In this document: one piece after another, positions 1 through 64,000 of the stretch
Numbering within the stretch: position 1 is the stretch's first letter
Layout of the letters: the number at the start of each line of letters is the position of its first letter
Source: a virus
Taxonomy: Duplodnaviria > Caudoviricetes
IMG/VR virus record: IMGVR_UViG_3300020190_000004
DNA: 64,000 nt
Direction: 5' to 3' (one strand)
Notes under the pieces: generated by a model
Told to the model about the DNA's origin: nothing
Databases searched by the model: none
What the model saw: the letters and a program-made list of their open reading frames with translations, nothing else
Translations under genes and position numbers: made by a program

Positions 1-122
1 CCGTAAAACAAGTAGTTTTGCTGTAGTTCACCGTTACCTATGCTTTTGCGGATCCTTTCAGGAAGGATCATTTGCTCCAACGTTTTGGGGCGGAATTTTT
101 CTGTGAATAGTTCTTGGATCAT
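1..122 (-). CDS. gp44: Clamp loader ATPase subunit (gp44/RFC-like), 5' part only; runs off window start
   Basis: Not in ORF track. Manual translation from ATG at 122: MIQELFTEKFRPKTLEQMILPERIRKSIGNGELQQNYLFYG, matching the EKxRPKTLxxxILP...LFYG N-terminus of RFC/gp44. Confidence 0.85.
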   Translation of the reverse strand, partial: MIQELFTEKFRPKTLEQMILPERIRKSIGNGELQQNYLFY

Positions 123-141
123 TTAATTTTAGATTTGATAG

Positions 142-150
142 TTATATTCA
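142..150 (-). promoter_or_regulatory. Putative middle-type promoter motif TGAATATAA
   Basis: About 20 nt upstream of the gp44 ATG; TGWATATAA recurs before other replication genes. Confidence 0.45.
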
Positions 151-168
151 AAAAGTATACTATAGTTT

Positions 169-384
169 TTACACGTCCCAAATAGATTTCTTTCTCTTAA
201 ACATTTTGCGCACGTCTAACCAAAGTGCAATCTTTCGTATAAGTCTTTTCATAGTTTGTGGTTTTTCTTTCTTCTTGGGAAACCTTCCGTGATTTCCCAT
301 GCTATCATAGTCTGTGCAATATGCCATCGGAGATGGAAGATCACTGTAATGGCAGTGCAGATCTTCTTTGTTTTCTATTTCCAT
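169..384 (-). CDS. Hypothetical protein
   Basis: 71 aa ORF tiling with neighbours on the coding strand. Confidence 0.5.
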   Translation of the reverse strand: MEIENKEDLHCHYSDLPSPMAYCTDYDSMGNHGRFPKKKEKPQTMKRLIRKIALWLDVRKMFKRKKSIWDV

Positions 385-839
385 ATTGTTGCCTTTTTGT
401 GTATAAATTCTGCTTTAAGCTTTAAGTAAAGACCATTGGTTCTTGCTTCTACCCAATAGTCGTAAAATAGTTTGGCCGACTTTGCTTTTTCGCTAGTAGC
501 CCAATCAATTTCTTGGGGGAGAATGCTTCCGTCAACGTCATACTTCTTTCCACTTTTGTGGTTGGCATATCTTCGTGCGCGAGTGAATCCCATGTGGAGG
601 TATTTCTTGCACATATCAGCACCTACAAAGTCACCGATTTCCAAGTAGCCTAAGAACTCTTGATAGATTTCTTTGCGTGAGATATCTGCTTCCCGAGTGG
701 TCTTAAATCTCCAGATAGGGTGTAGCCTAGACTTGTAGGGTTCACAGATAAGCACACCTTGCTGGCCTCGACCAATCTCGTAGAGGTGTGGGTTCTTTTC
801 GTAATCTGTTCCTGGCTTCCAAGCGTAGTCTTCCATCAT
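375..839 (-). CDS. DUF4385-like conserved protein
   Basis: Motifs GRGQQGVLxxEPYK, WRFKT, MGFTRARRYANH recognised from this family. Confidence 0.7.
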   Translation of the reverse strand: MMEDYAWKPGTDYEKNPHLYEIGRGQQGVLICEPYKSRLHPIWRFKTTREADISRKEIYQEFLGYLEIGDFVGADMCKKYLHMGFTRARRYANHKSGKKYDVDGSILPQEIDWATSEKAKSAKLFYDYWVEARTNGLYLKLKAEFIHKKATIWK

Positions 840-851
840 AGATCTTTAGGT

Positions 852-860
852 TTATATTCA
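852..860 (-). promoter_or_regulatory. Putative middle-type promoter motif TGAATATAA
   Basis: Intergenic, just upstream of 375..839. Confidence 0.45.
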
Positions 861-878
861 AATGTTGTATAACGGTTC

Positions 879-1463
879 TTACTTAAAGGGTGTACCTCCA
901 ACCCAAAATACCAAAGACTTTCTTACCCCAGCTGATACCTTTTCTACCATGTGAGGTATATAAGTCGGGTAAGCGATGAAAGAACCTAACGCTCTTGGAA
1001 CTGTGTGTATACCGCCAGCCATGAAATAGAGATTACCTCCGCGATAGTCATCACTTGAACTCAACTGAACTGATACGGCAATCTTTCTTCCGCTAAACGG
1101 CGGAGGTGACGCCATGTCAACGTGCCAATCGTAATGATCACCTTCATGGTACTCACAGTACATAATGTGCTCAACCATATCAATAGGATCAAACTGCCAC
1201 ATCTTATCATTGGAGACTTTAATTAAATCATAAAGTCTTCCGTACAACCATGCTGACTCGTCGTTGTAATCTATCCAACCGCCTCGACAAGAACGAACTT
1301 CTGGGTTATACTCACCGTCAACGGTAGCATCAATAAGTTCGATTTTGTTAGTAATCTCTAGTATGCGATTAATCTCTTCTTCTGAAAGAGCAGACTCAAT
1401 CACACCTGGTGAAACCAGTGAAACTTCTTTTTCTTCGTGAAGAGCTTGACCTATTGCTATCAT
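879..1463 (-). CDS. 2OG-Fe(II) oxygenase (PKHD/prolyl-hydroxylase-like)
   Basis: HxD (YDWHVD), RKIAVSVQLS..DY.GG, distal His (PHMV) and RKSLVFW 2OG-binding motif. Confidence 0.9.
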   Translation of the reverse strand: MIAIGQALHEEKEVSLVSPGVIESALSEEEINRILEITNKIELIDATVDGEYNPEVRSCRGGWIDYNDESAWLYGRLYDLIKVSNDKMWQFDPIDMVEHIMYCEYHEGDHYDWHVDMASPPPFSGRKIAVSVQLSSSDDYRGGNLYFMAGGIHTVPRALGSFIAYPTYIPHMVEKVSAGVRKSLVFWVGGTPFK

Positions 1464-1756
1464 GCGATTTCGTTAGATACAATTACGTGATATCCACGGT
1501 TATTCTTTGGTAGAATAGTCACCCACTTGTTAGTCTTGCAGTGCTCAACGATAGACTCGTATTGATTTTGCGTATAAACATTTCGACCGTGTCCGGGGTT
1601 TAAGCGTCGACCCATCGGAATATCTTTTAAGTACGGAAACTTTAAGATTTCTATCTCGCGGTAAAAGTGCCCCAGGGTAGGGTAATACTTTTTGGTTTGT
1701 AGCACATCTTTAAGTTGTGCAATTACATCTAGGGTTTTCTTTTGAAATTTTGCCAT
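1460..1756 (-). CDS. Hypothetical protein
   Basis: 98 aa ORF with 4-nt overlap to the next gene. Confidence 0.65.
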   Translation of the reverse strand: MAKFQKKTLDVIAQLKDVLQTKKYYPTLGHFYREIEILKFPYLKDIPMGRRLNPGHGRNVYTQNQYESIVEHCKTNKWVTILPKNNRGYHVIVSNEIA

Positions 1757-1767
1757 GTTTTTATGTT

Positions 1768-2067
1768 TTAGAAGTTGTTATTGTTTGGGTTAGTAGTTCT
1801 TGGGTACTTTTCAATGATAGAAAAAATGTCAGTTATTCTGCAAGCAAGATCCACGTCTACATGAGTGATTGCTGCAAGTTCATGCGAAAAGATTGCAACA
1901 TCAGAATAGTCATATCCGTCAAAAGCACCGTATAGCCAGTTTTCCATGATAGATGTGGAAACGGCAAGTGGGCAGTCATGCAAATCATTGATTACGTCAA
2001 GAATCATATGACGTGTTTTAGAATCCATGTTCTCGTGACGATTAAAGTAAGTTATCTGTTTTTCCAT
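1768..2067 (-). CDS. Hypothetical protein (likely early gene)
   Basis: 99 aa ORF directly downstream of the putative early promoter. Confidence 0.65.
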   Translation of the reverse strand: MEKQITYFNRHENMDSKTRHMILDVINDLHDCPLAVSTSIMENWLYGAFDGYDYSDVAIFSHELAAITHVDVDLACRITDIFSIIEKYPRTTNPNNNNF

Positions 2068-2078
2068 ATCGATTAATT

Positions 2079-2120
2079 AATTATAGTATAAAATTAACCA
2101 AAAGTTTTGTGATATGCAAA
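2079..2120 (-). promoter_or_regulatory. Putative host-RNAP early promoter TTTGCAT-N10-TTTTGGTTAATTTTATACTATAATT
   Basis: Near-identical copy with the same spacing at 28215..28256; TTTG-N20-TAATTTTA resembles the Bacteroidota -33/-7 consensus. Confidence 0.6.
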
Positions 2121-2153
2121 TTTTTATGAAACTTTTTTCATAAAGTTATTAAC

Positions 2154-2180
2154 AAAAAAACCAGGGGTCCGGGCCCCTGG
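2154..2180 (-). terminator. Rho-independent terminator after portal gene
   Basis: CCAGGGG/CCCCTGG stem (2161..2180) followed by T7 on the minus strand, about 40 nt past the portal stop. Confidence 0.8.
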
Positions 2181-2218
2181 AAAAAACTCAATTCTGGTAT
2201 AGAACTGAGAAGTGTTTT

Positions 2219-3835
2219 TTACATGCCCATTCCAGCATTCTGAATTTGTTGAGCAAGTTTCATATCCTCAAGATCTGTTTCCGCTTTATCTTTCATCATG
2301 CGTTCATTAGTAGCAATATCGTCTTGAGACATTTTTAAGTATTTCTCGACCACGAACTTAGGAGTAAAGTAAGGCACATCAACATCCATCCCAGTAGCAT
2401 CCTTCTTCTTATCCATGATTCCCATCATAGAGGTAACAAAGTCAACGCGTTTCTGCATGATATCCATATTCTTAAGTTCTTCAAAGACGTTATCCTTGTT
2501 AAATGTAACTGCTAGTGTAGACTTAAAAAGCTCGTCTTCAGCTAATTCGGGGTATATAATGCCCATTTGAATAAATAGCGGTTTAAGAAGAATTTCTTGG
2601 TAGATTGAACGAAGACGAGTAATGAATTTAAAGAAGCGTATTTCTTCTCGGTCAATTCCATCAGCAGCGGCAGCGTACTGACCACCACCGCCTCCACCCA
2701 TACCTTTATCAAATCTTGATGCCGGTATCTTAGAGTCTTCTATAAGTTTATCTTTAAAGTATTGGAGTGTTCCGGGGTCATTCATGTCAAAACCTTCTCC
2801 ACCCATCACCGATATATCTGGAGATTCACCATTCTTAGATGGGAATAAGTAGTTCTTGTAGAACTGCATTGAAGGAGAACCGTTGATTGATAGTTCACCT
2901 GAATCTTGGTCAAGGTTAATATCTTCTTTATAGATGTTAATCATTTCAGCAAGCGCCTCCTTTGCTTTTTGTGGAGACTTTGTACCAATCGGTACAACCA
3001 TCTTAAGACGATATGATGAGTTCATAATGTTCCAGATAACTTTAGAGTTCTCCATAATACGAAGAAGGTTAAAGGAACGAACCATTCTTTCCACATATGA
3101 TACACGACCGGTAAAGTTACCTTTTGCATAAGAGATGTAAATAATCTGCGAATCAAGAAGAACTCTTTTCATTGAAGGGACCTCTTCATATTGCACCCAA
3201 ATCTTTTTGTAAACTCCATCGCTAGATTTCTCAACGCCCGGTCTTAATGAGATAGGGTCAAGTTCCTTAAAACCTACAATGTTTTTACCGTCCGGGTCAA
3301 AGATGATTTCAAAGGCAATGAATCCGTCGATAAGTAATTGTCTGAAATAAGACCACCCATCATGCCCTTCACTAAAGTGAAAGTGGGAATAAATCTTTTT
3401 GAACTGTTGGTTAATTTCTACCACAACTTCTTTTTGTGTTTCAGGAGATAGTATCTCTCGTACTTTGCTGATATCCGGTGAACAGAAGTAGTTTGAGTCA
3501 TCATATACAATAGCTTCATCAGCGATAGTATCAACGACAAACTCAATTTCTGGGTTCATCGAAAATTTTCTTAAGTAATCTCTTCTAGCCTTGTAGTCTT
3601 TGTCAAAGAATGCAATAAACTTTTTCTGACCTACATCAGAAAGTGCTAGTGAATATAAAAATTCTTCAGGTAGATATCCCTGGTTACCAAATTCAGCTTC
3701 GGTTACACCGACTGCTCGTGATTGCTTAACCACCATATCGTCATAACGCATGCCAAGGTTTGCCAAGTTCTTAAGACTCTTGGAAATTTGCCCGAAAATT
3801 GGGTTTACGCCTATTCTATCAATGAACCCAGCCAT
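2219..3835 (-). CDS. gp20: Portal vertex protein (T4 gp20-like)
   Basis: PEIEFVVDTIADEAIV, LLIDGFIAFE, LRIMENS.VIW, YF..KL...SKIP.SRF, I.REEIRF.KFI.RLR motifs. Confidence 0.93.
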   Translation of the reverse strand: MAGFIDRIGVNPIFGQISKSLKNLANLGMRYDDMVVKQSRAVGVTEAEFGNQGYLPEEFLYSLALSDVGQKKFIAFFDKDYKARRDYLRKFSMNPEIEFVVDTIADEAIVYDDSNYFCSPDISKVREILSPETQKEVVVEINQQFKKIYSHFHFSEGHDGWSYFRQLLIDGFIAFEIIFDPDGKNIVGFKELDPISLRPGVEKSSDGVYKKIWVQYEEVPSMKRVLLDSQIIYISYAKGNFTGRVSYVERMVRSFNLLRIMENSKVIWNIMNSSYRLKMVVPIGTKSPQKAKEALAEMINIYKEDINLDQDSGELSINGSPSMQFYKNYLFPSKNGESPDISVMGGEGFDMNDPGTLQYFKDKLIEDSKIPASRFDKGMGGGGGGQYAAAADGIDREEIRFFKFITRLRSIYQEILLKPLFIQMGIIYPELAEDELFKSTLAVTFNKDNVFEELKNMDIMQKRVDFVTSMMGIMDKKKDATGMDVDVPYFTPKFVVEKYLKMSQDDIATNERMMKDKAETDLEDMKLAQQIQNAGMGM

Positions 3836-3857
3836 ATTTAGTTGTTATTTTGATTTT

Positions 3858-3866
3858 GTATATATC
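3858..3866 (-). promoter_or_regulatory. Putative late promoter GATATATAC
   Basis: About 22 nt upstream of the portal ATG; motif recurs before virion-type operons; analogous to T4 TATAAATA. Confidence 0.6.
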
Positions 3867-4045
3867 CACTTAAAACCGCCTGCTTAACTTCTTTCGCCCT
3901 CTAAAGACTTTATCAATATGCCTTATTCCTAGTCGTAGGTTTGCATTTAAGCTATTTTCTTATATTCTTTTTGTTTCAGGTGTATACCTTTTACCAATGT
4001 TTATATACATGAGTTCTTTATTAGTTTTGCCGGATAAATCCGTGT

Positions 4046-4777
4046 TTACATTCCTGGTTTAGTAAATCTCTTTTGTATTTTCTTTGCACCCTCTGGGTCT
4101 GGTTTTCTTGGGTTCTTTAATTGTTCTGATCTAAACTTGGTGTATTCAGTCCACACTTTAGCCGGCGGCATTCCTATAAACTCTTTGGGTATAAAGTACG
4201 GAAGCATTTCATAATCGCTAAATTCTATAAGAACTGGCTCCATTATTCTAGGAAGAAGGTAATTTCTAAATCCCCACTTATAGCCAATCTGCCCACCTCT
4301 GTCGAACATCTTGGAGATAAAGTCCCAATTCTGTAAATTTAGGATAGCATTTTTCATTAAGCCTACCTGGCCTTTAGAGACAAGTTCTTTAGCTTGATCC
4401 ATGTCTTTCTTAAATGCATCTTCATAAATTGACAGAAGCTGAAATCTTTGAGATTCGGGAAAGTAATTTAAGTTAAGACCCTGAACTATCAGATTTCCGT
4501 TAGCTGTTGTAGACTGGCCGTGAACTAGTACAAACGGTCTCTTGTCATAGTAAGGCAACTGCTTTGCGTACAAAGGATCATACTTAAATGTGTAAAAGCG
4601 CCCGGGTATAAAAAACTTAAGTTTCTTTGCTAACACACGTTCGCCTGGGTCGAAGAGTTCCTCTACTTTAAACGGCTGCTTAAAGTATTTCTTCTCTAGA
4701 TAAGGATATGCTTCTTTGCGAAGTTTGTCTTTATCTTTTGTGTTGTTGTATCTTGTAAACGCGTTATCTAACATCAC
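4046..4777 (-). CDS. gp2: DNA end protector protein (T4 gp2-like)
   Basis: PGRFYTFKYDP...LPYYD..P.VL...GLNLNY.P motif; adjacent to gp4. Confidence 0.7.
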   Translation of the reverse strand: MMLDNAFTRYNNTKDKDKLRKEAYPYLEKKYFKQPFKVEELFDPGERVLAKKLKFFIPGRFYTFKYDPLYAKQLPYYDKRPFVLVHGQSTTANGNLIVQGLNLNYFPESQRFQLLSIYEDAFKKDMDQAKELVSKGQVGLMKNAILNLQNWDFISKMFDRGGQIGYKWGFRNYLLPRIMEPVLIEFSDYEMLPYFIPKEFIGMPPAKVWTEYTKFRSEQLKNPRKPDPEGAKKIQKRFTKPGM

Positions 4778-5259
4778 TTTCTAAATAAGAAGTCTTCAGT
4801 TACTACAATGAATTTGTAACCTCTACCTTCTGCATATTGTTTAGCTGCAGCAAACTTAGCTCGATTAGTTAACCAAGTCGATAGTGCATAATTATAGTTT
4901 TTGAGTTTCTTAGTAGTCATGTTACCTTCAAGAATTGGCTGAACCAAAGAAGCTGCTGGTTTAACCTCAGCAATAAAATCTTCGAAGCAGTCATCGCGTT
5001 GAACACGCATATAAAAGTCTACATAATAAGTATGTTCTCTACCGTCGATGGGACTTGTGTATTTAATACCAAGAGGCTCTGAAGACCACTTTAAAACTTC
5101 TTCATTAAGATCACAATACCGGCAGAACCTAAACTCCCATGAAGAACGATAAATGATTTTACTTAAATCACCAATGTACTTATCAGGGTTTTCTAACTTG
5201 TAATATCCTTGTCTGTAACCGCCTCTGTGCGTAGGCTTGTTTGATTTTATATCACTCAT
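4774..5259 (-). CDS. gp4: Head completion nuclease (T4 gp4-like, TnsA N-terminal fold)
   Basis: YRSSWE..FC.YCD....V.KWSSEP, Y.VDFY, EVKP, K..AA..YA...G..F.V.TE. Start at the second ATG (5259) preferred; track gives 5280. Confidence 0.88.
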   Translation of the reverse strand: MSDIKSNKPTHRGGYRQGYYKLENPDKYIGDLSKIIYRSSWEFRFCRYCDLNEEVLKWSSEPLGIKYTSPIDGREHTYYVDFYMRVQRDDCFEDFIAEVKPAASLVQPILEGNMTTKKLKNYNYALSTWLTNRAKFAAAKQYAEGRGYKFIVVTEDFLFRK

Positions 5260-5307
5260 AATGAATACTTTATTAATCATTATGGCGCCATAATGATTAC
5301 TTTATTA
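5257..5307. promoter_or_regulatory. 26-bp perfect palindrome plus 19-bp direct repeat at the gp4 start
   Basis: TAATCATTATGGCGCCATAATGATTA (5274..5299) is self-complementary; CATAATGA(A/T)TACTTTATTA at 5257..5275 and 5289..5307. Confidence 0.6.
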
Positions 5308-5311
5308 TACA

Positions 5312-5656
5312 TTATAGACTATAGAGATTTTCGTTGCTTAAAGATACCTGGTCCGTTGAACTAAGAGGGTGAAGTTTTCTCCAGCCTTTAGCAAAGCCGT
5401 TCTTTATGATTTGTGTATAGTAAGCAAACGGATACTTTGACTTTTCAGGGTTGTAACTTCTCCAGTATTTCACAACATCCATTAGTGCAAAAGCAATACA
5501 ATCTTTACGATCTTCTTCATCTTTATATCTTAGCTTTTTAGAAGCACCTTCTGCCATAAGCATAAGCATTTCAATAGCTCTTGGTGTCAATTCATTTTTT
5601 TCTTTAGATAGAAGAATTTCTTTTCTAAACTCTTCAGGGTTTACATAATTTGCCAT
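5312..5656 (-). CDS. gp55: Late-transcription sigma factor (T4 gp55-like, short)
   Basis: NYVN..EF, D..DCI..A.....KY...YNPEKS..PFAY.TQI..N.F motifs. Confidence 0.85.
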   Translation of the reverse strand: MANYVNPEEFRKEILLSKEKNELTPRAIEMLMLMAEGASKKLRYKDEEDRKDCIAFALMDVVKYWRSYNPEKSKYPFAYYTQIIKNGFAKGWRKLHPLSSTDQVSLSNENLYSL

Positions 5657-5664
5657 AAATTTAA

Positions 5665-6294
5665 TTAGTTTGGGGTTCCGGAGGCTGATACTTCAGTTTC
5701 AACGTCAAGACTCTTTAAGTAAGCCGTTAGTTCAGAAACACAGATATCTAAAGAATCAAAGGAAAGTTCCGAGTTTTCCTCAACAGTTTTCTTTAGTTCA
5801 GCTATATCTGAAATGATGCCTTTAACCGAGTCAGACAATCCTGAAACAAATCCTGTTAGTTGGTCGGGTTTATTTTCACCAGTTTTAGGATTTGTTTGGG
5901 TATCGGTCTCAGAATTATATACACCATACTCAATTAGTTTTGGGATCTCAATGTATTTCTTAAGTACCTTGAATTTCTTTGACCCTCCCAGCATGATAGC
6001 AACCTCATCTTGGTCACCGCCGCTGGTGAATTCAACAGCTTTAACAAGGACTTCTTCCCCAGCGCCAGCGCCAGGGAAGTCCTTGGAAAGTTTTCCTTTT
6101 ACATATTCATCGGATTCTTTAAGGCCCACGGTGGCACCGTCGCCTTGAGTCGTTAATTCCAGATCATTGCCCGGTTGAGATTCAGATTTTCTCTTAACAA
6201 CCTTTATATCAGTAGGGATGACTATTTTAGTTGTTCCGTCTTCAAGCTCAATAGTTAAAGTTTTGTCGGCTTGATTAGCCCCTGTGACTATTGC
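5665..6294 (-). CDS. -1 frame continuation of the 6288..7871 gene (probable frameshift-derived C-terminal extension)
   Basis: Frame is open from 6294 to 5665 (209 codons) with no ATG/GTG/TTG before 6129, and is closed by TGA a few codons before the A9 run. Confidence 0.7.
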   Translation of the reverse strand, partial: AIVTGANQADKTLTIELEDGTTKIVIPTDIKVVKRKSESQPGNDLELTTQGDGATVGLKESDEYVKGKLSKDFPGAGAGEEVLVKAVEFTSGGDQDEVAIMLGGSKKFKVLKKYIEIPKLIEYGVYNSETDTQTNPKTGENKPDQLTGFVSGLSDSVKGIISDIAELKKTVEENSELSFDSLDICVSELTAYLKSLDVETEVSASGTPN

Positions 6295-7871
6295 TTTTTT
6301 TTTAAGTACTCGACTTCATCACCAACACCAGCACCTAATCCTTCAGTTACATGAGTAAGCTCAGAAACTTGTTTCTGAATTTTGTAATACTCATCTTTAA
6401 GATTGGAAATCTCTTCATCGATAGCAGAAACCAATTCTTTTATCTCATCGCTTTCACGAATTTCAGTATCAGCTATATTTTCGATTTGTTGCTTTCTTTC
6501 TTCAAGATGTTTGATAGCTGAAAGGTATTCTCCTTTCTCTTCATTTAGTTTGTTAATCTTTGCTTCTTCGTTAACGATAAAAGTATCAAAAGTTAAACCT
6601 AAATCAAAATTAGCAAATTCCAACACTAAGTTACGTGATTGAACCGCGTTACAGTCATTATAGAATTTGCTTTCTTTCATAGCAACATCTACTGTATTGA
6701 TGTATGTCTTATCGCCAAGAACAAAGATATCAGCTCGACGATTAGGATTGCTCTTAGGATAAACCGACTTAACAAAGTCAAGTTCAAAGATTGCGTCCCA
6801 GTTCTCAACGATTTTACCCACCGCTGTAATAACTTCCTTTTCATCAAAGCGGAAGATTCCAGAATTAAGGTATACCGCATGGAATTCATTGATAGTTACT
6901 TTTTTATTATTGATGTAGATTCCTAATCCTTCAGATTCTTCAACAAGTTCTACCTTTTTGTCTTTTGAAAAGATTTTCATGCGATTCTCAGAAACTTCAA
7001 CATTTGGTTGGCTCATGAATGCTGATAAGAAAGTAAAATAGTCAGGTAACTTTTTGTATTCTTCTTCAACAAGAGGGCGCATTTTTTCACCGCTCTTAAC
7101 ATAAGCTTTACCGTTCACAGCAAAGATTTCATCAGATTCGGTAACGATTACCGGAGAATAAACTTTTCCGATGTGAGCGTTATTTATGTTTCCTTTTAAT
7201 TGGAAAGATCTTTCAGATTCAACAACCACATTGTATAAAGATTTGATTGTTGGATCGTAAGCATGTTTGCTTAAACTTTCGATTAACTTAGAACGATTAG
7301 TAGAAGTTCTGCTGTTTAAGTAAGTATCGATGTCTTTTTCTAAACTTGACATGATAAAGTTAGATCTGCTATTCTTTGCTTCGTGAACAGCTTTGTAAAT
7401 CTTAATATCTTCTGCGTATTTCTCGCAGTTAGCTGTAAGAGTATTTAAGCTTTCTTTAATAGCCGGTTCAAAAGAATACGGTGAAAGAACGGAGATTAAA
7501 TTCTCAGCAACCAACCACTCAGGCTGATTTGCCATGCTGCCTAATTTCTCAAGCATGTATAATAAACTTGGGTGTTTAGACAAGTCAGAAGAAGCTGCTG
7601 CCTCTAATACTTTCTTAACTCCTAAGTTATTCATTCCATGAATTCTCTTCTCAATCTCGACGAATTCTCTTACTTCTGATTCTTGTATGTTCTCCAATGC
7701 AGAGATTAGAGATTCTGCTATAGCGTTCTCTGCTTTCGCCGCATCAGCAGGTGAAAGGTTAAGGTAAGAATACTCAGCATGTTTCTTAAGTGCTTCATTA
7801 CAAGCAGCGATAGCATCGGTTGATCCAGATTTAGATATGAATCCCTCAATTCTTGTTTTGATTTTTAACAT
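6288..7871 (-). CDS. Large helical/coiled-coil protein, probably virion-associated
   Basis: 527 aa ORF preceded by GATATATAC; ends in slippery TTA AAA AAA AAG CAA TAG. Confidence 0.75.
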   Translation of the reverse strand: MLKIKTRIEGFISKSGSTDAIAACNEALKKHAEYSYLNLSPADAAKAENAIAESLISALENIQESEVREFVEIEKRIHGMNNLGVKKVLEAAASSDLSKHPSLLYMLEKLGSMANQPEWLVAENLISVLSPYSFEPAIKESLNTLTANCEKYAEDIKIYKAVHEAKNSRSNFIMSSLEKDIDTYLNSRTSTNRSKLIESLSKHAYDPTIKSLYNVVVESERSFQLKGNINNAHIGKVYSPVIVTESDEIFAVNGKAYVKSGEKMRPLVEEEYKKLPDYFTFLSAFMSQPNVEVSENRMKIFSKDKKVELVEESEGLGIYINNKKVTINEFHAVYLNSGIFRFDEKEVITAVGKIVENWDAIFELDFVKSVYPKSNPNRRADIFVLGDKTYINTVDVAMKESKFYNDCNAVQSRNLVLEFANFDLGLTFDTFIVNEEAKINKLNEEKGEYLSAIKHLEERKQQIENIADTEIRESDEIKELVSAIDEEISNLKDEYYKIQKQVSELTHVTEGLGAGVGDEVEYLKKKQ

Positions 7872-7894
7872 TTTTCAAAGATTATTTTCTTGTA

Positions 7895-7903
7895 GTATAT
7901 ATC
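7895..7903 (-). promoter_or_regulatory. Putative late promoter GATATATAC
   Basis: Intergenic, about 23 nt upstream of the ATG at 7871. Confidence 0.6.
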
Positions 7904-7924
7904 TTGTTTTGTTCCGCATTTTTA

Positions 7925-9466
7925 TCATTGGATTTGAATTTTTCCAATGACAGGTTCTACTTCAATAAGCGTCCCTGTGTGTTGTCCAGTAACTATATTA
8001 TTTATCTCAATGTAATTTTGTCCAAAATCAAAGGAAACTATAACAGAACCGGCGGGTATGCCCAGTCCTGACACAACTTTACCCGTCAAGTCGCCATTTT
8101 GTAAAAGGGTGCCTAATGACGGAAACACATTAGTTATTCTCTTATTAGCAGGCGTTGGTAATGTATTGTCAACATCTCCGGTAAAAGTAACAGTATTTAG
8201 AAGATAGCCAAAAGTCAGTTCGGTATTTGCATCTTCTATCTTAATCTCAATTTCATTAAGAGGTGTTACCCAAAAGTCGGCACCTGAAAAAGTTATAGTT
8301 GCACCGGTAACGCTTCCACTTTGAACTACAGCCTGAATATCTGGCGGCGACGGCGGGTTTACTGGGTTTGGTACCGGTCCAATTACCGACATTTGTATTG
8401 AATCGCCGTTAGTGTATGAAAAGCCTTGGTTTAATATAACAACTGAGTCAACTGAACCAAATACATTTGTAATAGCTCTAATTTTTGCATCCCTGCCGGT
8501 GTCAGAAATAACTGCAAGTTTTTGCGGCTCGCTGTCTATCTCTATTCCGTTGATATCAAAGAATGGAATTTTCCAATCATACGCTCCGTTGTTATTAATG
8601 TTATTGGCAAACTTGACCCATGTAGAAGATCCAAAAAGTCTGTAGTATAGGTTAACTCTTTGTATAGGTCCAGTGTTTGTCCAGGTTATAGGAAGAATTC
8701 CATCTGAAAAGTATTTTTCATTTGCGTTAGGAGTTTCAATTGTAAATCTTGGTGCTACATATCTTTCAGAAGAAGTATCTTGTTGATTAAACCCTGACAC
8801 ACGGTTTGAGTTGCTTCTTTCTGTTGTTGAGTCAAAGACTGGGTAATAAGTTTCAACAGTTATACCAAACTTAACAGTTGTTCTTGCATTTGTCTGGTAA
8901 GTAAATTCAAAAGTTTTGTCTACTGTGTAGTCTTCAGAAAAGCTTGCTTGGCATGGTATTCTTAATCCTCTAAAGTTAACCGAGAATACTTGTACTTTAT
9001 AGAATGTTTCCATGACTGCTTGTTCAATCTTGAAAGCATCTAGGTTGGTGTCTACTTCTACCTCTACATCAAAGTTCATTGTGATAGGCAAAGAGTTTAA
9101 GTAAGCACTAAACGTTTGTAATTGACCGTTTACTTCTTTAACATAATTGCCTCTCACAAAACGGTGAGTCATTTTTGCTGTGTCGATGGTCTTTGCTGTC
9201 ATTGTTGCAATCCCTCTTGGTATTACATCATAGTTTCCGTCAGCGTGACGAGGGTTAATACAATCATTCCACTCTAAAAAGTAGTCTTGTAAGAATCTTT
9301 CATCGCCACCCATGTTATAGAAGAACGGAACGTATACCGTATCTATAGAAGTATCTGATAAGATGTTATCAAAGAAGATTTTGCTGTTAAGCAGGTTAAC
9401 AAACCCTACTATGACAGCTCGTGAATGGACGTTATCGGTGTTGTATTTATGTAAAAATTCTCCCAT
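7925..9466 (-). CDS. Tail sheath stabilizer/completion protein (gp15-like N-terminus) with C-terminal beta-rich Ig-like extension
   Basis: VP..Y....RFL, P.T.NF.V....D...DAFKI.Q.....F pattern in the N-half; TPN..E....G...ITW...G...RVNLYY...N.G.YDW.IP in the C-half. Confidence 0.6.
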   Translation of the reverse strand: MGEFLHKYNTDNVHSRAVIVGFVNLLNSKIFFDNILSDTSIDTVYVPFFYNMGGDERFLQDYFLEWNDCINPRHADGNYDVIPRGIATMTAKTIDTAKMTHRFVRGNYVKEVNGQLQTFSAYLNSLPITMNFDVEVEVDTNLDAFKIEQAVMETFYKVQVFSVNFRGLRIPCQASFSEDYTVDKTFEFTYQTNARTTVKFGITVETYYPVFDSTTERSNSNRVSGFNQQDTSSERYVAPRFTIETPNANEKYFSDGILPITWTNTGPIQRVNLYYRLFGSSTWVKFANNINNNGAYDWKIPFFDINGIEIDSEPQKLAVISDTGRDAKIRAITNVFGSVDSVVILNQGFSYTNGDSIQMSVIGPVPNPVNPPSPPDIQAVVQSGSVTGATITFSGADFWVTPLNEIEIKIEDANTELTFGYLLNTVTFTGDVDNTLPTPANKRITNVFPSLGTLLQNGDLTGKVVSGLGIPAGSVIVSFDFGQNYIEINNIVTGQHTGTLIEVEPVIGKIQIQ

Positions 9467-9470
9467 TTAC

Positions 9471-9479
9471 GTATATATC
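9471..9479 (-). promoter_or_regulatory. Putative late promoter GATATATAC
   Basis: Immediately upstream of the ATG at 9466, overlapping the gp46 stop. Confidence 0.5.
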
Positions 9480-11154
9480 ATTCAATCTTTTCTAGCTTGA
9501 CATTGGAAAAACCGTTATTCTTCGAGATTTCTAAACGATAATCAAATATCTCTGTGGGTAATTGACTGTGGTTTATCACAAAGATGTTTAAGTTAAGTTC
9601 TCTACAAGTCTTATGCAAAACTTTTAGAATATGGTAAATACCGTCGCTATCTATAGATGAAAAGATTTCATCGAGGAATATAAGGTTTACCCCAGCAAAT
9701 TTCATTTTCATCAATCGAATAAGAGCGAGCAAAGCTGTAAAGTCAATTTTCTTTCTCTCACCAGTACTTAATTGATCAGGAGATACGTTAAAGCCGAGAT
9801 GTTGTATACTAACTTCAAATTCTTCATTAAAAGAAACCCGGTAGTCCATGTTTAAGTCCTGTAATACTTTACGAATTTCTGAATTAAGCAAAGGCAAGAT
9901 TCTTTTTATAGCAGTTAACTTAACACCTTTATCCCCAAAGATGTCTTCAATGATTTTGTAAAAGTTTGCTTTCTTTTCTTCGATATCTTTGCGATGAATT
10001 GCTTCATCTTTCTTTGTCTTAGAGTCATCGATGATGTTATTAAGCGAAGCTGTTTGACTATCATCAATTACCGATGTGTCAATGTTTTTATGTTCTTGTG
10101 AGAGAGAAGATCTTTGAGTTGAAGCAACGATCTTATTCTTATTCATGGTATCATACATTTCTTGTAGCTTTGCTCTCTTTTCTGACACTTCTCTCTGTGC
10201 AGTGCGAATTTTTTCAATTTCTTCCTCTGCCTCGCGATTCTTTTTAATATATTCCTCAAGAAGAGACTTGTGGTAGTCTGATGTAAGATCGCTTTCGCAA
10301 GTAGGACACTGTCCACCTTCATATAGACTAATCTTTTTATGTCTATCTTTACATTCATACTCAAGGGATAACTTAAGAGAGTCCCAAGAATTAAGAGATT
10401 CTTGGAGCTCTTCATCTTTCTTATTGACATTCGTTAGATATTCAGATGCTTTTTGAATATAAGAATCTAACTTTCGTATCTTTTCTTCTAGTTCTGCTTT
10501 CTTTTCTTCGCCGTCTTCTTTAAGCTTTTCATTGAGATTCTTAAGCTCATTTTGGGAATTTTGTATCGTTCTTTCTAAGACAGAAAGTTCGGTTAAGATG
10601 CTTTCAGCTTGTTCTTTCAAAACCTTTATCTGATACCTTACTTTCCATTTAATAGAGCCCAATATCTCCAAACCAAAAAGTCTGTCTATGATCATACGTT
10701 TATCATGGACCCGCATAGATATAAAACTTTTGAAATCATTTATGGAAAGACTTATCATATTATTGAAAACATAGAACGGTATTCCTAGTATTTCATCTTC
10801 AAGAAATTCTTGCATGTTTTTCTTACCCGCTTGGTCGTATTCTATGCCGTTTACAAACAGCTTGAATACATTAGGTGCTATGCCTCTCTCGATAGTTACC
10901 AATGTAGTTGGATTCTTTTCAAGATTGATTCTACAAAAAGCATTTCCGTTAAAACGATTTGGTATGTCACGCAAATGTTTGTTATCAAGTTTGCCGTAAA
11001 GGCCAAACTTAATTACATCAGATATTGTGCTTTTACCTGCGCCATTAGAACCAACGATCAGATAAAAGTTACCCTGCTGATCGTCAAATGTTATCTTCTG
11101 GGTATTATTTCCATAAGATCCAAAGTTTCTCCATTCTATACTAGTTATTTTCAT
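9478..11154 (-). CDS. gp46: Recombination exonuclease ATPase subunit (gp46/SbcC/Rad50-like)
   Basis: Walker A GSNGAGKST, CPTC zinc hook, LSTGE signature, IFLDEIFSSID, H-loop INH. Confidence 0.95.
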   Translation of the reverse strand: MKITSIEWRNFGSYGNNTQKITFDDQQGNFYLIVGSNGAGKSTISDVIKFGLYGKLDNKHLRDIPNRFNGNAFCRINLEKNPTTLVTIERGIAPNVFKLFVNGIEYDQAGKKNMQEFLEDEILGIPFYVFNNMISLSINDFKSFISMRVHDKRMIIDRLFGLEILGSIKWKVRYQIKVLKEQAESILTELSVLERTIQNSQNELKNLNEKLKEDGEEKKAELEEKIRKLDSYIQKASEYLTNVNKKDEELQESLNSWDSLKLSLEYECKDRHKKISLYEGGQCPTCESDLTSDYHKSLLEEYIKKNREAEEEIEKIRTAQREVSEKRAKLQEMYDTMNKNKIVASTQRSSLSQEHKNIDTSVIDDSQTASLNNIIDDSKTKKDEAIHRKDIEEKKANFYKIIEDIFGDKGVKLTAIKRILPLLNSEIRKVLQDLNMDYRVSFNEEFEVSIQHLGFNVSPDQLSTGERKKIDFTALLALIRLMKMKFAGVNLIFLDEIFSSIDSDGIYHILKVLHKTCRELNLNIFVINHSQLPTEIFDYRLEISKNNGFSNVKLEKIE

Positions 11155-12247
11155 AGGATTTCTTTTCTTCCATTTCTATAAGAGCTTCATGATACAAGCG
11201 GTTGCTCACTTCTTTTAGCTTTTCTTTAATCTGTCCTGTGTAAGGCAAAACATCTACATAATTTTCTATCATTGTAAGTAGACTTATTTCTTGTGATAAG
11301 CCGTCATTGCCAATTTCTTCAACAGATTCAGATTCTTCATCTGTTATGATAACATGATTGATTCTTCTATAGCCTGTAAAGTTCTCAATAAATGATGAGA
11401 ACGGAAACTTAAGGGACCAATGAGGCGTGATTAAGATATCAACAAAGTTATTGTAAAAAAGCTCTTGTAACTCATCAATGCTTTTCTCCATGATCCATTC
11501 TAATCTGTACTTTAAAAACTTGGGGGAAACAACATTTTCCCAGCATTGTTCTTGGTCTGTCTCAAGATCATATAACCAAACTGCTTTAGTATTACCCATA
11601 TCTGAACGAGTAAGTTCATAGGGGGTTCCAAGCATTCTCAAGTTTTTAAGTTTTTGTGAAAAGTGAATGTGACCTGAATAAACCCTGTTGTAACCTACAA
11701 ATATCTCTACATCATTACCTTCTTCTATCTTAGTGTAACGATTAAATGATAAACCTTTCACGTCAGCGTGACAAAACATTACATCAGCAGAATTAGCAGG
11801 ATCTTTAACAATGTCAGATAAATCGTGGTGATCTTCAACCCAAGGTAAGAAAAACATTTTCTTACCGCTAAGCGTTTCAACCATAGTAGGTTCTTCAAAG
11901 ACGGTTATATTTGACATATGTTTGAATATCTTCATGGAGTTAATCTCGTTTGAGTATTTCATAAAGATATCGTGATTACCCACAATTGTGTAAACGGGCA
12001 TGATATTGGTTATGGCCTCCATGATATGAATTGCTTTATTCATTACATAAAGGTTGATTGACTGTCTTGAGTCAAATGTATCACCACAGTGTACTACGAT
12101 ATCGCCCGGTCGACCGTGCTCTTTAAGAAGTGGTATGAATTGATTCATAAAGAAGTTCTCCATGATATCCATCCACTCTCTTGAGTTAGACCTAACCCCA
12201 AAGTGAGTGTCAGACACTAACCATACTCTTTTTGCATCGATTACCAT
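11141..12247 (-). CDS. gp47: Recombination nuclease subunit (gp47/SbcD/Mre11-like)
   Basis: SDTHFG, GDTFD, GNHD, SGHIH metallophosphoesterase motifs. Confidence 0.95.
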   Translation of the reverse strand: MVIDAKRVWLVSDTHFGVRSNSREWMDIMENFFMNQFIPLLKEHGRPGDIVVHCGDTFDSRQSINLYVMNKAIHIMEAITNIMPVYTIVGNHDIFMKYSNEINSMKIFKHMSNITVFEEPTMVETLSGKKMFFLPWVEDHHDLSDIVKDPANSADVMFCHADVKGLSFNRYTKIEEGNDVEIFVGYNRVYSGHIHFSQKLKNLRMLGTPYELTRSDMGNTKAVWLYDLETDQEQCWENVVSPKFLKYRLEWIMEKSIDELQELFYNNFVDILITPHWSLKFPFSSFIENFTGYRRINHVIITDEESESVEEIGNDGLSQEISLLTMIENYVDVLPYTGQIKEKLKEVSNRLYHEALIEMEEKKSYENN

Positions 12248-12672
12248 TAGAATAGTCTTTTAATTTTTCGTTTGGAAAAGATATGATACTTGGTATCAAG
12301 TTCTCTTAGAATTCTTTCTTTATGAACAGGCGCTAATTCATTATAGAGAACCTCATAGGGAATGCTCATAAACTCGGCTATGTTAATGAATTTATCAATA
12401 GCCGATATGTCAGCGTTATCAGGAAGTCTTTCTTCAAAGTAATAGTAAATGTTGGCAGCCTCACTCTTGGAAACTTTCTTGCTCTTCGAGAACTCTTCGT
12501 AGTATACTGATGTTAAGAATATCTGATAGATATCTTCTTGCAGTTGATTTTCTACAAACTCGTCATGTGCGTCTTTAGAAATAAATTCTGACTTAGCACT
12601 TATCTTACCAAAGATTTCGTACTCAATCTCACCTGTGTTGAATTTGTTATTAAAGATTTTGTCTTCTTTCAT
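12247..12672 (-). CDS. Hypothetical protein, possibly gp33-like late coactivator
   Basis: C-terminal IDKFINIAEFMSIPYEVLYNELAPVHKERILRE loosely parallels the gp33 helical pattern; weak. Confidence 0.35.
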   Translation of the reverse strand: MKEDKIFNNKFNTGEIEYEIFGKISAKSEFISKDAHDEFVENQLQEDIYQIFLTSVYYEEFSKSKKVSKSEAANIYYYFEERLPDNADISAIDKFINIAEFMSIPYEVLYNELAPVHKERILRELDTKYHIFSKRKIKRLF

Positions 12673-13973
12673 TAGTCATTGATTATTTGTGAGTCCAGAT
12701 CTTCGATTATTCTCATTAGGTCATAATTAATTAAGAACTTTTTTCTACTGTTTTTGTAACCATCGTCACGGTTTGCGATTAGTTTTAATGTGTACTCGCG
12801 GTTTGCGTGCATTACTTCATCTTGTATGATACCAAACATAGCGTCCACTGTGTGACCGAGCGCAGAAGATTCTGAAATGTTTGTTGCATTTAAGTCAGTG
12901 CTTCCAAAACCGCTACGGTTAACCTGTGTGGCTGTAATGACTGCCCAATCATTTCTCATTGCCATAGCTCTTAAATCTTCAGCAATTTGTTTGATCTTCA
13001 TGTACATATTCTCAGTATTAGGATTTCTCCAGTTCTTAAGTATGTTTACATAATCAAGAACAATTACCTTAAACTTAAAGCCTTTTAACTCTTCCATTTT
13101 TTTAAGCCACATTTCAATATCGGGAACGCCTGCAGCTGAAGTTGGAAATTCTTTAACGTAAAGTTTGCCTGGGACCTGTAAGCTATCATATCCTACGTTG
13201 GTAAGTTTCTTTTTCATGCCCACAGAGTCCTCAGCATTTTTACCATACTCTCTCATTGTGATACCAAGTAAGTTTGCACCAAGACGTTTTACAACTTTTC
13301 TATCTCTCATTTCAAGGGACAAGACGGCAGTGTTGTAACCTAATCTTACGCTGTTAGCAGCCATGTTAGCAAGCCAGATTGACTTACCAATCTTCATTTC
13401 ACCGATAAAACAAAAAAGTGCTTTAGAGTAAAACCCACCGCCAAGTACAAGGTCAACATAAGGAAAACCGGAGCTAAATGTATCTGTAGTGGGCTGATTA
13501 TGAGAGTCAGGATTAAAGAAATCAAGGCCTTCATCAAAACCAAACTGTATGTTGTTTCTGTCATTAATTAGAGACTTGGCGGTTTGTACAACTTCTTTAA
13601 CATTTTCAGCGTTAATGCTAGTAGTCTTTAAGTATGAAATAAGATCATAAACCGATAGGTCAAGATTCTTATATTCTATCCAAGCTTCTGAAGATTCTCT
13701 TAGCCATTCTTCATCATATTCGCTTAGGTCATTTTCAAAAAGAAGATGAATTTTGGACTCAGTCAAGTCTTCTTGCAGCCCTCTTGTTTTAGTAATTTCA
13801 ACTACTTGATTTTTTGTTGGTGCTTTTCCGTACCTGCCAATAAATTCTACTGATAAGTCATATATCTTTTTAATGTCTTCTGACTCAAAGAAGCGAGGCT
13901 TTACAATGTTTGTAAGCTCTTTCTTGTCCATCAAGTAATGATAGAATAATTTTTCTAAATGTGTTGATACCAT
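12672..13973 (-). CDS. gp41: Replicative DnaB-like helicase (gp41)
   Basis: Walker A GEMKIGKS, LSLEM, YVKEFPT, IVLDY, TATQVNR, SES motifs. Confidence 0.93.
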   Translation of the reverse strand: MVSTHLEKLFYHYLMDKKELTNIVKPRFFESEDIKKIYDLSVEFIGRYGKAPTKNQVVEITKTRGLQEDLTESKIHLLFENDLSEYDEEWLRESSEAWIEYKNLDLSVYDLISYLKTTSINAENVKEVVQTAKSLINDRNNIQFGFDEGLDFFNPDSHNQPTTDTFSSGFPYVDLVLGGGFYSKALFCFIGEMKIGKSIWLANMAANSVRLGYNTAVLSLEMRDRKVVKRLGANLLGITMREYGKNAEDSVGMKKKLTNVGYDSLQVPGKLYVKEFPTSAAGVPDIEMWLKKMEELKGFKFKVIVLDYVNILKNWRNPNTENMYMKIKQIAEDLRAMAMRNDWAVITATQVNRSGFGSTDLNATNISESSALGHTVDAMFGIIQDEVMHANREYTLKLIANRDDGYKNSRKKFLINYDLMRIIEDLDSQIIND

Positions 13974-13980
13974 ATAGTTG

Positions 13981-13989
13981 TTATATACA
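13981..13989 (-). promoter_or_regulatory. Putative middle-type promoter motif TGTATATAA
   Basis: Intergenic, just upstream of the gp41 ATG. Confidence 0.45.
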
Positions 13990-14004
13990 TCTTGGATAAA
14001 TAGT

Positions 14005-14319
14005 TCATACCCAACGGTGGCTATTCAGCTTATATGAGTTTGCTGAAGATTTGATTAGGTCTACATTAAAGTCTGCGGTTTCTTTATCTTCGGAAAGGTA
14101 GTCGAGAAAACCTCTTAGGTCTTTAATAGTGCCTAACACAATCTTCATTCTTTTCCAAATGGATTCTGCTGTGAAATCTTTCTCCAGCATATCCTGGTCC
14201 TCTAGTGTACTCACCAAGATATACTCGAGATCCTGATGACTTGGGTAGCCTTTCAAATCTTGGTATATCTCAAGTGCGTACTTTACAGGAAGCTTTCTAT
14301 GATTAATCTTCTGAGCCAT
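14005..14319 (-). CDS. Hypothetical protein
   Basis: 104 aa ORF between uvsX and gp41. Confidence 0.65.
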   Translation of the reverse strand: MAQKINHRKLPVKYALEIYQDLKGYPSHQDLEYILVSTLEDQDMLEKDFTAESIWKRMKIVLGTIKDLRGFLDYLSEDKETADFNVDLIKSSANSYKLNSHRWV

Positions 14320-15565
14320 CGCCGATATCCATTATGTCATCAGATATTTCACTTAAGTCATCTATCGAAGTGATGTTCGGTAACATGAATGTTTTCTTAA
14401 TTATGTTCTCATCAAGATCTCTTAGCACTTCTTCAGTAATAACTTTTGAAGTAAAGAATTCGTTAGGTGAAACAGTACATCCAATGTGTCGAACTGCAAT
14501 CGTGCGAGCGGTTGGTTTATCTTCAAAAAATAGTACTTTTTCGTTACCCGCGGCATCTTTATGAACAAAGCGAGTTTTGTTGATTTCTGTTCTCTTTTCG
14601 TTATTTGGTTCATCAGGACCGTACCACTTATCGACTTCTTTTTCAGTTAATAGCTTACCTTTTTGAATGCCAGCAGTTTCCCAGTTAATGAACTGTTCTA
14701 AACCAACGTAAGGATTCATACCTTTATAGAAGCTAATATGAAACTTAACAGGAAGAGGGCGAGCAAAGCGATTCTTAGCTGGTTTAGAAGTTACTACGAT
14801 ACCAGTTTTCATAGCGAATCCGTTTGCACCAATAGCGCCTTCTTTAAGACCAGCTTTAGATAACTGAACAATGATTGAAGCATTGTAGATTGCACCACCT
14901 CCGCCAGAAATTGTTTGTCCTGGGATAAACGAACCTATGGAAGCATAAGTGTGGTTAGTGAATATGAAAGGTATCTTAAATTCAGCTAAGTCTGTAGTAA
15001 TTACACGGAAAAGAGAACGAAGATCTTGCTGCTTCGTCATATCTTTCTTTTCACTACCTGAAGCTGCATCAGCGCGTTCTTTGGTAGTTGCGAGGTTTCC
15101 CAGTGAATCCAAGACAAGCATGATCTTTGGAAGTTCGGTGCCTTTATCCTTTGCTTTCTTTAATTGGTCACACAAGTTTGTAACAAAGTGACGTACTTCA
15201 AGTGAAGTGCTTACGGGTTGGTAACGAACGCCTTCTGGGTCGATGCCAAAGTTTTTCATCGTGTCTTCGTCTACGGCAGCTTCGGAATCACAGTATATAA
15301 TATGATATCCCATCCTCTGAGCTTCACGGCAGGCATTCAGGGTTAAGAAAGTTTTTCCGGTTCCTGACTCCCCTGCGAAGCAAATAGATCTGCTGTTTGG
15401 GATACCACCAAAAAGTGACCCTGTTAATTGCGCGTTAAATAGATAGTTGCCTGTTGGAATGTATTCATCTACTTTGGAGAAAGTGTTGTGAGTGATGATA
15501 GAGCCTTTAGGATTGATCTTAGTAAGTGCTGCATCTAATTCTGCGAAAGAAATTTTTTTTGCCAT
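14303..15565 (-). CDS. uvsX: RecA-like recombinase (UvsX)
   Basis: GESGTGKT, YCDSEAA, LVLDSLG, FTNH, GGG...YNAS motifs. Confidence 0.93.
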   Translation of the reverse strand: MAKKISFAELDAALTKINPKGSIITHNTFSKVDEYIPTGNYLFNAQLTGSLFGGIPNSRSICFAGESGTGKTFLTLNACREAQRMGYHIIYCDSEAAVDEDTMKNFGIDPEGVRYQPVSTSLEVRHFVTNLCDQLKKAKDKGTELPKIMLVLDSLGNLATTKERADAASGSEKKDMTKQQDLRSLFRVITTDLAEFKIPFIFTNHTYASIGSFIPGQTISGGGGAIYNASIIVQLSKAGLKEGAIGANGFAMKTGIVVTSKPAKNRFARPLPVKFHISFYKGMNPYVGLEQFINWETAGIQKGKLLTEKEVDKWYGPDEPNNEKRTEINKTRFVHKDAAGNEKVLFFEDKPTARTIAVRHIGCTVSPNEFFTSKVITEEVLRDLDENIIKKTFMLPNITSIDDLSEISDDIMDIGDGSED

Positions 15566-15566
15566 G

Positions 15567-15731
15567 TTATTTGATTTTTTTAAGTTCTGTCAAAGTTAGT
15601 TCTAAATCAGTGATTACTGAGTGTAACGGGTTTGACGGTTTTTTTTCGTATTCAGCTTTTGCCAACAGAATAGCAGCCCGAATGTTGCCTTCTATTCCGT
15701 CTAAAAGATTTTCTTCTTTTTTCTTTGCCAT
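15567..15731 (-). CDS. Small hypothetical protein (54 aa), missed by ORF track
   Basis: Manual translation MAKKKEENLLDGIEGNIRAAILLAKAEYEKKPSNPLHSVITDLELTLTELKKIK; fills the gap and stops 1 nt before the uvsX ATG. Confidence 0.65.
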   Translation of the reverse strand: MAKKKEENLLDGIEGNIRAAILLAKAEYEKKPSNPLHSVITDLELTLTELKKIK

Positions 15732-15785
15732 GATATTTACATTTAAGAAAAGATTAGCCTAATAAACTTATAGTGCGTATTATTT

Positions 15786-16028
15786 TCATACTTCTTCTTT
15801 TAGTTTTTTAGAATTCTTTCTAACATGCTTGACCCATTCACCTGCTATATCTTCATCTACATCAACCAGTCTCTCGGAAGATTGGACTTTTATCCTCTTC
15901 ACCTTGGCAATCGTTTCACGAGTCGGCTTGTCTTGAAGCTTATTCATCTTGGTTATCATAATTAGATATCCTACCATGTAGAGTACAAAGATGATTGTAC
16001 CCACAATAAACATTCCTGTGTTTTCCAT
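15786..16028 (-). CDS. Hypothetical membrane protein
   Basis: One N-terminal hydrophobic helix followed by a charged tail. Confidence 0.6.
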   Translation of the reverse strand: MENTGMFIVGTIIFVLYMVGYLIMITKMNKLQDKPTRETIAKVKRIKVQSSERLVDVDEDIAGEWVKHVRKNSKKLKEEV

Positions 16029-16226
16029 TTATTTTCTTTTACGGTGATCGTTTCTACGTTGTCTGATGGCTATAGCAAAAGCCAGTATTGAAGGAACCCA
16101 AATTCCCACAAATATACCTTCTAGTTTCTGCCCACTGAACCAAAGGGAAACCGAGTAGAGAAAAGAAATGAAGGCAAGTACGACGGGGTAATAGAGCCCC
16201 CAGAATTCAATTAGTTTGTTTTTCAT
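16029..16226 (-). CDS. Small two-helix membrane protein
   Basis: Two hydrophobic segments, GIFVGIWVPSIL motif. Confidence 0.65.
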   Translation of the reverse strand: MKNKLIEFWGLYYPVVLAFISFLYSVSLWFSGQKLEGIFVGIWVPSILAFAIAIRQRRNDHRKRK

Positions 16227-16237
16227 AGTTTTTGTTT

Positions 16238-17416
16238 TTAGAATAGTTGTGTTTTGACGATTAGTTCCGGCGAAAGCGCTGGTAAGCCAGTTGCTGCAAT
16301 GAATCGGTTAATTGGGTCAATGATACATTTTGCAAATTGTATGTCATAGTTAATAGGTGGAGCAATTTCTATCGGGTAGTTTCCAGGTAAGTAAGCAAAT
16401 ACATTTTCACCACCTTCGTTGTTCTTTGCATAATAGTATCTTACCTTATCTCCGCTTTTAATTAGCTGATACTTCCCTTTCCATTTGCTGTTATTTAATA
16501 AGTAATTGTGGAATCCTGCTGCGCGAGCGTGCATGGGACAGTGGTCATTAATGATAAACCGTTTACGGTCTTCAGATATTGCTTTTTCATAATCATTAAC
16601 ACTGGCCGACATAGAGATATTTTCAATGTTATCAAGCATAAAGGCTTCTTTTTCTCGCTTCAGCAAATCAGCAAATTTTCTCATGTTGAGTTTGTTTCTT
16701 TCTCTGAAGATTATTTTCAAAAGTTCTTTAAGTTTGTTACGAGCAAATAGAGGAGTTGAAGATTGAACAATTTCAACTCCAACCGCTTTGATTTTGTGCA
16801 AAGAATCATAGTATATACCGTCACCTGTGCCGTCTTTCCAAGAAAGATCCAAACAGTACTTTTTCTTTTTTAACAAGATTGCGGAGTAAGAGATAGTTTC
16901 CATTTCCAAAACCTGAATGTTTTCGGTACCAGTTTTCTCAGCATAAGACTTGTAAGCTTTCTCGATGTATTCTTTTATACGATGCTTATAGATTAGTTTA
17001 AGTAACTGGCGAGGGTCGCCTTCCCAATCACAGCCTCTAACCACATCTTCAAAAGTAATGTAACAAGAGTCAGTATCACCGTAGATGGAAACTTCTTTGT
17101 TTATTTTATTAACTTGGTTAAGACCTATGATTTTATGAAGCTCTTTATCACGATGCCAAAATTCAAGGAAGTAACGGTTAAAGATCTGTGCGGCAAATGC
17201 TCTTACCTCTTGTCCTTGCAGCGTAATTGCTTCAGCTACTTTTACATTATACCCGATAAAGTATGGAGAAGCAGTTGCACCGTATACTGAGTTAATGAAA
17301 ATCTTAATTGCTTGTTCCTCATTTTTCTTGAGATTCATAAGAACTTCCAAACGATTTATCTCTGCAATTATTTCTTCCCGACTTGAGGTCTTAGGATCAA
17401 TTCTGCAGTTCTTCAT
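16238..17416 (-). CDS. gp43B: Family B DNA polymerase, C-terminal half (fingers-palm-thumb)
   Basis: KIFINSVYG (motif B), YGDTDS (motif C), KKKY, GVEIVQSSTP; lacks exonuclease and motif A. Confidence 0.93.
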   Translation of the reverse strand: MKNCRIDPKTSSREEIIAEINRLEVLMNLKKNEEQAIKIFINSVYGATASPYFIGYNVKVAEAITLQGQEVRAFAAQIFNRYFLEFWHRDKELHKIIGLNQVNKINKEVSIYGDTDSCYITFEDVVRGCDWEGDPRQLLKLIYKHRIKEYIEKAYKSYAEKTGTENIQVLEMETISYSAILLKKKKYCLDLSWKDGTGDGIYYDSLHKIKAVGVEIVQSSTPLFARNKLKELLKIIFRERNKLNMRKFADLLKREKEAFMLDNIENISMSASVNDYEKAISEDRKRFIINDHCPMHARAAGFHNYLLNNSKWKGKYQLIKSGDKVRYYYAKNNEGGENVFAYLPGNYPIEIAPPINYDIQFAKCIIDPINRFIAATGLPALSPELIVKTQLF

Positions 17417-18181
17417 CTAATCAGCTTTTCCTATAATCATTTTTGTTTCAGACTCAATAGAGTGGAATATAAGACGGTCTTCATTCATGTATACCATCAA
17501 GTCTTCTTTGTCAAGATATGCAAACTGAGATTTGTAAACAGATACGTTTACTTCGATATCTTTGTTTTCAACCGAAAGCAAGTGCTTGTTAAAGCTTTTT
17601 CCACTTGCAGCAACTTCGCCATCTTTAAGGTTAAATGAAAGCAATTTTTGATCAGAGTCAATACTTGATAGAGCATTTACTTGAGATTGCAATTCTTTTG
17701 TAAGAACGAAGTTTACTTCAGCAGAAGCAACATCACCGATACGATCCATCATTTCATCTGTAATGTGTGTGAATAAACGAAGAGTTGCACATTGAAAGTT
17801 AATTTTAAGTGAGTCATTTTTTAAGATGATATCAGTACCAACCGTTCCGTCTGCTGTTTTTTCTGTAAACAGATTAAAAGTAACTTCAGATCCTTCAAAG
17901 TGAGAGAAAGATTTGATAAGTTTGTCAAGTGAGTAAACACCTAAGATAACCGGAGAAGTTACATCTTCAGGATTTGAGAATACCCGGCTAAGTTCGATTT
18001 TTGAAGACTTGACTACACTTCTTTCAGGCGTGTGAGTTTTTGCTTTTAAGTATTCGCTGTCGATTTCGATTAGAAGACTTCCTGAGATTGATGAGAATCG
18101 CTTAAGAAAGTTAGTTAGTTCCGCTGTTGATGTTAACTTGAGTTCCAGCTTTTGTGCAGTTGTTTTTTCTAATGTTTCCAT
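17417..18181 (-). CDS. gp45: Sliding clamp (gp45-like)
   Basis: LKRFSSI..SLLI N-terminus and GVYSL.K.I..F pattern; 254 aa; adjacent to polymerase half. Confidence 0.7.
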   Translation of the reverse strand: METLEKTTAQKLELKLTSTAELTNFLKRFSSISGSLLIEIDSEYLKAKTHTPERSVVKSSKIELSRVFSNPEDVTSPVILGVYSLDKLIKSFSHFEGSEVTFNLFTEKTADGTVGTDIILKNDSLKINFQCATLRLFTHITDEMMDRIGDVASAEVNFVLTKELQSQVNALSSIDSDQKLLSFNLKDGEVAASGKSFNKHLLSVENKDIEVNVSVYKSQFAYLDKEDLMVYMNEDRLIFHSIESETKMIIGKAD

Positions 18182-18203
18182 TTTTTGATTGTTTATTTAA
18201 GGT

Positions 18204-18212
18204 TTATATTCA
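18204..18212 (-). promoter_or_regulatory. Putative middle-type promoter motif TGAATATAA
   Basis: Intergenic, about 22 nt upstream of the clamp ATG. Confidence 0.45.
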
Positions 18213-18229
18213 ATACTTAATAATTAGTT

Positions 18230-18862
18230 TTAGATGATTTGGTCAATTAACCCATACTTTAAGCAAGTCTTTGCATTCCACCAAATGTCTTTTGATAAGA
18301 TGTTATCCATTTCCTTTTCTGGTATTTTAGAGTTTTCTTTGTACCAATCTTTTATGGATTTCATAATGTTTGCGTTGTTGGACATTTCTTCTTTAAGTTC
18401 GGAGTATTTTCCCCACCCACCGTTTCTTAGCTCATGTACAAGCATGAAAGCATTCTTTCGCATTAAGCGTTTAGTTCCTGCAATAGAAGCAAAAGTGGCT
18501 CCTGACGCAGCGCAGCCTTCAACAATGGTTACGATTGGTACTATGGCGCTGATTCTTTGTATCGTATCAGCCATAGCAAAAGCTGAAAAGACTTCTCCGC
18601 CATAAGAATTAATGTGTAACCAAATAGGAGAGGGTTGACCAACTTCATGCATGCTTGAGAATGCTGTCGGCGCAAGACGCATTGATAGGTCTTGTAGTAT
18701 TGCATTTAATTTCAAGGCTGATGCAGGTGTGATAGGCGCATAAAACCAAATATGATCGCCAACTACTTTGATGTCATGATAGTTGTATAAATTTTCGCCG
18801 TCTTCGTCTTCATCACTTCTTTTAACAGGTATTCCTCTGTTATTCATCGGTGTCTTCTTCAT
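18230..18862 (-). CDS. clpP: ClpP-like serine protease (S14)
   Basis: INSYGGEV, AASGAT (Ser), MLVHE (His), KDIW...TCLKYGLID (Asp). Confidence 0.88.
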   Translation of the reverse strand: MKKTPMNNRGIPVKRSDEDEDGENLYNYHDIKVVGDHIWFYAPITPASALKLNAILQDLSMRLAPTAFSSMHEVGQPSPIWLHINSYGGEVFSAFAMADTIQRISAIVPIVTIVEGCAASGATFASIAGTKRLMRKNAFMLVHELRNGGWGKYSELKEEMSNNANIMKSIKDWYKENSKIPEKEMDNILSKDIWWNAKTCLKYGLIDQII

Positions 18863-20252
18863 CGTTATTTGTGTTTGAGAATACTTCTATTCCGTCGATT
18901 TCTTCTTCTTCGGAAAATAAGTCAGTTATTGAATTTGTTCTGTTTTGTGTAGCTCTTTTCATAGAAGTATCTTCCATAGATTCGTAAGCCTTAATTGCTT
19001 CTGTGAGTTCAATTCTTTGCTTTTCAATATCAGTGGTAAGTTCTATAATCTTATTATTGGTTCTTGTAAGTTCATCCTCGGAGAGGGATCTCAATAAGAT
19101 AGCATTTAATCGACGCCTGATAGTATCAGCGTTAGGAACACCTTTGGTTATTTTGTTAAGAAATTCATCGATTTCTTTTTCATTCCACATTTCTTTTTTC
19201 TTTTCAATCATGAATGTAAGATATTGTACTTTTCTCTTTAAGAATTCAAGTTCATCTGTGTTGATATTAAAGAAGTACGTTAGTCGCTTAACGCGCAAGT
19301 CTGCCAGCCGGTAACGATAGTCAGTAATGTAGTCTTCAACTCTTTCGTACTCAAGAACAAGACCGTCTTTTACAAACACTGGGGTTTCAGTTACCAGCAT
19401 TTTAACCGACTTGTTAACTGCGTCTAAGAAAGATTCCCACTCAGCAGTGTTGCCTGTAAACTTAAGTAATATGTCAATGTTAGTTGAAGAGTTGTTGGTT
19501 AAGCGAACGCTTGGGTAACTTGTAAGAACGCTATCTAGTTTCTTTAAGAAAGCACCGTATCTCATAAGAGGAGGCAATTCAGTAACTCTGATAGTCTTTT
19601 CTTTTTCGTTCTTTTCAAGTACACCTTCAATTAACCAAGTTTTGTTCATACCCTTAAAGCGAGTAATTTTACCAGTGAAACCTTTGAATTTGGGATGTAC
19701 TTCTTTAGCTTTGCCGTCTAGGAATTTTTGAATATCTTTAAGATCTCGCGGCAAGACTGTAGTTTTGTAACCAACCGCAATACCTACGATTGTGTTTGTA
19801 AGACCTATCGGTAAATCTACCCATAAAGGATTCCAAGATCCTTCTTCATTCTTGTGATTTAAGAAATCACTCTTTCTAATCATCTCAGATATCGCAGGGT
19901 TTATCTTAACAGAGGTATATCTTGCTGCAGATGCTTCCTGATTGATAGGGGTTCCAAAGAACCCGTCGCCTACCAGTAATTGCTCACTATTGCCAAATGG
20001 TCGAGCAAGTTTGTTTATCGCACCAGTTAGAGACTTGTCACCGTGATGGTAACCGTCACTGATACAAGATCCTACGAGTGATATGGTTTTGTTAAAGTTT
20101 GCAGGAGCATTTACCATTATGAAACGCTGTACGTTTGTTAGTCCATCGTAAAAGGATGGGATTCCTCGGTTTTCTAAAACATACAATGCGTAGTTTCGAA
20201 AGTTTGTATCTATTTGCCGGGAAATGTTTAGCGGATATGCTTTCTTCTTCAA
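18840..20252 (-). CDS. gp52: DNA topoisomerase II, GyrA/gp52-like subunit
   Basis: RGIP..YDGL..VQR, YHHGD.S, SAARYT active-site Tyr. TTG at 20252 chosen as likely start; track gives 20297. Confidence 0.9.
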   Translation of the reverse strand: MKKKAYPLNISRQIDTNFRNYALYVLENRGIPSFYDGLTNVQRFIMVNAPANFNKTISLVGSCISDGYHHGDKSLTGAINKLARPFGNSEQLLVGDGFFGTPINQEASAARYTSVKINPAISEMIRKSDFLNHKNEEGSWNPLWVDLPIGLTNTIVGIAVGYKTTVLPRDLKDIQKFLDGKAKEVHPKFKGFTGKITRFKGMNKTWLIEGVLEKNEKEKTIRVTELPPLMRYGAFLKKLDSVLTSYPSVRLTNNSSTNIDILLKFTGNTAEWESFLDAVNKSVKMLVTETPVFVKDGLVLEYERVEDYITDYRYRLADLRVKRLTYFFNINTDELEFLKRKVQYLTFMIEKKKEMWNEKEIDEFLNKITKGVPNADTIRRRLNAILLRSLSEDELTRTNNKIIELTTDIEKQRIELTEAIKAYESMEDTSMKRATQNRTNSITDLFSEEEEIDGIEVFSNTNNDEEDTDE

Positions 20253-20278
20253 GATACTTAGGGTTTTAATTTTGTGTT

Positions 20279-20287
20279 TTATATACA
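20279..20287 (-). promoter_or_regulatory. Putative middle-type promoter motif TGTATATAA
   Basis: Upstream of the probable gp52 start. Confidence 0.45.
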
Positions 20288-20305
20288 CAAAGGGCAACCA
20301 AGTTC

Positions 20306-20992
20306 TTATTCGTATCTAATTAGGTCGTACTTCCAAATAAGTTTAACAATGTATCTAGCAATTTCGCTATCAGACGGGAAATGAATACCCATCTTGACCC
20401 TGCTTTCTGCTATTCTTTCAGCAAGGTGTTCTAGTTCACCGCGATAAAGTGGGTATTTTCGGCTGTAGTATTCAGCAAGATTAAAAGATGACGTTGCATG
20501 CCCACTTGGGTAAGATGCGCTATTTGCATCTGTGTGTATAATTGGGAAAAGAGGTAAGCGATATGCTTTACCTAATTGATTAGGTCTAGGTCGATTAATT
20601 TCTTCCTTAAGATAAAAAAGAATAGCTTCAGTTTGTGAATCAACGCCTTTCAGTTCTCCCATAGTTTCTTTTATGCCTTTAGCCGCAAAAAAGTCTAAAA
20701 AGACTTGCTCATAAGATTCTTCTGCCTGTCTTGCAAAAACTATATCTTCTGGCGTTACAGTTTTCATCATTGACATAACGGTCTGTATGTCATTCTGAGT
20801 TATTTCGCTGTAATTGGTAGGTGCTTCTTTTATAATTTTTTCGGCAAGTCCTTTATCAACAAAAAACTTTTTAATATGATTATCTGCATCATTAGCTATT
20901 TTATACAATTCAAGGGTTGGATTGCCAAATTGAATTGCGTTGATTTCATCAGCAGGCAAACTGTCTTTATATTCTTCGTATAGTTTTATCAT
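20306..20992 (-). CDS. PAP2/haloperoxidase-family acid phosphatase
   Basis: K....RPRP, SYPSGH, SR...G.HFPSD motifs; likely start MIKLYEEY. Confidence 0.85.
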   Translation of the reverse strand: MIKLYEEYKDSLPADEINAIQFGNPTLELYKIANDADNHIKKFFVDKGLAEKIIKEAPTNYSEITQNDIQTVMSMMKTVTPEDIVFARQAEESYEQVFLDFFAAKGIKETMGELKGVDSQTEAILFYLKEEINRPRPNQLGKAYRLPLFPIIHTDANSASYPSGHATSSFNLAEYYSRKYPLYRGELEHLAERIAESRVKMGIHFPSDSEIARYIVKLIWKYDLIRYE

Positions 20993-22038
20993 AAGTATTT
21001 GTAGCCAAACATATTTGTACAAACATGCATTTCTGTTCTAAAAGTTGGCTCGTCTTTTGTGGTAAGGTACACAAAGTATGTACACAGTTGAATTAGTCTC
21101 TTAACTGCATATTCACTCATGATTCCGTAATAGTCTTCATAAATACATTTATAGATAAGAGGGACCATGTTTGAGAACAATCCCGGTGTAGAATTTGACT
21201 CAATGAAGAAGTGTTTGCCGTTTCTATCAATAGCAATGTCAAGCCCGGCGATGTTGAGAGTTGGGTTGATGTCGAAAATAACTTTTGCTATATGATAACA
21301 TTCTTTAACGCTTAAACCTTTAACATCTTGTGGTTCTACTTGCGTCCAAGAAAAGTTAGATTTTTCGCGGTTATCGAGTTTGTCTTCAGTCATTCCAGCT
21401 TCGTTTACTCTTAATGACTTGGCTTTATCATTAAGCGGGTCTCTACGAAAAACTGAAAGCATTCTGATACCCGTGTTCTTTCCTCTAAAGAAAACTATTC
21501 TAAACTCCTGATCAATTTGAATTTGCTCTTGGTAAATGTCAAAACCTTTAACCAATTTGTTTAATCCTGTTTTTGTAGAAACTTTTTCTACACCACGAGA
21601 TTGATATGTGTTTGATGCTTTAGCAATAATGGGAAACTTAAGTTCTTTCTTTGCTTCAGCTGGTGTAAAAACTGTTTTAGGCAGCCAAGGAAAATCAAGT
21701 TTCTTAAGTATTTTAAGAGTGTCAAGTTTACTAACTACAATCCCGTGTGGGGCGTTGTAAACTTTATCAGCTGTAAGCAAGTCATGACCTATAGTATCGC
21801 TTATTCCGTACTTTTCGATTAATGACTGTTTGTCCCACAGTAATACAGGAAGCGTTTGTTCAATAACATCACTTAAGTATGTATCAGGGCTGTCACAAAA
21901 TTGGAAGATCTTTGCGATATTCTTTTGAACATTTTGCTTTTGCTCCATGTCCATCGTGGAAAACATAACAACTTTACCAAACTCAACAGGTTCGGTGGCA
22001 GATGCTTTAACAAAGAGATCAAAAGGATCAACTCTCAT
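20989..22038 (-). CDS. ATP-grasp fold protein (RimK-like)
   Basis: FPIIAK......SRGV, YQE.I..D.EFRI, GLDIAID..G..FFIESNSTPG. Confidence 0.8.
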   Translation of the reverse strand: MRVDPFDLFVKASATEPVEFGKVVMFSTMDMEQKQNVQKNIAKIFQFCDSPDTYLSDVIEQTLPVLLWDKQSLIEKYGISDTIGHDLLTADKVYNAPHGIVVSKLDTLKILKKLDFPWLPKTVFTPAEAKKELKFPIIAKASNTYQSRGVEKVSTKTGLNKLVKGFDIYQEQIQIDQEFRIVFFRGKNTGIRMLSVFRRDPLNDKAKSLRVNEAGMTEDKLDNREKSNFSWTQVEPQDVKGLSVKECYHIAKVIFDINPTLNIAGLDIAIDRNGKHFFIESNSTPGLFSNMVPLIYKCIYEDYYGIMSEYAVKRLIQLCTYFVYLTTKDEPTFRTEMHVCTNMFGYKYL

Positions 22039-22050
22039 TTAGGAAGTTTC

Positions 22051-22410
22051 TTATTTAAGAGTAAGAAGGTACTTAAGTTTCATCAAGTCAGCCCTCGCTT
22101 CATCACGGATGTTTGCAATTTCGCTATCTTGTTCTGCAATGAACGCACCTGTCAAGAAATCATCCATAGTCTCAATAAAAGCTTCTATTTTAAGATTATC
22201 ATAGTCGGCAAAAGTAATTTGCTTGACCCCGCCAAACTTAGGACGTTGGTATTTACCGCTATAAACTTCTATTAATCTATCAAATCTTTCATTTAAGTCT
22301 TCGTAAATTAACCCAAAGGCGTTATGTTCTGCGTAAGATTCAGTTTGCCAGTGAAGAATTCTTAATTGACCCTGAATCTGTATTATGTTTGCTAACAATT
22401 CTTTTTCCAT
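22051..22410 (-). CDS. Ferritin/Dps-like four-helix protein (DUF5856-like)
   Basis: HWQT.SYAEH.A....YE.L....D.L.E..SG.Y pattern. Confidence 0.65.
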   Translation of the reverse strand: MEKELLANIIQIQGQLRILHWQTESYAEHNAFGLIYEDLNERFDRLIEVYSGKYQRPKFGGVKQITFADYDNLKIEAFIETMDDFLTGAFIAEQDSEIANIRDEARADLMKLKYLLTLK

Positions 22411-22429
22411 TTGTATGTTTATTGTTTTT

Positions 22430-22438
22430 GTATTTATC
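22430..22438 (-). promoter_or_regulatory. Late promoter variant GATAAATAC
   Basis: About 20 nt upstream of the ATG at 22410; one change from GATATATAC, close to T4 TATAAATA. Confidence 0.45.
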
Positions 22439-22464
22439 TTTTAGCGAATTATGTGTTTCATCTT

Positions 22465-22857
22465 TTACTTGTTATTTCGCGCCCAATCAATAAAAGCTTG
22501 TATTTTTTCTATGCAATACTTAGCTAACCAGCGACGATATTCAGCGCCTGTTCTAAACTGCTCAACACCATCTACTTGTGATTGCTTCCAAGCAGCTGAT
22601 TTGTCTTGTCCAAAAAGAGGCAATTCTCTTGCATCTTTCAAAAGAAGCTGTAATTCTTGGTCGTTTTTATCGTCAAGTGCTTTATTAAACTTGTTAAGAA
22701 GATTTTCATAAATCTCAATTCTTATAGTCTCACCTAACCAATTTTCAGCTTCTGGATCAGCATACACTTTAACTTTACCAGCTTCAAGTTCAATGCTGAT
22801 TGGAGTAGTTAAATCTCTACCACCTTCATTAAGCCAAGATTCGTAGGATTTGACCAT
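22465..22857 (-). CDS. Leader-bearing putative internal head protein
   Basis: Starts MVKSYESWLNE. Confidence 0.65.
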   Translation of the reverse strand: MVKSYESWLNEGGRDLTTPISIELEAGKVKVYADPEAENWLGETIRIEIYENLLNKFNKALDDKNDQELQLLLKDARELPLFGQDKSAAWKQSQVDGVEQFRTGAEYRRWLAKYCIEKIQAFIDWARNNK

Positions 22858-23397
22858 CTACTTCTTGGTATTTTCTAGGTATTTCTTAAACTCTGTGCAA
22901 GCTTTCATAACTTCACCTTGGTCGCTGAGGTCGCTGATTACATAGTCAAGTGAACCTTCGTCATCGCTGGCAAAAACACCGCCAATTACAAACTCTGAAC
23001 CGTTGTAAGCAAGTTCACTGTAGTCTAACATAGTTAAAAGGTTGTATTCAGTATCCGCAACCGGAATATACAACTCATTAGCAAAGTTAGAGCTGTCAAT
23101 AACAGTGTTATCCACGTCAAGCTCTATACCGCATCTTTTGAATGCATCAGCAACATACTTAAGAAAAGGTGGTACGTCTTTCTTAATAATTCCAGTAAGT
23201 GGAACAGGTTTAGCCTTCTTCATTGCCTCAACGGCAACAGCTTCTACTTCTTTCTCTTCCATTTCATCGGAGTTTTTGCCGGTTCCGTCTAACATATACG
23301 AGCCTACTTCCCATAAGTCAGCGTCTACGCCCTCATTGTAGTTAATACCTTCACTGATGTTTGAGAAGTATTCGTTAATGCTTTTTATGTGTTTCAT
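22858..23397 (-). CDS. Leader-bearing putative internal head protein
   Basis: Starts MKHIKSINEYFSNISE. Confidence 0.65.
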   Translation of the reverse strand: MKHIKSINEYFSNISEGINYNEGVDADLWEVGSYMLDGTGKNSDEMEEKEVEAVAVEAMKKAKPVPLTGIIKKDVPPFLKYVADAFKRCGIELDVDNTVIDSSNFANELYIPVADTEYNLLTMLDYSELAYNGSEFVIGGVFASDDEGSLDYVISDLSDQGEVMKACTEFKKYLENTKK

Positions 23398-23398
23398 C

Positions 23399-23911
23399 TT
23401 AGATGATTATGTTTTTAAGATTAAACATTTGAGCGCTATCCCAGTTTCCACGAGGATTGTCCATTACCTGATAACTGCAGCCGTACATAACGGATACTTT
23501 TAAGTATAATTTTTTTCCAGCAGAATCTTCTACTTCAAATATCTTAAAAGCGTTAGCGCTATCACCAAAACCGACAACTGTAAAAGTTTCTGGCCGGGTT
23601 TGGAACGTGCCTTCAAATTTAGCACCGTCAGATATTTTGTTAATGAGTTTTTTGCCATTCATCTCCATTTGCATAGGGGTGATGACTCCTTCATTTAACA
23701 AAGACTCATTTGAAGACTTGTACATATTTTCAATAAAAGTCTCAAATTCTTTTCCAGACTTTTTGTCCTTTACGGTCATTTTGTCTCCACTAATCTTCTT
23801 TACCTCAAAGTTGAATCCCTGTACCGCATTACCTACAGTATCACCAACTTTAATGTCTTGGTTGGCTTTGCCTTCGTTCAAGAAGCTTTCAAATGTGTGT
23901 ATGTGTTTCAT
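23399..23911 (-). CDS. Leader-bearing putative internal head protein, two small beta domains
   Basis: Starts MKHIHTFESFLNE; internal SNESLLNEG. Confidence 0.7.
   Translation of the reverse strand: MKHIHTFESFLNEGKANQDIKVGDTVGNAVQGFNFEVKKISGDKMTVKDKKSGKEFETFIENMYKSSNESLLNEGVITPMQMEMNGKKLINKISDGAKFEGTFQTRPETFTVVGFGDSANAFKIFEVEDSAGKKLYLKVSVMYGCSYQVMDNPRGNWDSAQMFNLKNIII
23880..23911. repeat. 32-bp leader repeat copy 1
   Basis: AAGAAGCTTTCAAATGTGTGTATGTGTTTCAT, identical at 39184, 39570 and 39874; one mismatch at 34858. Confidence 0.95.
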
Positions 23912-23925
23912 AATAGATGTTTTTG

Positions 23926-24444
23926 TTATGCTTTTCTGTCATCTAGTCTAAAAGAAGATGTGTACATTCTCTGAGATGGCATATCCAGGTTTGTACCTGC
24001 CATGTCAAAGAACTTGGCAAAATCTGCATTATCTTCTAAAGAGCTGTAGTCAAATCCTAATCGGTCTTTTGGGTCATTTAGATTAGCAAAGATAAAGAAA
24101 GCATTTCCCTTCTCAGAAAAGCCTAATGTGTCAAGGTCGAATTTGCCAGGACAGCAGTCTTCAAGAATCTTTGGAAGAGCGTCAAGTGCTTTTTGTGCAA
24201 AGGCGTATATTTTTGTTTTACGATCGTAGATGGCTTTTGCATTTTCTTGTGCCCAGTCTACTGTATAGTACTTGTCTTTAGCAGCCTCGTTAAGGTCTTC
24301 GCCTTCTTCAAGTGCATCTTCTTTTATAGTGTATTTCTTTCCCTGAAATTCAAACTCTTTTAGACCTTGCTTCTTTGCATTTGCCAAAGCAGCATGAAAT
24401 GCATTCTCGTTTAAGAAATTTTCAAATGATGATATGTGTTTCAT
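23926..24444 (-). CDS. Leader-bearing putative internal head protein
   Basis: Starts MKHISSFENFLNE; internal EDLNE. Confidence 0.7.
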   Translation of the reverse strand: MKHISSFENFLNENAFHAALANAKKQGLKEFEFQGKKYTIKEDALEEGEDLNEAAKDKYYTVDWAQENAKAIYDRKTKIYAFAQKALDALPKILEDCCPGKFDLDTLGFSEKGNAFFIFANLNDPKDRLGFDYSSLEDNADFAKFFDMAGTNLDMPSQRMYTSSFRLDDRKA

Positions 24445-24469
24445 AGTCTCTGATTTTTTTTTGACCAGA

Positions 24470-24478
24470 GTATATATC
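24470..24478 (-). promoter_or_regulatory. Putative late promoter GATATATAC
   Basis: About 25 nt upstream of the ATG at 24444; heads the 20306..24444 island. Confidence 0.6.
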
Positions 24479-24483
24479 AGGGA

Positions 24484-26286
24484 TTAGATCCTCCCTTCTA
24501 ACCAACGTTTTCTCTTGTCAGCAGAATTTCCAAAGGCAATTTCCATGTATTTGCCAGCTGAACGATCTATGCGAATCTTAAACATCTTGCGTTCTGCCAT
24601 AACCATTTCCCAGTCTTGTATACTCAATGAACCTAACCCTTTAAGATAACGAACATTTTTGTAAGGAGTTCCGCTTTTCTCAAACTCGCCCCACTCATGA
24701 AGAGAATAGAAGTATTGTCTTTTGTTCTTAACTTCAGCAGAAACAAGCGGAGTAATTAAGATATGAAGTTTGCCAGTTTCAATCACTTGTGGAAACCACT
24801 TATAGAACAAGTTAATCACCAACGAAGCGATGTGACCTATTCCATCAGGGTCCCAATCGGTAGAGATGACAACGTTTGAGAATGCACATTTACTTCCGTC
24901 TCGTGGTTCAAGGTTAAGAATGTTCATCAAGTCAATGATTTCATTATTAGAACTCAAGTCACTTAAGTTTCTTGCGTTCTTAATCTTGCCCTTTAACGAA
25001 TACACTGCATCAATCCGCGGATCTCGTTTCTGTAAGATTGAACCCATAGCTGAAGAACCTTCAACTATGAAAAGAGATCCTTTGCTTTGTGAAGGCGGAA
25101 AGTACTTATCGCTTATGCGTTTGCTTGCAGCTTTCTTCTTGTTCTTGATGTTTTTAAGATCTTGTGTTTGAGTTCTTTCATCAATCAGTTTACGAACAGT
25201 TTCGTAAAACTTAGTTTTCTTGAGAGACTGATTAATCTTTTTGTTAAAGTCAGTCAGTAAGTGCTGTATTTCCCAACGACCTGCCGCGTACTTGGTTTTG
25301 TTTTGGTCAGCAAAACGAACCAGCTTAGGTGGAAAGTTAAGAATAAGAAGAGTCTCGTAAAAGTGATGAGCTAATGTATAGTCAAAGATGTCATTCACCC
25401 AGTCAGTAAAAATCTTTTGGTGAATACCCGTACATATAGCGCCGTTTACGAATGAAGCAGATGTTGCATTTTCGTATCGATTCCATATCACAAACATTCC
25501 CATCTTGCCCTTAAACACAATCGCGTCTTCTGGCAAGAATGACTGGTTAAGTTCAAGTTTTGTGTTGTCAAAGAAGAACTCAATCTCCAAGTTACTGATA
25601 ACAGGGTCTTGATTCTTTAAGAACTCCCGAAAGATGAACATGGTGTGTAAGTATTCTTTATCCCAAGTACATCCTTTGAAAATGTCAGTGCGTGGAATGT
25701 ATCTTACAGTAGTACCCGTTTGTGAATTGCGTTTTTTCTTGTCAGTGGTTTCTCGTTTTTTCTCAAAGCGGTTCCACTGAATGTTGTACTCTATTTCATT
25801 GTTAATTGTGGTAATAACAAATTCTTCCGAAAGCATGTTCACAAGAGCAGCACCCACTCCATTAGTACCAATTAAAGAATCATTTGAGTTTTCATTATAG
25901 AAGTTTGAACCAGCTCTTAACATTGACATTGCTGTCTCAACGTTGGATTGCCCTGTCTTTGTGTTTGCCTTTTCAGCGTTAATGAATCCGCCACCAGTGT
26001 CGGTTACTTCTACTTCATTATTTTTTGAATTAATCTTAACGATGATTTTAGGCATTACGCCCTTCATTCTCTTTGCTTCATCAAAAGCATTGTCAACGAT
26101 TTCATTAAACATCTTATAGAATCCTACAGATATGATCTTGTTCTTTGCAACAAGTTTTCCATTCTCCACGATCTGTACGCTTTCTTCAGATTTCTCAACC
26201 GAACCAATATACATGGTTGGTCTGTGTGTCACATGTTCAAAATCTGATAGTGCTACAATTTCTTTGTTAGATTTTTGTTTTGTCAT
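24484..26286 (-). CDS. gp39: DNA topoisomerase II, GyrB-like subunit (ATPase + TOPRIM; T4 gp39+gp60 equivalent)
   Basis: EIVDNAFDE, DTGGG, GTNGVG, VEGSSA, LKGK, TDWDPDG, YLKGLGS. Confidence 0.93.
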   Translation of the reverse strand: MTKQKSNKEIVALSDFEHVTHRPTMYIGSVEKSEESVQIVENGKLVAKNKIISVGFYKMFNEIVDNAFDEAKRMKGVMPKIIVKINSKNNEVEVTDTGGGFINAEKANTKTGQSNVETAMSMLRAGSNFYNENSNDSLIGTNGVGAALVNMLSEEFVITTINNEIEYNIQWNRFEKKRETTDKKKRNSQTGTTVRYIPRTDIFKGCTWDKEYLHTMFIFREFLKNQDPVISNLEIEFFFDNTKLELNQSFLPEDAIVFKGKMGMFVIWNRYENATSASFVNGAICTGIHQKIFTDWVNDIFDYTLAHHFYETLLILNFPPKLVRFADQNKTKYAAGRWEIQHLLTDFNKKINQSLKKTKFYETVRKLIDERTQTQDLKNIKNKKKAASKRISDKYFPPSQSKGSLFIVEGSSAMGSILQKRDPRIDAVYSLKGKIKNARNLSDLSSNNEIIDLMNILNLEPRDGSKCAFSNVVISTDWDPDGIGHIASLVINLFYKWFPQVIETGKLHILITPLVSAEVKNKRQYFYSLHEWGEFEKSGTPYKNVRYLKGLGSLSIQDWEMVMAERKMFKIRIDRSAGKYMEIAFGNSADKRKRWLEGRI

Positions 26287-26379
26287 TATTTTCTTTTAGA
26301 TGTCTTTAAGTTTTAATTGTATAGATTATATTACAGTAAAGATTAAAGTTCTTAGAATGTCATTAGCTTAACTATTCTT

Positions 26380-28206
26380 TTATATTTCGCTGTATAAAAG
26401 AACTTTAACACCTTTGGATTGAGCAGTTCTCATTTTAGAACTTGTTGATCCTAAATCATCGGTAAACAATACTTTAGCTTCATTTAAACTTGTGTGATGA
26501 TAGCCTTTGGACTTAGCGTAAATTAGGAATTCTTCTTTGGTCTTGAATCCAGCTGACTTCGGTGAACCTGTGAATTCACAGCCTATCGAGTCAACAGCAA
26601 TCCTTTCAGGAAGAGTTATCTTGATGTAAGGGGACAAGCTCTCAACCATCATGTTATATTCTTGGCGGCGTTTACCTCCTAATTCAAATCCCGCGATTAC
26701 ATCTTTCTGTAAACCGGAGAAACTGTAATCAATACCCGCGAGGTAGTTGCCAATTTGCTTTGCTGTAGTCCAACCCATACCGTCAACTCCCATAAGCATA
26801 ACAAGATCTCGCGGTTTGAGTTCAGAACATTTCTCAATTTCTTTGAATAGGTTATCTAGTGTTTTTCCTGCCTTAAAGAATCCTGAACCTATAAGCGTTT
26901 CTTTGCTCATCTTGGTTGGGTTTAGCAAGTCAGCAGGATTCTTAATACCTGCTTTCCAGATTAGCTTTGTCATAGCACCACCAACACCGTCAAGACCTAA
27001 AACATTAACACCGTTATGAAACTTATACCAGGATTTGATTTCACAATTCTCATTTTCACACATTAGGTGGATTCCTTTTACTACAAGTTTGCTTCCGCAC
27101 TTACAAGATTCTGGGTGTTGAAAACCTGCGGTATCTCCAGCAACTACTACTCGAGTAATCTGCGGTATGATATCACCAGATTTTGCGATAGCAACCACAG
27201 CACCAGGAACGGCGCCTTTTTCTTTAAGATAGCCTAAGTTAAATAGAGCAGCGCGAGAAACCGTAGAACCATCAAGATCAACAGGTTCCATTACAGCTAC
27301 TGGAGTAACCTCTCCAGTCTTTCCGTATTGCCAAGATATGCTCTTGATTTTTGTGATTGCTTCTTTAGGAGGAAACTTGATGGCAACCGCCCAGTTAGGA
27401 TCGTGAGAGTTTTCACCCCAAGCAGATCGCAAGCCTTCAGGCGCTTTGATTACAAAACCGTCAAGTTGGTAATCCGAGTTTTTGCGATACTCAACCATAT
27501 CATCATATGCTGATTGAAAGTTTTCAATTCCGCAGTAAAAAGTATGAGCAGTATGTTTGAACCCTGAAATTCTCGGGGCAATATAGCGAATCTCTTCATC
27601 AATATGTTGCCTTACCTCAAGAGGGATAAAGTCAAGATCCGCAAGTATTGACGGCGAATTGTCATCGCGATTAAGAACACCAGCAACATAGTTACGAGGA
27701 TTCTTAAAAGTTGCGTATTTCTCATTGAATGTAGATACTTTAATTACCACTTCACCGCGTACTTCAACGATTCCTTTAAGATCTATAGTCTCCGGTATGT
27801 TATGTTTTACCTTGTCAGTAATATCGCGCCCTTTAGTTCCGTTACCGCGAGACAGTACTTGTAGAAGTTTACCGTCTTGATAGATTGCGTTACCTGCATT
27901 TCCATCATATTTAGGTGTTACCTCAAAGGAAGTAGCGCCAAACTTGTTCATCCAGTTTGTAGCAGATTCTACTGGTGCTGCACCTGATAAACTTGCTTGA
28001 TACTTAGCAAGAGATAACATTGGTGATGGGTGAGAATACTTTGCTTTGCGATCCTCAGCACCCACGATATGTGGAGCATCAGAACCCATACTGATTAGTT
28101 CTTGTTCAAGAGAGTCAAATTCATCATCAGATAAAACAGATTCACCAGAATAGTATGCCTCTTTGGCTTGAAAATAAAGTTGTTCTAACTCGAAGCGATT
28201 ACTCAT
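26380..28206 (-). CDS. ligA: NAD-dependent DNA ligase
   Basis: Y..G....SD..FD.L, PMLSL.K, KYDG, RG.G..G.D, EVRGE, NPRN, DG.VIK, AVA.KF, G.TG..TP, GDIIP, Zn finger, BRCT-like tail. Confidence 0.95.
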   Translation of the reverse strand: MSNRFELEQLYFQAKEAYYSGESVLSDDEFDSLEQELISMGSDAPHIVGAEDRKAKYSHPSPMLSLAKYQASLSGAAPVESATNWMNKFGATSFEVTPKYDGNAGNAIYQDGKLLQVLSRGNGTKGRDITDKVKHNIPETIDLKGIVEVRGEVVIKVSTFNEKYATFKNPRNYVAGVLNRDDNSPSILADLDFIPLEVRQHIDEEIRYIAPRISGFKHTAHTFYCGIENFQSAYDDMVEYRKNSDYQLDGFVIKAPEGLRSAWGENSHDPNWAVAIKFPPKEAITKIKSISWQYGKTGEVTPVAVMEPVDLDGSTVSRAALFNLGYLKEKGAVPGAVVAIAKSGDIIPQITRVVVAGDTAGFQHPESCKCGSKLVVKGIHLMCENENCEIKSWYKFHNGVNVLGLDGVGGAMTKLIWKAGIKNPADLLNPTKMSKETLIGSGFFKAGKTLDNLFKEIEKCSELKPRDLVMLMGVDGMGWTTAKQIGNYLAGIDYSFSGLQKDVIAGFELGGKRRQEYNMMVESLSPYIKITLPERIAVDSIGCEFTGSPKSAGFKTKEEFLIYAKSKGYHHTSLNEAKVLFTDDLGSTSSKMRTAQSKGVKVLLYSEI

Positions 28207-28214
28207 TGATTTTT

Positions 28215-28256
28215 AATTATAGAATAAAATTAACCAAAATAATCATATAATGCAAA
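28215..28256 (-). promoter_or_regulatory. Putative host-RNAP early promoter, second copy
   Basis: TTTGCAT-N10-TTTTGGTTAATTTTATTCTATAATT, same architecture as 2079..2120; upstream of ligA. Confidence 0.6.
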
Positions 28257-28274
28257 CTTTTAAGCAACTTTTTT

Positions 28275-28754
28275 CTAAAAGTTATTAACAATTCTTTCTA
28301 GGTTTTCTGATCGCGTAAGTATTCGCCACGTCATATCATACAGCTGCTCTACAGTCGCAACAAATTCTATCCCGGGTTTATTCCACTCGTGTGGAGCAAT
28401 AAGAGACAAGAAAAGAGTGTTATCATCACGTGTATACAGATGATATACTTCACCGGCATCTGGTTTAAAGTTAAACTTTGCACGATACACCAAGAGGGAG
28501 ACTAATCTTCTTTCTTCTAGTTCTGTGTATTGCTTTTTAAGAAGTTCAACTTGCTCCAAAATTTGTTTCTTTTGCATCTCAACTTGCTCGTTCATGGCGG
28601 CAGCTGACTTGCTCAAGATAACACCCATTTCAGTAGGTCTGAATGCAGGTGCACTTATGTTATGCCCATAAGGAAGTAAGCCGGGATATACCGGCATCAT
28701 GTTCTCGTCCTTTTGCGTAGGATCTTTTTCCATCTTATTTAATTTGATGGTCAT
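28275..28754 (-). CDS. DUF2452-like protein
   Basis: LPYG....APAF, A...F.P..G..YHLY, FLSLI.P.EW motifs. Confidence 0.7.
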   Translation of the reverse strand: MTIKLNKMEKDPTQKDENMMPVYPGLLPYGHNISAPAFRPTEMGVILSKSAAAMNEQVEMQKKQILEQVELLKKQYTELEERRLVSLLVYRAKFNFKPDAGEVYHLYTRDDNTLFLSLIAPHEWNKPGIEFVATVEQLYDMTWRILTRSENLERIVNNF

Positions 28755-28882
28755 CTACAGCCATCGCATGTTTGCTTTTCATTATACCAGCAATTTCCTC
28801 AAAAGAATAAATTTGCCATGTAGTTTATATACAACAAAGGCTCTGGAGTTCCCAGAGCCATGTTGCGTTTGTGTTGTTTGAA

Positions 28883-29536
28883 TTATTCTAGAACTTTTTT
28901 AAGGACGGCACATTTTTCATATTCCTCGGTTTCAAGAAAGTATGTTATCATTTGATTTACGATAGTTTCACGATCTTGTTGAGATTCAACTCTTACAGTA
29001 ACACTTTCTTCATCGATGATTATATTCTTCTTGAAAGAATCAGGATCTTTGCTAATAAAGTTATATACCTGTCTATAGAAATCCTTTATGTTATCATCAA
29101 AATTTTCATCATCAGGTTTGTATACCCATTCTTCTTTAGGAAGATAGCGTTCAAATGTTTCAAGAGGGTCTCTTGTATTACCAAAAACTCGGTTATACAT
29201 GAGTGCATTCTGTAAAGAAATTAAAACTCCGGTGTCTATTTCATCAGATGTGAATTTATAGTCATCGGGGTCTGTTACTTCCCAGTCAGAAGGGAGTTGC
29301 TGCGAAGGCACTACCAACACTGTTCCGTACATAGCAACCTGAAAGAAAAAAGAAGCTATGGTATTTAGCGGTTCACCTTTTTTCTTTGCTTTTTCGTCGT
29401 ACATAACCCAAACAGGTCCGATCTTAAAAGGTTCAATGAAACCGTCCACTGTATCATTAAGATCCTGTAGGTTAAACTTTCTACCTTCAGGTCTCATGAT
29501 TTTTACTACATTGTCTAAACCGATTTTTAGTGCCAT
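28883..29536 (-). CDS. Hypothetical protein with DUF3846-like N-terminus and UVR-like C-terminus
   Basis: L.DL...V.G.IE...N..AS...GTVLV pattern; ends ETEEYEKCAVLKK. Confidence 0.55.
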   Translation of the reverse strand: MALKIGLDNVVKIMRPEGRKFNLQDLNDTVDGFIEPFKIGPVWVMYDEKAKKKGEPLNTIASFFFQVAMYGTVLVVPSQQLPSDWEVTDPDDYKFTSDEIDTGVLISLQNALMYNRVFGNTRDPLETFERYLPKEEWVYKPDDENFDDNIKDFYRQVYNFISKDPDSFKKNIIIDEESVTVRVESQQDRETIVNQMITYFLETEEYEKCAVLKKVLE

Positions 29537-29542
29537 ACTTTA

Positions 29543-31399
29543 TTAAACTATTTCACAAGCTCCACCAGCACACGCTGCTTCACTTTTAAGATCAGTAGCG
29601 TCCTCTAATTCTATCACGTTCTTTAGATTTATATCTTTAATGTGATAAGACAATTCATCAAACTGTTCTTTTGTGATATCTTCAAACGGTGCTTGTGTAT
29701 AAGTACCACCGTCATAAGGTAAAACTGAAAGTCCGTTATAGCAGTGTTTGTTTTTCCACATCCAGTCTCCTATAGTATCCCATTCATCAGACTTAACGCT
29801 AATCGTGGCAGATATATTATGCGTATTGTTACCGGTCCTGTGACCAGGTTTTATCCAGTCAAGGTAAACACGTTTAACACGCTCAAGCAAGTCCATGGAA
29901 GATTCTGTTCTCAAGATTGCTCCTTCAGGTGCTTTAATTGGAATTTCAATTACTGCGGTAGTTGTAGGAGAGAAAAACTCATCTTTAACAAGTTCTGGGT
30001 GATTAATAGCCAAGAACGAATACATTGCTTCATTTTTTCCTACTCGCATACGACGAACGTAATAGTCGTTATGCCAAGCATGAATTCCTGAAGAACAGCC
30101 TAGAACAAGAGATGAAGTGCCAGACGGTTTAACGGTTGTAGTACGAGCTGCTCTGTTAATTCCGATAGTAGAAGCAATTCTAGCGTTTTCTTCTTTAACT
30201 GCTTCAGCGGCAGCTTTCATATCAAGATTAAGAACGCGGCCAGAACCAATTCCTGTCATACCCACACCAATAAGTGCATCTTTCTCAGTGTTACGTTTCC
30301 ATACTGGACGCAAGTAGTGGAAGTCAGTATAACCTGCTTGAAGAGTTCCAACGAAAGCAGCAGCTTTACATCTTGCCTCGTATTCTTCTTGAGAATCTAC
30401 ATCATCTACATTAACTTCTGTTAAATTACAGAATTGAAATGGACGAAGAGCAATTTCACAGCAAGGATTAGTGCCCCAGTCTTTATCGTTATTAAAGTAA
30501 ATTCCCGGTTCGCCTGAACCACTTGCTTCAATCTTTTTCCATAAATCAACAAAATCTTCTTTCTCAATTTTGTTGCGAAGAATCACAGCGCTGTTGTTTG
30601 CTCTTCCACGTTGTGGGTTAAGTTCCCACCAGTTTCCAAACTTACAAGTACGCATATCTTCATCATCAAACGAGAATAAAGAGATAAGAGCAGCTCTGCG
30701 AATACCACCAGCAAGAACTGCATCGGCAATGTGACAAACGATGTCATGAACTTCAATCGGAGATAGCATCTCGCCGTCTTCTTTTCTTTCAAGAATTAGT
30801 TCTATGTTCATAAGACATCTCTTTAAAGGCTCAGGACCCGGCGCCTTACCACCAGAGGTAACAAGTCTTGCACCTTTGTGGCGTATATCTGAAAAGTCAA
30901 ATGCTGGTTTATATCCTCCATAAAAATATGATTTCATCAAGTACTTAACTGCATCAGCCCATCCTTCAATAGAATCACTGATTAAATATCTGCGAGATTT
31001 TCGCGGTTTGCTAATCTCTGGTAATTTTTCGATGTGGTGACATTGTACACTATAACCAACACCCGTCCCTCCTAATAGAAGAAACATAACTTCTCCAAAA
31101 GCTCTCCAATCATCGATTGGTAAATAAGCACAGTTGTAAACTCTGTTTGGTGAAATTTCAATAGGCTTACCTCCAAATTGAAGGGATCTCATTGAAGGAA
31201 GAATCTTTTTGTTTTTTACGAAGTTTTCGTAAACGTTTTCAATCTCATCTGCGAGCTGTGGGTATTTTTTCTTGTGCATATCTTTGTTGCGGTCAACGAT
31301 CTCTGCCCACGATTCTCGTCTTTCTTTCCCCGGTAAATACTTAGCGTACTTAGTGAATACCGTTATTTCACTAAGGACCTCAATCGACTTGTCTTTCAT
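29543..31399 (-). CDS. nrdJ: Class II (adenosylcobalamin-dependent) monomeric ribonucleotide reductase
   Basis: VYNC, GG.RRAA, GEPG, TNPCCEI, TVKPSGT, C-terminal CAGGACEIV; no beta-subunit gene in window. Confidence 0.9.
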   Translation of the reverse strand: MKDKSIEVLSEITVFTKYAKYLPGKERRESWAEIVDRNKDMHKKKYPQLADEIENVYENFVKNKKILPSMRSLQFGGKPIEISPNRVYNCAYLPIDDWRAFGEVMFLLLGGTGVGYSVQCHHIEKLPEISKPRKSRRYLISDSIEGWADAVKYLMKSYFYGGYKPAFDFSDIRHKGARLVTSGGKAPGPEPLKRCLMNIELILERKEDGEMLSPIEVHDIVCHIADAVLAGGIRRAALISLFSFDDEDMRTCKFGNWWELNPQRGRANNSAVILRNKIEKEDFVDLWKKIEASGSGEPGIYFNNDKDWGTNPCCEIALRPFQFCNLTEVNVDDVDSQEEYEARCKAAAFVGTLQAGYTDFHYLRPVWKRNTEKDALIGVGMTGIGSGRVLNLDMKAAAEAVKEENARIASTIGINRAARTTTVKPSGTSSLVLGCSSGIHAWHNDYYVRRMRVGKNEAMYSFLAINHPELVKDEFFSPTTTAVIEIPIKAPEGAILRTESSMDLLERVKRVYLDWIKPGHRTGNNTHNISATISVKSDEWDTIGDWMWKNKHCYNGLSVLPYDGGTYTQAPFEDITKEQFDELSYHIKDINLKNVIELEDATDLKSEAACAGGACEIV

Positions 31400-31405
31400 T
31401 GCTTT

Positions 31406-31723
31406 TTAATCTTTTTTGGGTGTTTGTTTGTAATACTTTAGAATTAGTCCACTGAGAGGTTTCACGTGCTTTCTCCATTCTTCGTTAAGAATAAGTTCTA
31501 ACATAATCATTGGCCGGAACGTTTCTGAATCAATCCAGGTGTGGATCCTAAAGTCTTCATAATTGCCTGCGTATTTCTTTAAATAATCAGCAATTTCCCT
31601 CAGGCGGTCTGGGTTGTCCTGTAAGTCTTCCATTGTGAAGTGAAAGTGCTTATAAATTGACGGCCGGTCAACGCTTTGCTGTAAGCGCTCAATAATTTGA
31701 TTGTGTATATTCATGGGTTTCAT
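31406..31723 (-). CDS. Hypothetical protein
   Basis: 105 aa ORF with 4-nt overlap to the polymerase N-half stop. Confidence 0.6.
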   Translation of the reverse strand: MKPMNIHNQIIERLQQSVDRPSIYKHFHFTMEDLQDNPDRLREIADYLKKYAGNYEDFRIHTWIDSETFRPMIMLELILNEEWRKHVKPLSGLILKYYKQTPKKD

Positions 31724-33096
31724 TGTATATATTTTTTAAGTTGCTCAATTTCTTCTTCTATTTGCATGTAGTTTTTCTTGGCAACTTTGCGTTTTCCGTA
31801 GTATTCTGACAGAATTGTTCTAAAAGCACTGTCGGTATCTTTTTGAAAAACTGCGCCAGACGAGCACACAATTTCAGTGTTAAGATTTACCTCGGATTCT
31901 TTGGTAACATTTTTAACATATGATTCAGGTGATATGTTCCACTGTCTCATGATAGACGGATATAGTGATGCGAAGTCAAAAGAAACCACCCATTCATAAA
32001 GCCCCGTTTTTGGTTCTACGACAAATGCGCCTTCGTACTTTTCTCTTTTCTTAGTCTGTTTTTCCATTTTAGGAAAAACTCGTCCTCTTGTTTGAAACTC
32101 ACGAGCCATGGCTGCTTCTGCCATCCATATTGGACTGTATGCGCGGTTTGCTTCAACGCGTGTTATGTTACCCAGTGTTAAGAAAGTTTGAAGAGTATTG
32201 AGCTTTTTGTCTATCATTTCAACCAGTTTAGTGTCAACTGCGTTGTAGAATATATAAGACTCAAAGTCATTTTCATAAAGGTCTTGAAGAGTCCCGTTGT
32301 ATTTTACTTTAGGTATTCCTAAAGCAGTCTTTCCTACGAAATCAAGCGTGTTGTTTTCTTTGATGTCAATGACACGGTCCCATTTCTTATATACATCAAG
32401 GTAGTCAACAACAAGACGATGCTGTGGTAGTTTCATGTCGCCGCTAAGTTTGTGTGATGGCGAGCAGGGGGATGGATCTATATTAAGACGTTTACATCTG
32501 TTCATTAAGTATAGCCAGTCGAAGGCTATGAAGTTCCAGCCTGTAAGAAGAGGCATTTTCTGAACTGCTTTGTAAAAGAAACTTACAAGCATATCGTATT
32601 CACTCTTAAAGTAAAGATAGTTATACTCAACATCTTCTTTTAGGTGTTCAGTAATTCTTTTCTTAATGTTTAAGATTTGCGCAGATGTTAGAGGACGCGT
32701 GCCCATTGATATTAAACGATTCCCATTACAGAAAGTTATTGCAGTAACTGGAAACTTTGCTGTTTCAGGTTTAGGCCACTCGTCGCCAACTTCGGTTTCA
32801 ATATCAAGAAAGAATTTTTTAGGAACATTTGATGAATATATGTTTCGGGTTCTCTCTTCAGGTAGGGAATTTAAGTAATCTTCAATTCTCCACTTACTTA
32901 GAAATCTTGCTCGTTTTTTGCGAACAGGCTTCCCATCCCAAGAAAACATACCAGGCTCTGCTTTTTCTCCTGGGTTAACGTATTCCCATTCATACATCTG
33001 ATCCGACGGAATATCAAAAGTATCAATGGCAATATCGCCGTTTTCATCAAAATATGAAATTCTTAATCTACCGTCTTGTTGTTCGATGTCTATCAT
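31720..33096 (-). CDS. gp43A: Family B DNA polymerase, N-terminal half (3'-5' exonuclease + motif A)
   Basis: ExoI FLDIETE, ExoII TGWN...FD, ExoIII YNAVD, YEGAFV.EP, SFDFASLYPS; ends in the first fingers helix. Confidence 0.93.
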   Translation of the reverse strand: MIDIEQQDGRLRISYFDENGDIAIDTFDIPSDQMYEWEYVNPGEKAEPGMFSWDGKPVRKKRARFLSKWRIEDYLNSLPEERTRNIYSSNVPKKFFLDIETEVGDEWPKPETAKFPVTAITFCNGNRLISMGTRPLTSAQILNIKKRITEHLKEDVEYNYLYFKSEYDMLVSFFYKAVQKMPLLTGWNFIAFDWLYLMNRCKRLNIDPSPCSPSHKLSGDMKLPQHRLVVDYLDVYKKWDRVIDIKENNTLDFVGKTALGIPKVKYNGTLQDLYENDFESYIFYNAVDTKLVEMIDKKLNTLQTFLTLGNITRVEANRAYSPIWMAEAAMAREFQTRGRVFPKMEKQTKKREKYEGAFVVEPKTGLYEWVVSFDFASLYPSIMRQWNISPESYVKNVTKESEVNLNTEIVCSSGAVFQKDTDSAFRTILSEYYGKRKVAKKNYMQIEEEIEQLKKYIQ

Positions 33097-33584
33097 ATAA
33101 TTCCTGTTGAACCGAATCCGCCTTCACCGCGTTCCGTAGTATTTGTATACAGTTCTTCAAGTGTAGTTTCCTCTGGGTTTGAATAATTGATTGGAAGTAG
33201 AATAAATTGAACTAATTTATCGCCAGGGTTAATGGTTACATGTCCTGAGTTAGTTGCGTAATGACCGTCCATGTCCCAAACCTCTGACGGGTGATTTGTG
33301 TTAATCATGTTAATGTGAACCTCTCCTTGGTAATCTTCATCAACCACGCAAGCACCGACCATCAATCCTGTTTTGGATGCAATACCGCTTTTGTTAAAAG
33401 CAATAAGTGCATAACCGCTTGGAACGTTAACCTTAATTCCGCTAGGAATAAGTACTCGACCGCCTGGCGGTATTGAGTAAGGTTCTCCGTCATTCCAAGT
33501 ATCAGGAATAAAAAAGTCAATACCCGCAGATTGAGAAGTGCCTCGAGATGGAGACTTAACATCTTTAATTTTTGTGTATTTCAT
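33093..33584 (-). CDS. dut: Trimeric dUTPase
   Basis: SAGIDF, KSG, VVDEDYQGE, GDKLVQ, RGEGGFGSTG. Confidence 0.95.
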   Translation of the reverse strand: MKYTKIKDVKSPSRGTSQSAGIDFFIPDTWNDGEPYSIPPGGRVLIPSGIKVNVPSGYALIAFNKSGIASKTGLMVGACVVDEDYQGEVHINMINTNHPSEVWDMDGHYATNSGHVTINPGDKLVQFILLPINYSNPEETTLEELYTNTTERGEGGFGSTGII

Positions 33585-33707
33585 AATGTAAAGGATATTT
33601 AGTAGTTTTATTCATAAACCTTTATATAGTTTTCTTAGGATTTAAGAACTTTCTAAAAAAACTGAATAAAACTATCAACGGAGTTTGGGTGGGAGTCTAC
33701 CTATATA

Positions 33708-33741
33708 GTTGACAATTTGTCAACAAGATAAGACATCTTGT
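33708..33741. promoter_or_regulatory. Two adjacent inverted repeats upstream of hsp20
   Basis: GTTGACAA-T-TTGTCAAC (33708..33724) and ACAAGAT-AAGAC-ATCTTGT (33723..33741). Confidence 0.5.
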
Positions 33742-33826
33742 GACAAACTTACAGGGTAATACCACATTTTATGATCTGGCATACATTTTGGGTATATTTA
33801 ATTGTAAACTCAAAAACAAATTACAT

Positions 33827-34168
33827 ATGTACAAAACATTTTTAGATGAAGCCTTCGACATTGCGATTGGCAAACACAAACCTCAAAGATGGGGACTTAA
33901 AGAAACTGAAACCGGTTATGACATCAGTGTGTTACTTCCTGGTTTTACGAAAGAAGAAGTAGCTGTCACGGTTGAAAATGATTTCATCAAGGTTAATGCT
34001 GAAACTGATAGAGAACTGCCGGGTTTTATAAGCAAGAAAGAAAATTTAACCTTTAAGGCAACAGATGTTGATTCTGAGAGTATTTCTGCTAAATTAGAAA
34101 ACGGCCTGTTAATTTTATCAGTAGCCAAGAAAGTTGAAAAGCAAAAGAAAACTATCTTAGTTATCTGA
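33827..34168 (+). CDS. hsp20: Small heat-shock protein (Hsp20/alpha-crystallin)
   Basis: LPGF.KEEV.V.VEN..I.V, ISAKLENGLL.LSV.K. Start at MYKTF (33827) preferred over TTG/GTG 33740. Confidence 0.9.
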   Translation: MYKTFLDEAFDIAIGKHKPQRWGLKETETGYDISVLLPGFTKEEVAVTVENDFIKVNAETDRELPGFISKKENLTFKATDVDSESISAKLENGLLILSVAKKVEKQKKTILVI

Positions 34169-34171
34169 TTC

Positions 34172-34200
34172 AGAAGGGTTGTTATCATCCTCTTTTTTCT
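34172..34200 (+). terminator. Possible intrinsic terminator after hsp20
   Basis: Imperfect AGA(A)GGGT/ATCCTCT stem followed by a T-run. Confidence 0.35.
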
Positions 34201-34290
34201 TATCTCTTCTACTATGAATTTCGTACACTATTACCGGTGATATACCAGTAATAATTAGAATTATTATGAAAATAATTGGAAGATATTCTA

Positions 34291-34533
34291 TCACTTCTTA
34301 TCACCGTACAATTCGTGATAAGATTTTGTATGTTTAGATGCTTTTAGCATTTTCTTACCTTTAGTATCACCAGGCAGCTCTTTGTATGCATCGGGATCGT
34401 CATCGGGCATATCTGCTTGCTTTGCCATTTGAGACTTTTTCTTATCAATGGTACCTTTGCCAATCCCTTTAAAGTAAGGAGCGTCTTTTTCTGCCTCAGT
34501 TAAGAAGGTCTCAAATGTGCTTATGTGTTTCAT
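34291..34533 (-). CDS. Leader-bearing putative internal head protein
   Basis: Starts MKHISTFETFLTE. Confidence 0.7.
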   Translation of the reverse strand: MKHISTFETFLTEAEKDAPYFKGIGKGTIDKKKSQMAKQADMPDDDPDAYKELPGDTKGKKMLKASKHTKSYHELYGDKK

Positions 34534-34538
34534 ATCCA

Positions 34539-34889
34539 TTATTTCTTTTTAGGATTGAAACCGGCCTTTCGGGCTTCTTTTGCCAAGTCGGTATCAGCTT
34601 TACCCCATGTGCCTTCACCGCCAGTCAAGAAGCTGTTTACGCGAGCATATGCCCATTGCTCTTGGCCTGCACCAGGGCGGTGACCAGACTTCCAAGCAGC
34701 CATGCCTCGACGGAATACTGCACGGATAATTCCTATTGGACAGCCAGACTCTTCTGCCTTGTTCTTAACACCAGTCTCTAATTCTTCGCTGTCAAGTGGG
34801 CCGCGGTCAGTTGATTGCTTGTCATCGTCTTCAGCTTCAAGTAAATAGCTTTCGTATAAGAAGCTTTCAAATGTGTGTATGCGTTTCAT
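34539..34889 (-). CDS. Leader-bearing protein with GHRPG...WAYARVNSF motif (DUF5824-like)
   Basis: Starts MKRIHTFESFLYESYLLE; payload motif recalled from other viral proteins. Confidence 0.7.
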   Translation of the reverse strand: MKRIHTFESFLYESYLLEAEDDDKQSTDRGPLDSEELETGVKNKAEESGCPIGIIRAVFRRGMAAWKSGHRPGAGQEQWAYARVNSFLTGGEGTWGKADTDLAKEARKAGFNPKKK

Positions 34890-34910
34890 ATATTATGTAT
34901 GTTTAATTTC

Positions 34911-34919
34911 TTATATATC
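34911..34919 (-). promoter_or_regulatory. Putative late promoter GATATATAA
   Basis: About 21 nt upstream of the ATG at 34889. Confidence 0.55.
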
Positions 34920-34925
34920 TTTTTT

Positions 34926-35546
34926 TCATGGTTTTGCTATTAAGTACCCTGAAAGTTGATTGGCAAAATCAACGAAATCATTAACTAGGTTTTTGCTTAT
35001 TCTTTCGTCCGAAGTTCCGATGTTATGACAGCTAATAAAACCAATCAGATCTCCCTTAAGACCGCGAATAGGAATTACAACATTTTGAACGATTCCTTGG
35101 TTTATCATTTCACGAGCCATAACAGGATACTCATCACAGCAATGAGCATCAACTATAACCATATCTTCTTCAAAAAGAATGTTAAACAGTTTTGGAAATT
35201 CTGATACGAGCAGATTTTGGTATTCTCTTTTGATGCGAGCAATTCCAGGCGCAGTGGCTTCATATGTCATAGAGAATTTTTTCATACTTCTGCCGTTAAA
35301 GAATTTACCACCATTATGAAATTGTGATATTGCTACACGATCGAACTCATATTCTTCGCGAATCTTTTCAATGAATTCTGCTATATGGACCATTTCACCA
35401 ACGTCCGCGTGCTTGATTGCTTCTTCAGCATGTTGTTTCCTAATAGCTGCACGAGTATCTAGCCAATTCTTAACGACAACTGTTATGATAGCAATCATTA
35501 TCGAGGTAAAACCGGATATCAAAGATATTGTAACTGATTCGCTCAT
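34926..35546 (-). CDS. N-terminal TM + GAF-like domain protein (T4 holin T-like architecture)
   Basis: Hydrophobic helix at residues ~6-26, then a GAF-like pattern ending QNVVIPIRGLKGDLIGFISC. Confidence 0.55.
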   Translation of the reverse strand: MSESVTISLISGFTSIMIAIITVVVKNWLDTRAAIRKQHAEEAIKHADVGEMVHIAEFIEKIREEYEFDRVAISQFHNGGKFFNGRSMKKFSMTYEATAPGIARIKREYQNLLVSEFPKLFNILFEEDMVIVDAHCCDEYPVMAREMINQGIVQNVVIPIRGLKGDLIGFISCHNIGTSDERISKNLVNDFVDFANQLSGYLIAKP

Positions 35547-35686
35547 CTTCCTTGCCCCCTATAAGACTTTTTGTAGTTTTTTGAACTCTTAAGCTTAGAT
35601 GCTCTCTTTTTTGAATGAATTCCTGGTCTTTTTACTTTTTGCCTTTTTACAAAAGACTTTACTTCTGACGTTTTTGATCTTGCCAT
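35543..35686 (-). CDS. Small highly basic protein (47 aa) ending YRGQGR, missed by ORF track
   Basis: Manual translation MARSKTSEVKSFVKRQKVKRPGIHSKKRASKLKSSKNYKKSYRGQGR; its TGA overlaps the next ATG (ATGA). Confidence 0.75.
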   Translation of the reverse strand: MARSKTSEVKSFVKRQKVKRPGIHSKKRASKLKSSKNYKKSYRGQGR

Positions 35687-36228
35687 GTCTTAACCCATTT
35701 TTTGTAATCGTCGAAGCTCATAATTCCAATGCGTGTGTTGACGTCATCTTCGTCATCTTCTCCAAATTTATCACCAGAACCCACGTTTCCGTTAGCTGGT
35801 GGTGAAACATTACCCATGCCAGGTGTGTTAGGAGGTTGCGCAACCCCGGGAGGGACAGTAGCCGCAACTGCTTCATTCTTTTTTTTCTCGTCGTCTTCTT
35901 TCTTATCAGATATAAAGTCAATAAATGATTGAATAAGTGGATCTTGCTTGTCTCTTGTAGCTAATATATGACTAGCTCCAATGTTTGCCGAGTATTTACT
36001 ATATCTTACCAAGGGGCCGGTACTTAGGAATCCGGATATACTCCCTTCCTCTATGTGTTTAGGTAGCCCTTCGTGTTTAGTTTCTGCAAAATCCTTTAGC
36101 TGATCAAGGGTCATGCTGTCAGCTAAATCTTGTACCTCTCTGCTAGCTTTCGTGGGTTTCATATCACCTTTTTTAAGAGCGTATGCCATACCCATTAGCT
36201 TTTGCTGTGCTTGAGATACCGCAGGCAT
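35659..36228 (-). CDS. DUF3008-like N-terminal domain with Pro/Gly-rich linker
   Basis: MPA.SQAQQ..MG.A.A.K.G...S.....M...QL.DFA.TK..GLP motif. Confidence 0.65.
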   Translation of the reverse strand: MPAVSQAQQKLMGMAYALKKGDMKPTKASREVQDLADSMTLDQLKDFAETKHEGLPKHIEEGSISGFLSTGPLVRYSKYSANIGASHILATRDKQDPLIQSFIDFISDKKEDDEKKKNEAVAATVPPGVAQPPNTPGMGNVSPPANGNVGSGDKFGEDDEDDVNTRIGIMSFDDYKKWVKTWQDQKRQK

Positions 36229-36230
36229 GA

Positions 36231-36578
36231 TTAAGTAGTTTTTTGTTTCATTATTGCCTCGTGAACTCTTTCTCCCATTTTAGATAAAGTGTAGTACTTG
36301 GTGTTATTCTTTTCAACAACATTAAAGTAACGAGTATTTTTGTTAACCCATTTACGACTAGTGTTTCCGCCAGTTTCTTCGTTAACACTGTTGATGAATT
36401 CCATCAACTGTGTATGAGTCACTTTTTTCTTTTCTTTAACGAAAGATAGGATTCTTTCACGAATAGGAGCATTATCTGAAACCGCAGATTCTGGATGTTT
36501 CTCGGTGTATTTTCTCTTGATAACAACACGCCCTTCATTTATCATGAAGTCAGTAAAGTTATTTACGTATTTGTTCAT
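36231..36578 (-). CDS. Leader-bearing protein, possible winged-helix payload
   Basis: Starts MNKYVNNFTDFMINE; helix-turn-helix/wing-like C-half. Confidence 0.65.
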   Translation of the reverse strand: MNKYVNNFTDFMINEGRVVIKRKYTEKHPESAVSDNAPIRERILSFVKEKKKVTHTQLMEFINSVNEETGGNTSRKWVNKNTRYFNVVEKNNTKYYTLSKMGERVHEAIMKQKTT

Positions 36579-36600
36579 TTCCTGTCCTTATTTTAGTTTT

Positions 36601-36609
36601 GTATATATC
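36601..36609 (-). promoter_or_regulatory. Putative late promoter GATATATAC
   Basis: About 22 nt upstream of the ATG at 36578. Confidence 0.6.
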
Positions 36610-38376
36610 TTATGTAGTGTAAGGTAGACGGATAAAGTCATAATAAACATGCTTGTCATATGCTGACTTTATCTCAGTCCAGAAGCGCTGAACGCACTCC
36701 GGAACTTCCTTACAAAACTCATGATATGAATCTTTCTCAACAGCTTGGATAAACTTCTTAAAAGATTTTGAAGATGCATATGTAATATCAATATCCGGGA
36801 CATCATCACCAAACATTGCTCGCATAGCATTTTGTTCCAACTCAACAAATTTCTTATCTCTCTCAAAGTAAGTAATTGTGCAAGGGTTAAAATCTTGAGA
36901 CAGAACTTTATATATGTTGGATATTAGAGGATGAGTTGATATCTTGTAGCCGATAAATAAGTCGTGATAATCTTCAATAAACTTTGACAAGATCTTGCGA
37001 ATTGTTGGCAATTCCAAAACAAAATCACGATTAGCACTAAATACATCATGTATTAAAAAGCAACGATGTTTGTTAAGTTTCATTAATCTTTCTGCTTCAA
37101 GAATAACCGAGTTATTGAGTTTTGAACAATCAACAACTATAACGTTAACGTCTTCCTTGCCTTTAGGATTTTTCCTCGGGGAACCAAAGAAAGACTGCAG
37201 CAACAGAACTGCTTTTTCATAATCAACTTCCTTCTTGGGTTTTTCACTGTCATCAGCTTCGCGCAAGATAGTGTTAAATTCCAAAAAGCTGTAATCATCA
37301 GATATGATAGAATTAATTTCTTCTATCTTGGAGTTAAACTCATTAACTACCATTTCGCTTAGCAGTCCGCTAGGATACTTTGGTTTCCTGAGATTCGTTA
37401 AAAATACGGTAAACAGATATTCATATTTGCCGTTAGATTCAATGATTGCTCGTGTCTTTGGATTCTTAACCCATTTACCGTTGAACAATCCACTCTTATC
37501 CAGGAATTTAGGTCTCTCTAAGTCAGACTCTAGAAAGTCACGCCCTCTTCTGTCAACAAATTCGTTAAACACCTCAGAAACCAGCTCGATGTATGCTTCA
37601 TCGGGGTGGTGAGCAACCGGCTTGTGTTCATCAAGTCTCATTGAGTTTATGTGCTCGCAGATGTCGAGCAATAAGATGTCAAAAAGATGACTGCGTTTCT
37701 CAACTCGTCTTTCTTCTTCTATAACATCAGCGATCTTAAACAGTTCAGAGCCTGATTCTATTACAAGAGCTTCAATGTTATTGCTTTGTGTATTGAGTTT
37801 ACCGCTTGTGTAAACACTTGATTCATTAAGAGAAACCAATTCATATTCATGCTTAGCCATTCTAACTAAACTATCAATCGTTTCACTATCAAGTCTTCCT
37901 TCAAAGACAGGCATGTTTGACTCAACTCCAAAGATTCCGCCCCAGCGTTCAAAGATCTTGTTGTCTTTAACTTCATTGGTAACATCCCATTGACGATTGC
38001 GAACAGTAATGTCTGTAAGCATTAACCCATTCTTTGGGCGACGATCATACTCGGTGTTAAGAGGTTTTTTATTGGGAAACCAAGAGAAACCAAACCTGTG
38101 GCGAGGTGGTATTGCTTTCTTAATGTCAGCAGGCAGATTCTCAATATAAGAGATTGCTTGCTCGTATAGATCATTGACTGTGCGATCTATTTTTGATAAA
38201 GGTGCTTTGCCGTTCTTACCGTAGAAGTAGATTTTGTAATCATGTGGGTTCTTTTCAAAAGCGAATCGATACGCGTCGAACTTTTCTGTTACTCTAATCT
38301 CTCCTTCCAGTACCTCACGGAGACCTTTTTCTCCGACCTTTTTGTAGAGGTCCCGAATGTTTTTTATTCCGGCCAT
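36610..38376 (-). CDS. RNA-ligase-like nucleotidyltransferase domain protein with degenerate C-terminal Rossmann-like domain
   Basis: VTEKFDA resembles ligase motif I (KxDG); later PVFEG.L and IEALVI resemble motifs III/IV; no leader. Confidence 0.5.
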   Translation of the reverse strand: MAGIKNIRDLYKKVGEKGLREVLEGEIRVTEKFDAYRFAFEKNPHDYKIYFYGKNGKAPLSKIDRTVNDLYEQAISYIENLPADIKKAIPPRHRFGFSWFPNKKPLNTEYDRRPKNGLMLTDITVRNRQWDVTNEVKDNKIFERWGGIFGVESNMPVFEGRLDSETIDSLVRMAKHEYELVSLNESSVYTSGKLNTQSNNIEALVIESGSELFKIADVIEEERRVEKRSHLFDILLLDICEHINSMRLDEHKPVAHHPDEAYIELVSEVFNEFVDRRGRDFLESDLERPKFLDKSGLFNGKWVKNPKTRAIIESNGKYEYLFTVFLTNLRKPKYPSGLLSEMVVNEFNSKIEEINSIISDDYSFLEFNTILREADDSEKPKKEVDYEKAVLLLQSFFGSPRKNPKGKEDVNVIVVDCSKLNNSVILEAERLMKLNKHRCFLIHDVFSANRDFVLELPTIRKILSKFIEDYHDLFIGYKISTHPLISNIYKVLSQDFNPCTITYFERDKKFVELEQNAMRAMFGDDVPDIDITYASSKSFKKFIQAVEKDSYHEFCKEVPECVQRFWTEIKSAYDKHVYYDFIRLPYTT

Positions 38377-38393
38377 TTATGTTTGTTTTATAG

Positions 38394-38765
38394 TTATATT
38401 TTTCCTGTTAAGCGTATTCTTTTTTCGTCATCATCAACTAAATGATGTCCTACAACATCTTCAATTACTTCTGCCATTTTCTTAGTCTTATCACCAGCTG
38501 GTGGTGTCTGAATTTCCACAGAACCGTTATAGTAAGTTGGAAGTTTTTTTGCCTTTGCATCAAATCCTGCAGAGTTCAAGGCTTTTGCTATTTCCTCAGC
38601 TTCGTCAAACATAATTGTTCCTATCTCTAAGTGGTCGCGATAGTTTAACAGAGTTATAGTAGAAACTTCATGACCGTTTACTACTTCTCCGAGTTCAATA
38701 CGACTCATGTCTACAAGCTTCTTGCCTTCATTTAAGAAACTTTCAAATGTGTGTAGATGTTTCAT
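38394..38765 (-). CDS. Leader-bearing putative internal head protein
   Basis: Starts MKHLHTFESFLNE. Confidence 0.7.
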   Translation of the reverse strand: MKHLHTFESFLNEGKKLVDMSRIELGEVVNGHEVSTITLLNYRDHLEIGTIMFDEAEEIAKALNSAGFDAKAKKLPTYYNGSVEIQTPPAGDKTKKMAEVIEDVVGHHLVDDDEKRIRLTGKI

Positions 38766-38777
38766 AGCTTACTTGTT

Positions 38778-39215
38778 TTATTCAACTGCAATCTCAACGC
38801 CACCGCTTCCTGTAGAATAAGCGGTAATGCTTATTCGAGAACCGTCTGATAACATTATTCTTACATAAGAATTTTGTCCATCTTCGTCTTCAAGAATAGC
38901 TTTAATCTTCTTTCCTATATGATCCTTTAATGAAGGGTCGGTAGTTCTTGCATCTTCATTAAGCTCATCTTCGTTCAAGCTCTCTTTTACTAGAACCGAT
39001 TGCATACCAAATCTTTCTTTAGCCAATTGTATAGCCATTCTACTTTTTGGCGTATCGTCTAACTCAAAAACTGTAGGCCTTACCTGGTCATATTGGATCT
39101 TATTGCCATCAAGGTCCTTTTTGAACGATGAAACTGCTTTGGAGGCTAGACTAACTGACAGTTTCTTTCCTGAGTTTTCATTTAAGAAGCTTTCAAATGT
39201 GTGTATGTGTTTCAT
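38778..39215 (-). CDS. Leader-bearing putative internal head protein, two domains
   Basis: Starts MKHIHTFESFLNE; internal ESLNEDELNE. Confidence 0.7.
   Translation of the reverse strand: MKHIHTFESFLNENSGKKLSVSLASKAVSSFKKDLDGNKIQYDQVRPTVFELDDTPKSRMAIQLAKERFGMQSVLVKESLNEDELNEDARTTDPSLKDHIGKKIKAILEDEDGQNSYVRIMLSDGSRISITAYSTGSGGVEIAVE
39184..39215. repeat. 32-bp leader repeat copy 2
   Basis: Identical to 23880..23911. Confidence 0.95.
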
Positions 39216-39229
39216 ACTAATTCTATTTT

Positions 39230-39601
39230 TTATTTTTTGCCAAACATATCGGTTTCTCTACTACTTGGTCGTTTTGTTTTGCCAGCTTGTATAATTGATT
39301 CCAATTCATCGTATAGATCTTCGGCTTTTGTTATATCTTTTTTGTCTACTCTAAAGTAACCTTTATTAGTATTCATAAAATAATGGTCATCTTTGTTAGC
39401 AACAAAGAAAGTAGACGCTGGAGAAAAAGCAAAAGCTAAATTGACTGCTCTCACCTGGCCATTAGTAATTTCTATGGTAGAAGAACCACCTTTTAAGAGT
39501 TTTGCAAGTTTATCTAGTATTGCATCACCTGTGTTTTTTGCTCCTTCTAAATAAACAATCTTTTCATTTAAGAAGCTTTCAAATGTGTGTATGTGTTTCA
39601 T
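39230..39601 (-). CDS. Leader-bearing putative internal head protein
   Basis: Internal ATG at 39601 begins MKHIHTFESFLNE; track start 39622. Confidence 0.7.
   Translation of the reverse strand: MKHIHTFESFLNEKIVYLEGAKNTGDAILDKLAKLLKGGSSTIEITNGQVRAVNLAFAFSPASTFFVANKDDHYFMNTNKGYFRVDKKDITKAEDLYDELESIIQAGKTKRPSSRETDMFGKK
39570..39601. repeat. 32-bp leader repeat copy 3
   Basis: Identical to 23880..23911. Confidence 0.95.
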
Positions 39602-39608
39602 TGTAATA

Positions 39609-39905
39609 CTATATTTTTGCAATTGAAGTTACTTTCTTGCCTTTTTTCTCCGCATCATTAGGGTCTGCGTAGTAGAGAAGGTTGGCCTGAATCAGCCTAT
39701 TGAAAATCTCGTCTTTTACAATCTCAAAGTCAATGCTATCAGAAGAGTTTTCCCATGTTTCAGCAACATACTCTGGGTCAATCCATCCATACCCTGCCTT
39801 AATGTTCTTTACCATGTTGGCAAAGTCCAGCTCAAAAGTTTTAACCGCACCTTCATTAAGAGTGGCTTCATTCAAGAAGCTTTCAAATGTGTGTATGTGT
39901 TTCAT
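39609..39905 (-). CDS. Leader-bearing putative internal head protein
   Basis: ATG at 39905 begins MKHIHTFESFLNEATLNE. Confidence 0.7.
   Translation of the reverse strand: MKHIHTFESFLNEATLNEGAVKTFELDFANMVKNIKAGYGWIDPEYVAETWENSSDSIDFEIVKDEIFNRLIQANLLYYADPNDAEKKGKKVTSIAKI
39874..39905. repeat. 32-bp leader repeat copy 4
   Basis: Identical to 23880..23911. Confidence 0.95.
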
Positions 39906-40192
39906 TTTAGATTCCATGTTCTTTTGTCATCCATATCAAGTATTTCAATGCCTAATTGCTTAACAGTATTTTCTAAATTAGATTGTTCTTCCTGATCTCC
40001 GCTTTTTATGTATTCAATAACATCTCTGAATGATTGAAAAAAATGCTTTTCTCGCATCTGTGTTTTTATCTTATCCCAATTGTAATAAATTGCATGAAGC
40101 AGACCGCTAACACCAGCGGAAGTTAGCGCTAATTCATTTATTTCTTGTTCATTCAAGAAGTTTTCGAATGTGCTTATGTGTTTCATGTCCAT
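39902..40192 (-). CDS. Leader-bearing putative internal head protein
   Basis: Starts MDMKHISTFENFLNEQEINE. Confidence 0.7.
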   Translation of the reverse strand: MDMKHISTFENFLNEQEINELALTSAGVSGLLHAIYYNWDKIKTQMREKHFFQSFRDVIEYIKSGDQEEQSNLENTVKQLGIEILDMDDKRTWNLK

Positions 40193-40195
40193 GTA

Positions 40196-40204
40196 GTATA
40201 TATT
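40196..40204 (-). promoter_or_regulatory. Late promoter variant AATATATAC
   Basis: Immediately upstream of the ATG at 40192. Confidence 0.4.
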
Positions 40205-41091
40205 TATGCCAGGTCAGACGGAAAAGGAAGCTTGGCGTCTGTCAGCTTTTGCTTAAACTCCGTCATGATATCTTCCCGCTTATCAGGGAACTTAAAGTCT
40301 CCGCCGTCAATCAGACCACGCAAACTTTCATAGGTCATGATCTCAGAAACCTTGTGACCACCGTTAAAGAGTAGTTCCACTATCTCCTGCGGAACCCGCG
40401 TAATATCTTTGTCAAACGCTCGAAGAAGGTCTGCATTTTTTTTCAGCCCGCGTGCACCTTCAAAGGTTTTGCGTACTTGTACAACTCCCTGATTCATACG
40501 TATCACATATGCCTTGTACTCAGCAGTTTCACCTTTGCCGGTTTGCTTGGTGATCTCGTAAAAGCAATTTCCAATTGCGGCCATCAGCAATATGTTTCTG
40601 TAAGCACCTTTGTACTGTGATTCGCCTGCTCGAAAGTCTGGCGAGTGGTAGATAAACTTACTCCATTCCAGGTCAATCGACATCATTAAATCTACTTGGC
40701 CAATTCCGTTTGCTGAATCCCCGGCAACAGGAACGCCAATGCTTACTTGCTGTAACCCTTTTTGCATTAAGGTGGAATATCCTAAAGACATTAACTTTTC
40801 ATCTAATGCCATCAATGAATTTTCCAAAGAGACTCCTAAGAAACCAGCAATCTTGTCAGCCGAGACCGCGATATCTATATCTCCGGAAGTAGCTTCCGGT
40901 AATTTCTTACCCGCACTTCCAATTACTGCAGCATCATCACCAATTCCTACCAATCCGATTTGAGGAAAAATGTTCTTTACAATCCAATCCACAGTAGGCT
41001 GAACTTGGTTCTGTTGAAAAGGTACAGCATTCTCAATAGAGTTGCCACTTTCAAGAATGAATTGTTCAAACAACTTGACGTACTGCCTCAC
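40204..41091 (-). CDS. Leader-bearing Pol-beta-superfamily nucleotidyltransferase
   Basis: GTG start (M)RQYVKLFEQFILE; hG-S motif VIGSAG, SGDIDIAV, third Asp in QVDLM. Confidence 0.75.
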   Translation of the reverse strand: MRQYVKLFEQFILESGNSIENAVPFQQNQVQPTVDWIVKNIFPQIGLVGIGDDAAVIGSAGKKLPEATSGDIDIAVSADKIAGFLGVSLENSLMALDEKLMSLGYSTLMQKGLQQVSIGVPVAGDSANGIGQVDLMMSIDLEWSKFIYHSPDFRAGESQYKGAYRNILLMAAIGNCFYEITKQTGKGETAEYKAYVIRMNQGVVQVRKTFEGARGLKKNADLLRAFDKDITRVPQEIVELLFNGGHKVSEIMTYESLRGLIDGGDFKFPDKREDIMTEFKQKLTDAKLPFPSDLA

Positions 41092-41624
41092 TAGAATCCT
41101 GCCTTTTGTGCCTCTTTGCGGTCTAACCACTTTGCGTTAACTACGTCGTACCAGATGTTTGAATCACTTGACCCAGGAAGAATAAAGTTAGTCCCGTTAG
41201 AACCTCCGCTTGTGTGCGTGTAAGAGTAGTTTAGGTTTGTCCAAATGCATGGTTCAAACTCAAAGTCTGAACCATCTTCAGCGGTAGCTTTTGAAATCTT
41301 TGGAAAGCTTCCGCCGCCAAAGAAGGAAAGATATACCTCTTTGAACCCATACTGCATGATGCCCAATGCATCACCTGTCACAGGCTTAGATACCAATTTG
41401 ATACGGTTACCCGCGTCTTCAATAGCAAAGTCAGTTGGCCAGTCCACGCCTTTATCCTTAAGGAAAGTTGCTAACGCTGGTCCTGCATTTTCCAGGATAT
41501 CAGCCTTAAGCGTAGCCTCGTCTTTGAATTTGTCATCACTAACGTACTTTACGTTTTCGTTAAGGTCAGCAGCTTCATTCACACCTTTGTTGATGTAAGT
41601 TTCAAAAGTTTTTAAGTGTTTCAT
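41091..41624 (-). CDS. Leader-bearing putative internal head protein
   Basis: Starts MKHLKTFETYINKGVNEAADLNE. Confidence 0.7.
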   Translation of the reverse strand: MKHLKTFETYINKGVNEAADLNENVKYVSDDKFKDEATLKADILENAGPALATFLKDKGVDWPTDFAIEDAGNRIKLVSKPVTGDALGIMQYGFKEVYLSFFGGGSFPKISKATAEDGSDFEFEPCIWTNLNYSYTHTSGGSNGTNFILPGSSDSNIWYDVVNAKWLDRKEAQKAGF

Positions 41625-41883
41625 TGTATTTTGTTATTTTGACTATTAAATCAGTGGTGCCGGGTATCACGCGATGGATAACGCCGGCAGGTATTTTAAT
41701 CACTGTATATATCTTTTCTGGTAGTTGGTTATCAAACTGAAATTGCCAATCATTTTCGTTAAGAGGTTCAACGATTCTGTCCTCTTCATCCCAATGCCAT
41801 TTATATTCTGACCAGTCAGTATTTACAAAAAAAGTCCGTATGACTACGGACTCATTGATTTTTTCTTCTTTATAAGGTTTCAT
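41602..41883 (-). CDS. Small cupin-like protein
   Basis: WHWDEEDR.V...W.FQFD..LP...IP.G..HRV pattern; start at 41883 coupled to the holin stop (TAATG). Confidence 0.6.
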   Translation of the reverse strand: MKPYKEEKINESVVIRTFFVNTDWSEYKWHWDEEDRIVEPLNENDWQFQFDNQLPEKIYTVIKIPAGVIHRVIPGTTDLIVKITKYNETLKNF

Positions 41884-42050
41884 TAAGCTTTGTCTACGAT
41901 TGACCAAATTGTACCAGTTAATGTGATAACACCACCGATGATTTCAGTCACAGTTGTTTCGTCAGTTAAGCCTTTCATTACCACGATACCACCTACGAAT
42001 GTAAGAGTATGACGGATGATACCTAGAATCTGTTCTTTTGTTAGTTTCAT
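41883..42050 (-). CDS. Putative small holin (55 aa, two TM), missed by ORF track
   Basis: Manual translation MKLTKEQILGIIRHTLTFVGGIVVMKGLTDETTVTEIIGGVITLTGTIWSIVDKA; resembles Pam3 gp28-type putative holins. Confidence 0.75.
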   Translation of the reverse strand: MKLTKEQILGIIRHTLTFVGGIVVMKGLTDETTVTEIIGGVITLTGTIWSIVDKA

Positions 42051-42071
42051 TTTTTCTATTTTATTTTTTTT

Positions 42072-42080
42072 GTATATATC
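42072..42080 (-). promoter_or_regulatory. Putative late promoter GATATATAC
   Basis: About 21 nt upstream of the holin ATG at 42050. Confidence 0.6.
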
Positions 42081-42619
42081 TACCAGGGTGCATCGGACTG
42101 AAGTCCTAACTGCTTATTAAAGAGCGTGCTGGCGTAACAAGCCCAGAACCCCGCGGTAGTAGGGTCCATCTTTTTTTGTAAATCGCACTGTTGGCGTGCC
42201 CAGAAAGATGCAGAAGCCACAGGATCGTCATTCTTGATGGAAAGACCCGTGGTGTCTCCCCATTGAATTTGCATTGCCAAGATATTTCCATCTTCATCTT
42301 CTTTCCCGCTGTTGTGATACACCGTAAACTTTTTATCTCCACCACGAAATGGTGTGTCGAGTTCTACGTCAATCATTTTGCCGTCAGGTGTTTCAAACTT
42401 TGCCTTTTTACCCACTTCCAGATTCTTGGCCATCCAAGCAGCTTTATCGGAGAGTATGATGTTATCTTCGTCCCAGTATTTCTTTGTCTCTTCAAAAAGA
42501 TCTTTATAGGCTTGACTGCCTAAACGGTAGACAGAATTGGTTATGTCCAACCCATTTTCCATGTGGTAGCGGAATCCTTCGGAGACCTGGAAGTCTTCAA
42601 ATGTCTTTACGTATTTCAT
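42080..42619 (-). CDS. Leader-bearing protein with conserved phage domain (DUF6321-like)
   Basis: Starts MKYVKTFEDFQVSE; payload KKF.VY...GD..GLSIK.DDP...SF.AR..CD...TAGFW.C. Confidence 0.7.
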   Translation of the reverse strand: MKYVKTFEDFQVSEGFRYHMENGLDITNSVYRLGSQAYKDLFEETKKYWDEDNIILSDKAAWMAKNLEVGKKAKFETPDGKMIDVELDTPFRGGDKKFTVYHNSGKEDEDGNILAMQIQWGDTTGLSIKNDDPVASASFWARQQCDLQKKMDPTTAGFWACYASTLFNKQLGLQSDAPW

Positions 42620-43320
42620 ATCTTAATGCTAAAATGTTCTTTAACTGCTTCTTCAATTCCTAATGCATAGGACCAGATATCTTCGGAAATCTTTTTTTCG
42701 CCAGCTTTATTGAAAGTAATCAGCGGCCAGTAAATAGTATTTTTTGTGATAGCTGCACTCGGGAAAGTCATTTCATAGTACTGTCCGCCCTTTTCACCAA
42801 ACGCATGAACTACTAAGCACTCTCCATAGTACTTACCTATTTCATCTTTTTGCATACAGATACCACCAATGGCTTTTCCTCCAGTTTCTTCTGACCATCT
42901 TGCTGCATTACCAAAGCACTGATTCCTTGTACCACCTGCTTCAATCCATTCTGCTTCAACACTCTTAACCAGTTCATCTAAAATTGCTACAATTACTGCT
43001 TGAATACTGATGAAATTTGAAGATGATATCTTGCCTTCTGCGTCAACTGTGAAATCTTTGAACCATCCTGGTCTTTTAGCCGGATCTTGAGCATTCCAGT
43101 GATTTGCAGATTCTTCAGCGTTCGTCAGAGCCGTTTTTCCCGCAGCTGTGTTTTTCCACTTGCCTGACTTTAGCATTGAGAGCGTTTTTGATCTTATTGA
43201 TGAATCACCCTTTGATGCATAAAATACATTGCCACCTAAGCCTGTGCTATAGACAGTTTCATTCAGATACTGAAATCCTTCAGAGACTTGAAAGTCTTCA
43301 AATGTTTTGACGTATTTCAT
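42616..43320 (-). CDS. Leader-bearing putative internal head protein
   Basis: Starts MKYVKTFEDFQVSEGFQYLNE; first 16 aa identical to the neighbour. Confidence 0.7.
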   Translation of the reverse strand: MKYVKTFEDFQVSEGFQYLNETVYSTGLGGNVFYASKGDSSIRSKTLSMLKSGKWKNTAAGKTALTNAEESANHWNAQDPAKRPGWFKDFTVDAEGKISSSNFISIQAVIVAILDELVKSVEAEWIEAGGTRNQCFGNAARWSEETGGKAIGGICMQKDEIGKYYGECLVVHAFGEKGGQYYEMTFPSAAITKNTIYWPLITFNKAGEKKISEDIWSYALGIEEAVKEHFSIKI

Positions 43321-43742
43321 TTGAACATACTTTTATTGTAGATAACTAATCCTAAGTAAGGATTGTTATTTTTACCTTCTGTTGGATCATAAACGCCATC
43401 AGCCTTCTTTTCTTTTGCCATTTGCATAATTTTTTGCCCACCATATTTTTGCGCGTCGGGGACTAATAAAATTTTAGCATCATTAGAAAGTTCATATTCA
43501 TCCGAACCAGCATAATAATCATCAGATTCATAATGGGCCGAACTGTCTGCAGTAACTGAAAAGTAGCTTCCTTTCCCTAAGACCGAACCCATAGTATCCA
43601 TATCTTCATCTCCGCTTTCATACTCAAAAAAAGCCTTTTCTAACTTACCAGAATCCGTAGTTAGGTATTTCTTTTTGAATTCAGCACCTGTAATTAGTTC
43701 TGATTCATTCATAAAACTTTCGTATGTCTTTACGTATTTCAT
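43317..43742 (-). CDS. Leader-bearing protein, possible ADP-ribosyltransferase-like fold
   Basis: Starts MKYVKTYESFMNE; GKGSYFS....SAHY, L...AKIL, ADGV...LVIYN pattern. Confidence 0.55.
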   Translation of the reverse strand: MKYVKTYESFMNESELITGAEFKKKYLTTDSGKLEKAFFEYESGDEDMDTMGSVLGKGSYFSVTADSSAHYESDDYYAGSDEYELSNDAKILLVPDAQKYGGQKIMQMAKEKKADGVYDPTEGKNNNPYLGLVIYNKSMFK

Positions 43743-43748
43743 TCTAAT

Positions 43749-44117
43749 TTATTTATTCATCTCTTGAGTCTTCTTCTTTAACTCTTCGAGAAAGTTTGTC
43801 CATATCACATTAGCAGCTTTCAGGTTTTTCTTCTTTTCCGGGTCCTTGGTCCTTTCAATAGCAACCTTTCCACGCTGCTGCATCACCAAGGCAGCTTGCA
43901 CCTTGTGCGCATGCTCTCGGTCAATGCCTTTAATAATCTCAATGCCTTTTTCCGCCGTCTCAGCGTCTTTGAAGCCCAAGCCATGAATTGTGCCTTCTGG
44001 ATCCTCGTCAGTGTACAAATCCGAGTGCTTGCTTGAACCGGCTGGTTGACCTGGTTTTCTAGGGGTTCTTTTATCAGCTTCCGCAATCCAAGATTCGTAT
44101 GTCTTTACGTATTTCAT
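43749..44117 (-). CDS. Leader-bearing conserved phage protein
   Basis: Starts MKYVKTYESWIAE; HSDLYTDEDP.GTI.GLGFKD motif. Confidence 0.7.
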   Translation of the reverse strand: MKYVKTYESWIAEADKRTPRKPGQPAGSSKHSDLYTDEDPEGTIHGLGFKDAETAEKGIEIIKGIDREHAHKVQAALVMQQRGKVAIERTKDPEKKKNLKAANVIWTNFLEELKKKTQEMNK

Positions 44118-44154
44118 TTTTGGTTAGCGCGCTTTGTATTTTTTGTCATTCACT

Positions 44155-44658
44155 TTAAGAAAGCAATTTAATAGCTTTCGGTGGTATCTTGCCCAGATAT
44201 ACAATTTCATCCGATTGCTTGTAGTAATCATCTCTTGATATCTTTTTATCAGCTTTTACATCAATCATTAGTTTAGGTGGTATCTCAATTCCTATTGAAA
44301 ATAAATTGGGATCTAGTTGTGTACCGTCTATCTGCAACAATACTCCATCATACTCGTATCTACGCGGTAAGTAATGAAAACTCACAATATCTGATACATT
44401 GTCCAAAGATGACAGCCAAACTCCTTCGAACAATTCACCTTTCAATCCTCCTCCGTGAGTACCAGCTTTTGGGCGAGAGGGTATCAATCCTTCCTTTTCT
44501 ACCTTATCATAGTAAGCTTGACGCATCACTAAATGGTATAAAGGCTGTTTTGTGTTAAAAGGTTCATCAGATTGGATAGATTGCAAATAATCTAACCCAA
44601 CTCGCATATCTTTATTGCCTTCATCCAAGAAGCTCTCGTATGTCTTTACCCACTTCAT
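44155..44658 (-). CDS. Leader-bearing ADP-ribosyltransferase/Tpt1-like fold protein
   Basis: Starts MKWVKTYESFLDE; LYH...EGL.P, GVWLSS, VLLQID, EIVY.G.IPP..I. Confidence 0.6.
   Translation of the reverse strand: MKWVKTYESFLDEGNKDMRVGLDYLQSIQSDEPFNTKQPLYHLVMRQAYYDKVEKEGLIPSRPKAGTHGGGLKGELFEGVWLSSLDNVSDIVSFHYLPRRYEYDGVLLQIDGTQLDPNLFSIGIEIPPKLMIDVKADKKISRDDYYKQSDEIVYLGKIPPKAIKLLS
44626..44658. repeat. 33-bp leader repeat, second subfamily, copy 1
   Basis: CAAGAAGCTCTCGTATGTCTTTACCCACTTCAT, identical at 45997..46029. Confidence 0.95.
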
Positions 44659-44951
44659 CTCTTGCTGATCTTGTTACTTGAAATGGCTCTTTGCCTGCTA
44701 CACTTAAACCTGGCTATCTCTTCGTCTCTCTTGTGTAGGTGTTTCTGACTTACACCGCTGTTAACACGCTCCCTCCAAAGATTAAAACTTTTTCTCTTTA
44801 ATTCAGCACGCATCAACTTAATAGTTTCAGATTCGCTGAGACCAAACTGAGCCTTGATTGCCTCAAAAGGTGTTCTGTCCTCCCACGCCATTTCTATGAT
44901 GCGATCTACATTCTCACTTGATATGCTCTTGTATGTCTTTACGCATTTCAT
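44655..44951 (-). CDS. TIGR03643/DUF2805-like protein with degenerate leader
   Basis: DRIIEMAWEDRTPFEAI..QFGL.E...I.LMR..LK..SF.LWR.RV; preceded by MKCVKTYKSISSE. Confidence 0.8.
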   Translation of the reverse strand: MKCVKTYKSISSENVDRIIEMAWEDRTPFEAIKAQFGLSESETIKLMRAELKRKSFNLWRERVNSGVSQKHLHKRDEEIARFKCSRQRAISSNKISKR

Positions 44952-45253
44952 TAGTCTTGCTTATCTTGTTGATATTGCCAAAGTTCTTCATAAGAAGTCA
45001 TCCATCCGTTTTCTTTGGCAATTCTTTCAGTATTACTGTTTGCTTGCAATAGAAAAGAAATTACTGCATCAAAAGCTTTTTTGAAGTCAGCTTCTTTAAC
45101 GCGATCCCAATAACCAACACCTATGTAGTCTTTAATCACATAGAATGGATATGCCGGGTCTTTTACGCTTTTGGTTCTGCGAGTTTGCAAATGAACAGAC
45201 TTTGGATCCGCATTTTCATTCAAAAAACTCTCGTATGTCTTTACGTAATTCAT
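44951..45253 (-). CDS. Leader-bearing putative internal head protein
   Basis: Starts MNYVKTYESFLNE. Confidence 0.7.
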   Translation of the reverse strand: MNYVKTYESFLNENADPKSVHLQTRRTKSVKDPAYPFYVIKDYIGVGYWDRVKEADFKKAFDAVISFLLQANSNTERIAKENGWMTSYEELWQYQQDKQD

Positions 45254-45258
45254 ATTTC

Positions 45259-46029
45259 TTAAAATTCATTCCAAAATTTAGCTATACGGTCATACACACG
45301 TTTTTGGTCTTCTTTAGATATCATTTTTAACCATGTCCATTCTTCTGGATAGATTTCATTCAATATAAAGTAAATGAAATCGTTGAGGTTATCAAAATGT
45401 TTTGTAGGGTCGCCGTAATCATTGTAAACTCGATTTAGCGCGGTATTTAGGTGTGTATTGATTTCAGCATTTAGTTGGTGATACTTTTCTTGCGGCAATT
45501 TTCCGTTTTCGTCAGCAAACTTTTTAACAAAATCGTCCAGTTGTCGATTCATAGCCTCGCGGTATTTATCGCCATACTCAGTTGCATCAAATAAGTGATG
45601 TACTTCATGATTGATGGCTCTTACAAATTCTCCGCTCCAGATTCTTTCTGGTGCTTTCATCATAGTCTCAATCAAATCTTGCAATTCCTTTACATAGTCT
45701 TTGTCAAAATCTCCGTCGTTGTAAGCAAGCTCAACAAGATTGTATCGGTACTTTGGTTTTCTAAAGTAATGAGCAAGTCCTAACGTTATGTCCAGTGTAT
45801 CATAATTTATTGATGCCGCGTCATGCCTATCTGGATCTATGGTAACATTAAATTCAACGCCGTCTATCGAAAATATGTAGTCGTCCTCAAATTTAACCAG
45901 CTGTGCTGCAATAGCAGCTGCTTTGCTTTTTAGCGTTGATAAAACTTTGTCAACCATTTTGTTCGCTTTATCAAACCTCTGAACAAAACTTTCATTCAAG
46001 AAGCTCTCGTATGTCTTTACCCACTTCAT
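45259..46029 (-). CDS. Leader-bearing zincin-like (HExxH) protein
   Basis: Starts MKWVKTYESFLNE; AINHEVHHLFD followed by a downstream AE. Confidence 0.65.
   Translation of the reverse strand: MKWVKTYESFLNESFVQRFDKANKMVDKVLSTLKSKAAAIAAQLVKFEDDYIFSIDGVEFNVTIDPDRHDAASINYDTLDITLGLAHYFRKPKYRYNLVELAYNDGDFDKDYVKELQDLIETMMKAPERIWSGEFVRAINHEVHHLFDATEYGDKYREAMNRQLDDFVKKFADENGKLPQEKYHQLNAEINTHLNTALNRVYNDYGDPTKHFDNLNDFIYFILNEIYPEEWTWLKMISKEDQKRVYDRIAKFWNEF
45997..46029. repeat. 33-bp leader repeat, second subfamily, copy 2
   Basis: Identical to 44626..44658. Confidence 0.95.
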
Positions 46030-46703
46030 AATTGTATAAATCTTCCAGGAGAGTCACTGCTTAACTTTCCGTTCTTTATGACAAACCGGTCTTTTTGTAT
46101 CTCAGCAGTCCAGTCGCCAGGAAGCCTGTGTCCTTGTTTCTTTATATATTCCAGGTAGAGTCTTCCACGCTTTGACTGCGCAACAGGAACTCCTTCTTCA
46201 ATGTCTTCCAATTTAGGTGCTATGTGTATCTCTTCCAGTTTTACCCATTTCCACTCGGATATATCTTTGACCGTGCTGGCAATAATATCTGTCACTGTGG
46301 AAATTACACGAAACTGTTCACCGTAATTAGTAATGGCTTCTCGATCCGTACCAATTTTACTATTTACAGTATCAAAGGCTATACCTATCACCAAGTTGTA
46401 ATCTTGTGGTGTTCGACCGGGACGTTTACCCCCAAAACTAATGTGTATATAGCGTGTAAACTCACCAACGATCTTTACTACGTATGTAGCCTTATCACTC
46501 TTAAACTCATAAGTAATCTCCGGTAGTTTATCCCATTTGCCTGGAACCATTTCACCCTTGTCTAGGTTGGATATCGTAGTCATCCAACCACGATCTACAG
46601 ACACAGAACCAGTGCGTTTCCAAGGAAACGGTGATGTGCCTTCGCCAATCTCGTTAAGCTGCTGTTCCAGTAAAAAGTATTCAAATGTGTTTAAGTGCTT
46701 CAT
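46026..46703 (-). CDS. Leader-bearing putative internal head protein
   Basis: ATG at 46703 begins MKHLNTFEYFLLEQQLNE. Confidence 0.7.
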   Translation of the reverse strand: MKHLNTFEYFLLEQQLNEIGEGTSPFPWKRTGSVSVDRGWMTTISNLDKGEMVPGKWDKLPEITYEFKSDKATYVVKIVGEFTRYIHISFGGKRPGRTPQDYNLVIGIAFDTVNSKIGTDREAITNYGEQFRVISTVTDIIASTVKDISEWKWVKLEEIHIAPKLEDIEEGVPVAQSKRGRLYLEYIKKQGHRLPGDWTAEIQKDRFVIKNGKLSSDSPGRFIQL

Positions 46704-46704
46704 C

Positions 46705-47106
46705 TTAATCCATAGAATCCGAAAGTCTCCACAAATCATGTAAGAACAAATCCGCGTCTTTCATGTTTTTAATCTCTGGAAACTCTTGTTTTGCTTTCTT
46801 AATAAATTCTTCCACGGTTTTGGATTCTTGACGAAGAATGTCCAATTCGCTCATGTAACCTTCAAATAAGTAACTTTCAAAAGACTCTGTAATCGCACCA
46901 AATTCGTTGAACATATTCAAGTTAATCATTACAGGACTACCGCTTTTAGGTTTTGCGGTAATCGTAGTCTTATTGTTTGCGGTAACAGTCATTCGTGTGC
47001 CGCGGTATACAATCTCTGAATCTACGGGAATCTTCTCAAAGTCTTCCAGTGTCATCTTTTGTCCATAGTTCTTTATGAATCCTTCAAATGTTTGTAAGTG
47101 TTTCAT
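46705..47106 (-). CDS. Leader-bearing two-module protein
   Basis: Starts MKHLQTFEGFI; internal second leader-like ITESFESYLFEG. Confidence 0.7.
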   Translation of the reverse strand: MKHLQTFEGFIKNYGQKMTLEDFEKIPVDSEIVYRGTRMTVTANNKTTITAKPKSGSPVMINLNMFNEFGAITESFESYLFEGYMSELDILRQESKTVEEFIKKAKQEFPEIKNMKDADLFLHDLWRLSDSMD

Positions 47107-47702
47107 TACTTGATGTATTTTGTTAGTTCACTCCAGTATTTCCACAATTCTTTGGGCATCATTTGCTGAAATGCTTTTTCGTCTCCAGCTTTAATAGCCT
47201 CTCGAACTTTAGTACCACTTGCACCGTCAGCATCACGAGCATCAACCATTTTAACAGCAAAAGCAGGATCAACGGCGACGTCGGTTTTAGGACTTGTGAC
47301 GTATGCAACTTGACGAGTATAGTCAGTAAAACGATCACTTCCACAGCCAAGTCCTTGCGGTTCGTATCCTTGTTCTCGTAAGAATTTAACCATTAGTGGA
47401 ATAACCGTCTTGTCTCCTTTTGGGTATATGAAGTAGTCCGCAATAAACGCATTTGCTTTTACTACATCTGCTCCCATCTTTTGCAAAATATCATCAGGAA
47501 ACGGCGATTCTTCGCGAGCAGAAAGTATCTGTAACGGAATTACAGGCAGTCCAAATTCTTTTGAAGCACGCTCAAGTGCCGCTAAATGCCCGTTATGAAA
47601 AGGCTGAAACCTTCCGGGAAAAAAGATTACTTTCTTCCCGTCTGTGATTTCAGATATGATCGCTTCATACAGAAAACTCTCAAATGTTTTTACGTGGTTC
47701 AT
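47106..47702 (-). CDS. Leader-bearing cytidylyltransferase-family (HIGH) nucleotidyltransferase
   Basis: Starts MNHVKTFESFLYE; PGRFQPFHNGH, GCGSDR, SGTKVRE. Confidence 0.85.
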   Translation of the reverse strand: MNHVKTFESFLYEAIISEITDGKKVIFFPGRFQPFHNGHLAALERASKEFGLPVIPLQILSAREESPFPDDILQKMGADVVKANAFIADYFIYPKGDKTVIPLMVKFLREQGYEPQGLGCGSDRFTDYTRQVAYVTSPKTDVAVDPAFAVKMVDARDADGASGTKVREAIKAGDEKAFQQMMPKELWKYWSELTKYIK

Positions 47703-47710
47703 TGTAGCTA

Positions 47711-48229
47711 TTATTGTTCATTCGTTGTTATTTCTCCTTTAGCTTCTAAAAACACACGTCTTACATTGGCGGGTTGTGCAATTTTCCATGCAGTTCTTCG
47801 CGCCTGATAAAGTCGGCTTTTTGCTATTCTTGAAACACTTACAGAATTGTTTTGGTTTCCACCTAATACATGGTAATACTTATCATCTTCACCGACGTAT
47901 ATTCCTACGTGGCCTCCGCCGTTTCTCTTAAAAGTAAGAATATCTCCTAACATCGGAGTTTCTACGAGATTTCCGTACTTAGCCCAGTTTAGAGCCCATA
48001 GTGGTCTTTCAACCACTTGAACATTCGCAACATAGGCGCAATGAGCAATAAAAAGACCGCACCAAGGAATTTCATCTTCGGTATAAACTTTTTGAATACC
48101 AAGTTCTTTTGCCCACCCCAGTATCGTAGGGTTGTGATTCTTTCCGACTATTTCTTTAACACCAAGATTCTTAACAGCTTCTACAAGTATCTTTGGAGAT
48201 TTCTCATTTTGTAACCATTCGTAAGCCAT
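47711..48229 (-). CDS. CHAP/NlpC-P60-like peptidoglycan hydrolase (TIGR02594-like)
   Basis: DEIPWCGLF, ALNW, GD...F.R.GGGHVG, LGGNQ.N.V; no leader. Confidence 0.85.
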   Translation of the reverse strand: MAYEWLQNEKSPKILVEAVKNLGVKEIVGKNHNPTILGWAKELGIQKVYTEDEIPWCGLFIAHCAYVANVQVVERPLWALNWAKYGNLVETPMLGDILTFKRNGGGHVGIYVGEDDKYYHVLGGNQNNSVSVSRIAKSRLYQARRTAWKIAQPANVRRVFLEAKGEITTNEQ

Positions 48230-48246
48230 AATCTTTTTTATTTAAT

Positions 48247-48858
48247 TTATGTAGTTATATCAGTTGATTCAATTAGTGTGTAGGAAAACGCGTTGCCGTG
48301 TATCTTAGCGGCCTTGCGACAGATTGCCATGAACGCGTCAAAGTCTTTTACTCTCTTAAATACTTGACACCCTTCACTCCAGTTTTCAACCCAAGTTGAA
48401 TCTTGCCCAGCTTTGTGAATGTTGATTCCAAACATTCCTGTGTCAGTTACGCTTTCGTTAAAAGTTAAGTTTTTGTCAGCATCGCGGTAGACGGTTACGT
48501 TTCCGTTTCGCTGACAGAGCGCGCTGTATTTTCCCTGGTGTAAGTCTATCTTCCACACTCCACGGTACTGTCCTGGCACGAGTCGAGCCACGCCCTTCCT
48601 GTTGTGAAACTGCTGAACGCCTTTTTTACCTGGGTCCGTCGTCGCGTTCCAGCAGTAAAACTGCTCAACGCCTTTTTCGTCCTTGTATGAAATTGTTAAG
48701 CAATCATCAAAGACGTTAGTCACTTTGTCTGCGATTGAAGGAGCGTTGTTACGAACTCCTACGATATTGACATCGTAAGTTTTGTTTGCGGTGTCTTCAA
48801 ACCACTTGTAACCTTTAGCTACCACAGCAGTTTTTATTTGTTCTCTTGTGTAGCACAT
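48247..48858 (-). CDS. L,D-transpeptidase-like (YkuD-fold) putative endolysin
   Basis: NIVGVR, FDD, TTDPG, L.PGQY, INIH.AG....WSEGCQV (His/Cys catalytic motif); no leader. Confidence 0.7.
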   Translation of the reverse strand: MCYTREQIKTAVVAKGYKWFEDTANKTYDVNIVGVRNNAPSIADKVTNVFDDCLTISYKDEKGVEQFYCWNATTDPGKKGVQQFHNRKGVARLVPGQYRGVWKIDLHQGKYSALCQRNGNVTVYRDADKNLTFNESVTDTGMFGINIHKAGQDSTWVENWSEGCQVFKRVKDFDAFMAICRKAAKIHGNAFSYTLIESTDITT

Positions 48859-48869
48859 ATTCTTTGTTT

Positions 48870-50177
48870 TTATTTTTTGTATGCAAGTATTGAACGGATC
48901 TGATGTAGAGGGGCAAAGATTCCTGTGTACTTGTAGAGCTTTCCTTTGAAAACAAATGTAATACCTTCAGTAGGAACAATGCTTTCTAAACCACCAGCAG
49001 CTGCAACCCGGTTAAGTTCCACCTCCAATTTAGCAACATCTTTTTCGTCGCCGTTTGTTTTAACGGATGCAATTGTGCTGTCTATTTCTCGTCGCATTGC
49101 TGCGGCAGCATCAGTTGGATTAGCGCTTAAGAATGCACTAATGTTTTTCATCATTTCTGTACCAATCTCCAAGAATAGACTTTCAAGCGGAGCATAAACA
49201 GCTCTCTTTAATTCTTTTTCTTTTGACTTTTCTAAATCAGTATACCATGTAACAACTTCTGGCGCAAGATCCTTCTTCATCATTGCAGCGGTGTATGATT
49301 TATCAATACCAGCAATTCGTCGAGCAAGACCGTCTAAAAACTGCGGGGGTATAGCAATACCTGCAGATTTTGCTTCTTCTTCTAATATCTTCTTACCCAT
49401 CCCCAAAGCATAATCTCCAACCGTAGAAGACGGTGTTGATCCGCTTTCTTTCATGATAGTATCAAGCTTGCCGTTGTAGTAAGAAGCGCGCGCTTTGGTA
49501 TTTGGAAATGGCACCGATGCAATATCTTGTGGGCCACGAACGTAGAATTTCTTTTGAGCGGCAGCGTTTGCGTCAGCAATAAGTTTTCCTAAATCACGGC
49601 CAGCTTGTTTATCTTCACCTACTGCATTTCCACCTTCATCATGTTCAACTACTCCGTGAAAGACAAGCATGTCTTGACCGTAAGGAACGGTGTTTTGTGT
49701 AATAGGTGTAATCACTTCTACGCTAGCAAACTTCTTGCCTTCGTCAAAGAATTTCTTTTTGTCTGCATCGCTAAGAGCACCGATAGCACCAGAGAGATCC
49801 GCCATTGCAGCGTTGTACGCAGTTTCTATATCACCGCGGCCAGCAAAAAGAGCAGCAAGACCCGCAGAATCTAGAGCAGCTTCACCAGCGTTCTTTAAAT
49901 GAATCTTGTTTCTTGCGGCAATAAGTTTACCGTTTTTCCAGGAAATCATAATGTTTTGTCCGTCAGTCTTCTCCTGAACAAAGTTGTCAGGCGTAAAAGC
50001 ACCTTCAACGGTTGCATTAATCATTTCTCGCAGATCTCCCATCGTTAAACCCACGTCTTCAAATGGATGGCTAATGTGTCCATACGCGCCTCCTTCATTA
50101 AGAACACTCTCTAACACCCAAGAAGTGTTAAACGTGCGTTCCTCGTTTAGAAATTGTGTATATGACTTTAGACTCAT
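48870..50177 (-). CDS. Leader-bearing ligase-like nucleotidyltransferase
   Basis: Starts MSLKSYTQFLNE...VLNE; GH.SHPFED, QEKTDGQN (motif I), EG.TF...G..YK.TG.F. Confidence 0.65.
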   Translation of the reverse strand: MSLKSYTQFLNEERTFNTSWVLESVLNEGGAYGHISHPFEDVGLTMGDLREMINATVEGAFTPDNFVQEKTDGQNIMISWKNGKLIAARNKIHLKNAGEAALDSAGLAALFAGRGDIETAYNAAMADLSGAIGALSDADKKKFFDEGKKFASVEVITPITQNTVPYGQDMLVFHGVVEHDEGGNAVGEDKQAGRDLGKLIADANAAAQKKFYVRGPQDIASVPFPNTKARASYYNGKLDTIMKESGSTPSSTVGDYALGMGKKILEEEAKSAGIAIPPQFLDGLARRIAGIDKSYTAAMMKKDLAPEVVTWYTDLEKSKEKELKRAVYAPLESLFLEIGTEMMKNISAFLSANPTDAAAAMRREIDSTIASVKTNGDEKDVAKLEVELNRVAAAGGLESIVPTEGITFVFKGKLYKYTGIFAPLHQIRSILAYKK

Positions 50178-50178
50178 T

Positions 50179-50622
50179 TTAATAATCGCTATTTCCTAGA
50201 TACATAAACTCTTTTTCAAAATCACTGGAACTACGATACCCTCGATATTCACTAAGTTTTCTATCTATTAGTGACATAGGTTGTCCTACTAATTGTTCTA
50301 AAGCCCGAACCCAATGTCCACCTGGATAGCTAGAATCATCGGTGTTATCATTGGCAGACTCAGCATTTGCTGCTAGTGCAATACGTAAAAGTTCTTCTGT
50401 GTCAAGATTTTCTAATTCTTCTGCTATTGTTTTTTCAACTTTCTTAACATTAGCATCGGAAGATATCTTTCTGATATTGACACCGCTTTGTGAGTAACTT
50501 AAATCAGCAATTTCACTTAGAGTAAATTCCATCCAAGCAAAAGCTAAAATTGCTGCGTCTCCTCCTTCTGAGTAATCTGATAACTCGTTTAGGAAACTTT
50601 CAAATGTTTTTACGTGTTTCAT
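50179..50622 (-). CDS. Leader-bearing putative internal head protein
   Basis: ATG at 50622 begins MKHVKTFESFLNE. Confidence 0.7.
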   Translation of the reverse strand: MKHVKTFESFLNELSDYSEGGDAAILAFAWMEFTLSEIADLSYSQSGVNIRKISSDANVKKVEKTIAEELENLDTEELLRIALAANAESANDNTDDSSYPGGHWVRALEQLVGQPMSLIDRKLSEYRGYRSSSDFEKEFMYLGNSDY

Positions 50623-50659
50623 AGTATTATAGTTCTTTAACTTCATTATGCTAAGATTT

Positions 50660-50881
50660 TTACTTTGAATCCAGTAGTGGTTTCACTGTGTTAACGAATG
50701 TTCTCAATGCAGACTGTGCAAGACGGTCATTGTAAATGAGTTTACCCAACTCAGTGTTTTTCATACCTGCCCACTCAGCAATTCCTGAAACAATAGAGTC
50801 TTCAATACCTTCTGGTGTATGGTCCAACTTACTGCCTTCGTTAGCGTTGGAAAAACTTTCAAATGAATGTATCGGTTTCAT
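50660..50881 (-). CDS. Leader-bearing small protein
   Basis: Starts MKPIHSFESFSNANE. Confidence 0.65.
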   Translation of the reverse strand: MKPIHSFESFSNANEGSKLDHTPEGIEDSIVSGIAEWAGMKNTELGKLIYNDRLAQSALRTFVNTVKPLLDSK

Positions 50882-50888
50882 ATTACTG

Positions 50889-51173
50889 TTATTTTTCTAC
50901 CATTGGTGTGCCATCGGGTTTTTTCCCAGTCATTAAGGCGTAAGCAATGATGTCGTAAGTTTCAAAACCCGGTCTTGGAGCTACTCCACCGTTATAGTCT
51001 TTTTCCCACTGCGCAAGAGATGTTTTATTCTCTGGATCAAATTTACCTTCTTCGTAATCTTTGATAGCATTCATAGCAAACATTGTATCCCAAGACTTGG
51101 GCTTTTGCATTTCATTTATAGGTCTGTCAACTTTTTGATTAGAAAAGCTTTCGAATGTGTGTAAGTGTTTCAT
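50889..51173 (-). CDS. Leader-bearing small protein
   Basis: Starts MKHLHTFESFSNQ...PINE. Confidence 0.65.
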   Translation of the reverse strand: MKHLHTFESFSNQKVDRPINEMQKPKSWDTMFAMNAIKDYEEGKFDPENKTSLAQWEKDYNGGVAPRPGFETYDIIAYALMTGKKPDGTPMVEK

Positions 51174-51176
51174 TTG

Positions 51177-51389
51177 TTAAAATGTATTTTCCATTATGAT
51201 AGTCTGAACAGCATCTTTAATTGCATTAATGTTGGCACCAGGTTTTAACATTCCTGAAGATTCCAACTTGTCAACAATTACCATTGCAAGTATCTTTGCG
51301 CCTGATGGTTTTTTATCGCCAGCAACTTGCACCATTGCTTCTTCAACTTTCTCGTTAGAGAAGTCTTCAAATGTTTTGATGCTTTTCAT
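51177..51389 (-). CDS. Leader-bearing small protein
   Basis: Starts MKSIKTFEDFSNE. Confidence 0.65.
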   Translation of the reverse strand: MKSIKTFEDFSNEKVEEAMVQVAGDKKPSGAKILAMVIVDKLESSGMLKPGANINAIKDAVQTIIMENTF

Positions 51390-51390
51390 A

Positions 51391-51723
51391 TTACTTAGTA
51401 AGATCTTTCATCTTGTCAGCAGCAGATCCGTCTAGATCAGCTACATCTTTAGAAGGCTCTTCCTTCTCTTTTTCTTCAGCTTTCTTTTCTTCTGCTTCTA
51501 CTTCTTTTTTAACAGAATCTTTCACGCCTTTTCCCTTCTCCCACTCCTTGGTGATTTCATTAAAGAATTCTTTCTTCTTTTCATCATCAAGTTCAGCAGG
51601 TGACTCAACACCAAACTTAGAAAGTTTTGCTTTAAAGTAATCTTGATAAGATTTTTGAAGCTCTGATGCTTCATTCATTTGAGCTTGACGTACTGCGTCT
51701 ACCCATTCGTTGAACTTTTTCAT
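51391..51723 (-). CDS. Leader-bearing acidic helical protein, possible prohead core component
   Basis: Starts MKKFNEW...QMNE; YQ.YF...L.KFGV.SPAEL..EKKKEFF motif recalled from T4-like head-core-associated proteins. Confidence 0.55.
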   Translation of the reverse strand: MKKFNEWVDAVRQAQMNEASELQKSYQDYFKAKLSKFGVESPAELDDEKKKEFFNEITKEWEKGKGVKDSVKKEVEAEEKKAEEKEKEEPSKDVADLDGSAADKMKDLTK

Positions 51724-51738
51724 TTTTTCTTATTTATT

Positions 51739-52122
51739 TTAAGTCATTCCATAGTGGTTCATCTGACCTCCGTAAAAATCATCGGTCATCTTGGTAATAT
51801 CTTTAACTATTTTGCTCTTGTCTTCACCAACTTCTTTAGCAAGTAGCTCAATAATATCACCGTCAATTCGCAATTTCTTATCAAGACAGTACACATATGT
51901 AGATATTGCCTTGTTAATGTTTGCGCGTTTTTCTCCGTCTTCTGAATCAACCGACTTGTAATACTTGTCAAGAAGTTGTCTTCTTAAAGTCTCAAGAGTT
52001 TCATCAGCAAAGTTTATAGTCGTCTTAATGATATGCTTGTTATCTGAACGAATGACTGTTCCAGCGTTAGTCAATCCTTTCTTTCCCTCAACAAGAAATT
52101 CAGAAAAAGTCAATATCCTCAT
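51739..52122 (-). CDS. Leader-bearing protein, first gene of the largest late operon
   Basis: Starts MRILTFSEFLVE. Confidence 0.65.
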   Translation of the reverse strand: MRILTFSEFLVEGKKGLTNAGTVIRSDNKHIIKTTINFADETLETLRRQLLDKYYKSVDSEDGEKRANINKAISTYVYCLDKKLRIDGDIIELLAKEVGEDKSKIVKDITKMTDDFYGGQMNHYGMT

Positions 52123-52144
52123 TTGTATACTTAAACTATTTGGT

Positions 52145-52153
52145 GTATATATC
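52145..52153 (-). promoter_or_regulatory. Putative late promoter GATATATAC
   Basis: About 22 nt upstream of the ATG at 52122; heads the ~10-kb 42080..52122 cluster. Confidence 0.6.
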
Positions 52154-52170
52154 CTTTTCTGTTAGGCCGG

Positions 52171-53694
52171 TTAGAACTTAACCATGTACTTCTTATGAGG
52201 GAATCCTTGCTCGCGATAAATCCTTGCTCGTTCTTCACCGTGCTTTAATAAGTAGTTCTTGCTAGCCTTGGTTAAAGAAAAGTCATCAACGAAGTCAATG
52301 ATATTTACTCGGTCTTTACCATATTTAAGACGCATACCTCGTCCTATAGATTGACGAACAATCTTTTCACTCTTGTATGATTCTACAAAGAATACATTAT
52401 GAATGTTGTTTATGGAAATACCAGTGGAGAAAGTACCAAAAGATGCTACAAGTATCTTGTCTTCACCTTCCTCCATTCTTGCAATGTAATCTTCTCGTTG
52501 ATCAGGGGAGGTACTTCCGTCTACATAAAAGACGACTTTATCTTGTGTCTTTTCTCGTATGTAGTCGTATATTCTACGGCCGTAACCGTCCTTAACATTC
52601 TGAAAGAGAACAAGTGAGTTTTTAGTTGTCTTACAGATAAAATCGCAAACGAATAAGAATCTTGAACGATTCTCTACAACGATTCTCTTTTCGAGGTCAA
52701 GTAATTTGCCTCCGTCTATTTCAGATTTTCTACATCGGAGTTCTTCAAGCTTCTCACGAGCCTCTTCCTCAAGATAACTCATGCTTACGATCTTAACAAA
52801 GATCGGAGTTGCATAATTGTTAGAAGTTAAAAAGTTAGCACTAATGTTATTCACAAGAGGGCCTAGATAAGCTTGTATGGTTAAAGCTTCGGTACTACCA
52901 TTTTGCATAAGAGTACCAGATACGCCAAAAGCGTATCTTGCATTCATACAGTTTACAAGTATCTTTTTGATTGACGAGGCTTGCGTACCATGAGCTTCAT
53001 CAACGGCAACTACATCAATATCATCAAAGTACCCTTCTTCTCTCTTGACAAGAGTCTGATACGTGCCTATGCAGAAATCAACGTTTTGTTTGGTCTTATC
53101 AGTGCCGCCGTGAAGCATTTGTGTAAGATATCTCAACTTTTCGTTATTGTAAGTTTCAAAATCTTCAATGGTTTGAATGATTAAGTTTGTGTTAGGCACA
53201 ATCATCAAGAACTTTCCACTCTTCTTACGATCATACATATATGCAAATACCATAAAAATAATGAGTGTCTTGCCGGCTGATGTTGCAATTTCACTAATGC
53301 TTCTTCTGTACTTTAAGATAGGAATACATGCGTCAATTTGATAGTCACGTGGTTTAATCTTTGGGTGATCACTAAAGAAGTTATCTACCCACTCACGAAA
53401 ATCTTCTTCATCAAATTCATAATCAATTACTCGGTCCATGCCTTCAACGTTTAACTTAAAGCCGTACTTTTGGCAAGTTTCGTTGAGCTCATTCCATAAA
53501 CCTACTGGTATTCTTTGGTATTTATCAATAAACGAGATGTAACCATCCCATATTCGCTTTTTGACTAGCGGATGAAATCTCCAGTTAGATATTCTTTTCT
53601 TAAATGAGAATCTTATTTGATCCAGTTCAAGCTCGGAGTATTCTACTAACTGTAAGAAACGGTTGTCAGGTGTTATTCTTGCCTTCACTTCCAT
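52171..53694 (-). CDS. uvsW: UvsW-like SF2 helicase
   Basis: PRDYQ, ATSAGKT, IVP, VDEAH, SGT, SFGTFSTGISI, RQSIGRG.R. Start MEVKAR (53694) preferred. Confidence 0.93.
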   Translation of the reverse strand: MEVKARITPDNRFLQLVEYSELELDQIRFSFKKRISNWRFHPLVKKRIWDGYISFIDKYQRIPVGLWNELNETCQKYGFKLNVEGMDRVIDYEFDEEDFREWVDNFFSDHPKIKPRDYQIDACIPILKYRRSISEIATSAGKTLIIFMVFAYMYDRKKSGKFLMIVPNTNLIIQTIEDFETYNNEKLRYLTQMLHGGTDKTKQNVDFCIGTYQTLVKREEGYFDDIDVVAVDEAHGTQASSIKKILVNCMNARYAFGVSGTLMQNGSTEALTIQAYLGPLVNNISANFLTSNNYATPIFVKIVSMSYLEEEAREKLEELRCRKSEIDGGKLLDLEKRIVVENRSRFLFVCDFICKTTKNSLVLFQNVKDGYGRRIYDYIREKTQDKVVFYVDGSTSPDQREDYIARMEEGEDKILVASFGTFSTGISINNIHNVFFVESYKSEKIVRQSIGRGMRLKYGKDRVNIIDFVDDFSLTKASKNYLLKHGEERARIYREQGFPHKKYMVKF

Positions 53695-54484
53695 CGACAG
53701 TATTTTTAATGCTGCTATGGTATTTCTCAATGATTTGTTTAACGTCCCATTTTCTATGAAAGTCGCTTAATATGTCAAGAAATTCTTCTTTCTTTTTAAT
53801 CATTTCATCTTTTTCTAATAGTACTTCTTGTACTCCAAGAGGGTGAGATATCCACAATTCAGCGTGATGCACCTTTTTCTTATATATTTCTTCAAAACTG
53901 ATAGTGTACGCGGCTAACTGCAACAAGTACTTATGAACAGTCTCATCATCTTTAATTGCGTTAGCACTCTTAAAGTCTGTAATAGTTAATAAGTTTGACA
54001 GGTTCAGAAAACCAAAGTCGGTTGTTCCTGCGAATTTATTCTTAAGAGAATATAAAAACTGTTCAGTAAACAGGACTCTTCTTACGCGGCTAAGATACCC
54101 TTCATACAATAAGTTATAGAACAAGTCTCGCCCTTGCTTGATGCTGTCTTCGGACAAACCTTGGCGCATCAAGTCAATTGGCGTTTTCTTTTGAGTATAC
54201 AACAAGCAATCATCTGGAGTTTTACCTTGCTTCATGCAGATAAAATAATTCTCTAGAAACTGGTGCATAGCAGTTCCACGTCTTGCCGCCTTTTCTCCAA
54301 TCTTAGCAAGTTCTTCTTTTCCAATTTCTCCTTCAAGTTTCTTTAGTTTCGCTGAACCTACTGAACCCAAAACAGTTGTGACAGAAGGCATCAAAACAAA
54401 TCCCCCTTTTTGAAAAGTTGCGTTCTTATCATATGTGTATATGTAAAAACGACCATCCGGTGTATCAAGTCTGCTTAAACTCAT
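53666..54484 (-). CDS. PD-(D/E)xK exonuclease (lambda-exo-like phage family)
   Basis: PSVTTVL, RGT.MH..LE, E..L......FAGT.D, .DFKS, Y.LQL.AY. Confidence 0.85.
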   Translation of the reverse strand: MSLSRLDTPDGRFYIYTYDKNATFQKGGFVLMPSVTTVLGSVGSAKLKKLEGEIGKEELAKIGEKAARRGTAMHQFLENYFICMKQGKTPDDCLLYTQKKTPIDLMRQGLSEDSIKQGRDLFYNLLYEGYLSRVRRVLFTEQFLYSLKNKFAGTTDFGFLNLSNLLTITDFKSANAIKDDETVHKYLLQLAAYTISFEEIYKKKVHHAELWISHPLGVQEVLLEKDEMIKKKEEFLDILSDFHRKWDVKQIIEKYHSSIKNTVDGSEGKNNT

Positions 54485-54948
54485 CCTCTTCTGTATTCTT
54501 CAAGACTCATTCGATGTTTTATACCAAAGCATAAAGTATCTATGGTTCTTACGGTTTCTCTAAAATAATCTAGGTGATTTTGCAATAGCTCTCGTCTTTC
54601 AACGATATCAGCTAGATCAACGTTTATTAAATCATTCTTAGGATCTTTGTCCAAACGAATGTCATGGTGCCGCGTGTAGTGATCATACCGTTCAACGCGA
54701 CGTTCACGGTAGATTCTATTTATCTTTGTAAGATGTGTCATCAAAGTGTGCGTGTATTCTACGGCAATTTGACGGCTGGAATAAATTTCAGTCATAAGAT
54801 CGCTTAAGTGATGTATGTCTTTCATACGATTTGACATATCAGTAACTCTGTCCATCCAGTCTTCACGTTCTTTGCGAAATCTTGCAACGATAACTTCGTT
54901 GCTGTTAGAAGAGCTTTGCTGTGCCGGTATTTCCACGCTGTTTTCCAT
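54481..54948 (-). CDS. uvsY: Recombination mediator (UvsY-like)
   Basis: Helical 155 aa; D.DL.......EL....LDY.......I....F.IK..M..E pattern; near uvsW. Confidence 0.6.
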   Translation of the reverse strand: MENSVEIPAQQSSSNSNEVIVARFRKEREDWMDRVTDMSNRMKDIHHLSDLMTEIYSSRQIAVEYTHTLMTHLTKINRIYRERRVERYDHYTRHHDIRLDKDPKNDLINVDLADIVERRELLQNHLDYFRETVRTIDTLCFGIKHRMSLEEYRRG

Positions 54949-55090
54949 TTCTTACGATAGTTTCAAGTTTCTTTTTTCTAAGAGGAGTCCCAATCTCTAT
55001 AGTTACATTTGGTATTTCCTGTTTTATATCAAATCTAATTAACCCTCTTAGTTTTTCAAATTCACAAAGACCTATTTCATCAGATGTCAT
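54905..55090 (-). CDS. Possible small hypothetical protein
   Basis: Fills the gap between primase and uvsY on the coding strand; no recognisable motif. Confidence 0.3.
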   Translation of the reverse strand: MTSDEIGLCEFEKLRGLIRFDIKQEIPNVTIEIGTPLRKKKLETIVRNGKQRGNTGTAKLF

Positions 55091-56225
55091 AAATATCATA
55101 GCGATTATTTGAAAAGTAATTTCCCAATCTGGGCGGTCTTATACCTTTTCTCTTGCAGTAAACCAAGAAATCGGTTAAGTCCATTTTATTTATAGTTTGT
55201 ATACCTGTGTCAGTAAGTAGTTTTCTCCATAAGAAAACGGGAGTACCTTTTTGTAATTTTTCCATAGCAGCTGTCTTACCAGCTTTATCACAGTCATACA
55301 TATATCGCAAAGTCCCAAGCTCGATAGGGAAATCTATGTTTGATGAACAAGTTGCTGCAGCGTTCTTAAACAAGAATGAATCTAGCGGACCTTCGAAGAC
55401 AGTGACTGGTTTTGAAAAATCTAATGTTAAGATTCCAAATACCGTCGATATGTCGTCGATCTCATGAACTTCTTCAGGGACTTCTAAATTAAAGTCTTCA
55501 TATATCTTAGAGAGTTTCCAAGTCATATACTTGGGTTGATACTTAAAGTTTCTTATTTGATATCCTAACACTTTTGTTGTATTAGGAATTAAATGAAATA
55601 TGTAGAGCTGTTGTTTTTCTTCGCACCAAGAAAACTTAGTCATATCAGGTTGTAACCTCTTTTGCAGATATATGTATATCTTACTGCGGTCAAGTGGGAC
55701 TAACTTATACTTTTTCTCGATATCTTCTCTTTCAATAGCATACTTAACAAGATTTGTGTGGTCAAGAAATACCATTGGGTCTACGTTGCGAATCATTGCC
55801 GGTGCGTTCTTTTGTAATTCCTTAGCTAGAACTATCTCATCAGCTGAAACTTCAACCTTAAAGTCTCTTAAGAAGCCCAAGATACTGCGATACTTACCAC
55901 AGTTATAGCACTTAAAGTAAAACCCTTTATCTGTATAGATGTTTCCGCGTTTCTTATGAACGTCATGATAAGAATCTCCACAATAAGGGCAAGCAAAATT
56001 TAATCGCCCGTGTTTAGGGTCGATAGTCCGCTTTTCATAATGGTCAAAACGGTTGTTTAAGATGTTCTGTAGAGACATCTTGACTTTCTGCCCAAGCTCA
56101 TCAGTCGTAACTGTTTTGCTTTTATCAGAAAAAGAAAACGAGAGGTTATCCCTCTCGTTTTCATTAGTGCCCGTATTAGAGGGATGCGTATAACTCATCG
56201 TCAAAGCTTGAATCATTAAAGTCAT
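55080..56225 (-). CDS. gp61: DNA primase (gp61-like)
   Basis: Zn finger CPYCGDS...CYNC, TOPRIM VFEGPLDS and YMYDCD, KMDLTD. True start probably downstream of 56225. Confidence 0.88.
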   Translation of the reverse strand: MTLMIQALTMSYTHPSNTGTNENERDNLSFSFSDKSKTVTTDELGQKVKMSLQNILNNRFDHYEKRTIDPKHGRLNFACPYCGDSYHDVHKKRGNIYTDKGFYFKCYNCGKYRSILGFLRDFKVEVSADEIVLAKELQKNAPAMIRNVDPMVFLDHTNLVKYAIEREDIEKKYKLVPLDRSKIYIYLQKRLQPDMTKFSWCEEKQQLYIFHLIPNTTKVLGYQIRNFKYQPKYMTWKLSKIYEDFNLEVPEEVHEIDDISTVFGILTLDFSKPVTVFEGPLDSFLFKNAAATCSSNIDFPIELGTLRYMYDCDKAGKTAAMEKLQKGTPVFLWRKLLTDTGIQTINKMDLTDFLVYCKRKGIRPPRLGNYFSNNRYDIYDI

Positions 56226-57114
56226 CCATGTTTAACCCACCAATTTCTGATGATAGGTCAGGGAGAGGAGATTCAGCTTTCTGTGGAGCAACTGCAGTTT
56301 CTTCAGTTACGGAAGAAACCGGAGCAGGAGCTGCCTTACGGTTAGTCTCTTCGATTTTTCCTACCATTCTTCCACCAGGGACAGTATTGGTAATTACACC
56401 GTTGACGAAGTCTTGCGTAAGTTGATCCCATTCTTGGTAGTCATAAGAGTCAAGATTAGGAGAAGTCTCCAAGAAAGCTTTAATTTTTGTTAAATCTTCT
56501 GGAGTTTTTTGCATTTGATCTCCGTCGATTGTGATTGGAAGTTTTTCATCCAAGAAACGGCAGTTATCATAGTTATTAAAGCCTGCTACCATTGTGACAT
56601 GAACAAAGAATGGCTTTCCTTCGAACAAGTCAAAGGGAATATGTGGCTTTCCAAATTCAGGTTTCATTTCAGCCTGCAGCTTGTTATAGATTTTTGTGCC
56701 AAAAGGCCATGCCATGATTTTTCCTACATTTTCAGGTGCGTTATCGTCCTTGATGATTTGCACAAGAGAGGCAAAACGTTGACGACGGGAAAAGTTTTCG
56801 GATAGTTTCTGTTCAGCAACGCTGTCAGATTTCTTAAACTTCCAAAATAAATCTTGTAGGACAGATTTTTGGCCGATTGTTGATGGGCAGTCAACCATCT
56901 TTGATTCGTTAGTGGCAGTGTTTGTTAACCAGCAAGACCACTTTTTCATTACAGACTTTTTAACGTCTTTGTGCCAAGGTAAGAAGCGCACAACTGCTTT
57001 ATAGATACCATCTTTACCGGACTTAGCCTCTGGTTTAAAGATGTTGCTTGATTTTTTCTCCGGTTCTTTAAAGTCATCGAGAGAAAGATTGAAGATGTCA
57101 TTTAGATTTTCCAT
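56176..57114 (-). CDS. gp32: Single-stranded DNA-binding protein (gp32-like)
   Basis: G...AVVRFLP, CP.TIG, V.IIKD...PE..GK......G.KI..K, FDLFEG..F, F.NYD...F; acidic C-terminal tail. Confidence 0.9.
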   Translation of the reverse strand: MENLNDIFNLSLDDFKEPEKKSSNIFKPEAKSGKDGIYKAVVRFLPWHKDVKKSVMKKWSCWLTNTATNESKMVDCPSTIGQKSVLQDLFWKFKKSDSVAEQKLSENFSRRQRFASLVQIIKDDNAPENVGKIMAWPFGTKIYNKLQAEMKPEFGKPHIPFDLFEGKPFFVHVTMVAGFNNYDNCRFLDEKLPITIDGDQMQKTPEDLTKIKAFLETSPNLDSYDYQEWDQLTQDFVNGVITNTVPGGRMVGKIEETNRKAAPAPVSSVTEETAVAPQKAESPLPDLSSEIGGLNMDDFNDSSFDDELYASL

Positions 57115-57338
57115 TTTTCTTTTAGGTTTTTAAGTTATTCTTTAATTATATGAGGTACTTTAACTGAGTTATGACTTTGTAAAAACGATCTTTAGTTTAA
57201 CATTAGTTCTTTTCAGCTTTACTTTGTGTTAACTTGTACCAAAGTTTACACTTATCTTTAGGTTCTGTTAGTATTATTAGTATCAGTATATTTATTCATT
57301 AACCATTAAATAGTTCTTGCATATTCTTATACATTTTT

Positions 57339-58166
57339 CTAGAAATGTATATTTTCTCTTTCTCTAAACCACAGGTTAATTGCATATTTTTGTCCCTTTT
57401 TAACGGGAAGACCAGCGTGCAGTGTTTGTGGGTTTGTTTGATTGCTGTTCTTTAAGCAATTTCCGAAAACAAGAAGTTTACCCGTCTCGGGCGTGATTGT
57501 TAAGTTAAGCAACTTAAAGTGAGTTTCTCCGCCTTCTTCTACATCATTAAGATATACCATTGTAGTAAAGATTCTTTGGCCACCGTCTTGTAAGTTAATA
57601 GCATCTAAGGAAAAAGAATCTGTGTGATAATTAAAGTACTCTTCTTCATCATACAGAATTACTTGAAGCTTTTCTGCTGTATTTGATGAAGCATTTACTA
57701 TTTGAGAAATCCTTTTAACTATATTGGCAACAACTTCATCATGATTGTGTAAAAAGTAACAAGCCTTGCATTTACGATGATTACTAACTTCATTTGTTTG
57801 ATTACTCTCGTTGTATATAGTGGCTGCTTGTAGATGTTCTTGTGATATTTCTATTATGTGATCGCACTCTTCTTTACTTAAAAAATTATCTTTTGAAAAA
57901 ATAATTGGGTAGTTGCTATGTATGTAAAAGTCTTCTTCTGGGGAATTTTCTATTTCAGATTCTACATTTTGCATAAAGTTTTCAAAGTCCTTTAGTAAAT
58001 TACTAAAGGACTCTTCGGCGTCTTTTCTTTTTTCATCTAACAATCCTATATCAGTTTCTATATCAGTTAAAGACTCATATATCACTTTTAGCAATTCTTC
58101 TTTGGGTGTGTCTTCTATAACAGCTTTTTGAATTGCATCCCAGTGATGTTTGACGCATTCTTTCAT
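57339..58166 (-). CDS. Prolyl 4-hydroxylase-like 2OG-Fe(II) oxygenase with helical N-extension
   Basis: FL..EEC..II, YHTD, QR..T.MVYLNDV.EGGET.F, HAG.PV..G.K...N.W.RE. Confidence 0.9.
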   Translation of the reverse strand: MKECVKHHWDAIQKAVIEDTPKEELLKVIYESLTDIETDIGLLDEKRKDAEESFSNLLKDFENFMQNVESEIENSPEEDFYIHSNYPIIFSKDNFLSKEECDHIIEISQEHLQAATIYNESNQTNEVSNHRKCKACYFLHNHDEVVANIVKRISQIVNASSNTAEKLQVILYDEEEYFNYHTDSFSLDAINLQDGGQRIFTTMVYLNDVEEGGETHFKLLNLTITPETGKLLVFGNCLKNSNQTNPQTLHAGLPVKKGQKYAINLWFRERENIHF

Positions 58167-58447
58167 ATTTCGCCGTTTAAGATTTTATTGGCCGCGAAAT
58201 TTTGTAAAGTTTTTATATCGCGGTCATACTTAATCGCCATTTCCTCAAAAAGCGTCGTTTCTTCAGCTTTAACTTTTTCAGCTTCAGCTATCACCCGCGC
58301 AAGTTCTTTTTCAGCGATCTCGATTGATTTTTGTACACTGATCGCTTCTTTGCTGATTCTTTGATAGTCAAGAGTTAAAGACTTAATCTTGTCGGTTTCT
58401 TCTACAGAAAAGTTTATTTCTGCATTTTGGGTTTCATTTAATGACAT
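58163..58447 (-). CDS. Hypothetical coiled-coil protein
   Basis: 94 aa ORF with 4-nt overlap; TGTATATAA at 58489..58497 upstream. Confidence 0.65.
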   Translation of the reverse strand: MSLNETQNAEINFSVEETDKIKSLTLDYQRISKEAISVQKSIEIAEKELARVIAEAEKVKAEETTLFEEMAIKYDRDIKTLQNFAANKILNGEI

Positions 58448-58508
58448 TAGATGAACTTTTTAATTTGTAATATAGTTATCCTTATTACTTATATACAACA
58501 TACATCTA

Positions 58509-59168
58509 TTAGTTTTGGGTTGTATTCATATGTCTCTCAAGAGTTCTTAGAATCCAGTAACTATCGATGAGGTCATCTATAGGTTTTAACCAAGAACCTT
58601 TCTTGTTTTGAAAAGCAGTAGGATTAGATGTAAGATTTTTCCAGAAAAGGTGATCGCGCAAGTCTGAATCTTCTTCGGCTAAAAAAGCATCTATCATTTG
58701 TTCTTTCTTGAAGTTTCCTTTACCTGCGGTTGCTTTAACCGTCATTGGAGCAAACACCCACATATCATCTGCATTCAGCCCAAAGGTCAATGATAGGTCG
58801 TGACGAAGCAACCACTGATAACCACTTAACTGCGCTAGTCGGTTTCCCGTTGAGCCGAAAGAAAAACCTTCTATTCCCCAAGATTCAATACATTCATCTT
58901 TACAACTCTTAATCGCCTTTGTGATTGCTGACACCTCCATCCAGCTGTCGTTTAGTGATGATCTCTCACGTTCAGTTAAGATTGCTGTTTTAGGGACGGA
59001 CGGTTCTTTTTGTAATTTTGTGACAAGAACTTTGCACGATTTTAAAGTGATCTCCAAGTCTTCTTTAATTACATCAGTCCGTGGGAAAGATAAAAATTCA
59101 AGAGACCCGTCTGTATATCTTATACAAACAGCCGGAGACTTAATTGAAAAGTCTACTCCAAATATCAT
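58509..59168 (-). CDS. ruvC: RuvC-like Holliday junction resolvase
   Basis: GVDFS (first Asp), IEGFSFGS, P.TVK......GN..KEQM, DD..DSY.I. Confidence 0.8.
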   Translation of the reverse strand: MIFGVDFSIKSPAVCIRYTDGSLEFLSFPRTDVIKEDLEITLKSCKVLVTKLQKEPSVPKTAILTERERSSLNDSWMEVSAITKAIKSCKDECIESWGIEGFSFGSTGNRLAQLSGYQWLLRHDLSLTFGLNADDMWVFAPMTVKATAGKGNFKKEQMIDAFLAEEDSDLRDHLFWKNLTSNPTAFQNKKGSWLKPIDDLIDSYWILRTLERHMNTTQN

Positions 59169-59497
59169 TATGTTAGGTTTCGCGCGATGCTTGCACCAAG
59201 AGCAGCTGATACCAATCTTGATGTAAACATATCATAGAGAATTCCGCGTTCCACACCCAAAGCATTTGCGATGATTTTACCAACAGCTGGCCCAATCACA
59301 AATCCTGCTAAACCACCAACGATAGTACCAAGAAGCCCTTCATCAATTCCTTCAAAGCCATGTTTCTTGATGTGTTCAGACAATTCTTTGTAAACTCGCT
59401 CTGCTTCTTTAACCTCTGATTCTGTGAGATGCTCTATTTCATAGCTCTCAAAGATAGGCTTGAGAGATGGGTCCTTAAATTCTCTAAATGATTGCAT
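59168..59497 (-). CDS. Protein with weak leader and glycine-zipper hydrophobic segments
   Basis: Starts MQSFREF; GLLGTIVGGLAGFVIGPAVG and LVSAALGASIA. Confidence 0.6.
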   Translation of the reverse strand: MQSFREFKDPSLKPIFESYEIEHLTESEVKEAERVYKELSEHIKKHGFEGIDEGLLGTIVGGLAGFVIGPAVGKIIANALGVERGILYDMFTSRLVSAALGASIARNLT

Positions 59498-59514
59498 TGT
59501 TAAAAATTATTTTT

Positions 59515-59523
59515 CTATATATC
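59515..59523 (-). promoter_or_regulatory. Putative late promoter GATATATAG
   Basis: About 17 nt upstream of the ATG at 59497. Confidence 0.5.
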
Positions 59524-59524
59524 A

Positions 59525-60070
59525 CTACTGCAACCTCTTTGCAATCTTGATGTAGTTAAACTTAAAGTTCATGTTAAAGTTTTTGAACTCAGCAGTATTA
59601 GAGGAATAGTTAAGTTCAAGCTCTGATATTGATGTCATTAGGATTTGATGTAATTCAACAGCTATAAATTCAAAGCCAGTTTGGTCAAGAAATGATATTG
59701 TCACGTCGGGTAAAAACTTTTCTTTGTTATCTAAGTCATAAAATGCTCTAAACATATCAAACATAACCCAATAATTAATGTAACCTTCATACAACTTAAA
59801 TGTCAAGTTAAACTCACGTGTTAAGTAACGTTCAAGTCTTAAGCCTCCTTTAGAAGTATAGTTATCCTCATAAAGAATCTGTTCAACAGATTCGGCCGCA
59901 AGCGCCGGAAAGGTACACGCTTGTATGCTTGCTGTCATATAATCGTGTAGATTCTGGTAAGGTATAGGTAATCTTTTAAGATACGTCTCATACCTCTCTA
60001 CTATTGAAGGGTAGAAGAACCCACGATTAAATCTTACTATAAAGTTATTGCTCTTAGAAGTAAGAATCAT
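59525..60070 (-). CDS. Tail tube-like protein (gp19/gp54 fold)
   Basis: CTFP.L, F.LTF.L.E...NY, D..I..LD..G, EL.Y.S....F..F...F.FN pattern. Confidence 0.6.
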   Translation of the reverse strand: MILTSKSNNFIVRFNRGFFYPSIVERYETYLKRLPIPYQNLHDYMTASIQACTFPALAAESVEQILYEDNYTSKGGLRLERYLTREFNLTFKLYEGYINYWVMFDMFRAFYDLDNKEKFLPDVTISFLDQTGFEFIAVELHQILMTSISELELNYSSNTAEFKNFNMNFKFNYIKIAKRLQ

Positions 60071-62202
60071 AGTTTAAGATCAATTTTTTCTAAAGCAGAA
60101 GAAGATATACTTTGCGCTGTAACTTCTGTACTGGGTTCTGATGGCTTAACTACATTAGGAGTAATTGCATTGTTAATGTTACTGCTTAAGTTTTGCATAA
60201 CACCAGGTATGTCCACCAGATTAAGATCTCTGCCACCATTAGCACTTGATGCTGCTTGATTAAGTGCACTAGTAACACCGGCAGAAGACGAAGAAGCGTA
60301 CGTTAGACCTTGCTGTGCTTGGGATATTTGGCTTGCTTGTGAAGATGCAAGAGTTTCATTTGCCACGGTGCCTTGTGTTGTAGCAGCTGCTGCAGCAGAA
60401 ACCGTGCTAACCAATGTATTGCTTGTGTTAGAAAGAGAATTTACTTGCTGCTGCATTGAAGATAGCATAGAAGATGTTTGGTCTCTAGTTATCATATCTC
60501 TATCTGCTTGGTTAGCAAATTTACCTGAATATATCAAAACTTCATCACCTTTATCATTCTTATTTATTATGTAGTATTCTCTTTGGGTGCCATTCAAAAG
60601 CTTTGTTGAAATGCTATCATCAATCCTAAACATTACTTCACCTGCTCCTGCATCGACAGCTTGTGGTTCTTGCGATGGGTCAATGTAAATCTTGCTGTTG
60701 TCGTCTAGTATAAACGCAAGCTTAACATTCATACCGTTTGAAGACAAGTTAAGTGAAACGGTTTGTTTCTTGTCCGGAGACAAAGTGTAAATCTTAAACT
60801 TTACGTAATTGTCAAATTTGTTTATGAAAATGATATTTTTGCCTTGAGGAAAGATTCTTTGCCCACCCCCGCCCGGTATACTGCCAATATCAGTGGTACT
60901 ATCAACACTTATGAAATTTACATCATAGTATGAATTAACATATACATTTTGAGTCATGATTGTTGGAGTGCCAATATATTGAACACTCGTTTCAACATCC
61001 GCTTCAGAAATTTTAACAATCTTGTTGTAAACTTTAACAGGTCTGAACCCTTCAAGAACGTTTATCTTTTGAATTTGAGCACCATATTTTTTAGGCTCAT
61101 TTGAAGTGAATGTAGCTTTTCTAACGATTTCCTGTCCGTTTGCTTTGTTTAACAGGCGCATTGTGTACTCAACGGTAAATGTAATTGCAAGAGAAGCATT
61201 ACGTATGATTGGCCTAAAAGCTACCGGTACATTAAGCGCAGTAGTCTGAAGTGAAGTCATGCTGAATGTATTCAGGAACGCAGGTCCTAATTGTTCATAC
61301 ACTTCTATCTGATTCACAACGGCCCAATCACCCCCAGATTCATTTAACAAGTTTATGTAATCTTCCATAAATTCTCCATTCCAGGTAGGAAAGTATTCTA
61401 TGTAATCATACTCAGGATTTTCTCTAACCACCGCAGATATGTAAGAATACACATCAGCCTGATTAAAAGAAGATTCATAATAGTTCCCGGTTATAAAGTA
61501 TCGGTTGCCTTTTTCTACTTGTGTAGTGGTAATTTCATATAAGCAAACATTAATCTGTCCTCCTTGTAAGAACCCGGTATAGTCAAATGTATATTGGTAG
61601 CCAAAGGTATTTGGTGCAACCGGTGAATTCCAAAAATCAAAGTTAACTTCTGCTAAAGAAGGTATCTTAAACTCAATGTATCTGTCGTATAAACGATCAC
61701 CCAAGAAAAACGGAACAAGACTAAGTTTTACTTGTGGGTCTCCTTTGAGATATGTTTGTGCAGCTGCTGTAAACGGAGTTCCTGCGGCTCCACTTGGTGT
61801 CCATTGATTCCACTTAAGTGCTAAGATAACGCCGTCAATCCCTTGAAAATCATAGCCCGATAAAAAGTGAAGCTTTACTTTATCATATTTAAGATTGGGA
61901 ACTAGACTCGTTGTTATGTCAGAAACTGTAATGTTTGGGTCTATAGAAATGATAGGACTTACGCTGTCAACATCAAGATAACCCCATTTGTTGCTCTCTT
62001 TGCTGACCATCACAGCACTATAGTCAAGGACGTTTCCTGTTAATGCTGTAGCTTGCGCGTTATTCAAAAACTGATACTCGCGAGTATAGTTATTGTACAG
62101 CCTTAACGCTTTTGCCTGCGTTGTGCTGATTGTCTCTGATGAGTATGTGTACTCAAGGAGTGCATATTCCGATACCTGAATATATGTTGAAGTTCCTGGC
62201 AT
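60067..62202 (-). CDS. Large putative virion structural protein with Ser/Ala/Gln-rich C-terminal region
   Basis: 711 aa, beta-rich composition, in a structural gene run. Confidence 0.55.
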   Translation of the reverse strand: MPGTSTYIQVSEYALLEYTYSSETISTTQAKALRLYNNYTREYQFLNNAQATALTGNVLDYSAVMVSKESNKWGYLDVDSVSPIISIDPNITVSDITTSLVPNLKYDKVKLHFLSGYDFQGIDGVILALKWNQWTPSGAAGTPFTAAAQTYLKGDPQVKLSLVPFFLGDRLYDRYIEFKIPSLAEVNFDFWNSPVAPNTFGYQYTFDYTGFLQGGQINVCLYEITTTQVEKGNRYFITGNYYESSFNQADVYSYISAVVRENPEYDYIEYFPTWNGEFMEDYINLLNESGGDWAVVNQIEVYEQLGPAFLNTFSMTSLQTTALNVPVAFRPIIRNASLAITFTVEYTMRLLNKANGQEIVRKATFTSNEPKKYGAQIQKINVLEGFRPVKVYNKIVKISEADVETSVQYIGTPTIMTQNVYVNSYYDVNFISVDSTTDIGSIPGGGGQRIFPQGKNIIFINKFDNYVKFKIYTLSPDKKQTVSLNLSSNGMNVKLAFILDDNSKIYIDPSQEPQAVDAGAGEVMFRIDDSISTKLLNGTQREYYIINKNDKGDEVLIYSGKFANQADRDMITRDQTSSMLSSMQQQVNSLSNTSNTLVSTVSAAAAATTQGTVANETLASSQASQISQAQQGLTYASSSSAGVTSALNQAASSANGGRDLNLVDIPGVMQNLSSNINNAITPNVVKPSEPSTEVTAQSISSSALEKIDLKL

Positions 62203-62212
62203 TTTAGGATTC

Positions 62213-62707
62213 TTATTTGAATATCAACGCAATGATTAAACCAATTACACCCACAGAAGATATACTTCCGCCGAGTATTGAGTTAAGTTTAACTCTTTTA
62301 ATTTCGTCTTTGTGTAATCTTATTTCTTCATCTTTCTTTTTAAGCTCACGCTCAAAAGATTCACCCTTTTCTTCTTTAAGAGTAATCTCTCTTTGTAGTT
62401 TAACAATCTGCTCATCTTTGTTGTTTAAAGACTCGCGAAGTTTTTTGATCTCAAGATCTTGTACGGCAATTACTGCGTCTTTTTGCCCGATAACTCTTAG
62501 ACACACTTCATCATATTTGCCAAGCTCTCCATCAAGTTTTTCAAATAACAAAAGCAGGTCTGTGTTGTTGTCAAGTTCCTGCGCTTGTTCAACTGTCATA
62601 ATAACTATTGCTTGTCCCAGAGAATCTACCTCCAATCTTGGGTATTCTATTTGAGCTGATATGGCACAAGATAGAAACATAAAAAATGCTAGTAAGTATG
62701 TTTTCAT
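62213..62707 (-). CDS. Putative spanin-like protein: signal/lipobox-like N-terminus, coiled coil, C-terminal TM
   Basis: MKTYLLAFFMFLSC, heptad-rich middle, hydrophobic C-terminus. Confidence 0.5.
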   Translation of the reverse strand: MKTYLLAFFMFLSCAISAQIEYPRLEVDSLGQAIVIMTVEQAQELDNNTDLLLLFEKLDGELGKYDEVCLRVIGQKDAVIAVQDLEIKKLRESLNNKDEQIVKLQREITLKEEKGESFERELKKKDEEIRLHKDEIKRVKLNSILGGSISSVGVIGLIIALIFK

Positions 62708-63120
62708 TGTGTTTTAAGTTTAAGTGACTTTAATAAATCATTCCCTTTTCTGTTTGGCGGTTGATTCTTTAATTGTTGTATCTTTTTACGAGTTTCGGAT
62801 AAAGCCGTTCTTGTAGTATTGAGCTCTTCTTGTGAACGATTAGCTTCTTCTTTTGCTAAAAGAACTTCGCTCTCAAGACGAGCAACTTCATTTGCCAATT
62901 CTTCTTCTCGAACTTTTAAAGTAGCAAGTTCAATTTGTATTTTTGAAATTGCCAGGTCAAGCGAGTCTCGTAATGCGTGTTCTCTGTCATATTCTTGCTG
63001 CAGCTGTTCTAACTTATACTTGTAAAGGCTGTCTTTCTTAAAGAAAGTTGTAGCACCAAAGATCAGTACAAGTACGACTAATACAAGAATTGCGATATTT
63101 TTAGGGTCTCTATATTTCAT
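62704..63120 (-). CDS. Putative i-spanin (Rz-like)
   Basis: N-terminal TM IAILVLVVLVLIFG followed by a long coiled coil; start MKYRD (63120) preferred. Confidence 0.55.
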   Translation of the reverse strand: MKYRDPKNIAILVLVVLVLIFGATTFFKKDSLYKYKLEQLQQEYDREHALRDSLDLAISKIQIELATLKVREEELANEVARLESEVLLAKEEANRSQEELNTTRTALSETRKKIQQLKNQPPNRKGNDLLKSLKLKTQ

Positions 63121-63121
63121 A

Positions 63122-64000
63122 TTATTTTTTGGTATAGTCGGTTTCTCCATACTGAATTATTCCTTGACCGCTTAGTGTCAGATATTTGTATGGGTTTGTA
63201 ACACCAAAGTTTTTGCTATCAAATTTATGTGAAACGTGCATAATTGGTTCGTTAAACATAATCTCTAGTTCAAAGGCGTTGTTTGTGAGATTGCCCGCCG
63301 AAGCAGTGGTTTCTTGCCATCTTGTGGGGCGCATTCTCCATGAAAAATTCTTAGTTCTGCTCATCGTTTGAACACCCCATGCACCAACATAAGCTGGTAA
63401 GTGATACATAAATCCCAAAGCAGCAGCACCAGTAGCCCCTGTTGAAATTAGGCCAAACAGATCTTTACTTATCTTTGCATTAATTACATTTCTGTTTGAG
63501 CCGTGGTGTATAAAACTTTGCGCTGGTGCAGGTGTTACACCAAACTCATCTATGTTTGTGAATGCATAGTTTGAACTTGAATAAAATTCAGAAGATGTGC
63601 CGTTTGGGCTCCAGTCAAAAGTTGCTGCTCCTAATATGTTTCCGCTCCATGAAAAAGGATTAGCTCTAAAGGATGGCGCATCTATTGCGCTGTCTCCAGG
63701 TAGCCCTGGAACTGATGTGCTAGTATTTAGCGTATCTTCATTTATGTCGCCGCCCACAACAGCAGATCCTGGAAGCCAGTTCCTGTATCCGCTCCACATA
63801 TGAAACCAAGGTCCGTTCCCATATTCATCTTGAGTAAAATCGTTTCGTGATTCATCAAAGTCTGGGTTGTATATAAAACTTAGTGATTGCGTCATTCTTG
63901 GTACTCCAAAATCTAGGTATGCATCTAGGTCAGAAAATCTTATATATGCTCCACTTGGACTATCAAATTGCGGATTGTCTACCTCAACAGTTATATTAAA
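63122..64000 (-). CDS. Putative structural protein, 3' part only; gene starts beyond window end
   Basis: Frame is open from 64000 (FNITVEVDNPQFDSPSGAYIRFSDLDAYLDFGVPR) straight into the ATG at 63895. Confidence 0.65.
   Translation of the reverse strand, partial: FNITVEVDNPQFDSPSGAYIRFSDLDAYLDFGVPRMTQSLSFIYNPDFDESRNDFTQDEYGNGPWFHMWSGYRNWLPGSAVVGGDINEDTLNTSTSVPGLPGDSAIDAPSFRANPFSWSGNILGAATFDWSPNGTSSEFYSSSNYAFTNIDEFGVTPAPAQSFIHHGSNRNVINAKISKDLFGLISTGATGAAALGFMYHLPAYVGAWGVQTMSRTKNFSWRMRPTRWQETTASAGNLTNNAFELEIMFNEPIMHVSHKFDSKNFGVTNPYKYLTLSGQGIIQYGETDYTKK

Follow-up and report, generated by a model that had tools for sequence, protein, structure and literature searches.

A gene on the minus strand of an uncultured lake T4-like giant phage encodes a 527-aa protein and has a run of nine A's close to its end, immediately beyond which a long open frame without a start of its own continues in the -1 register; the question raised by this locus is whether the two frames are joined into one product and, if so, by what means. 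The DNA examined, here called the window, is a single stretch of 64 kb. The gene end described in a first-pass annotation, GAG TAC TTA AAA AAA AAG CAA TAG, was reproduced exactly on the minus strand, with the A9 run at 6295-6303, the G that follows it at 6294 and the TAG at 6290-6288. Translation also confirmed that the -1 frame, which reads W-C-W-stop-stop-S-R-V-L-K-K-K-A-I-V-T-G-A-N-Q around the junction, is shut by TGA TGA seven to eight codons 5′ of the junction and is then open for 209 codons, from GCA at 6294 to AAC at 5668, before a TAA stop at 5667-5665. The earliest ATG, GTG or TTG in this extension is the GTG at 6129, and gene callers pick up just internal-start pieces of it. Joining the two frames at the run gives a conceptual long form of 735 aa (526 + 209). 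The features of the locus are listed in Table 1.

Table 1. Features of the 527-aa gene, its -1 frame extension and their surroundings (positions in the window).
Feature	Position	Strand	Evidence
Zero-frame ORF, 527-aa short form (P0001)	6288..7871	(-)	ORF list and AF2 model
Recoding site, A9 then G, zero frame (TT)A AAA AAA AAG	6294..6303	(-)	Invariant in 31 distinct contexts
-1 frame extension, 209 codons and TAA, without own start	5665..6294	(-)	13-sequence alignment
Barrel 1, Tudor/KOW/SH3-like, five strands (predicted)	6193..6317	(-)	Model of read-through relative, pLDDT 90-94
Conserved linker KK(A/K)SE.QPGNDLE..TQ.DG.TVG.KE	6106..6192	(-)	Alignment; pLDDT 39-52
Barrel 2, small beta-barrel (predicted)	5938..6105	(-)	Model pLDDT 89-93; alignments
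Invariant motif L-x-E-x-G-V-Y-N-S-E-x-D-x3-N-x-K-T-x-E-N-x-P	5863..5937	(-)	Invariant columns L120 to P143
C-terminal helical tail of long form (predicted)	5668..5862	(-)	Alignment; partly modelled, low confidence
Late-promoter-like octamer GATATATA	7896..7903	(-)	25 nt upstream of ATG
gp55-like late sigma factor gene	5312..5656	(-)	phrog_234, E 2.9e-13

The first-pass annotation had left room for a homopolymer sequencing error, in which case the locus would be one continuous 735-aa gene broken in sequencing or assembly. Such errors are a generic hazard at A9 runs, and one relative, L023, displays just this kind of error. The run at 6295-6303 was crossed without an indel by Logan contigs of three other lake runs (X9, X10 and X12), so that the A9 verdict rests on assembled contigs, while the Logan contigs of a further run, X14, stop at the A run. 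Dozens of assemblies, made independently in different projects, show the out-of-frame state, and the same -1 shift is required both by lineages with A9 (TTA, CTA or TCA before AAA-AAA-AAG) and by lineages with A10 (GAA-AAA-AAA-AAG). Among close relatives the sole in-frame record is P0086, on contig L023, which was considered as a natural in-frame relative and rejected, its contig containing +1 miscalls in three homopolymers. A frame break that recurs in three runs, 31 contexts and 68 of 70 protein clusters does not have the distribution of an artefact, and we regard sequencing error as extremely improbable.

Comparison with homologues addressed whether the run and the frame offset are maintained. 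About 75 homologous protein clusters were found for the 527-aa protein, and the run and its offset were kept in all close and mid-distance relatives. NNA AAA AAA AAG is retained in each of the 31 distinct related DNA contexts (44-91% protein identity), followed by a stop 0-2 codons after the run and by a start-less -1 ORF, whose length is 160-217 codons in contigs long enough to include its stop; KKK plus no more than two residues forms the C-terminus in 68 of the 70 protein clusters of the clade. An A9G string is not by itself statistically rare in the window (1 match against 2.65 expected), but the conservation of the A9 run among homologues far exceeds chance. The constraint lies on the nucleotides themselves: only 6 of 73 conserved-residue columns use a single codon, three of those six being AAA-AAA-AAG, whereas both AAA and AAG occur at other conserved Lys positions. 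The run's final Lys codon is AAG in 28/28 sequences although AAG makes up 29% of Lys codons, and the codon before the run ends in A in every one of the 31 contexts although TTA accounts for just 35% of Leu codons. Across the nucleotide alignment from -45 to +80, the A run is the sole fully conserved block. Runs of eight A's were seen in L052, where the extension lies in the -1 frame, and in L050/L051, where it lies in the +1 frame; these last two records may stem from a single sample, and their run may be a miscall.

Continuous ORFs, which according to the first-pass annotation would speak against recoding, were found in distant relatives (about 36% identity or less) and not in closer ones; in a quick tree, the run-bearing sequences were separated from 9 in-frame homologues by a branch with 99% support. 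The distant homologues carry the same barrels as the extension within one continuous ORF, so that the extension belongs to the protein, which supports the recoding reading.

If there were no recoding, the extension would be translated alone, whether through reinitiation or from some start other than the canonical ones, or it would be a decaying ancestral C-terminus. Gene callers do report internal-start ORFs such as that beginning at the GTG at 6129, but internal starts in the extension vary in position and presence and are missing altogether from L005/L036. The first 30 or more codons, which lie 5′ of any start, are conserved, and they complete a barrel begun in the upstream frame. Conservation of the extension is seen at the protein level (60% mean column identity over 13 aligned sequences), and its invariant motifs and freedom from stops across a deep clade are incompatible with decay. 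An absence of recoding is thus very unlikely.

The predicted structures place the junction within a folded domain. In the AF2 model of the short form (mean pLDDT 80.8), a helical N-domain (residues 1-221) and a beta-rich middle (232-407) are followed by a long helical hairpin (429-506), with disorder over the final 18 residues. In the model of a read-through relative, a five-stranded barrel spans the junction (strands at 57-60, 63-70, 76-80, 86-90 and 94-98, pLDDT >90); in the phage gene, strand beta1 (EVEY) would come from the zero frame and beta2-beta5 from the -1 frame, with KKK at the beta1-beta2 turn. The earlier observation that the joined sequence reads as one SH3/KOW-like barrel is therefore borne out in the model. 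Modelled barrel 1 matched the PHF19 Tudor, NusG KOW and Spt5 KOW domains with Z of 7.6-8.1 and rmsd of 1.2-2.2 Å over 46-54 residues, a comparison that shows a Tudor/KOW/SH3-like small beta-barrel at the level of predicted fold only, and it aligned with the in-frame barrels of distant homologues. Pfam matches of P0074 to DUF4314 and SH3-C_UBE2O were under their cut-offs. The linker that follows is predicted to be disordered yet is nearly invariant in sequence (invariant columns P41, G42, N43, L45, E46, Q50, D52, G53, V56 and E60). Barrel 2 is missing from the L005/L006 lineage and from L052; in-frame homologues, LR756500 among them, also have it C-terminally. No other part of the extension is conserved as well as the L-x-E-x-G-V-Y-N-S-E motif, which is kept even in the barrel-less extension of L052; as the phage's own leaders are L-N-E, we speculate that the L-x-E of this motif, which resembles a T4-type prohead-protease site, might be one.

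Taken together, these observations make it highly probable that recoding itself is real at the poly-A site. From the sequence we infer that the two predicted products, of 527 aa and 735 aa, would actually be made, in some ratio and with late timing. The A9 run (A10 in some relatives) would then act as a programmed switch through which a single gene in a late-expressed operon yields two proteins. Without a shift, decoding would end one codon past the run and give the 527-aa form with an orphan beta-strand at its end, while a part of the products would enter the -1 frame and reach 735 aa, thereby completing the Tudor/KOW-like barrel and adding the linker, barrel 2, the GVYNSE..NPKTGEN motif and the helical tail.

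Entry into the second frame could be set in the DNA, if replication slippage left the phage population with both A9 and A10 genomes, of which only the latter would give the long form. Homopolymers mutate readily, A8 variants occur in two lineages, and the breaking of the X14 contigs at the A run would agree with such mixtures. However, the same shift is needed in every consensus assembly across the 31 distinct contexts, A9 was recovered in three runs, and the single in-frame record, L023/P0086, is an artefact of miscalls. That the out-of-frame state has been conserved over the long term speaks for a need of every genome to produce both forms, and we consider phase variation of this kind quite improbable.

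The choice between the ribosome and RNA polymerase as the slipping machinery depends in part on RNA stimulators. The weak hairpin that the first-pass annotation placed 5 nt past the heptamer was recovered as a marginal fold (-10 kcal/mol for 60 nt), but it is not conserved, and a role as stimulator was not supported; single-sequence folds were weak and dissimilar, RNAalifold gave 0 conserved pairs for 26 sequences from -45 to +80, and no downstream stimulatory hairpin or pseudoknot was found at the dnaX-type distance of 5-9 nt. A Shine-Dalgarno-like stimulator upstream was not found either, as the GGTGAT-like stretch about 16 nt 5′ varies among relatives (AACGAT, GACGAT, GGAGAT). E. coli dnaX reaches its 50% efficiency only with a Shine-Dalgarno sequence upstream and a hairpin downstream. 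That gene has the identical A AAA AAG heptamer in the same phase, with Lys-Lys decoding, but neither of its stimulators is conserved in the phage gene, and its shift truncates the protein whereas the phage shift extends it.

In a dnaX-type programmed -1 frameshift on the ribosome, tRNA-Lys would here slip back one base on A AAA AAG or A AAA AAA with no stimulator, as at lambda G/GT. An X XXY YYZ heptamer in the zero-frame phase is present in 31/31 contexts (A AAA AAG, overlapping A AAA AAA). The A9 run contains two tandem heptamers, and in E. coli A AAA AAG ranks with the most efficient motifs (PMC4066793). The invariance of AAG, a minor Lys codon, and the constant phasing of A AAA AAG in the zero frame point the same way; the former is not required by a pure slippage model, and both count against RNA-polymerase slippage. 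No tRNA genes were found in the window. On a 238-kb contig of a relative, tRNA-Lys(UUU) is encoded twice and a tRNA-Lys(CUU) isoacceptor is lacking, which would favour ribosomal slippage on AAG. Against this route, stimulator-free motifs exceed the background of about 0.05% just 2- to 10-fold in E. coli (PMC4066793), the conserved extra A's 5′ of the heptamer are left unexplained, a -1 shift is of no use to the A8/+1 lineage L050/L051, and RNA polymerase would slip on A9 anyway (PMC5009743). Ribosomal frameshifting as the main route is accordingly possible but rather doubtful.

Slippage by the host RNA polymerase on the template run of 9-10 T's would instead place one extra A in some late mRNAs, through which ordinary translation would go straight into the extension. 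The run has at least 9 A's in 31/31 contexts, 2-3 beyond the need of a heptamer and on a par with the RNA-DNA hybrid (8-9 or more), as is expected of programmed transcriptional slippage of the kind known from Thermus dnaX, IS elements and Shigella spa13/mxiE; this length, together with the lack of a conserved hairpin or Shine-Dalgarno stimulator, favours RNA-polymerase slippage. Apart from the A9 at 6295-6303, coding sequence in the window has no A/T run that reaches 9, which we counted for the same reading, and the +1 extension of L050/L051, if correctly called, is unreachable by a -1 ribosomal shift and would be reached by the loss of one A or the gain of two. Bacterial RNA polymerase slips very efficiently on runs of 9 A/T in vivo, and the dnaX gene of Thermus thermophilus, which exploits such slippage, resembles the phage gene in its coding A9, absence of RNA stimulators, nearby stops in the alternative frame and two N-terminally identical products that differ in length (PMC5009743). 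In Thermus dnaX (tau/gamma) the DNA frame gives the long form and slippage the short one, whereas in the phage gene the DNA frame gives the short form and the shift the long one; the gene family also differs, the phage gene being a late gene for which slippage is proposed from sequence. On balance we lean towards RNA-polymerase slippage as the probable main route, over ribosomal -1 frameshifting, and ribosomal slippage on A AAA AAA or A AAA AAG may make a minor contribution.

Phage structural isoforms produced by -1 frameshifting are known from the 10A/10B proteins of T7. The major head protein of Lactobacillus phage A2 has likewise been described to have -1 frameshift isoforms (Garcia et al. 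2004, as cited in PMC10885494). These cases share with the phage gene a late gene, a common N-terminal body, and a major short and a minor C-terminally extended form, but they concern identified capsid proteins with short extensions, whereas the extension here has 209 aa with predicted folded domains. The lambda G/GT pair is similar in its conserved -1 recoding near a late-gene end, its two forms in a fixed ratio and its lack of strong stimulators, but it is about 140 aa long and lies directly 5′ of the tape-measure gene; with 527 aa and no adjacent tape-measure gene, the phage gene is not a member of the tail-assembly-chaperone G/GT family, in agreement with the first-pass annotation. In Shigella spa13/spa32, a C-terminal extension produced by slippage abuts the next gene and influences its expression (PMC5009743), and the phage extension likewise adjoins its neighbour, the late sigma gene: the gp55-like gene begins 8 nt past the extension stop, and in 26 distinct loci the stop lies 0-10 nt before the gp55-like ATG. 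Coupling of the extension to the gp55-like gene is a hypothesis, tight spacing being common in phage genomes.

The 527-aa gene is flanked by a 513-aa gene adjoining SbcC/SbcD-like (gp46/47-like) genes, and by gp55/gp4/gp2-like genes. The 513-aa upstream neighbour was considered as a paralogue of the 527-aa protein and rejected on comparison. Within the extension (5665-6294), no site resembling a transcription terminator was found. A late promoter, postulated in the first-pass annotation, is plausible: the octamer GATATATA lies upstream of the gene, and the window contains it 10 times where 2.05 are expected, in each case on the minus (coding) strand, with other copies just 5′ of the portal gene (3866-3859) and of the 513-aa neighbour (9479-9472). 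We treat the octamer as a candidate promoter. Shine-Dalgarno motifs are not enriched upstream of phage starts (9% vs 13% in background), and the host is probably a member of Bacteroidota, without Shine-Dalgarno pairing. Flavobacteriia are likely hosts in view of the missing Shine-Dalgarno motifs and of the fold relatives found in Tenacibaculum phages.

Searches for function gave no significant match in PHROGs and Pfam for the short form, the extension and the distant homologues, no match of the family HMM to PDB sequences, and no Foldseek match of the 527-aa model in PDB. VIA-align of the short-form model matched a generic helical hairpin and nothing else, and AFDB clusters and the ESM Atlas returned only unnamed or implausible rows. 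Matches in BFVD were uncharacterised phage proteins, some of them from Tenacibaculum phages PTm1 and pT24. Neither the locus by blastn nor the extension by tblastn had a match in the phage collection, where tblastn of the short form detected only Lak megaphages and LR756500, at 25-29% identity. The product is an uncharacterised late protein with relatives in Lak megaphages and Tenacibaculum jumbo phages, conserved across these phages, and a full-text literature search retrieved no earlier description of the family.

The recoding site might conceivably do more than generate isoforms and also act as a regulatory valve, if, in a phage that makes no use of Shine-Dalgarno sequences, only ribosomes in the -1 extension reach the gp55-like ATG; we regard this as a long shot. 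If true, the frequency of slippage on the late transcript would set late sigma synthesis through termination-reinitiation, giving a feedback between the behaviour of RNA polymerase on the A run and the supply of its programming factor. The predicted barrels of the long form share their fold with the RNA-polymerase-binding NusG KOW and UvrD/PcrA Tudor domains, which would fit a transcription-linked role.

Current gene calls give a 527-aa 'hypothetical protein' and truncated or missing downstream ORFs, so that the gene is mis-split in at least 70 protein clusters of freshwater giant T4-like phages, and once the recoding site is annotated, the true long product is recovered together with its domain architecture. 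The evidence for recoding is unusually clean, combining deep conservation of run and offset, nucleotide constraint, a split folded domain and in-frame relatives as a natural control. With no RNA stimulator and a probable Bacteroidota host that does without Shine-Dalgarno pairing, the locus would be a good system in which to separate RNA-polymerase slippage from ribosomal slippage.

The window is part of a T4-related giant phage, uncultured, from lake water, and its minus strand carries nearly all of its genes (table below). The target gene ends in GAG TAC TTA AAA AAA AAG CAA TAG, and the −1 frame at this junction reads W C W stop stop S R V L K K K A I V T G A N Q and then stays open for 209 codons, closing 8 nt ahead of the gp55-like ATG. 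The short form has 527 aa and the conceptual long form, read through into the −1 extension, 735 aa. Re-reading the sequence bore out the anatomy given in the first-pass annotation (gene end, A9 run, −1 frame, start-less extension) throughout. For the upstream 513-aa neighbour, Pfam gave only a sub-threshold match, with the tail sheath stabiliser gp15 of T4 (E = 4.4e-4; 19.9 bits, cut-off 25).

Features of the target locus and other positions in the window, the first five genes in transcription order
Feature	Position	Strand	Remark
SbcD/gp47-like gene	11141-12247	-	First in transcription order around the target
SbcC/gp46-like gene	9478-11154	-	
513-aa gene	7925-9466	-	No assigned function; directly upstream neighbour; preceded by GATATATA at 9479-9472
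Target gene	7871-6288	-	527-aa zero-frame ORF
gp55-like late sigma factor gene	5656-5312	-	Downstream of the target
gp4-like head closure, gp2-like DNA end protector and portal genes		-	After the gp55-like gene
A9 run	6295-6303	-	
−1 extension	6294-5668	-	Stop at 5667-5665
Earliest possible start codon in extension	6129	-	GTG
L-x-E-x-GVYNSE.D...N.KT.EN.P motif	5863-5937	-	Invariant in the extension alignment
Intergenic A9	24454-24462		Only other coding-strand A9; between ORFs 23926-24444 and 24484-26286; adjoins GATATATA at 24471-24478
ORFs with leaders	38394-50646	-	About 20

A homopolymer sequencing error had been named as the alternative to recoding. Logan contigs from three further lake-water runs span the A run with zero indels. 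A search of 5.8 billion proteins yielded about 75 homologue clusters, nearly all of 516-551 aa, and in 68 of the 70 clusters of the target's clade no more than two residues follow a C-terminal KKK. Related DNA was retrieved from 19 IMG/VR and 26 metagenome loci. Every locus at 44-91% protein identity whose record reaches the gene 3′ end carries NNA AAA AAA AAG, a zero-frame stop 0-2 codons past the run and a −1 ORF without a start near its beginning (160-217 codons where the contig extends to its end), and the run and frame offset are kept in all 31 distinct sequence contexts to which these loci collapse. Lineages with A9 (TTA, CTA or TCA ahead of the Lys codons) and with A10 (GAA) require the same −1 shift, so a miscalled run length cannot explain the pattern. 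Across 28 full-length sequences, just six of 73 conserved degenerate-residue columns use a single codon. Half of these six are the adjacent triplets AAA AAA AAG; lysines conserved elsewhere are encoded by both AAA and AAG. Between −45 and +80, no block other than the ten bases A9G is fully invariant. Judged from these sequences, the frame break is conserved and is not a sequencing error.

The only close relative that looked in-frame, P0086 (contig L023, JGI 3300008953), was rejected as an artefact since the contig carries an extra base in three separate homopolymers (T5 to T6, A9 to A10, A8 to A9); these miscalls have placed a false fusion protein in public protein collections. A quick maximum-likelihood tree, which is unrooted, separated the run-bearing sequences from nine in-frame forms (99% branch support). 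On the simplest reading the interrupted state arose once and has persisted to about 40% identity.

At the protein level the extension is well kept, column identity averaging 60% and the motifs PGNDLE, TQ.DG and L.E.GVYNSE.D...N.KT.EN.P being invariant; gene callers recovered it just as internal-start fragments. The same C-terminal modules follow in one continuous ORF in distant homologues at 36% identity or less: P0074, P0097, P0098, P0102, P0104 and P0123, loci L045-L047 and phage LR756500 (462 kb). For the homologue in Lak megaphages the comparison covered continuity of the reading frame, which runs unbroken for over 1200 aa. The relatives with in-frame modules show that the extension belongs to the target protein. 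When aligned with distant relatives, GDEVEYLKKK|AIVTGANQADKTLTIELEDGTTKIVIP pairs with in-frame barrels such as GDKIKLKNGAIGSVINVNETDKEVIVSMEDGNTVSIP, and an AlphaFold model of a read-through relative, built with that alignment, contains a five-stranded barrel (pLDDT 90-94) with strand 1 before KKK and four strands after it. This barrel matched Tudor, KOW and SH3-like domains (Z 7.6-8.1, rmsd 1.2-2.2 Å), in agreement with the earlier suggestion that the joined sequence forms one SH3/KOW-like barrel. In the model of the 527-aa protein the final 18 residues are disordered, so the short form is predicted to leave β1 at its end as an orphan strand, with the frame change falling in the β1-β2 turn. 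By model and alignment, barrel 1 is followed by a conserved disordered linker, barrel 2 (pLDDT about 90), the GVYNSE motif and a helical tail.

Variant lineages depart from this arrangement. In one sub-lineage, L050/L051 (P0034) and L053 (P0032), the N-terminal helical domain is duplicated in tandem (proteins of 737 and 768 aa). The P0034 run is A8 (CTA AAA AAA AGC), and its extension lies in the +1 frame; an A9 run there would give AAG CAA CGG TAG, as elsewhere in the family. The divergent L052 (P0072; TCA AAA AAA AGT TAA, A8) has a short −1 extension (about 105 aa) with neither barrel. The parts retained, the GVYNSE motif and the helical tail, may on that account be the functional core of the extension.

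The arrangement is compatible with either of two known processes, slippage of RNA polymerase on the run or of the ribosome (−1) on A AAA AAG; the product, ...LKKKAIV..., would be identical. We lean towards polymerase slippage as the source of the long form, because in all 31 contexts the run comprises nine or more A's, against the six that the heptamer requires, the codon ahead of it invariably has A as its last base, and coding sequence in the window is otherwise free of A/T runs of nine or more. In the A8 lineage L050/L051, represented by two records that may share one sample, the +1 extension would moreover be reachable only by RNA slippage. Neither the alignment from −45 to +80 nor single folds revealed conserved RNA structure either side of the run, which also favours the polymerase and speaks against the stimulatory hairpin proposed earlier, as does, for the polymerase, the lack of Shine-Dalgarno usage (tetramers at 67 gene starts across the window, 9% upstream against 13% background). 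Late genes of T4-type phages are transcribed by the host polymerase. A further point in favour of polymerase slippage is that a stretch of nine A's or T's suffices for bacterial RNA polymerase to slip efficiently in vivo, as exploited by Thermus dnaX (PMC5009743). Ribosomal frameshifting, which we regard as rather unlikely to be the source, is favoured by the invariant A AAA AAG phase with its fixed minor AAG codon, by two tandem heptamers inside the run and by the two tRNA-Lys(UUU) genes, with no CUU isoacceptor, on a related 238-kb IMG/VR contig (G001); unstimulated heptamers are however weak in E. coli (PMC4066793), so that the long form would then be a minor species. Polymerase and ribosomal slippage may both contribute. 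The frame arrangement is confirmed, and the sequence evidence supports the first reading of two forms made by a shift at A9.

G001, which shares the A9 site, carries 13 tRNA matches (loci L056-L060); Aragorn, run on these five loci, named 12 of them, including one tRNA-Leu(UAA) besides the tRNA-Lys(UUU) pair, and no tRNA-Lys(CUU).

The octamer GATATATA lies 25 nt upstream of the target ATG; further copies stand ahead of the 513-aa neighbour and of the portal gene. Its ten copies in the window, against two expected, are all on the coding strand, which supports probable late expression of the target gene from this putative promoter. In 26 distinct related loci the extension stop falls 0-10 nt before the ATG of a 114-aa gp55-like late sigma gene (MANYV.PEE..), so recoding could, speculatively, be coupled to late sigma translation. 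The ORFs with leaders, otherwise unrelated, begin with MKH(I/V)KTFESFLNE-like sequences similar to the capsid-targeting sequence of T4, a type of leader absent from the target gene. The L-x-E before GVYNSE resembles both the L-N-E cleavage site ending these leaders and the T4-type prohead-protease site, and on this likeness one may speculate that the long form is processed in the prohead.

Searches of PHROGs, Pfam, PDB, AFDB clusters and ESM Atlas returned no characterised family match for the target protein by sequence or fold; the named structural relatives were Tenacibaculum jumbo phage proteins, themselves uncharacterised, and Lak megaphages match by sequence. Non-enriched Shine-Dalgarno motifs are typical of Bacteroidota-infecting phages, and together with these relatives their lack here suggests, indirectly, a Bacteroidota host.

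With gp46/47-, gp55-, gp4- and gp2-like neighbours, target and extension are not a tail-assembly-chaperone (G/GT) pair, in line with the first-pass view that this is not obviously one. The mechanism class is already known: the site is comparable to Thermus dnaX, which slips on an A9 run, or to E. coli dnaX, which has the identical heptamer, and T7 10A/10B, the phage A2 head protein and lambda G/GT likewise pair a short with a C-terminally extended form. A literature search found no earlier description of the target gene family; as far as it shows, what is new is the family itself, its deep conservation across a large freshwater giant phage clade and a recoding site that splits a domain.

Follow-up and report, generated by a model that had tools for sequence, protein, structure and literature searches.

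In a distant T4-like phage, 31 genes encoding otherwise unrelated proteins begin with variants of a single 13-residue leader, which we consider fairly likely to be this lineage's version of the capsid targeting sequence (CTS) of the T4 internal proteins. As far as can be judged from its genes, the phage probably packs its capsid with a protein set that is unusually large and changes fast. The analysis covers a window of 64,000 nt from an uncultivated phage from lake metagenomes, encoding portal, gp15, gp2, gp4, gp55, gp32, UvsW and topoisomerase II. The reading of the leader as a tag for capsid targeting and prohead-protease cleavage, put forward in the original prediction, gains from the alignment to T4, the lineage, a shared promoter motif, cleavage sites in relatives, grafting of the leader onto a captured domain, and its disorder in structural models; virion presence, cleavage and injection of the tagged proteins would be expected from it, while the anti-defence and host-takeover roles proposed for the payloads are speculation.

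The leader and its genes

The strict form of the leader, MK[HYW][ILV][KH]T[FY]ESFLNE, opens 25 minus-strand ORFs between 22465 and 52122. Six looser variants (starts 22857, 23397, 36578, 41091 (GTG), 50177 and 52122) bring the total to 31, and an additional weak case at 59497 would make up the approximately 32 originally estimated. All 31 leaders are located at the extreme N-terminus, that is, at the ORF start. They are listed below, the residue following the leader being given after a slash; G001 and G002 are related phages, likewise known from metagenomes.

22465..22857 (-), 130 aa, short variant MVKSYESWLNE/G
22858..23397 (-), 179 aa, weak leader MKHIKSINEYFSNISE/G
23399..23911 (-), 170 aa, MKHIHTFESFLNE/G
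23926..24444 (-), 172 aa, MKHISSFENFLNE/N; first gene after the putative promoter at 24471-24478
34291..34533 (-), 80 aa, MKHISTFETFLTE/A
34539..34889 (-), 116 aa, MKRIHTFESFLYE/S; DUF5824 payload; conserved in G001
36231..36578 (-), 115 aa, loose leader MNKYVNNFTDFMINE/G; basic payload; conserved in G001 and G002
38394..38765 (-), 123 aa, MKHLHTFESFLNE/G
38778..39215 (-), 145 aa, MKHIHTFESFLNE/N
39230..39601 (-), 123 aa from the leader Met
39609..39905 (-), 98 aa; second LNE five residues on
39902..40186 (-), 94 aa, MKHISTFENFLNE/Q
40204..41091 (-), 295 aa, GTG start, (M)RQYVKLFEQFILE/S; Pol-beta-superfamily nucleotidyltransferase payload (GS...DxD)
41091..41624 (-), 177 aa, MKHLKTFETYINKGVNE/A
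42080..42619 (-), 179 aa, MKYVKTFEDFQVSE/G; conserved in G001
42616..43320 (-), 234 aa, MKYVKTFEDFQVSE/G
43317..43742 (-), 141 aa, MKYVKTYESFMNE/S
43749..44117 (-), 122 aa, MKYVKTYESWIAE/A
44155..44658 (-), 167 aa, MKWVKTYESFLDE/G
44655..44951 (-), decayed leader MKCVKTYKSISSE fused to a DUF2805/TIGR03643 domain
44951..45253 (-), 100 aa, MNYVKTYESFLNE/N
45259..46029 (-), 256 aa, MKWVKTYESFLNE/S
46026..46703 (-), 225 aa, MKHLNTFEYFLLE/Q
46705..47106 (-), 133 aa, MKHLQTFEGFIKN; DUF5891 match; no early [LIVM]-x-E
47106..47702 (-), 198 aa, MNHVKTFESFLYE/A; cytidylyltransferase-like payload; conserved in G001 and G002
47711..48858 (-), two leader-less genes within the 42080-52122 cluster: CHAP/NlpC-P60 hydrolase and endolysin-like protein
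48870..50177 (-), 435 aa, MSLKSYTQFLNE/E, with a conserved second site LNE/GGAYGH
50179..50622 (-), 147 aa, MKHVKTFESFLNE/L
50660..50881 (-), 73 aa, MKPIHSFESFSNANE
50889..51173 (-), 94 aa, MKHLHTFESFSNQ
51177..51389 (-), 70 aa, MKSIKTFEDFSNE
51739..52122 (-), 127 aa, short variant MRILTFSEFLVE/G; first after the putative promoter at 52146-52153; conserved in G001

When the window was scanned with a position matrix derived from the leaders, 25 matches reached a score of 20 bits or more, every one of which is on the minus strand, begins at an ATG and lies 1-20 codons past an upstream in-frame stop; no match lies on the plus strand, in other frames or inside long ORFs. Conservation starts at the ATG and ends after Glu13, the information per column amounting to 2.2-4.3 bits over residues 1-13 and to about 0.8 bits, which is the small-sample baseline, from residue 15 onwards. 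The in-frame downstream starts proposed for five of the genes (39601, 39905, 41091, 46703 and 50622) are real, with the leader Met abutting or overlapping the stop of the preceding gene in four of them. The claims that the payloads are unrelated and that replication genes are free of the leader held as well: an all-against-all BLASTP of the payloads returned a single weak pair (E 2.5e-4), and none of the replication genes checked (topoisomerase II, ligase, RNR, both DNA polymerase pieces, dUTPase, gp32, UvsW, gp46/47) carries it. In two AlphaFold2 models, the leader is disordered and not part of the fold; pLDDT stays below 50 over residues 1-16 in one and residues 1-34 in the other.

Correspondence to the T4 capsid targeting sequence

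The CTS is the only element that T-even internal proteins have in common, and it may bring diverse proteins into capsids (PMC9026906, PMC3012670). Its first 10 residues suffice, residues 4 and 7 being needed for targeting and residues 8 and 10 for processing by gp21, which cuts after L/I-x-E (PMC9026906). The T4 N-termini read MKTYQEFIAE/A (ipIII, ipII) and MKTFKEF... (ipI), and the best-conserved leader columns (T6, F/Y7, E8, F10, L11, E13) fall exactly on the four functional positions of T4; position 7 is F/Y in 25/25 leaders and position 10 is F/Y/W in 24/25, with the same spacing as Tyr4 and Phe7 of T4 ipIII. [LIVM]-x-E ending at residue 11-21 is found in 29/31 leader proteins versus 11/53 other proteins, none of which (0/53) has it exactly at 11-13. 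The residue that follows is mostly G, A, S or N, and several leaders contain a second LNE a few residues on. A graded series, including MKTFKEFINE in G002, connects the leader to T4. The two leader proteins that lack an early [LIVM]-x-E count against the CTS reading.

As with the T4 CTS (IPI, IPII, IPIII; Mullaney and Black 1996), a tag of 10-13 residues, with two aromatics three apart and then aliphatic-x-Glu, stands at the N-terminus of otherwise unrelated proteins, in a T4-like lineage with a gp21-type protease (here in relatives) and probably in a late gene class (here suggested by the shared promoter motif). Unlike the T4 CTS, the leader is extended N-terminally by three residues (MKH/MKY) ahead of the K-T-F core, and enzyme-like proteins, as well as a host gene captured recently, are among its payloads. 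T4 has three tagged genes, whereas 31 lie within 30 kb here. The statement that T4 has only a few such proteins agrees with a loose-pattern scan, which retrieved ipII, ipIII and two apparently chance matches from T4, versus 21 in the window. At least 30 cargo species would far exceed the handful known for T4, which also counts against the CTS reading.

The search for a gp21-type protease, suggested in the original prediction, was successful in relatives but not within the window, where no protease, scaffold or capsid-protein gene was found; arguments from these genes therefore rest on relatives with 64-75% portal identity. An S77 protease (Peptidase_S77) is encoded by G001, G002 and a further relative, G005. 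In G001 (238 kb), protease and scaffold form a single fusion whose scaffold part has nine Y-x-[EN]-Y-[LIV]-x-E repeats; two leader ORFs lie directly upstream of it. The capsid proteins of four relatives contain a conserved ...YHSLNE/G or YHNLNE/S near residue 43-47 (...HSLNE/G in G001); the T4 gp23 site is GSFLTE/AE.

The shared promoter motif is GATATATA, present in 10 copies in the window versus 2 expected, 10/10 of them on the minus (coding) strand and 5-81 nt upstream of a start. It precedes every leader cluster, as had been claimed, and also the portal and gp15 genes. Copies of the motif are listed here, with the gene of the gp55-like sigma factor as the last entry:

24471..24478 (-), ahead of cluster 22465-24444
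34912..34919 (-), ahead of 34889
36602..36609 (-), ahead of 36578
41706..41713 (-), ahead of cluster 38394-41624
52146..52153 (-), ahead of the 10-kb cluster 42080-52122
3859..3866 (-), 23 nt upstream of the portal gene (gp20, 2219-3835)
7896-7903, preceding the gene at 6288-7871
9472-9479, preceding gp15
5312..5656 (-), gp55-like late sigma factor (phrog_234, E 2.9e-13)

In G001, the motif stands ahead of the tail sheath, a baseplate wedge, a tail-fibre-like gene, gp15 and the protease-scaffold. Because it precedes structural genes in both the window and G001, GATATATA looks like a late promoter, of which the gp55-like protein is the likely reader. The two leader-less genes of the 10-kb cluster both have typical late functions.

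The steps that we infer, comprising packaging, scaffold binding, cleavage, virion retention and ejection, would be the following. The leader genes would be transcribed late from GATATATA promoters via the gp55-type sigma factor, alongside the structural genes. Through its F/Y7 and F10 pair (compare Y4 and F7 of T4), the flexible N-terminal tag would dock each product to the prohead scaffolding core, and a gp21-type S77 prohead protease would cut after L11-x-E13, the equivalent of I8-x-E10 in T4, freeing the mature protein in the head. There, the protein would stay with the DNA, to exit with it at infection.

It is unlikely that the leader is a protein tag for another purpose, whether as the recognition site of a chaperone or modifying enzyme or as a propeptide removed without retention and injection. 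Such a role would suit an ATP-grasp enzyme (20989-22038) two genes from cluster 22465-24444, two 2OG-Fe(II) oxygenases in the window, and the fact that T4 core proteins are themselves cleaved, with the fragments leaving the head (PMC9026906). However, the ATP-grasp gene lies near only one of the five clusters, no modifying-enzyme (maturase) gene was found beside the other four, the annotated ORFs include no radical-SAM gene, and the leader fits the T4 CTS at the targeting as well as the processing positions, beyond the cut site alone.

Compared with other head-cargo systems, the CTS reading has partial parallels. In phiKZ-like giant phages (phiKZ, 201phi2-1, SPN3US), ejection or inner-body proteins are cut by a gp21-like protease after S/A-x-E (PMC9026906, PMC5694885). 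What they share with the present phage is a large size, head proteins by the dozen, many of them cut after Glu by an S77-type protease (predicted here), and redundant cut sites in the propeptides, resembling the leaders with a second LNE. The phiKZ-like phages differ in lineage and in having long, diverse propeptides without a single common N-terminal tag. Phage P1 packs the enzymes of its Dar antirestriction cargo, which have N-terminal capsid-targeting regions, into a myovirus head and delivers them with the DNA. Enzyme cargo is thus a likeness (predicted here), but Dar loading depends on partner proteins that act in a hierarchy, together with long N-terminal regions, and is not known to use a common short cleavable tag like the leader.

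Payloads and their turnover

The payloads are mostly orphans, the recognisable ones being a Pol-beta-type nucleotidyltransferase, a cytidylyltransferase-like protein, a possible RNA-ligase-like enzyme, DUF2805, DUF5824 and DUF5891. The nucleotidyltransferase (40204..41091) has 247 homologues, and the leader is present in all among the matches listed. The 435-aa payload (48870..50177), with 463 homologues, contains a KTDG motif and gives weak matches to RNA/tRNA-ligase folds. The DUF2805 payload (44655..44951) is 75-84% identical to Bacteroidota proteins that begin directly with the domain and have no leader; in the phage copies, the leader is fused ahead of the domain. Leader-less proteins of approximately 80% identity to a tagged one show that the tag has been grafted in modular fashion.

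The leader genes behave as accessory genes, a payload homologue recurring in G001 for 8/31 of them versus 39/53 of the other genes. With a tag that is short and autonomous, newly captured genes would become cargo by fusion alone, which would account for a large and quickly changing set. The nature of the payloads also counts against the CTS reading: T4 internal proteins are DNA-binding, whereas the payloads here are mostly acidic (19/31), and some are enzymes of 295-435 aa with no evident capsid role.

Peptide-level selection

On the sequence evidence, selection on the leader acts at the peptide level. Leader serines are encoded by AGC, AGT and TCT and leucines by TTA, TTG, CTA and CTG, and for K, E, N, F and L the codon preferences match those of the gene bodies. 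Pairwise codon differences comprise 671 synonymous versus 1581 non-synonymous changes over codons 2-13, and 131 versus 3353 over codons 14-25. Among 44 aligned nucleotidyltransferase orthologues, F8, E9 and E14 are invariant. Relative to the gene bodies, codon choice for T, H, I, V and Y is significantly biased in the first six codons (ACA, CAC, ATA, GTA, TAC), so that either the RNA is under a further constraint or the 5' end has recently been copied; hence, the 25 leaders cannot be counted as that many independent observations.

This bias would also suit a conserved 5' end that serves as a portable start cassette (A/C-rich, without Shine-Dalgarno), spread by duplication or recombination between neighbours and yielding the peptide as a by-product, an explanation we regard as quite improbable. 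It would fit the 36-39 nearly identical nucleotides that several neighbouring genes have in common, the lack of a visible Shine-Dalgarno sequence upstream of the leaders, and the fusion of the leader to a host-derived gene. Conservation, however, continues through codons 7-13, where synonymous use is normal, and stops exactly at the Glu of LxE; replacements are conservative in the protein (I/V/L, F/Y), leader residues are invariant over hundreds of diverged orthologues, and the leader-less late genes of the same operons are presumably translated anyway.

Pairwise nucleotide identity is 0.33 at -36..-1, 0.67 at +4..+39 and 0.29 at +40..+75. T4 RegA binds around the start codons of many mRNAs, and with this precedent, the jump exactly at the start codon and the biased first codons could indicate an RNA operator, through which these late mRNAs would be co-controlled by a RegA-like translational regulator attached to their first ~40 nt; this is very improbable, given that six-fold-degenerate Ser/Leu codons change family while the residue is kept, that subfamilies (MKHIHTF..., MKYVKTY..., KLFEQF...) differ at many nucleotides with the same physico-chemical pattern, and that no conserved nucleotides lie upstream of the ATG. 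PeSL, the promoter/stem-loop shuffling cassettes of T4-like phages, have conserved non-coding nucleotides upstream of each cassette gene; they were rejected for the leader genes, where the upstream identity equals background and conservation begins at the ATG.

The leader, its count and its codons

The window is gene-dense, with nearly all genes on the minus strand, and a search with a loose pattern, followed by one with a position matrix derived from these leaders, identified 25 ORFs whose first 13 residues fit M-K-[HYW]-[ILV]-[KH]-T-[FY]-E-S-F-L-N-E. Each of the 25 strict leaders is a minus-strand feature that begins with ATG, with an in-frame stop 1–20 codons upstream; neither the plus strand nor the interior of long ORFs of the window contains a match to the matrix. 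Looser or shorter leaders are found on six further ORFs (starts 22857, 23397, 36578, 41091 (GTG), 50177 and 52122), resulting in a total of 31, or 32 if a weak case at 59497 is counted, which confirms the original prediction that about 32 ORFs share an N-terminal leader. The information content per column is 2.2–4.3 bits for residues 1–13 and falls to the sampling baseline from residue 15 on, while the pairwise nucleotide identity amounts to 0.67 in codons 2–13, and to the background values of 0.33 upstream and 0.29 after the leader. The remainders of the proteins (payloads, residue 15 onward) have a median length of 133 aa and are soluble and mostly acidic. They are mutually unlike, as had also been claimed; comparison of all payloads with each other yielded one pair only, at E 2.5e-4. 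Given the lack of matches among payloads, a single paralogous family is ruled out, and so is a secretion signal, considering the hydrophilic leader and the soluble payloads.

Concerning peptide versus RNA, leader serine is encoded by both codon families and leader leucine by five codons, and the usage of K, E, N, F and L codons is the same as in gene bodies. In pairwise codon comparisons, synonymous versus non-synonymous differences number 671 versus 1581 in codons 2–13 and 131 versus 3353 in codons 14–25. Across 44 aligned orthologues of a 295-aa leader protein (57–98% identical), F8, E9 and E14 are invariant, and the leader is present in 120 of 120 homologues among the matches listed; it is likewise conserved in a 435-aa family. 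Codon usage for T, H, I, V and Y, on the other hand, is biased within the first six leader codons, and some neighbouring leader genes have nearly identical 5' ends; hence, the leaders are not independent observations. These two features reflect either recent copying or an additional function of the start region at the RNA level, in a host that lacks Shine-Dalgarno sequences.

Comparison with the capsid targeting sequence of T4

For T4, the concept of a packaging tag has already been published (PMC3012670, PMC9026906). The first ten residues of IPIII are enough for packaging, residues 4 and 7 of the capsid targeting sequence (CTS) being used for targeting and residues 8 and 10 for processing, and gp21 cuts after L/I-x-E (PMC9026906). 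The T4 N-termini read MKTYQEFIAE/A in ipIII and ipII (a slash marks the known or predicted cut) and MKTFKEF in ipI. Upon a shift of three residues, K2-T3-Y4-Q5-E6-F7-I8-A9-E10 of T4 aligns with K5-T6-F7-E8-S9-F10-L11-N12-E13 of the leader, and the four functional CTS positions fall on highly conserved leader columns; MKTFKEFINE, found in the IMG/VR relative G002, is an intermediate form between leader and T4 tag. An [LIVM]-x-E ending at residue 11–21 is contained in 29 of the 31 leader proteins versus 11 of the 53 other window proteins, none of which has it at exactly 11–13. In the leader proteins, the following residue is mostly G, A, S or N. In the leader gene at 48870–50177, a second site (LNE/GGAYGH, residues 25–34), ~15 residues past the leader, is conserved in the 435-aa family, and several other leaders have a second LNE close by, which recalls the redundant cut sites of phiKZ propeptides.

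That T4 possesses only a few such proteins was borne out, with the loose leader pattern matching the complete T4 genome four times (at ipII and ipIII, plus two apparently chance matches) versus 21 times in the 64-kb window; 27 matches are present in the relative G001, 13 in G002 and about five in G005. With 31 tagged genes in 30 kb versus three in T4, the question arises of how many different proteins fit a T4-type head.

Matches to Peptidase_S77, the family of gp21-type prohead proteases, are found in G001, G002 and G005. In G001, a single gene (L052:9224–11065, corresponding to G001 189224–191065, minus strand) encodes the protease joined to a coiled-coil scaffold part of ~400 residues, in which Y-x-[EN]-Y-[LIV]-x-E is repeated nine times; GATATATA inside the gene at G001 190478, together with a Met, would yield a nested product of 407 aa made up of the scaffold alone. 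Two leader ORFs are situated directly upstream of this gene. Complex prediction for the G001 protease-scaffold and the neighbouring leader protein gave a score of 0.00, from which no conclusion is drawn in either direction. In the capsid proteins of G001 and of the further relatives G007/G008, G009 and G011, Y-x-H-Y-H-[SN]-L-N-E lies at residue ~43–47, with G or S as the next residue; the corresponding stretch of T4 gp23 is GSFLTE/AE, cut at the slash. Since the conserved stretch of the relatives ends in L-N-E, the commonest leader end is likely the capsid-protein maturation site in this clade, too.

On the basis of the T4 analogy and of the relatives, capsid targeting is the best explanation, and the leader is probably a capsid-targeting tag of the T4 type. 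To this extent the original prediction stands; the anti-defence purpose it attached to the leader proteins is speculation.

Payloads, grafting and distribution

A homologue in G001 is found for 8 of the 31 payloads versus 39 of the 53 other window genes. The conserved core includes a Pol-beta-superfamily nucleotidyltransferase (GS...DxD motif; fold matches to Cid1 and Pol beta), a cytidylyltransferase-like protein, and the 435-aa protein, which has a KTDG motif and matches RNA/tRNA ligases weakly. The latter is tentatively regarded as RNA-ligase-like, mainly because of its KTDG motif; Foldseek returned weak RNA-ligase rows only (E 0.09–3), VIA-align gave tRNA-ligase domains at Z 5.1 amid many helical matches, and the family profile had no match in PDB sequences. 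Both AlphaFold models place the leader outside the fold, in an extension of low confidence. Pfam and PHROGs provided no assignment for most payloads.

The DUF2805 payload (44655–44951) is 75–84% identical to Bacteroidota TIGR03643 proteins (e.g., of Sediminibacterium and Chitinophagaceae), which begin directly at the domain, without a leader, while the window copy and that of one relative have MKCVKTYKSISSE or MKYVETYESLLDE fused before it. At the level of sequence, this shows the leader grafted onto a captured gene. The capture looks recent, and the Bacteroidota-like payload points to a Bacteroidota host for the phage. The absence of Shine-Dalgarno sequences and the G+C content of 37% are consistent with such a capture and host.

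Stretches with the strict nucleotide pattern of the leader number 31 and derive from 28 IMG/VR contigs. In two close relatives, both partial, the leader profile recurs 17 and 16 times; more distant relatives have few copies. LR756500.1, the published, unannotated 462-kb genome of an uncultured huge phage, contains ~10 full-length leader matches at ORF starts (e.g., 199490–199531 and 317682–317720); Lak megaphage B5 has no match to the profile.

It is possible, and proposed here tentatively, that an uncultivated freshwater clade of huge phages (~240–460 kb, probably with Bacteroidota hosts) injects 30 to perhaps 60 sequence-predictable proteins per genome by means of one 13-residue tag, with a conserved core (nucleotidyltransferase, cytidylyltransferase-like and RNA-ligase-like proteins) and a fast-exchanged shell including fresh host captures. 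DNA-delivered proteins act ahead of any phage gene expression and, therefore, constitute a first line against host defences; normally, they are invisible in sequence data. If the proposal is true, the injected arsenal of any such phage could be listed from metagenomes by the tag alone; a tag that is short and has a definite cut site would make the cargo predictable across an entire clade of abundant lake phages. Furthermore, a 39-nt fusion would turn any captured gene into phage cargo, and T4-style protein delivery would gain, in the leader, a second packaging tag already diversified by nature.

The novelty here lies in the scale, in an extended tag that has evidently been grafted onto host genes, and in the lineage. 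The CTS literature found comprises T4 and giant-phage reviews in which large tagged arrays are not described; PMC1524935 does not mention them, and a full-text search with literal leader strings retrieved an unrelated yeast paper only.

Genome context and promoter-like motifs

T4-type genes of the window encode the portal, gp15, the DNA end protector gp2, the head closure protein gp4, a late sigma factor similar to gp55, gp32, UvsW, the two subunits of topoisomerase II and a family B DNA polymerase that appears split into two genes. The polymerase pieces (31720–33096 and 16238–17416, both minus strand) are ~14 kb apart; the N-terminal piece (458 aa) was identified by eye, and the C-terminal one (392 aa) matches DNA_pol_B positions 151–451. 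Megablast with 8.6 kb of the window against GenBank phages gave no match, nor did tblastn with one leader protein. The nearest portals are those of uncultured huge phages (LR756500.1, 45% identity) and Lak megaphages (35%). The DNA of the window is present in many lake-water metagenomes, and IMG/VR contains a clade of relatives, of which G001 (238 kb; portal 75% identical) was examined whole. Identical or near-identical proteins are encoded on contigs of 238–318 kb.

GATATATA occurs in 10 copies in the window versus 2 expected, all on the coding strand and 5–81 nt upstream of starts. Three copies precede the portal gene, gp15 and the gene lying between them, and the remaining seven are located before the leader clusters, before a small gene at 42050 and before the weak case at 59497, in line with the earlier claim that each leader cluster sits behind a shared motif. 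In G001, it precedes the genes for tail sheath, baseplate wedge protein, a tail-fibre-like protein and gp15, as well as the protease-scaffold gene and several leader ORFs. Since a gp55 homologue is present, GATATATA is read most simply, by promoter logic only, as a putative late promoter. A second promoter-like class, TTTGCA-N-TAATTTTATaCTAT, with TGTTAATAAC upstream in one case, precedes the ligase gene and another block (2068–2218, 28207–28274), and a third, GAATATAAACC or GTATATAAAC, precedes three other genes (840–878, 18182–18229, 28755–28882); thus, the three classes suggest early, middle and late genes as in T4.

An endolysin-like gene and a CHAP hydrolase gene, both without leader, are located inside the largest leader cluster. 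Leaderless genes are also found behind or beside late-type promoters (34926–35546, 35659–36228 and 22051–22410); their products are a membrane-anchored GAF-domain protein, a DUF3008 protein and a DUF5856 protein, and the G001 homologue of the DUF5856 gene has GATATATA in front as well. Just downstream of the leader cluster 22465–24444, an ATP-grasp enzyme and a PAP2-like phosphatase are encoded (20989–22038 and 20306–21022). The ATP-grasp enzyme is the sole candidate for the enzyme required by a rival reading of the leader, in which the tag would be enzymatically modified. The sole clear plus-strand gene of the window (33740–34168), by eye resembling a small heat-shock protein of the alpha-crystallin type, is situated in a 570-nt divergent region and adjoins the dUTPase gene. 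Two 2OG-Fe(II) oxygenase genes are present at 879–1463 and 57339–58166.

Follow-up and report, generated by a model that had tools for sequence, protein, structure and literature searches.

A repeated coding leader in the tagged gene arrays of a T4-like lake phage: leader copying, payload flux and a possible recombination joint

Introduction

The internal protein (IP) loci of T-even phages are polymorphic, and shuffling of their ORFs by flanking conserved sequences was reportedly proposed by Repoila et al. in 1994. The loci encode unrelated small proteins with a common N-terminal leader of about 10–13 residues ending in Glu, and form hotspots between conserved genes (PMC12373910, PMC3012670). 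Each of the T4 proteins Ip1-3 disables a different GmrSD restriction enzyme (PMC12373910). A second arrangement described in T4-type phages is that of the PeSL cassettes, in which short repeats flank ORFans in hyperplastic regions (Arbiol et al. 2010, PMC2839356; Comeau et al. 2014, PMC4122927). Repeat-mediated cassette shuffling has been documented for PeSLs (PMC2839356) and their minicircles support insertion, deletion and replacement by phage homologous recombination (PMC2839356, PMC4122927), which in T4-type phages needs less than 50 bp of homology (PMC2839356).

The DNA analysed here (the window, 64,000 nt) belongs to an uncultured T4-like lake phage in which about 26–30 genes start with M-K-x-[IVL]-x-T-[FY]-E-x-F-[LI]-x-E. 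The leader, of about 39 nt, encodes a 13-residue N-terminal tag. The tagged genes are co-oriented and abut or overlap in arrays between conserved core genes. This system is a larger version of the T4 internal-protein loci. Its leader resembles MKTYQEFIAE, as read directly from the T4 leaders, with Glu after a hydrophobic-x motif (the protease site), and in both systems the payloads are unrelated and occupy variable islands among conserved genes. An earlier note on this DNA had likened it to the T-even locus, and the comparison is apt: when we compared the T4 ipII and ipIII sequences, these agreed fully in the 15 nt before the gene and in the first 33 nt of the leader. In contrast, identity in the window is limited to the coding leader and there is no common upstream block. 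The window also has about 30 tagged genes, where T4 has three and the T-evens have about 10 types, and it includes enzymes with a tag, multi-module fusions and internal remnants of leaders. The host group differs as well, with A-rich starts and no Shine-Dalgarno sequences. A gp21-type prohead protease (Peptidase_S77) is absent from the window, which carries portal, gp2, gp4 and gp55-like genes; a search for it gave no match in four partial relatives, nor in control genomes.

As with PeSLs, short repeats lie beside variable genes and have been proposed as recombination sites. PeSLs, however, are intergenic, regulatory, of about 100 bp and include a promoter and a terminator, whereas the repeat described here is coding and in frame. 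The arrays have no intergenic promoter and stem-loop for each gene, and the product of an exchange is a tag-payload protein fusion rather than a transcription unit. Polymorphic toxin loci (CdiA-CT, Rhs) also have a conserved coding segment preceding highly variable, unrelated modules; recombination at the conserved segment swaps these modules, and orphan modules and demarcating motifs are found. There, a C-terminal toxin with its immunity gene is carried on a large delivery protein, whereas the phage genes are small, separate and N-tagged, with no apparent immunity partners.

Results

Organization of the arrays

The principal features are collected in Table 1. As the earlier note had stated, payloads are unrelated: an all-against-all BLASTP of the proteins minus 14 residues gave one marginal match (E 2e-4) and no payload paralogues in the window. 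The consecutive run of MKYVK/MKWVK-type genes was also recovered, with starts at 42619, 43320, 43742, 44117, 44658, 44951 (MKCVK), 45253 (MNYVK) and 46029. Its first two genes, 42080-42619 and 42616-43320, do share their N-terminus, MKYVKTFEDFQVSEGF, although across 67 nt the underlying DNA agrees by only 79%. One member of the run is probably a captured gene: it encodes a DUF2805 protein, a cellular family without leader which is common to other organisms in the lake samples. No promoter-like motif was found before each array gene, GATATATAC occurring only at some array heads, and the T4 late promoter TATAAATA was not found upstream of tagged genes.

Table 1. Positions of leader copies, tagged genes and recombination genes in the window
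Feature	Position	Strand	Remarks
UvsX-like recombinase	14303..15565	(-)	phage's own recombination machinery
gp46/gp47-like SbcCD nuclease pair	9478..12247	(-)	recombination machinery
Leader core, exact	23880..23911	(-)	start of gene 23399-23911, 170 aa, no family
Tagged payload module B gene	34291..34533	(-)	alignment with relatives
Leader core, one mismatch	34858..34889	(-)	start of gene 34539-34889, payload module A (DUF5824)
Island of five tagged genes	38394..40192	(-)	starts 40186, 39905, 39601, 39215, 38765; conserved gene each side
Leader core, three mismatches (MKHLHTFESFL)	38734..38765	(-)	gene 38394-38765
Leader core, exact	39184..39215	(-)	gene 38778-39215, 145 aa
Leader core, exact	39570..39601	(-)	gene 39230-39601, 123 aa; identical to the 39215 copy over 41 nt
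Leader core, exact	39874..39905	(-)	gene 39609-39905, 98 aa
Tagged gene	39902..40186	(-)	payload (codon 15 to stop) corresponds to the C-terminal half of a longer tagged gene, 176 aa, of close relatives L033, L029
Run of eight MKYVK/MKWVK-type genes, unrelated payloads	42080..46029	(-)	leader types and BLASTP
33-nt leader, same as 45997-46029 copy	44626..44658	(-)	gene 44155-44658
DUF2805 gene behind degenerate leader MKCVKTYKSISSE	44655..44951	(-)	profile 1-71 matches residues 16-87, whole domain
33-nt leader, same as 44626-44658 copy	45997..46029	(-)	gene 45259-46029
Tagged cytidylyltransferase-like enzyme	47106..47702	(-)
RuvC-like Holliday junction resolvase	58509..59168	(-)

Leader repeats and their codons

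The leaders are the sole repeat family in 22000-52500. Four exact copies of a 32-mer and a fifth with one mismatch, reported in the earlier note, were confirmed, and a sixth copy with three mismatches was added (Table 1); the number of matches expected by chance is 0. Read as its reverse complement, the 32-mer opens minus-strand genes whose products begin MKHIHTFESFL, and extends from the ATG to the second position of codon 11. The single mismatch replaces His by Arg and is polymorphic, a database protein 99% identical (P0001) having His. The pair of 33-mers also proved identical over the first 33 nt, and encodes MKWVKTYESFL with the minority codons AAG, GAG, AGC, TTC and TTG (chance of such a matching pair, 2.9e-4). 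Identity of leader DNA stops at nt 32–41 and there is none 5′ of the ATG. Since the same sequence occurs on independent contigs from other samples, the leader repeats do not originate as an assembly artefact.

Codon bias alone, named in the earlier note as an explanation of the identity that would refute its reading, fails to account for it. Four identical encodings of the 32-mer have P=2.7e-10 under the codon usage of the genome; with a null specific to leaders and to each codon position, derived from 105 leaders of other phages, the value is still P=5e-6. The codon bias of the genome is weak; a pair match is expected at 3.6e-4, and 100 shuffles yielded no match at all. Relative G002 encodes the same leader peptide in five leaders by five different DNA sequences, and exact DNA identity is therefore not obligatory. 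Local sets of identical leaders occur in other relatives (G001, 30900/31524; L031, 2974/3260; L030, 3/5).

Leaders also have a codon pattern of their own, compared with genes generally: across phages, ATA is used at 79% vs 30%, ACA at 89% vs 35% and AGY at 92% vs 29%, while Phe7 is TTT in 91% and Phe10 is TTC in 56%. This pattern is common to phages whose core proteins are merely 50–85% identical. Synonymous sites of leaders match equally well within genomes (0.667), between genomes (0.64–0.66) and among orthologous leaders (0.64), which indicates that the likeness is for the most part an equilibrium pattern of codon use, such as selection on the nucleotide sequence could yield without recombination. 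Other gene starts lean the same way but more weakly (ATA 0.38, ACA 0.51), and codon usage at N-termini in general accounts for little of the pattern. Synonymous recoding gave no sign of selection for unstructured mRNA in the window (P 0.45) or G001 (P 0.69), with a marginal value in G002 (P 0.02); structure is not lower in native leaders than in their recodings (mean z 0.1–0.3).

Local copying of leaders

Adjacent leaders in the window resemble each other more than random pairs do (identity 0.771 vs 0.704, permutation P=0.0002), and an excess likeness of adjacent leaders is also present in L031 (P=0.0006). At equal sample size, the nearest relative of a window leader is found more often in its own genome than in another (+1.67 per 39 nt, P=3.7e-5). 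The same excess is present in G003, L030 and L031, and absent in G001 and G002. Leader subtype tracks genome region across phages while payloads differ, H or S being found at residue 5 in 36/43 vs 2/31 leaders. Leader DNA has been copied recently: exact copies occur in subsets of genes, mostly neighbours, which requires recent gene-to-gene transfer of the leader sequence.

Payload flux among relatives

Megablast of 38000-47000 against the phage collection gave no match, and the 588-aa protein retrieved no related loci from viral contigs; the useful relatives came from a metagenome scan. The objection, anticipated in the earlier note, that payload order and content might be fixed among relatives fails, as both vary. 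Core genes are syntenic at 50–88% amino-acid identity, orthologues are missing for most tagged genes, and the latter form hypervariable islands flanked by conserved core genes. Between the 588-aa and 308-aa genes there are 0–5 tagged genes, which differ, and the site of the five-gene island (Table 1) carries 0–3 different tagged genes in relatives. Cassettes are thus in flux: payloads are gained, lost, permuted, fused and re-tagged by different leaders. The junctions fall where leader meets payload, or at internal motifs that resemble a leader. Since the arrays are packed without spacers, any gene-sized indel ends beside a leader, so that the coincidence of junctions with leaders, when compared to PeSL indels, is expected anyway.

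Modules A and B illustrate this flux. They occur as adjacent tagged genes [L-A][L-B], as [L-A] and [L-B] separated by five genes and 1.5 kb, or fused as [L-B-A] or [L-A-B]; among 120 module A homologues, 82 have A, 33 B-A and four A-B. At least five different modules precede A, and each is joined through a hydrophobic-x-E motif. Between the window and G001, payload A is 89% identical, with DNA homology from codon 18, while the leaders share 4/13 residues; the window's leader matches the identical 32-mer group at 31/32 positions. The leader series on payload A is partly graded (MKHIHTFESFLYE, MKHIKTYEDFLYE, MKHIQTYEDFLYE, MKHINTFENWLWE, MSHVKLYEEFLWD). A swap of the whole leader between window and G001 was considered and rejected: the homologue series and L050 keep the tail FLYESYLLE, with changes clustered in codons 5–9, which fits a short conversion patch or fast point evolution better than wholesale replacement.

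The payload of the gene starting at 40186 follows its leader from codon 15 in the window and lies behind an extra 79-aa module in L033. In L031 and L036 the DNA of one payload is about 97% identical except for a 123-nt indel placed directly behind codon 13 of the leader; near-identity is bounded by the gene's own ATG and that of the next gene.

Discussion

Taken as a whole, these observations are best explained by copied leaders together with recombination at leaders by UvsX and gp46/47, which moves payloads; we give this explanation a probability of roughly 0.5. The DNA likeness has two layers. Position-specific leader codons (ATA for Ile, ACA for Thr, AGY for Ser, TTT for Phe7, TTC for Phe10) are kept throughout the group, and upon these is superimposed recent leader copying, either by short-patch conversion or by re-use of a resident leader before a new payload. 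Payload modules are exchanged, deleted, inserted, fused and split, the joint being a leader or an x-[FY]-E-x-x-x-E leader-like remnant, so that the product is always tagged and in frame. The phage UvsX and gp46/47 system would recombine at the 30–40-nt leaders, which offer short homologies in frame. In an array, this homology would lead to unequal exchange, deletion and conversion, and in mixed infections to the swap of payloads between two leaders. Of the homology-arm reading in the earlier note, cassette flux and leader copying have thus stood, while we infer that leader homology causes the junctions. Several points weigh against the explanation: illegitimate recombination followed by selection for tagged products would leave junctions in the same places, payload paralogues are absent although frequent unequal crossing-over ought to generate them, gene order is constant in the population contigs described below, and the graded series makes fast point evolution of the payload-A leader possible.

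Much of the codon evidence would also be expected if leader DNA or RNA were itself functional, for example in a non-Shine-Dalgarno translation start or as a regulator site, constraint fixing synonymous sites while payloads turn over independently. Codons fixed by position across phages with divergent core proteins, the equal synonymous match at all three levels and the weaker lean of other gene starts speak for such selection. It would nevertheless leave neighbour clustering and region-specific subtypes unexplained, and it has to contend with leaders no less structured than their recodings, with the improbability of the four identical copies even under the position-specific null and with the five encodings in G002; we regard it as rather unlikely. 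Chance or general codon bias, to which only a mild preference for A-ending codons lends support, is refuted by the weak bias of the genome, the low expected pair match and the shuffles, and retains practically no probability.

The position of the junctions may be obtained in another way. Illegitimate or microhomology recombination at gene boundaries could generate many joints, of which the survivors keep a working tag, leader DNA being mechanistically idle. The L031/L036 indel is flanked merely by a 4-nt TGAA microhomology, and the near-identical block of this pair reaches only the first five bases of the following leader, not its interior; on its right side, the segment replaced between window and L033 stops in the spacer that precedes a core gene rather than in a leader; and a whole DUF2805 domain from a leaderless cellular family stands directly behind a degenerate leader. 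Such a process explains neither the exact identity of leader DNA on unrelated neighbours nor the excess of nearest relatives in the same genome, and the T4-type machinery encoded here favours short homologies (PMC2839356); we consider this process unlikely. Alternatively, whole genes might have been duplicated in tandem recently, their payloads then diverging very fast with only the constrained leader staying alike. This would fit the adjacency of most identical leaders (39215, 39601, 39905), and genes 39230-39601 and 39609-39917 do align weakly over 44 residues and both match one G001 gene at 35–37%. Payload lengths differ without similarity, however, the 23911 copy is 15 kb distant, and complete erasure of protein similarity with all synonymous leader sites intact is not credible; this origin appears very improbable.

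The preferred explanation, copied leaders with recombination at leaders, can be taken further, although what follows is tentative and less likely than not. Leader DNA may be an evolved in-frame recombination joint, a coding counterpart of an attachment site, which is homogenised by conversion and allows cargo to move among dozens of slots and among co-infecting T4-like Bacteroidota phages with the product always tagged; the motif in fused proteins might then be both protease site and exchange point. By analogy with T4, the tag is a putative head-loading signal. If it serves in head loading and injection, this phage group would carry a very large and rapidly reshuffled first-strike protein set, and a coding repeat guaranteeing in-frame, correctly addressed recombinants would account for the rapid diversification of such sets. 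The leader repeat would also offer a simple rule for recognizing cargo genes and exchange points in uncultured phages. Comparative data make these proposals testable, through one payload with different leaders, both module orders and the DUF2805 domain behind a leader.

Variation within the population

Four lake runs were available as k=31 contigs only, whose ends fall at the repeated leaders (39204, 39186-39590, 39573-39903, 44629-44655 and 46000-46026). Listed read joints (41624 to 50595, 41621 to 42057 and 35326 to 40932) have sides of merely 21–24 nt and are unusable. Exact payload-protein search recovered about 33 contigs from this population; all keep the gene order of the window and none is a structural variant. 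The leader at 50584..50622 (-) varies in the population at positions 50596, 50610 and 50613: two or three linked changes convert MKHVK to MKHIQ, and these are the sole differences in contigs of 557–1229 nt.

The leader family and its repeated DNA

Some 26–30 minus-strand genes, all between 22465 and 52122, start with M-K-x-[IVL]-x-T-[FY]-E-x-F-[LI]-x-E. This 13-residue tag is encoded by a leader of about 39 nt, and the rest of each gene is referred to as its payload. The 32-mer that opens genes beginning MKHIHTFESFL is present in four exact copies (23880, 39184, 39570 and 39874); a copy at 34858 has a single mismatch and another at 38734 has three. Chance predicts none of these matches, and the first five agree with the count in the earlier note. 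The sequence recurs in independent contigs of other samples. Leader identity extends from the ATG to nt 32–41 at most, and longer repeats were not found in 22000–52500. We also confirmed that 33 nt are shared exactly between 44626 and 45997, and that MKYVK/MKWVK leaders form a run from 42080 to 46029. The payloads, described previously as unrelated, show no mutual similarity once the first 14 residues are stripped, one marginal pair excepted, and Pfam matches are few (DUF5824, DUF2805, a cytidylyltransferase-like domain and DUF5891).

Codon choice and leader identity

Codon bias in the window is weak. If MKHIHTFESFL were encoded independently, agreement over 32 nt would have P=3.6e-4 for a pair and P=2.7e-10 for four. 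A harder null used position-specific codon frequencies from 105 leaders of related phages. Across these, Lys2 is AAA in 86%, Phe7 TTT in 91% and Phe10 TTC in 56%, while Ile4 is ATA in 79% (30% in genes generally), Thr6 ACA in 89% (35%) and Ser9 AGY in 92% (29%). Pair agreement then has P=0.0098 and four-way agreement P=5e-6, so that the exact copies are a real excess above the family-wide codon pattern; the identity claimed at synonymous positions exceeds both nulls. The pattern is weak at other gene starts (ATA 0.38, ACA 0.51), and native leader codons do not lower mRNA structure. The fraction of identical codons given identical residues, over all leader pairs, is 0.667 within the window, 0.64–0.66 when window leaders are paired with those of relatives, and 0.64 for orthologous leaders, compared with 0.49 predicted from codon usage and 0.59–0.62 for orthologous payloads. 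At the family level the silent sites seem to be at equilibrium, through either selection or overwriting frequent enough that orthology adds no trace.

Recent copying of leader DNA

There is good support for leader DNA having been copied recently. Adjacent leaders are more similar than random pairs (P=0.0002 in the window, P=0.0006 in the related locus L031) and, with equalised sample sizes, a leader's nearest match lies within its own genome, with an excess of 1.67 nt of 39 (window P=3.7e-5). A similar excess occurs in G003, L030 and L031 and is not seen in G001 or G002. G002 has five leaders for MKHIHTFESFL, no two of them with the same DNA. Small, mostly neighbouring sets of identical leaders are present in G001, L030 and L031. 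Leader subtype tracks genome region across phages despite differing payloads: residue 5 is His or Ser in 36/43 leaders beside the 588-aa and Hsp20 genes and in 2/31 in the region matching 41091–47702 (shared descent uncorrected).

Lake populations show two or three linked changes in the leader at 50622 (MKHVK to MKHIQ), the sole differences in contigs of 557–1229 nt, which suggests a short patch. Short variant patches also occur outside leaders. At 40339–40408, within the 308-aa gene, eleven linked single-base variants fall in 70 nt, in two runs with identical flanks; we read this as a short patch of recombination within the population.

Payload turnover among relatives

Relatives were found by a degenerate pattern scan (four viral contigs) and a protein scan (ten metagenome loci). 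Their core genes are syntenic, with 50–88% identity, and orthologues are missing for most tagged genes. Between the 588-aa (36610–38376) and 308-aa (40204–41130) genes the window has five tagged genes, G001 none, G003 one and other relatives one to three different ones. In L033 and L029, where the flanking gene is 88% identical to that of the window, an orthologue of 39230–39601 is followed by a 176-aa tagged gene whose C-terminal half is the payload of 39902–40186, with homology from window codon 15. One payload is common to L031 and L036, with about 97% DNA identity and a 123-nt indel exactly after leader codon 13; near-identity is bounded by the payload gene's own ATG and that of the next gene. 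Cassette flux at leaders is well supported. The predicted gain and loss of payloads at leaders is seen between relatives. Within the population, about 33 contigs retain the gene order of the window, which limits the recombination reading.

One payload is likely to be a recent capture. The gene at 44655–44951 has a complete DUF2805 domain immediately behind a degenerate leader, and the family is also carried by other organisms in the samples. Contig depth over this gene is three- to four-fold higher and loose contig ends lie at 44856–44904 in all four runs, indicating that other lake organisms have a nearly identical copy of this domain.

The observation in the earlier note thus stands, and its interpretation is supported in part. 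Whether leader homology drives these changes, as the earlier note proposed in calling leaders homology arms, is less firm; a causal arm is plausible, at about even odds. Since array genes abut, any gene-sized change terminates beside a leader, and illegitimate recombination with selection for tagged products would yield the same pattern; one junction (L031/L036) has microhomology of only 4 nt. The window has no payload paralogues, which argues against frequent unequal crossing-over. Public reads were examined as k=31 contigs, which end at repeated leaders.

Modules A and B and fused proteins

In the window, payload modules A (DUF5824, 34539–34889) and B (34291–34533) are adjoining tagged genes; in G001 they are separated by 1.5 kb that holds five tagged genes. 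G002 and L036 have the fusion leader-B-A, and G003 has leader-A-B, with leader-like remnants at the internal joints. Among 120 listed of 361 module A homologues, A stands alone behind an N-terminus in 82, as B-A in 33 and as A-B in 4; at least five different modules precede A in those listed, each joined at a hydrophobic-x-E motif, and these include the additional L033 module. Between the window and G001, payload A has 89% identity, yet the leaders share 4/13 residues and DNA homology begins at codon 18. The window leader matches the identical-leader group at 31/32 nt. In L050, a closer homologue, the leader tail is retained and 6/13 bases differ in codons 5–9; this fits the copying of a short patch out of an MKHIH-type leader, stepwise mutation being possible.

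Fused multi-module tagged proteins retain x-[FY]-E-x-x-x-E remnants at internal joints. The head protease may cut these proteins into pieces.

Comparison with known systems

The sole common part of T4 internal proteins is a leader directing packaging, and their genes occupy variable hotspots (PMC12373910, PMC3012670). T4 ipII and ipIII have the same DNA over the 15 nt before the ATG and the first 33 nt of the coding sequence; exact sharing of leader DNA by unrelated neighbours is therefore not new in kind, and the likeness drawn to the T-even locus is apt. T4-type phages also shuffle ORFans as PeSL cassettes by recombination at short repeats, patches under 50 bp being enough (PMC2839356), but those repeats are intergenic regulatory elements, which the leader arrays lack. 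As far as we found, the scale, an in-frame coding repeat as sole flanking repeat, region-specific subtypes, two-layer DNA conservation and the recurrence of the motif where fused proteins are joined internally are undescribed.

The phage and its other genes

The window comes from an uncultured T4-like phage and codes for portal, gp2-, gp4- and gp55-like proteins, gp46/47, a gp41-type helicase, UvsX, topoisomerase II subunits, NAD ligase, ribonucleotide reductase and a split B-family polymerase, whose two genes are separated by about 14 kb.

Coordinates of fused proteins, polymerase parts and upstream motifs
Feature	Position	Remarks
Fused multi-module tagged proteins	G002 (L010 5094-5654); G003 (L012 9792-10352); L033 437-967; G001 13270; G003 15138	
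B-family DNA polymerase, exonuclease and N-terminal polymerase part	31720-33096	
B-family DNA polymerase, C-terminal part	16238-17416	matches positions 497-839 of 856-position profile
GATATATAC sites	3858, 7895, 9471, 24470, 34911, 36601, 41705, 42072, 52145	all minus; GATATATAA at 34911 only

Gene starts lie in A-rich DNA, and Shine-Dalgarno sequences are absent there. GATATATAC occurs nine times (1.06 expected), always on the coding strand directly upstream of genes; among these genes are the one for the portal and those that open several leader arrays. As a candidate late promoter, the motif would be recognised with the gp55-like sigma factor (5312–5656); the T4 TATAAATA is absent. Relatives have a tag-like start (MKQYVKLFEQFI) on the conserved 308-aa gene. 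The ATG of this start is missing in the window, where the longest frame opens at a GTG farther upstream and the true start is uncertain. A 210-aa ClpP-like protein of the 'head maturation protease' family (18230–18862) lies within the replication gene block, distant from the portal gene. A 47-residue ORF (35543–35686) that is very rich in Lys and Arg, and conserved in G001, overlaps the end of the DUF3008 gene.
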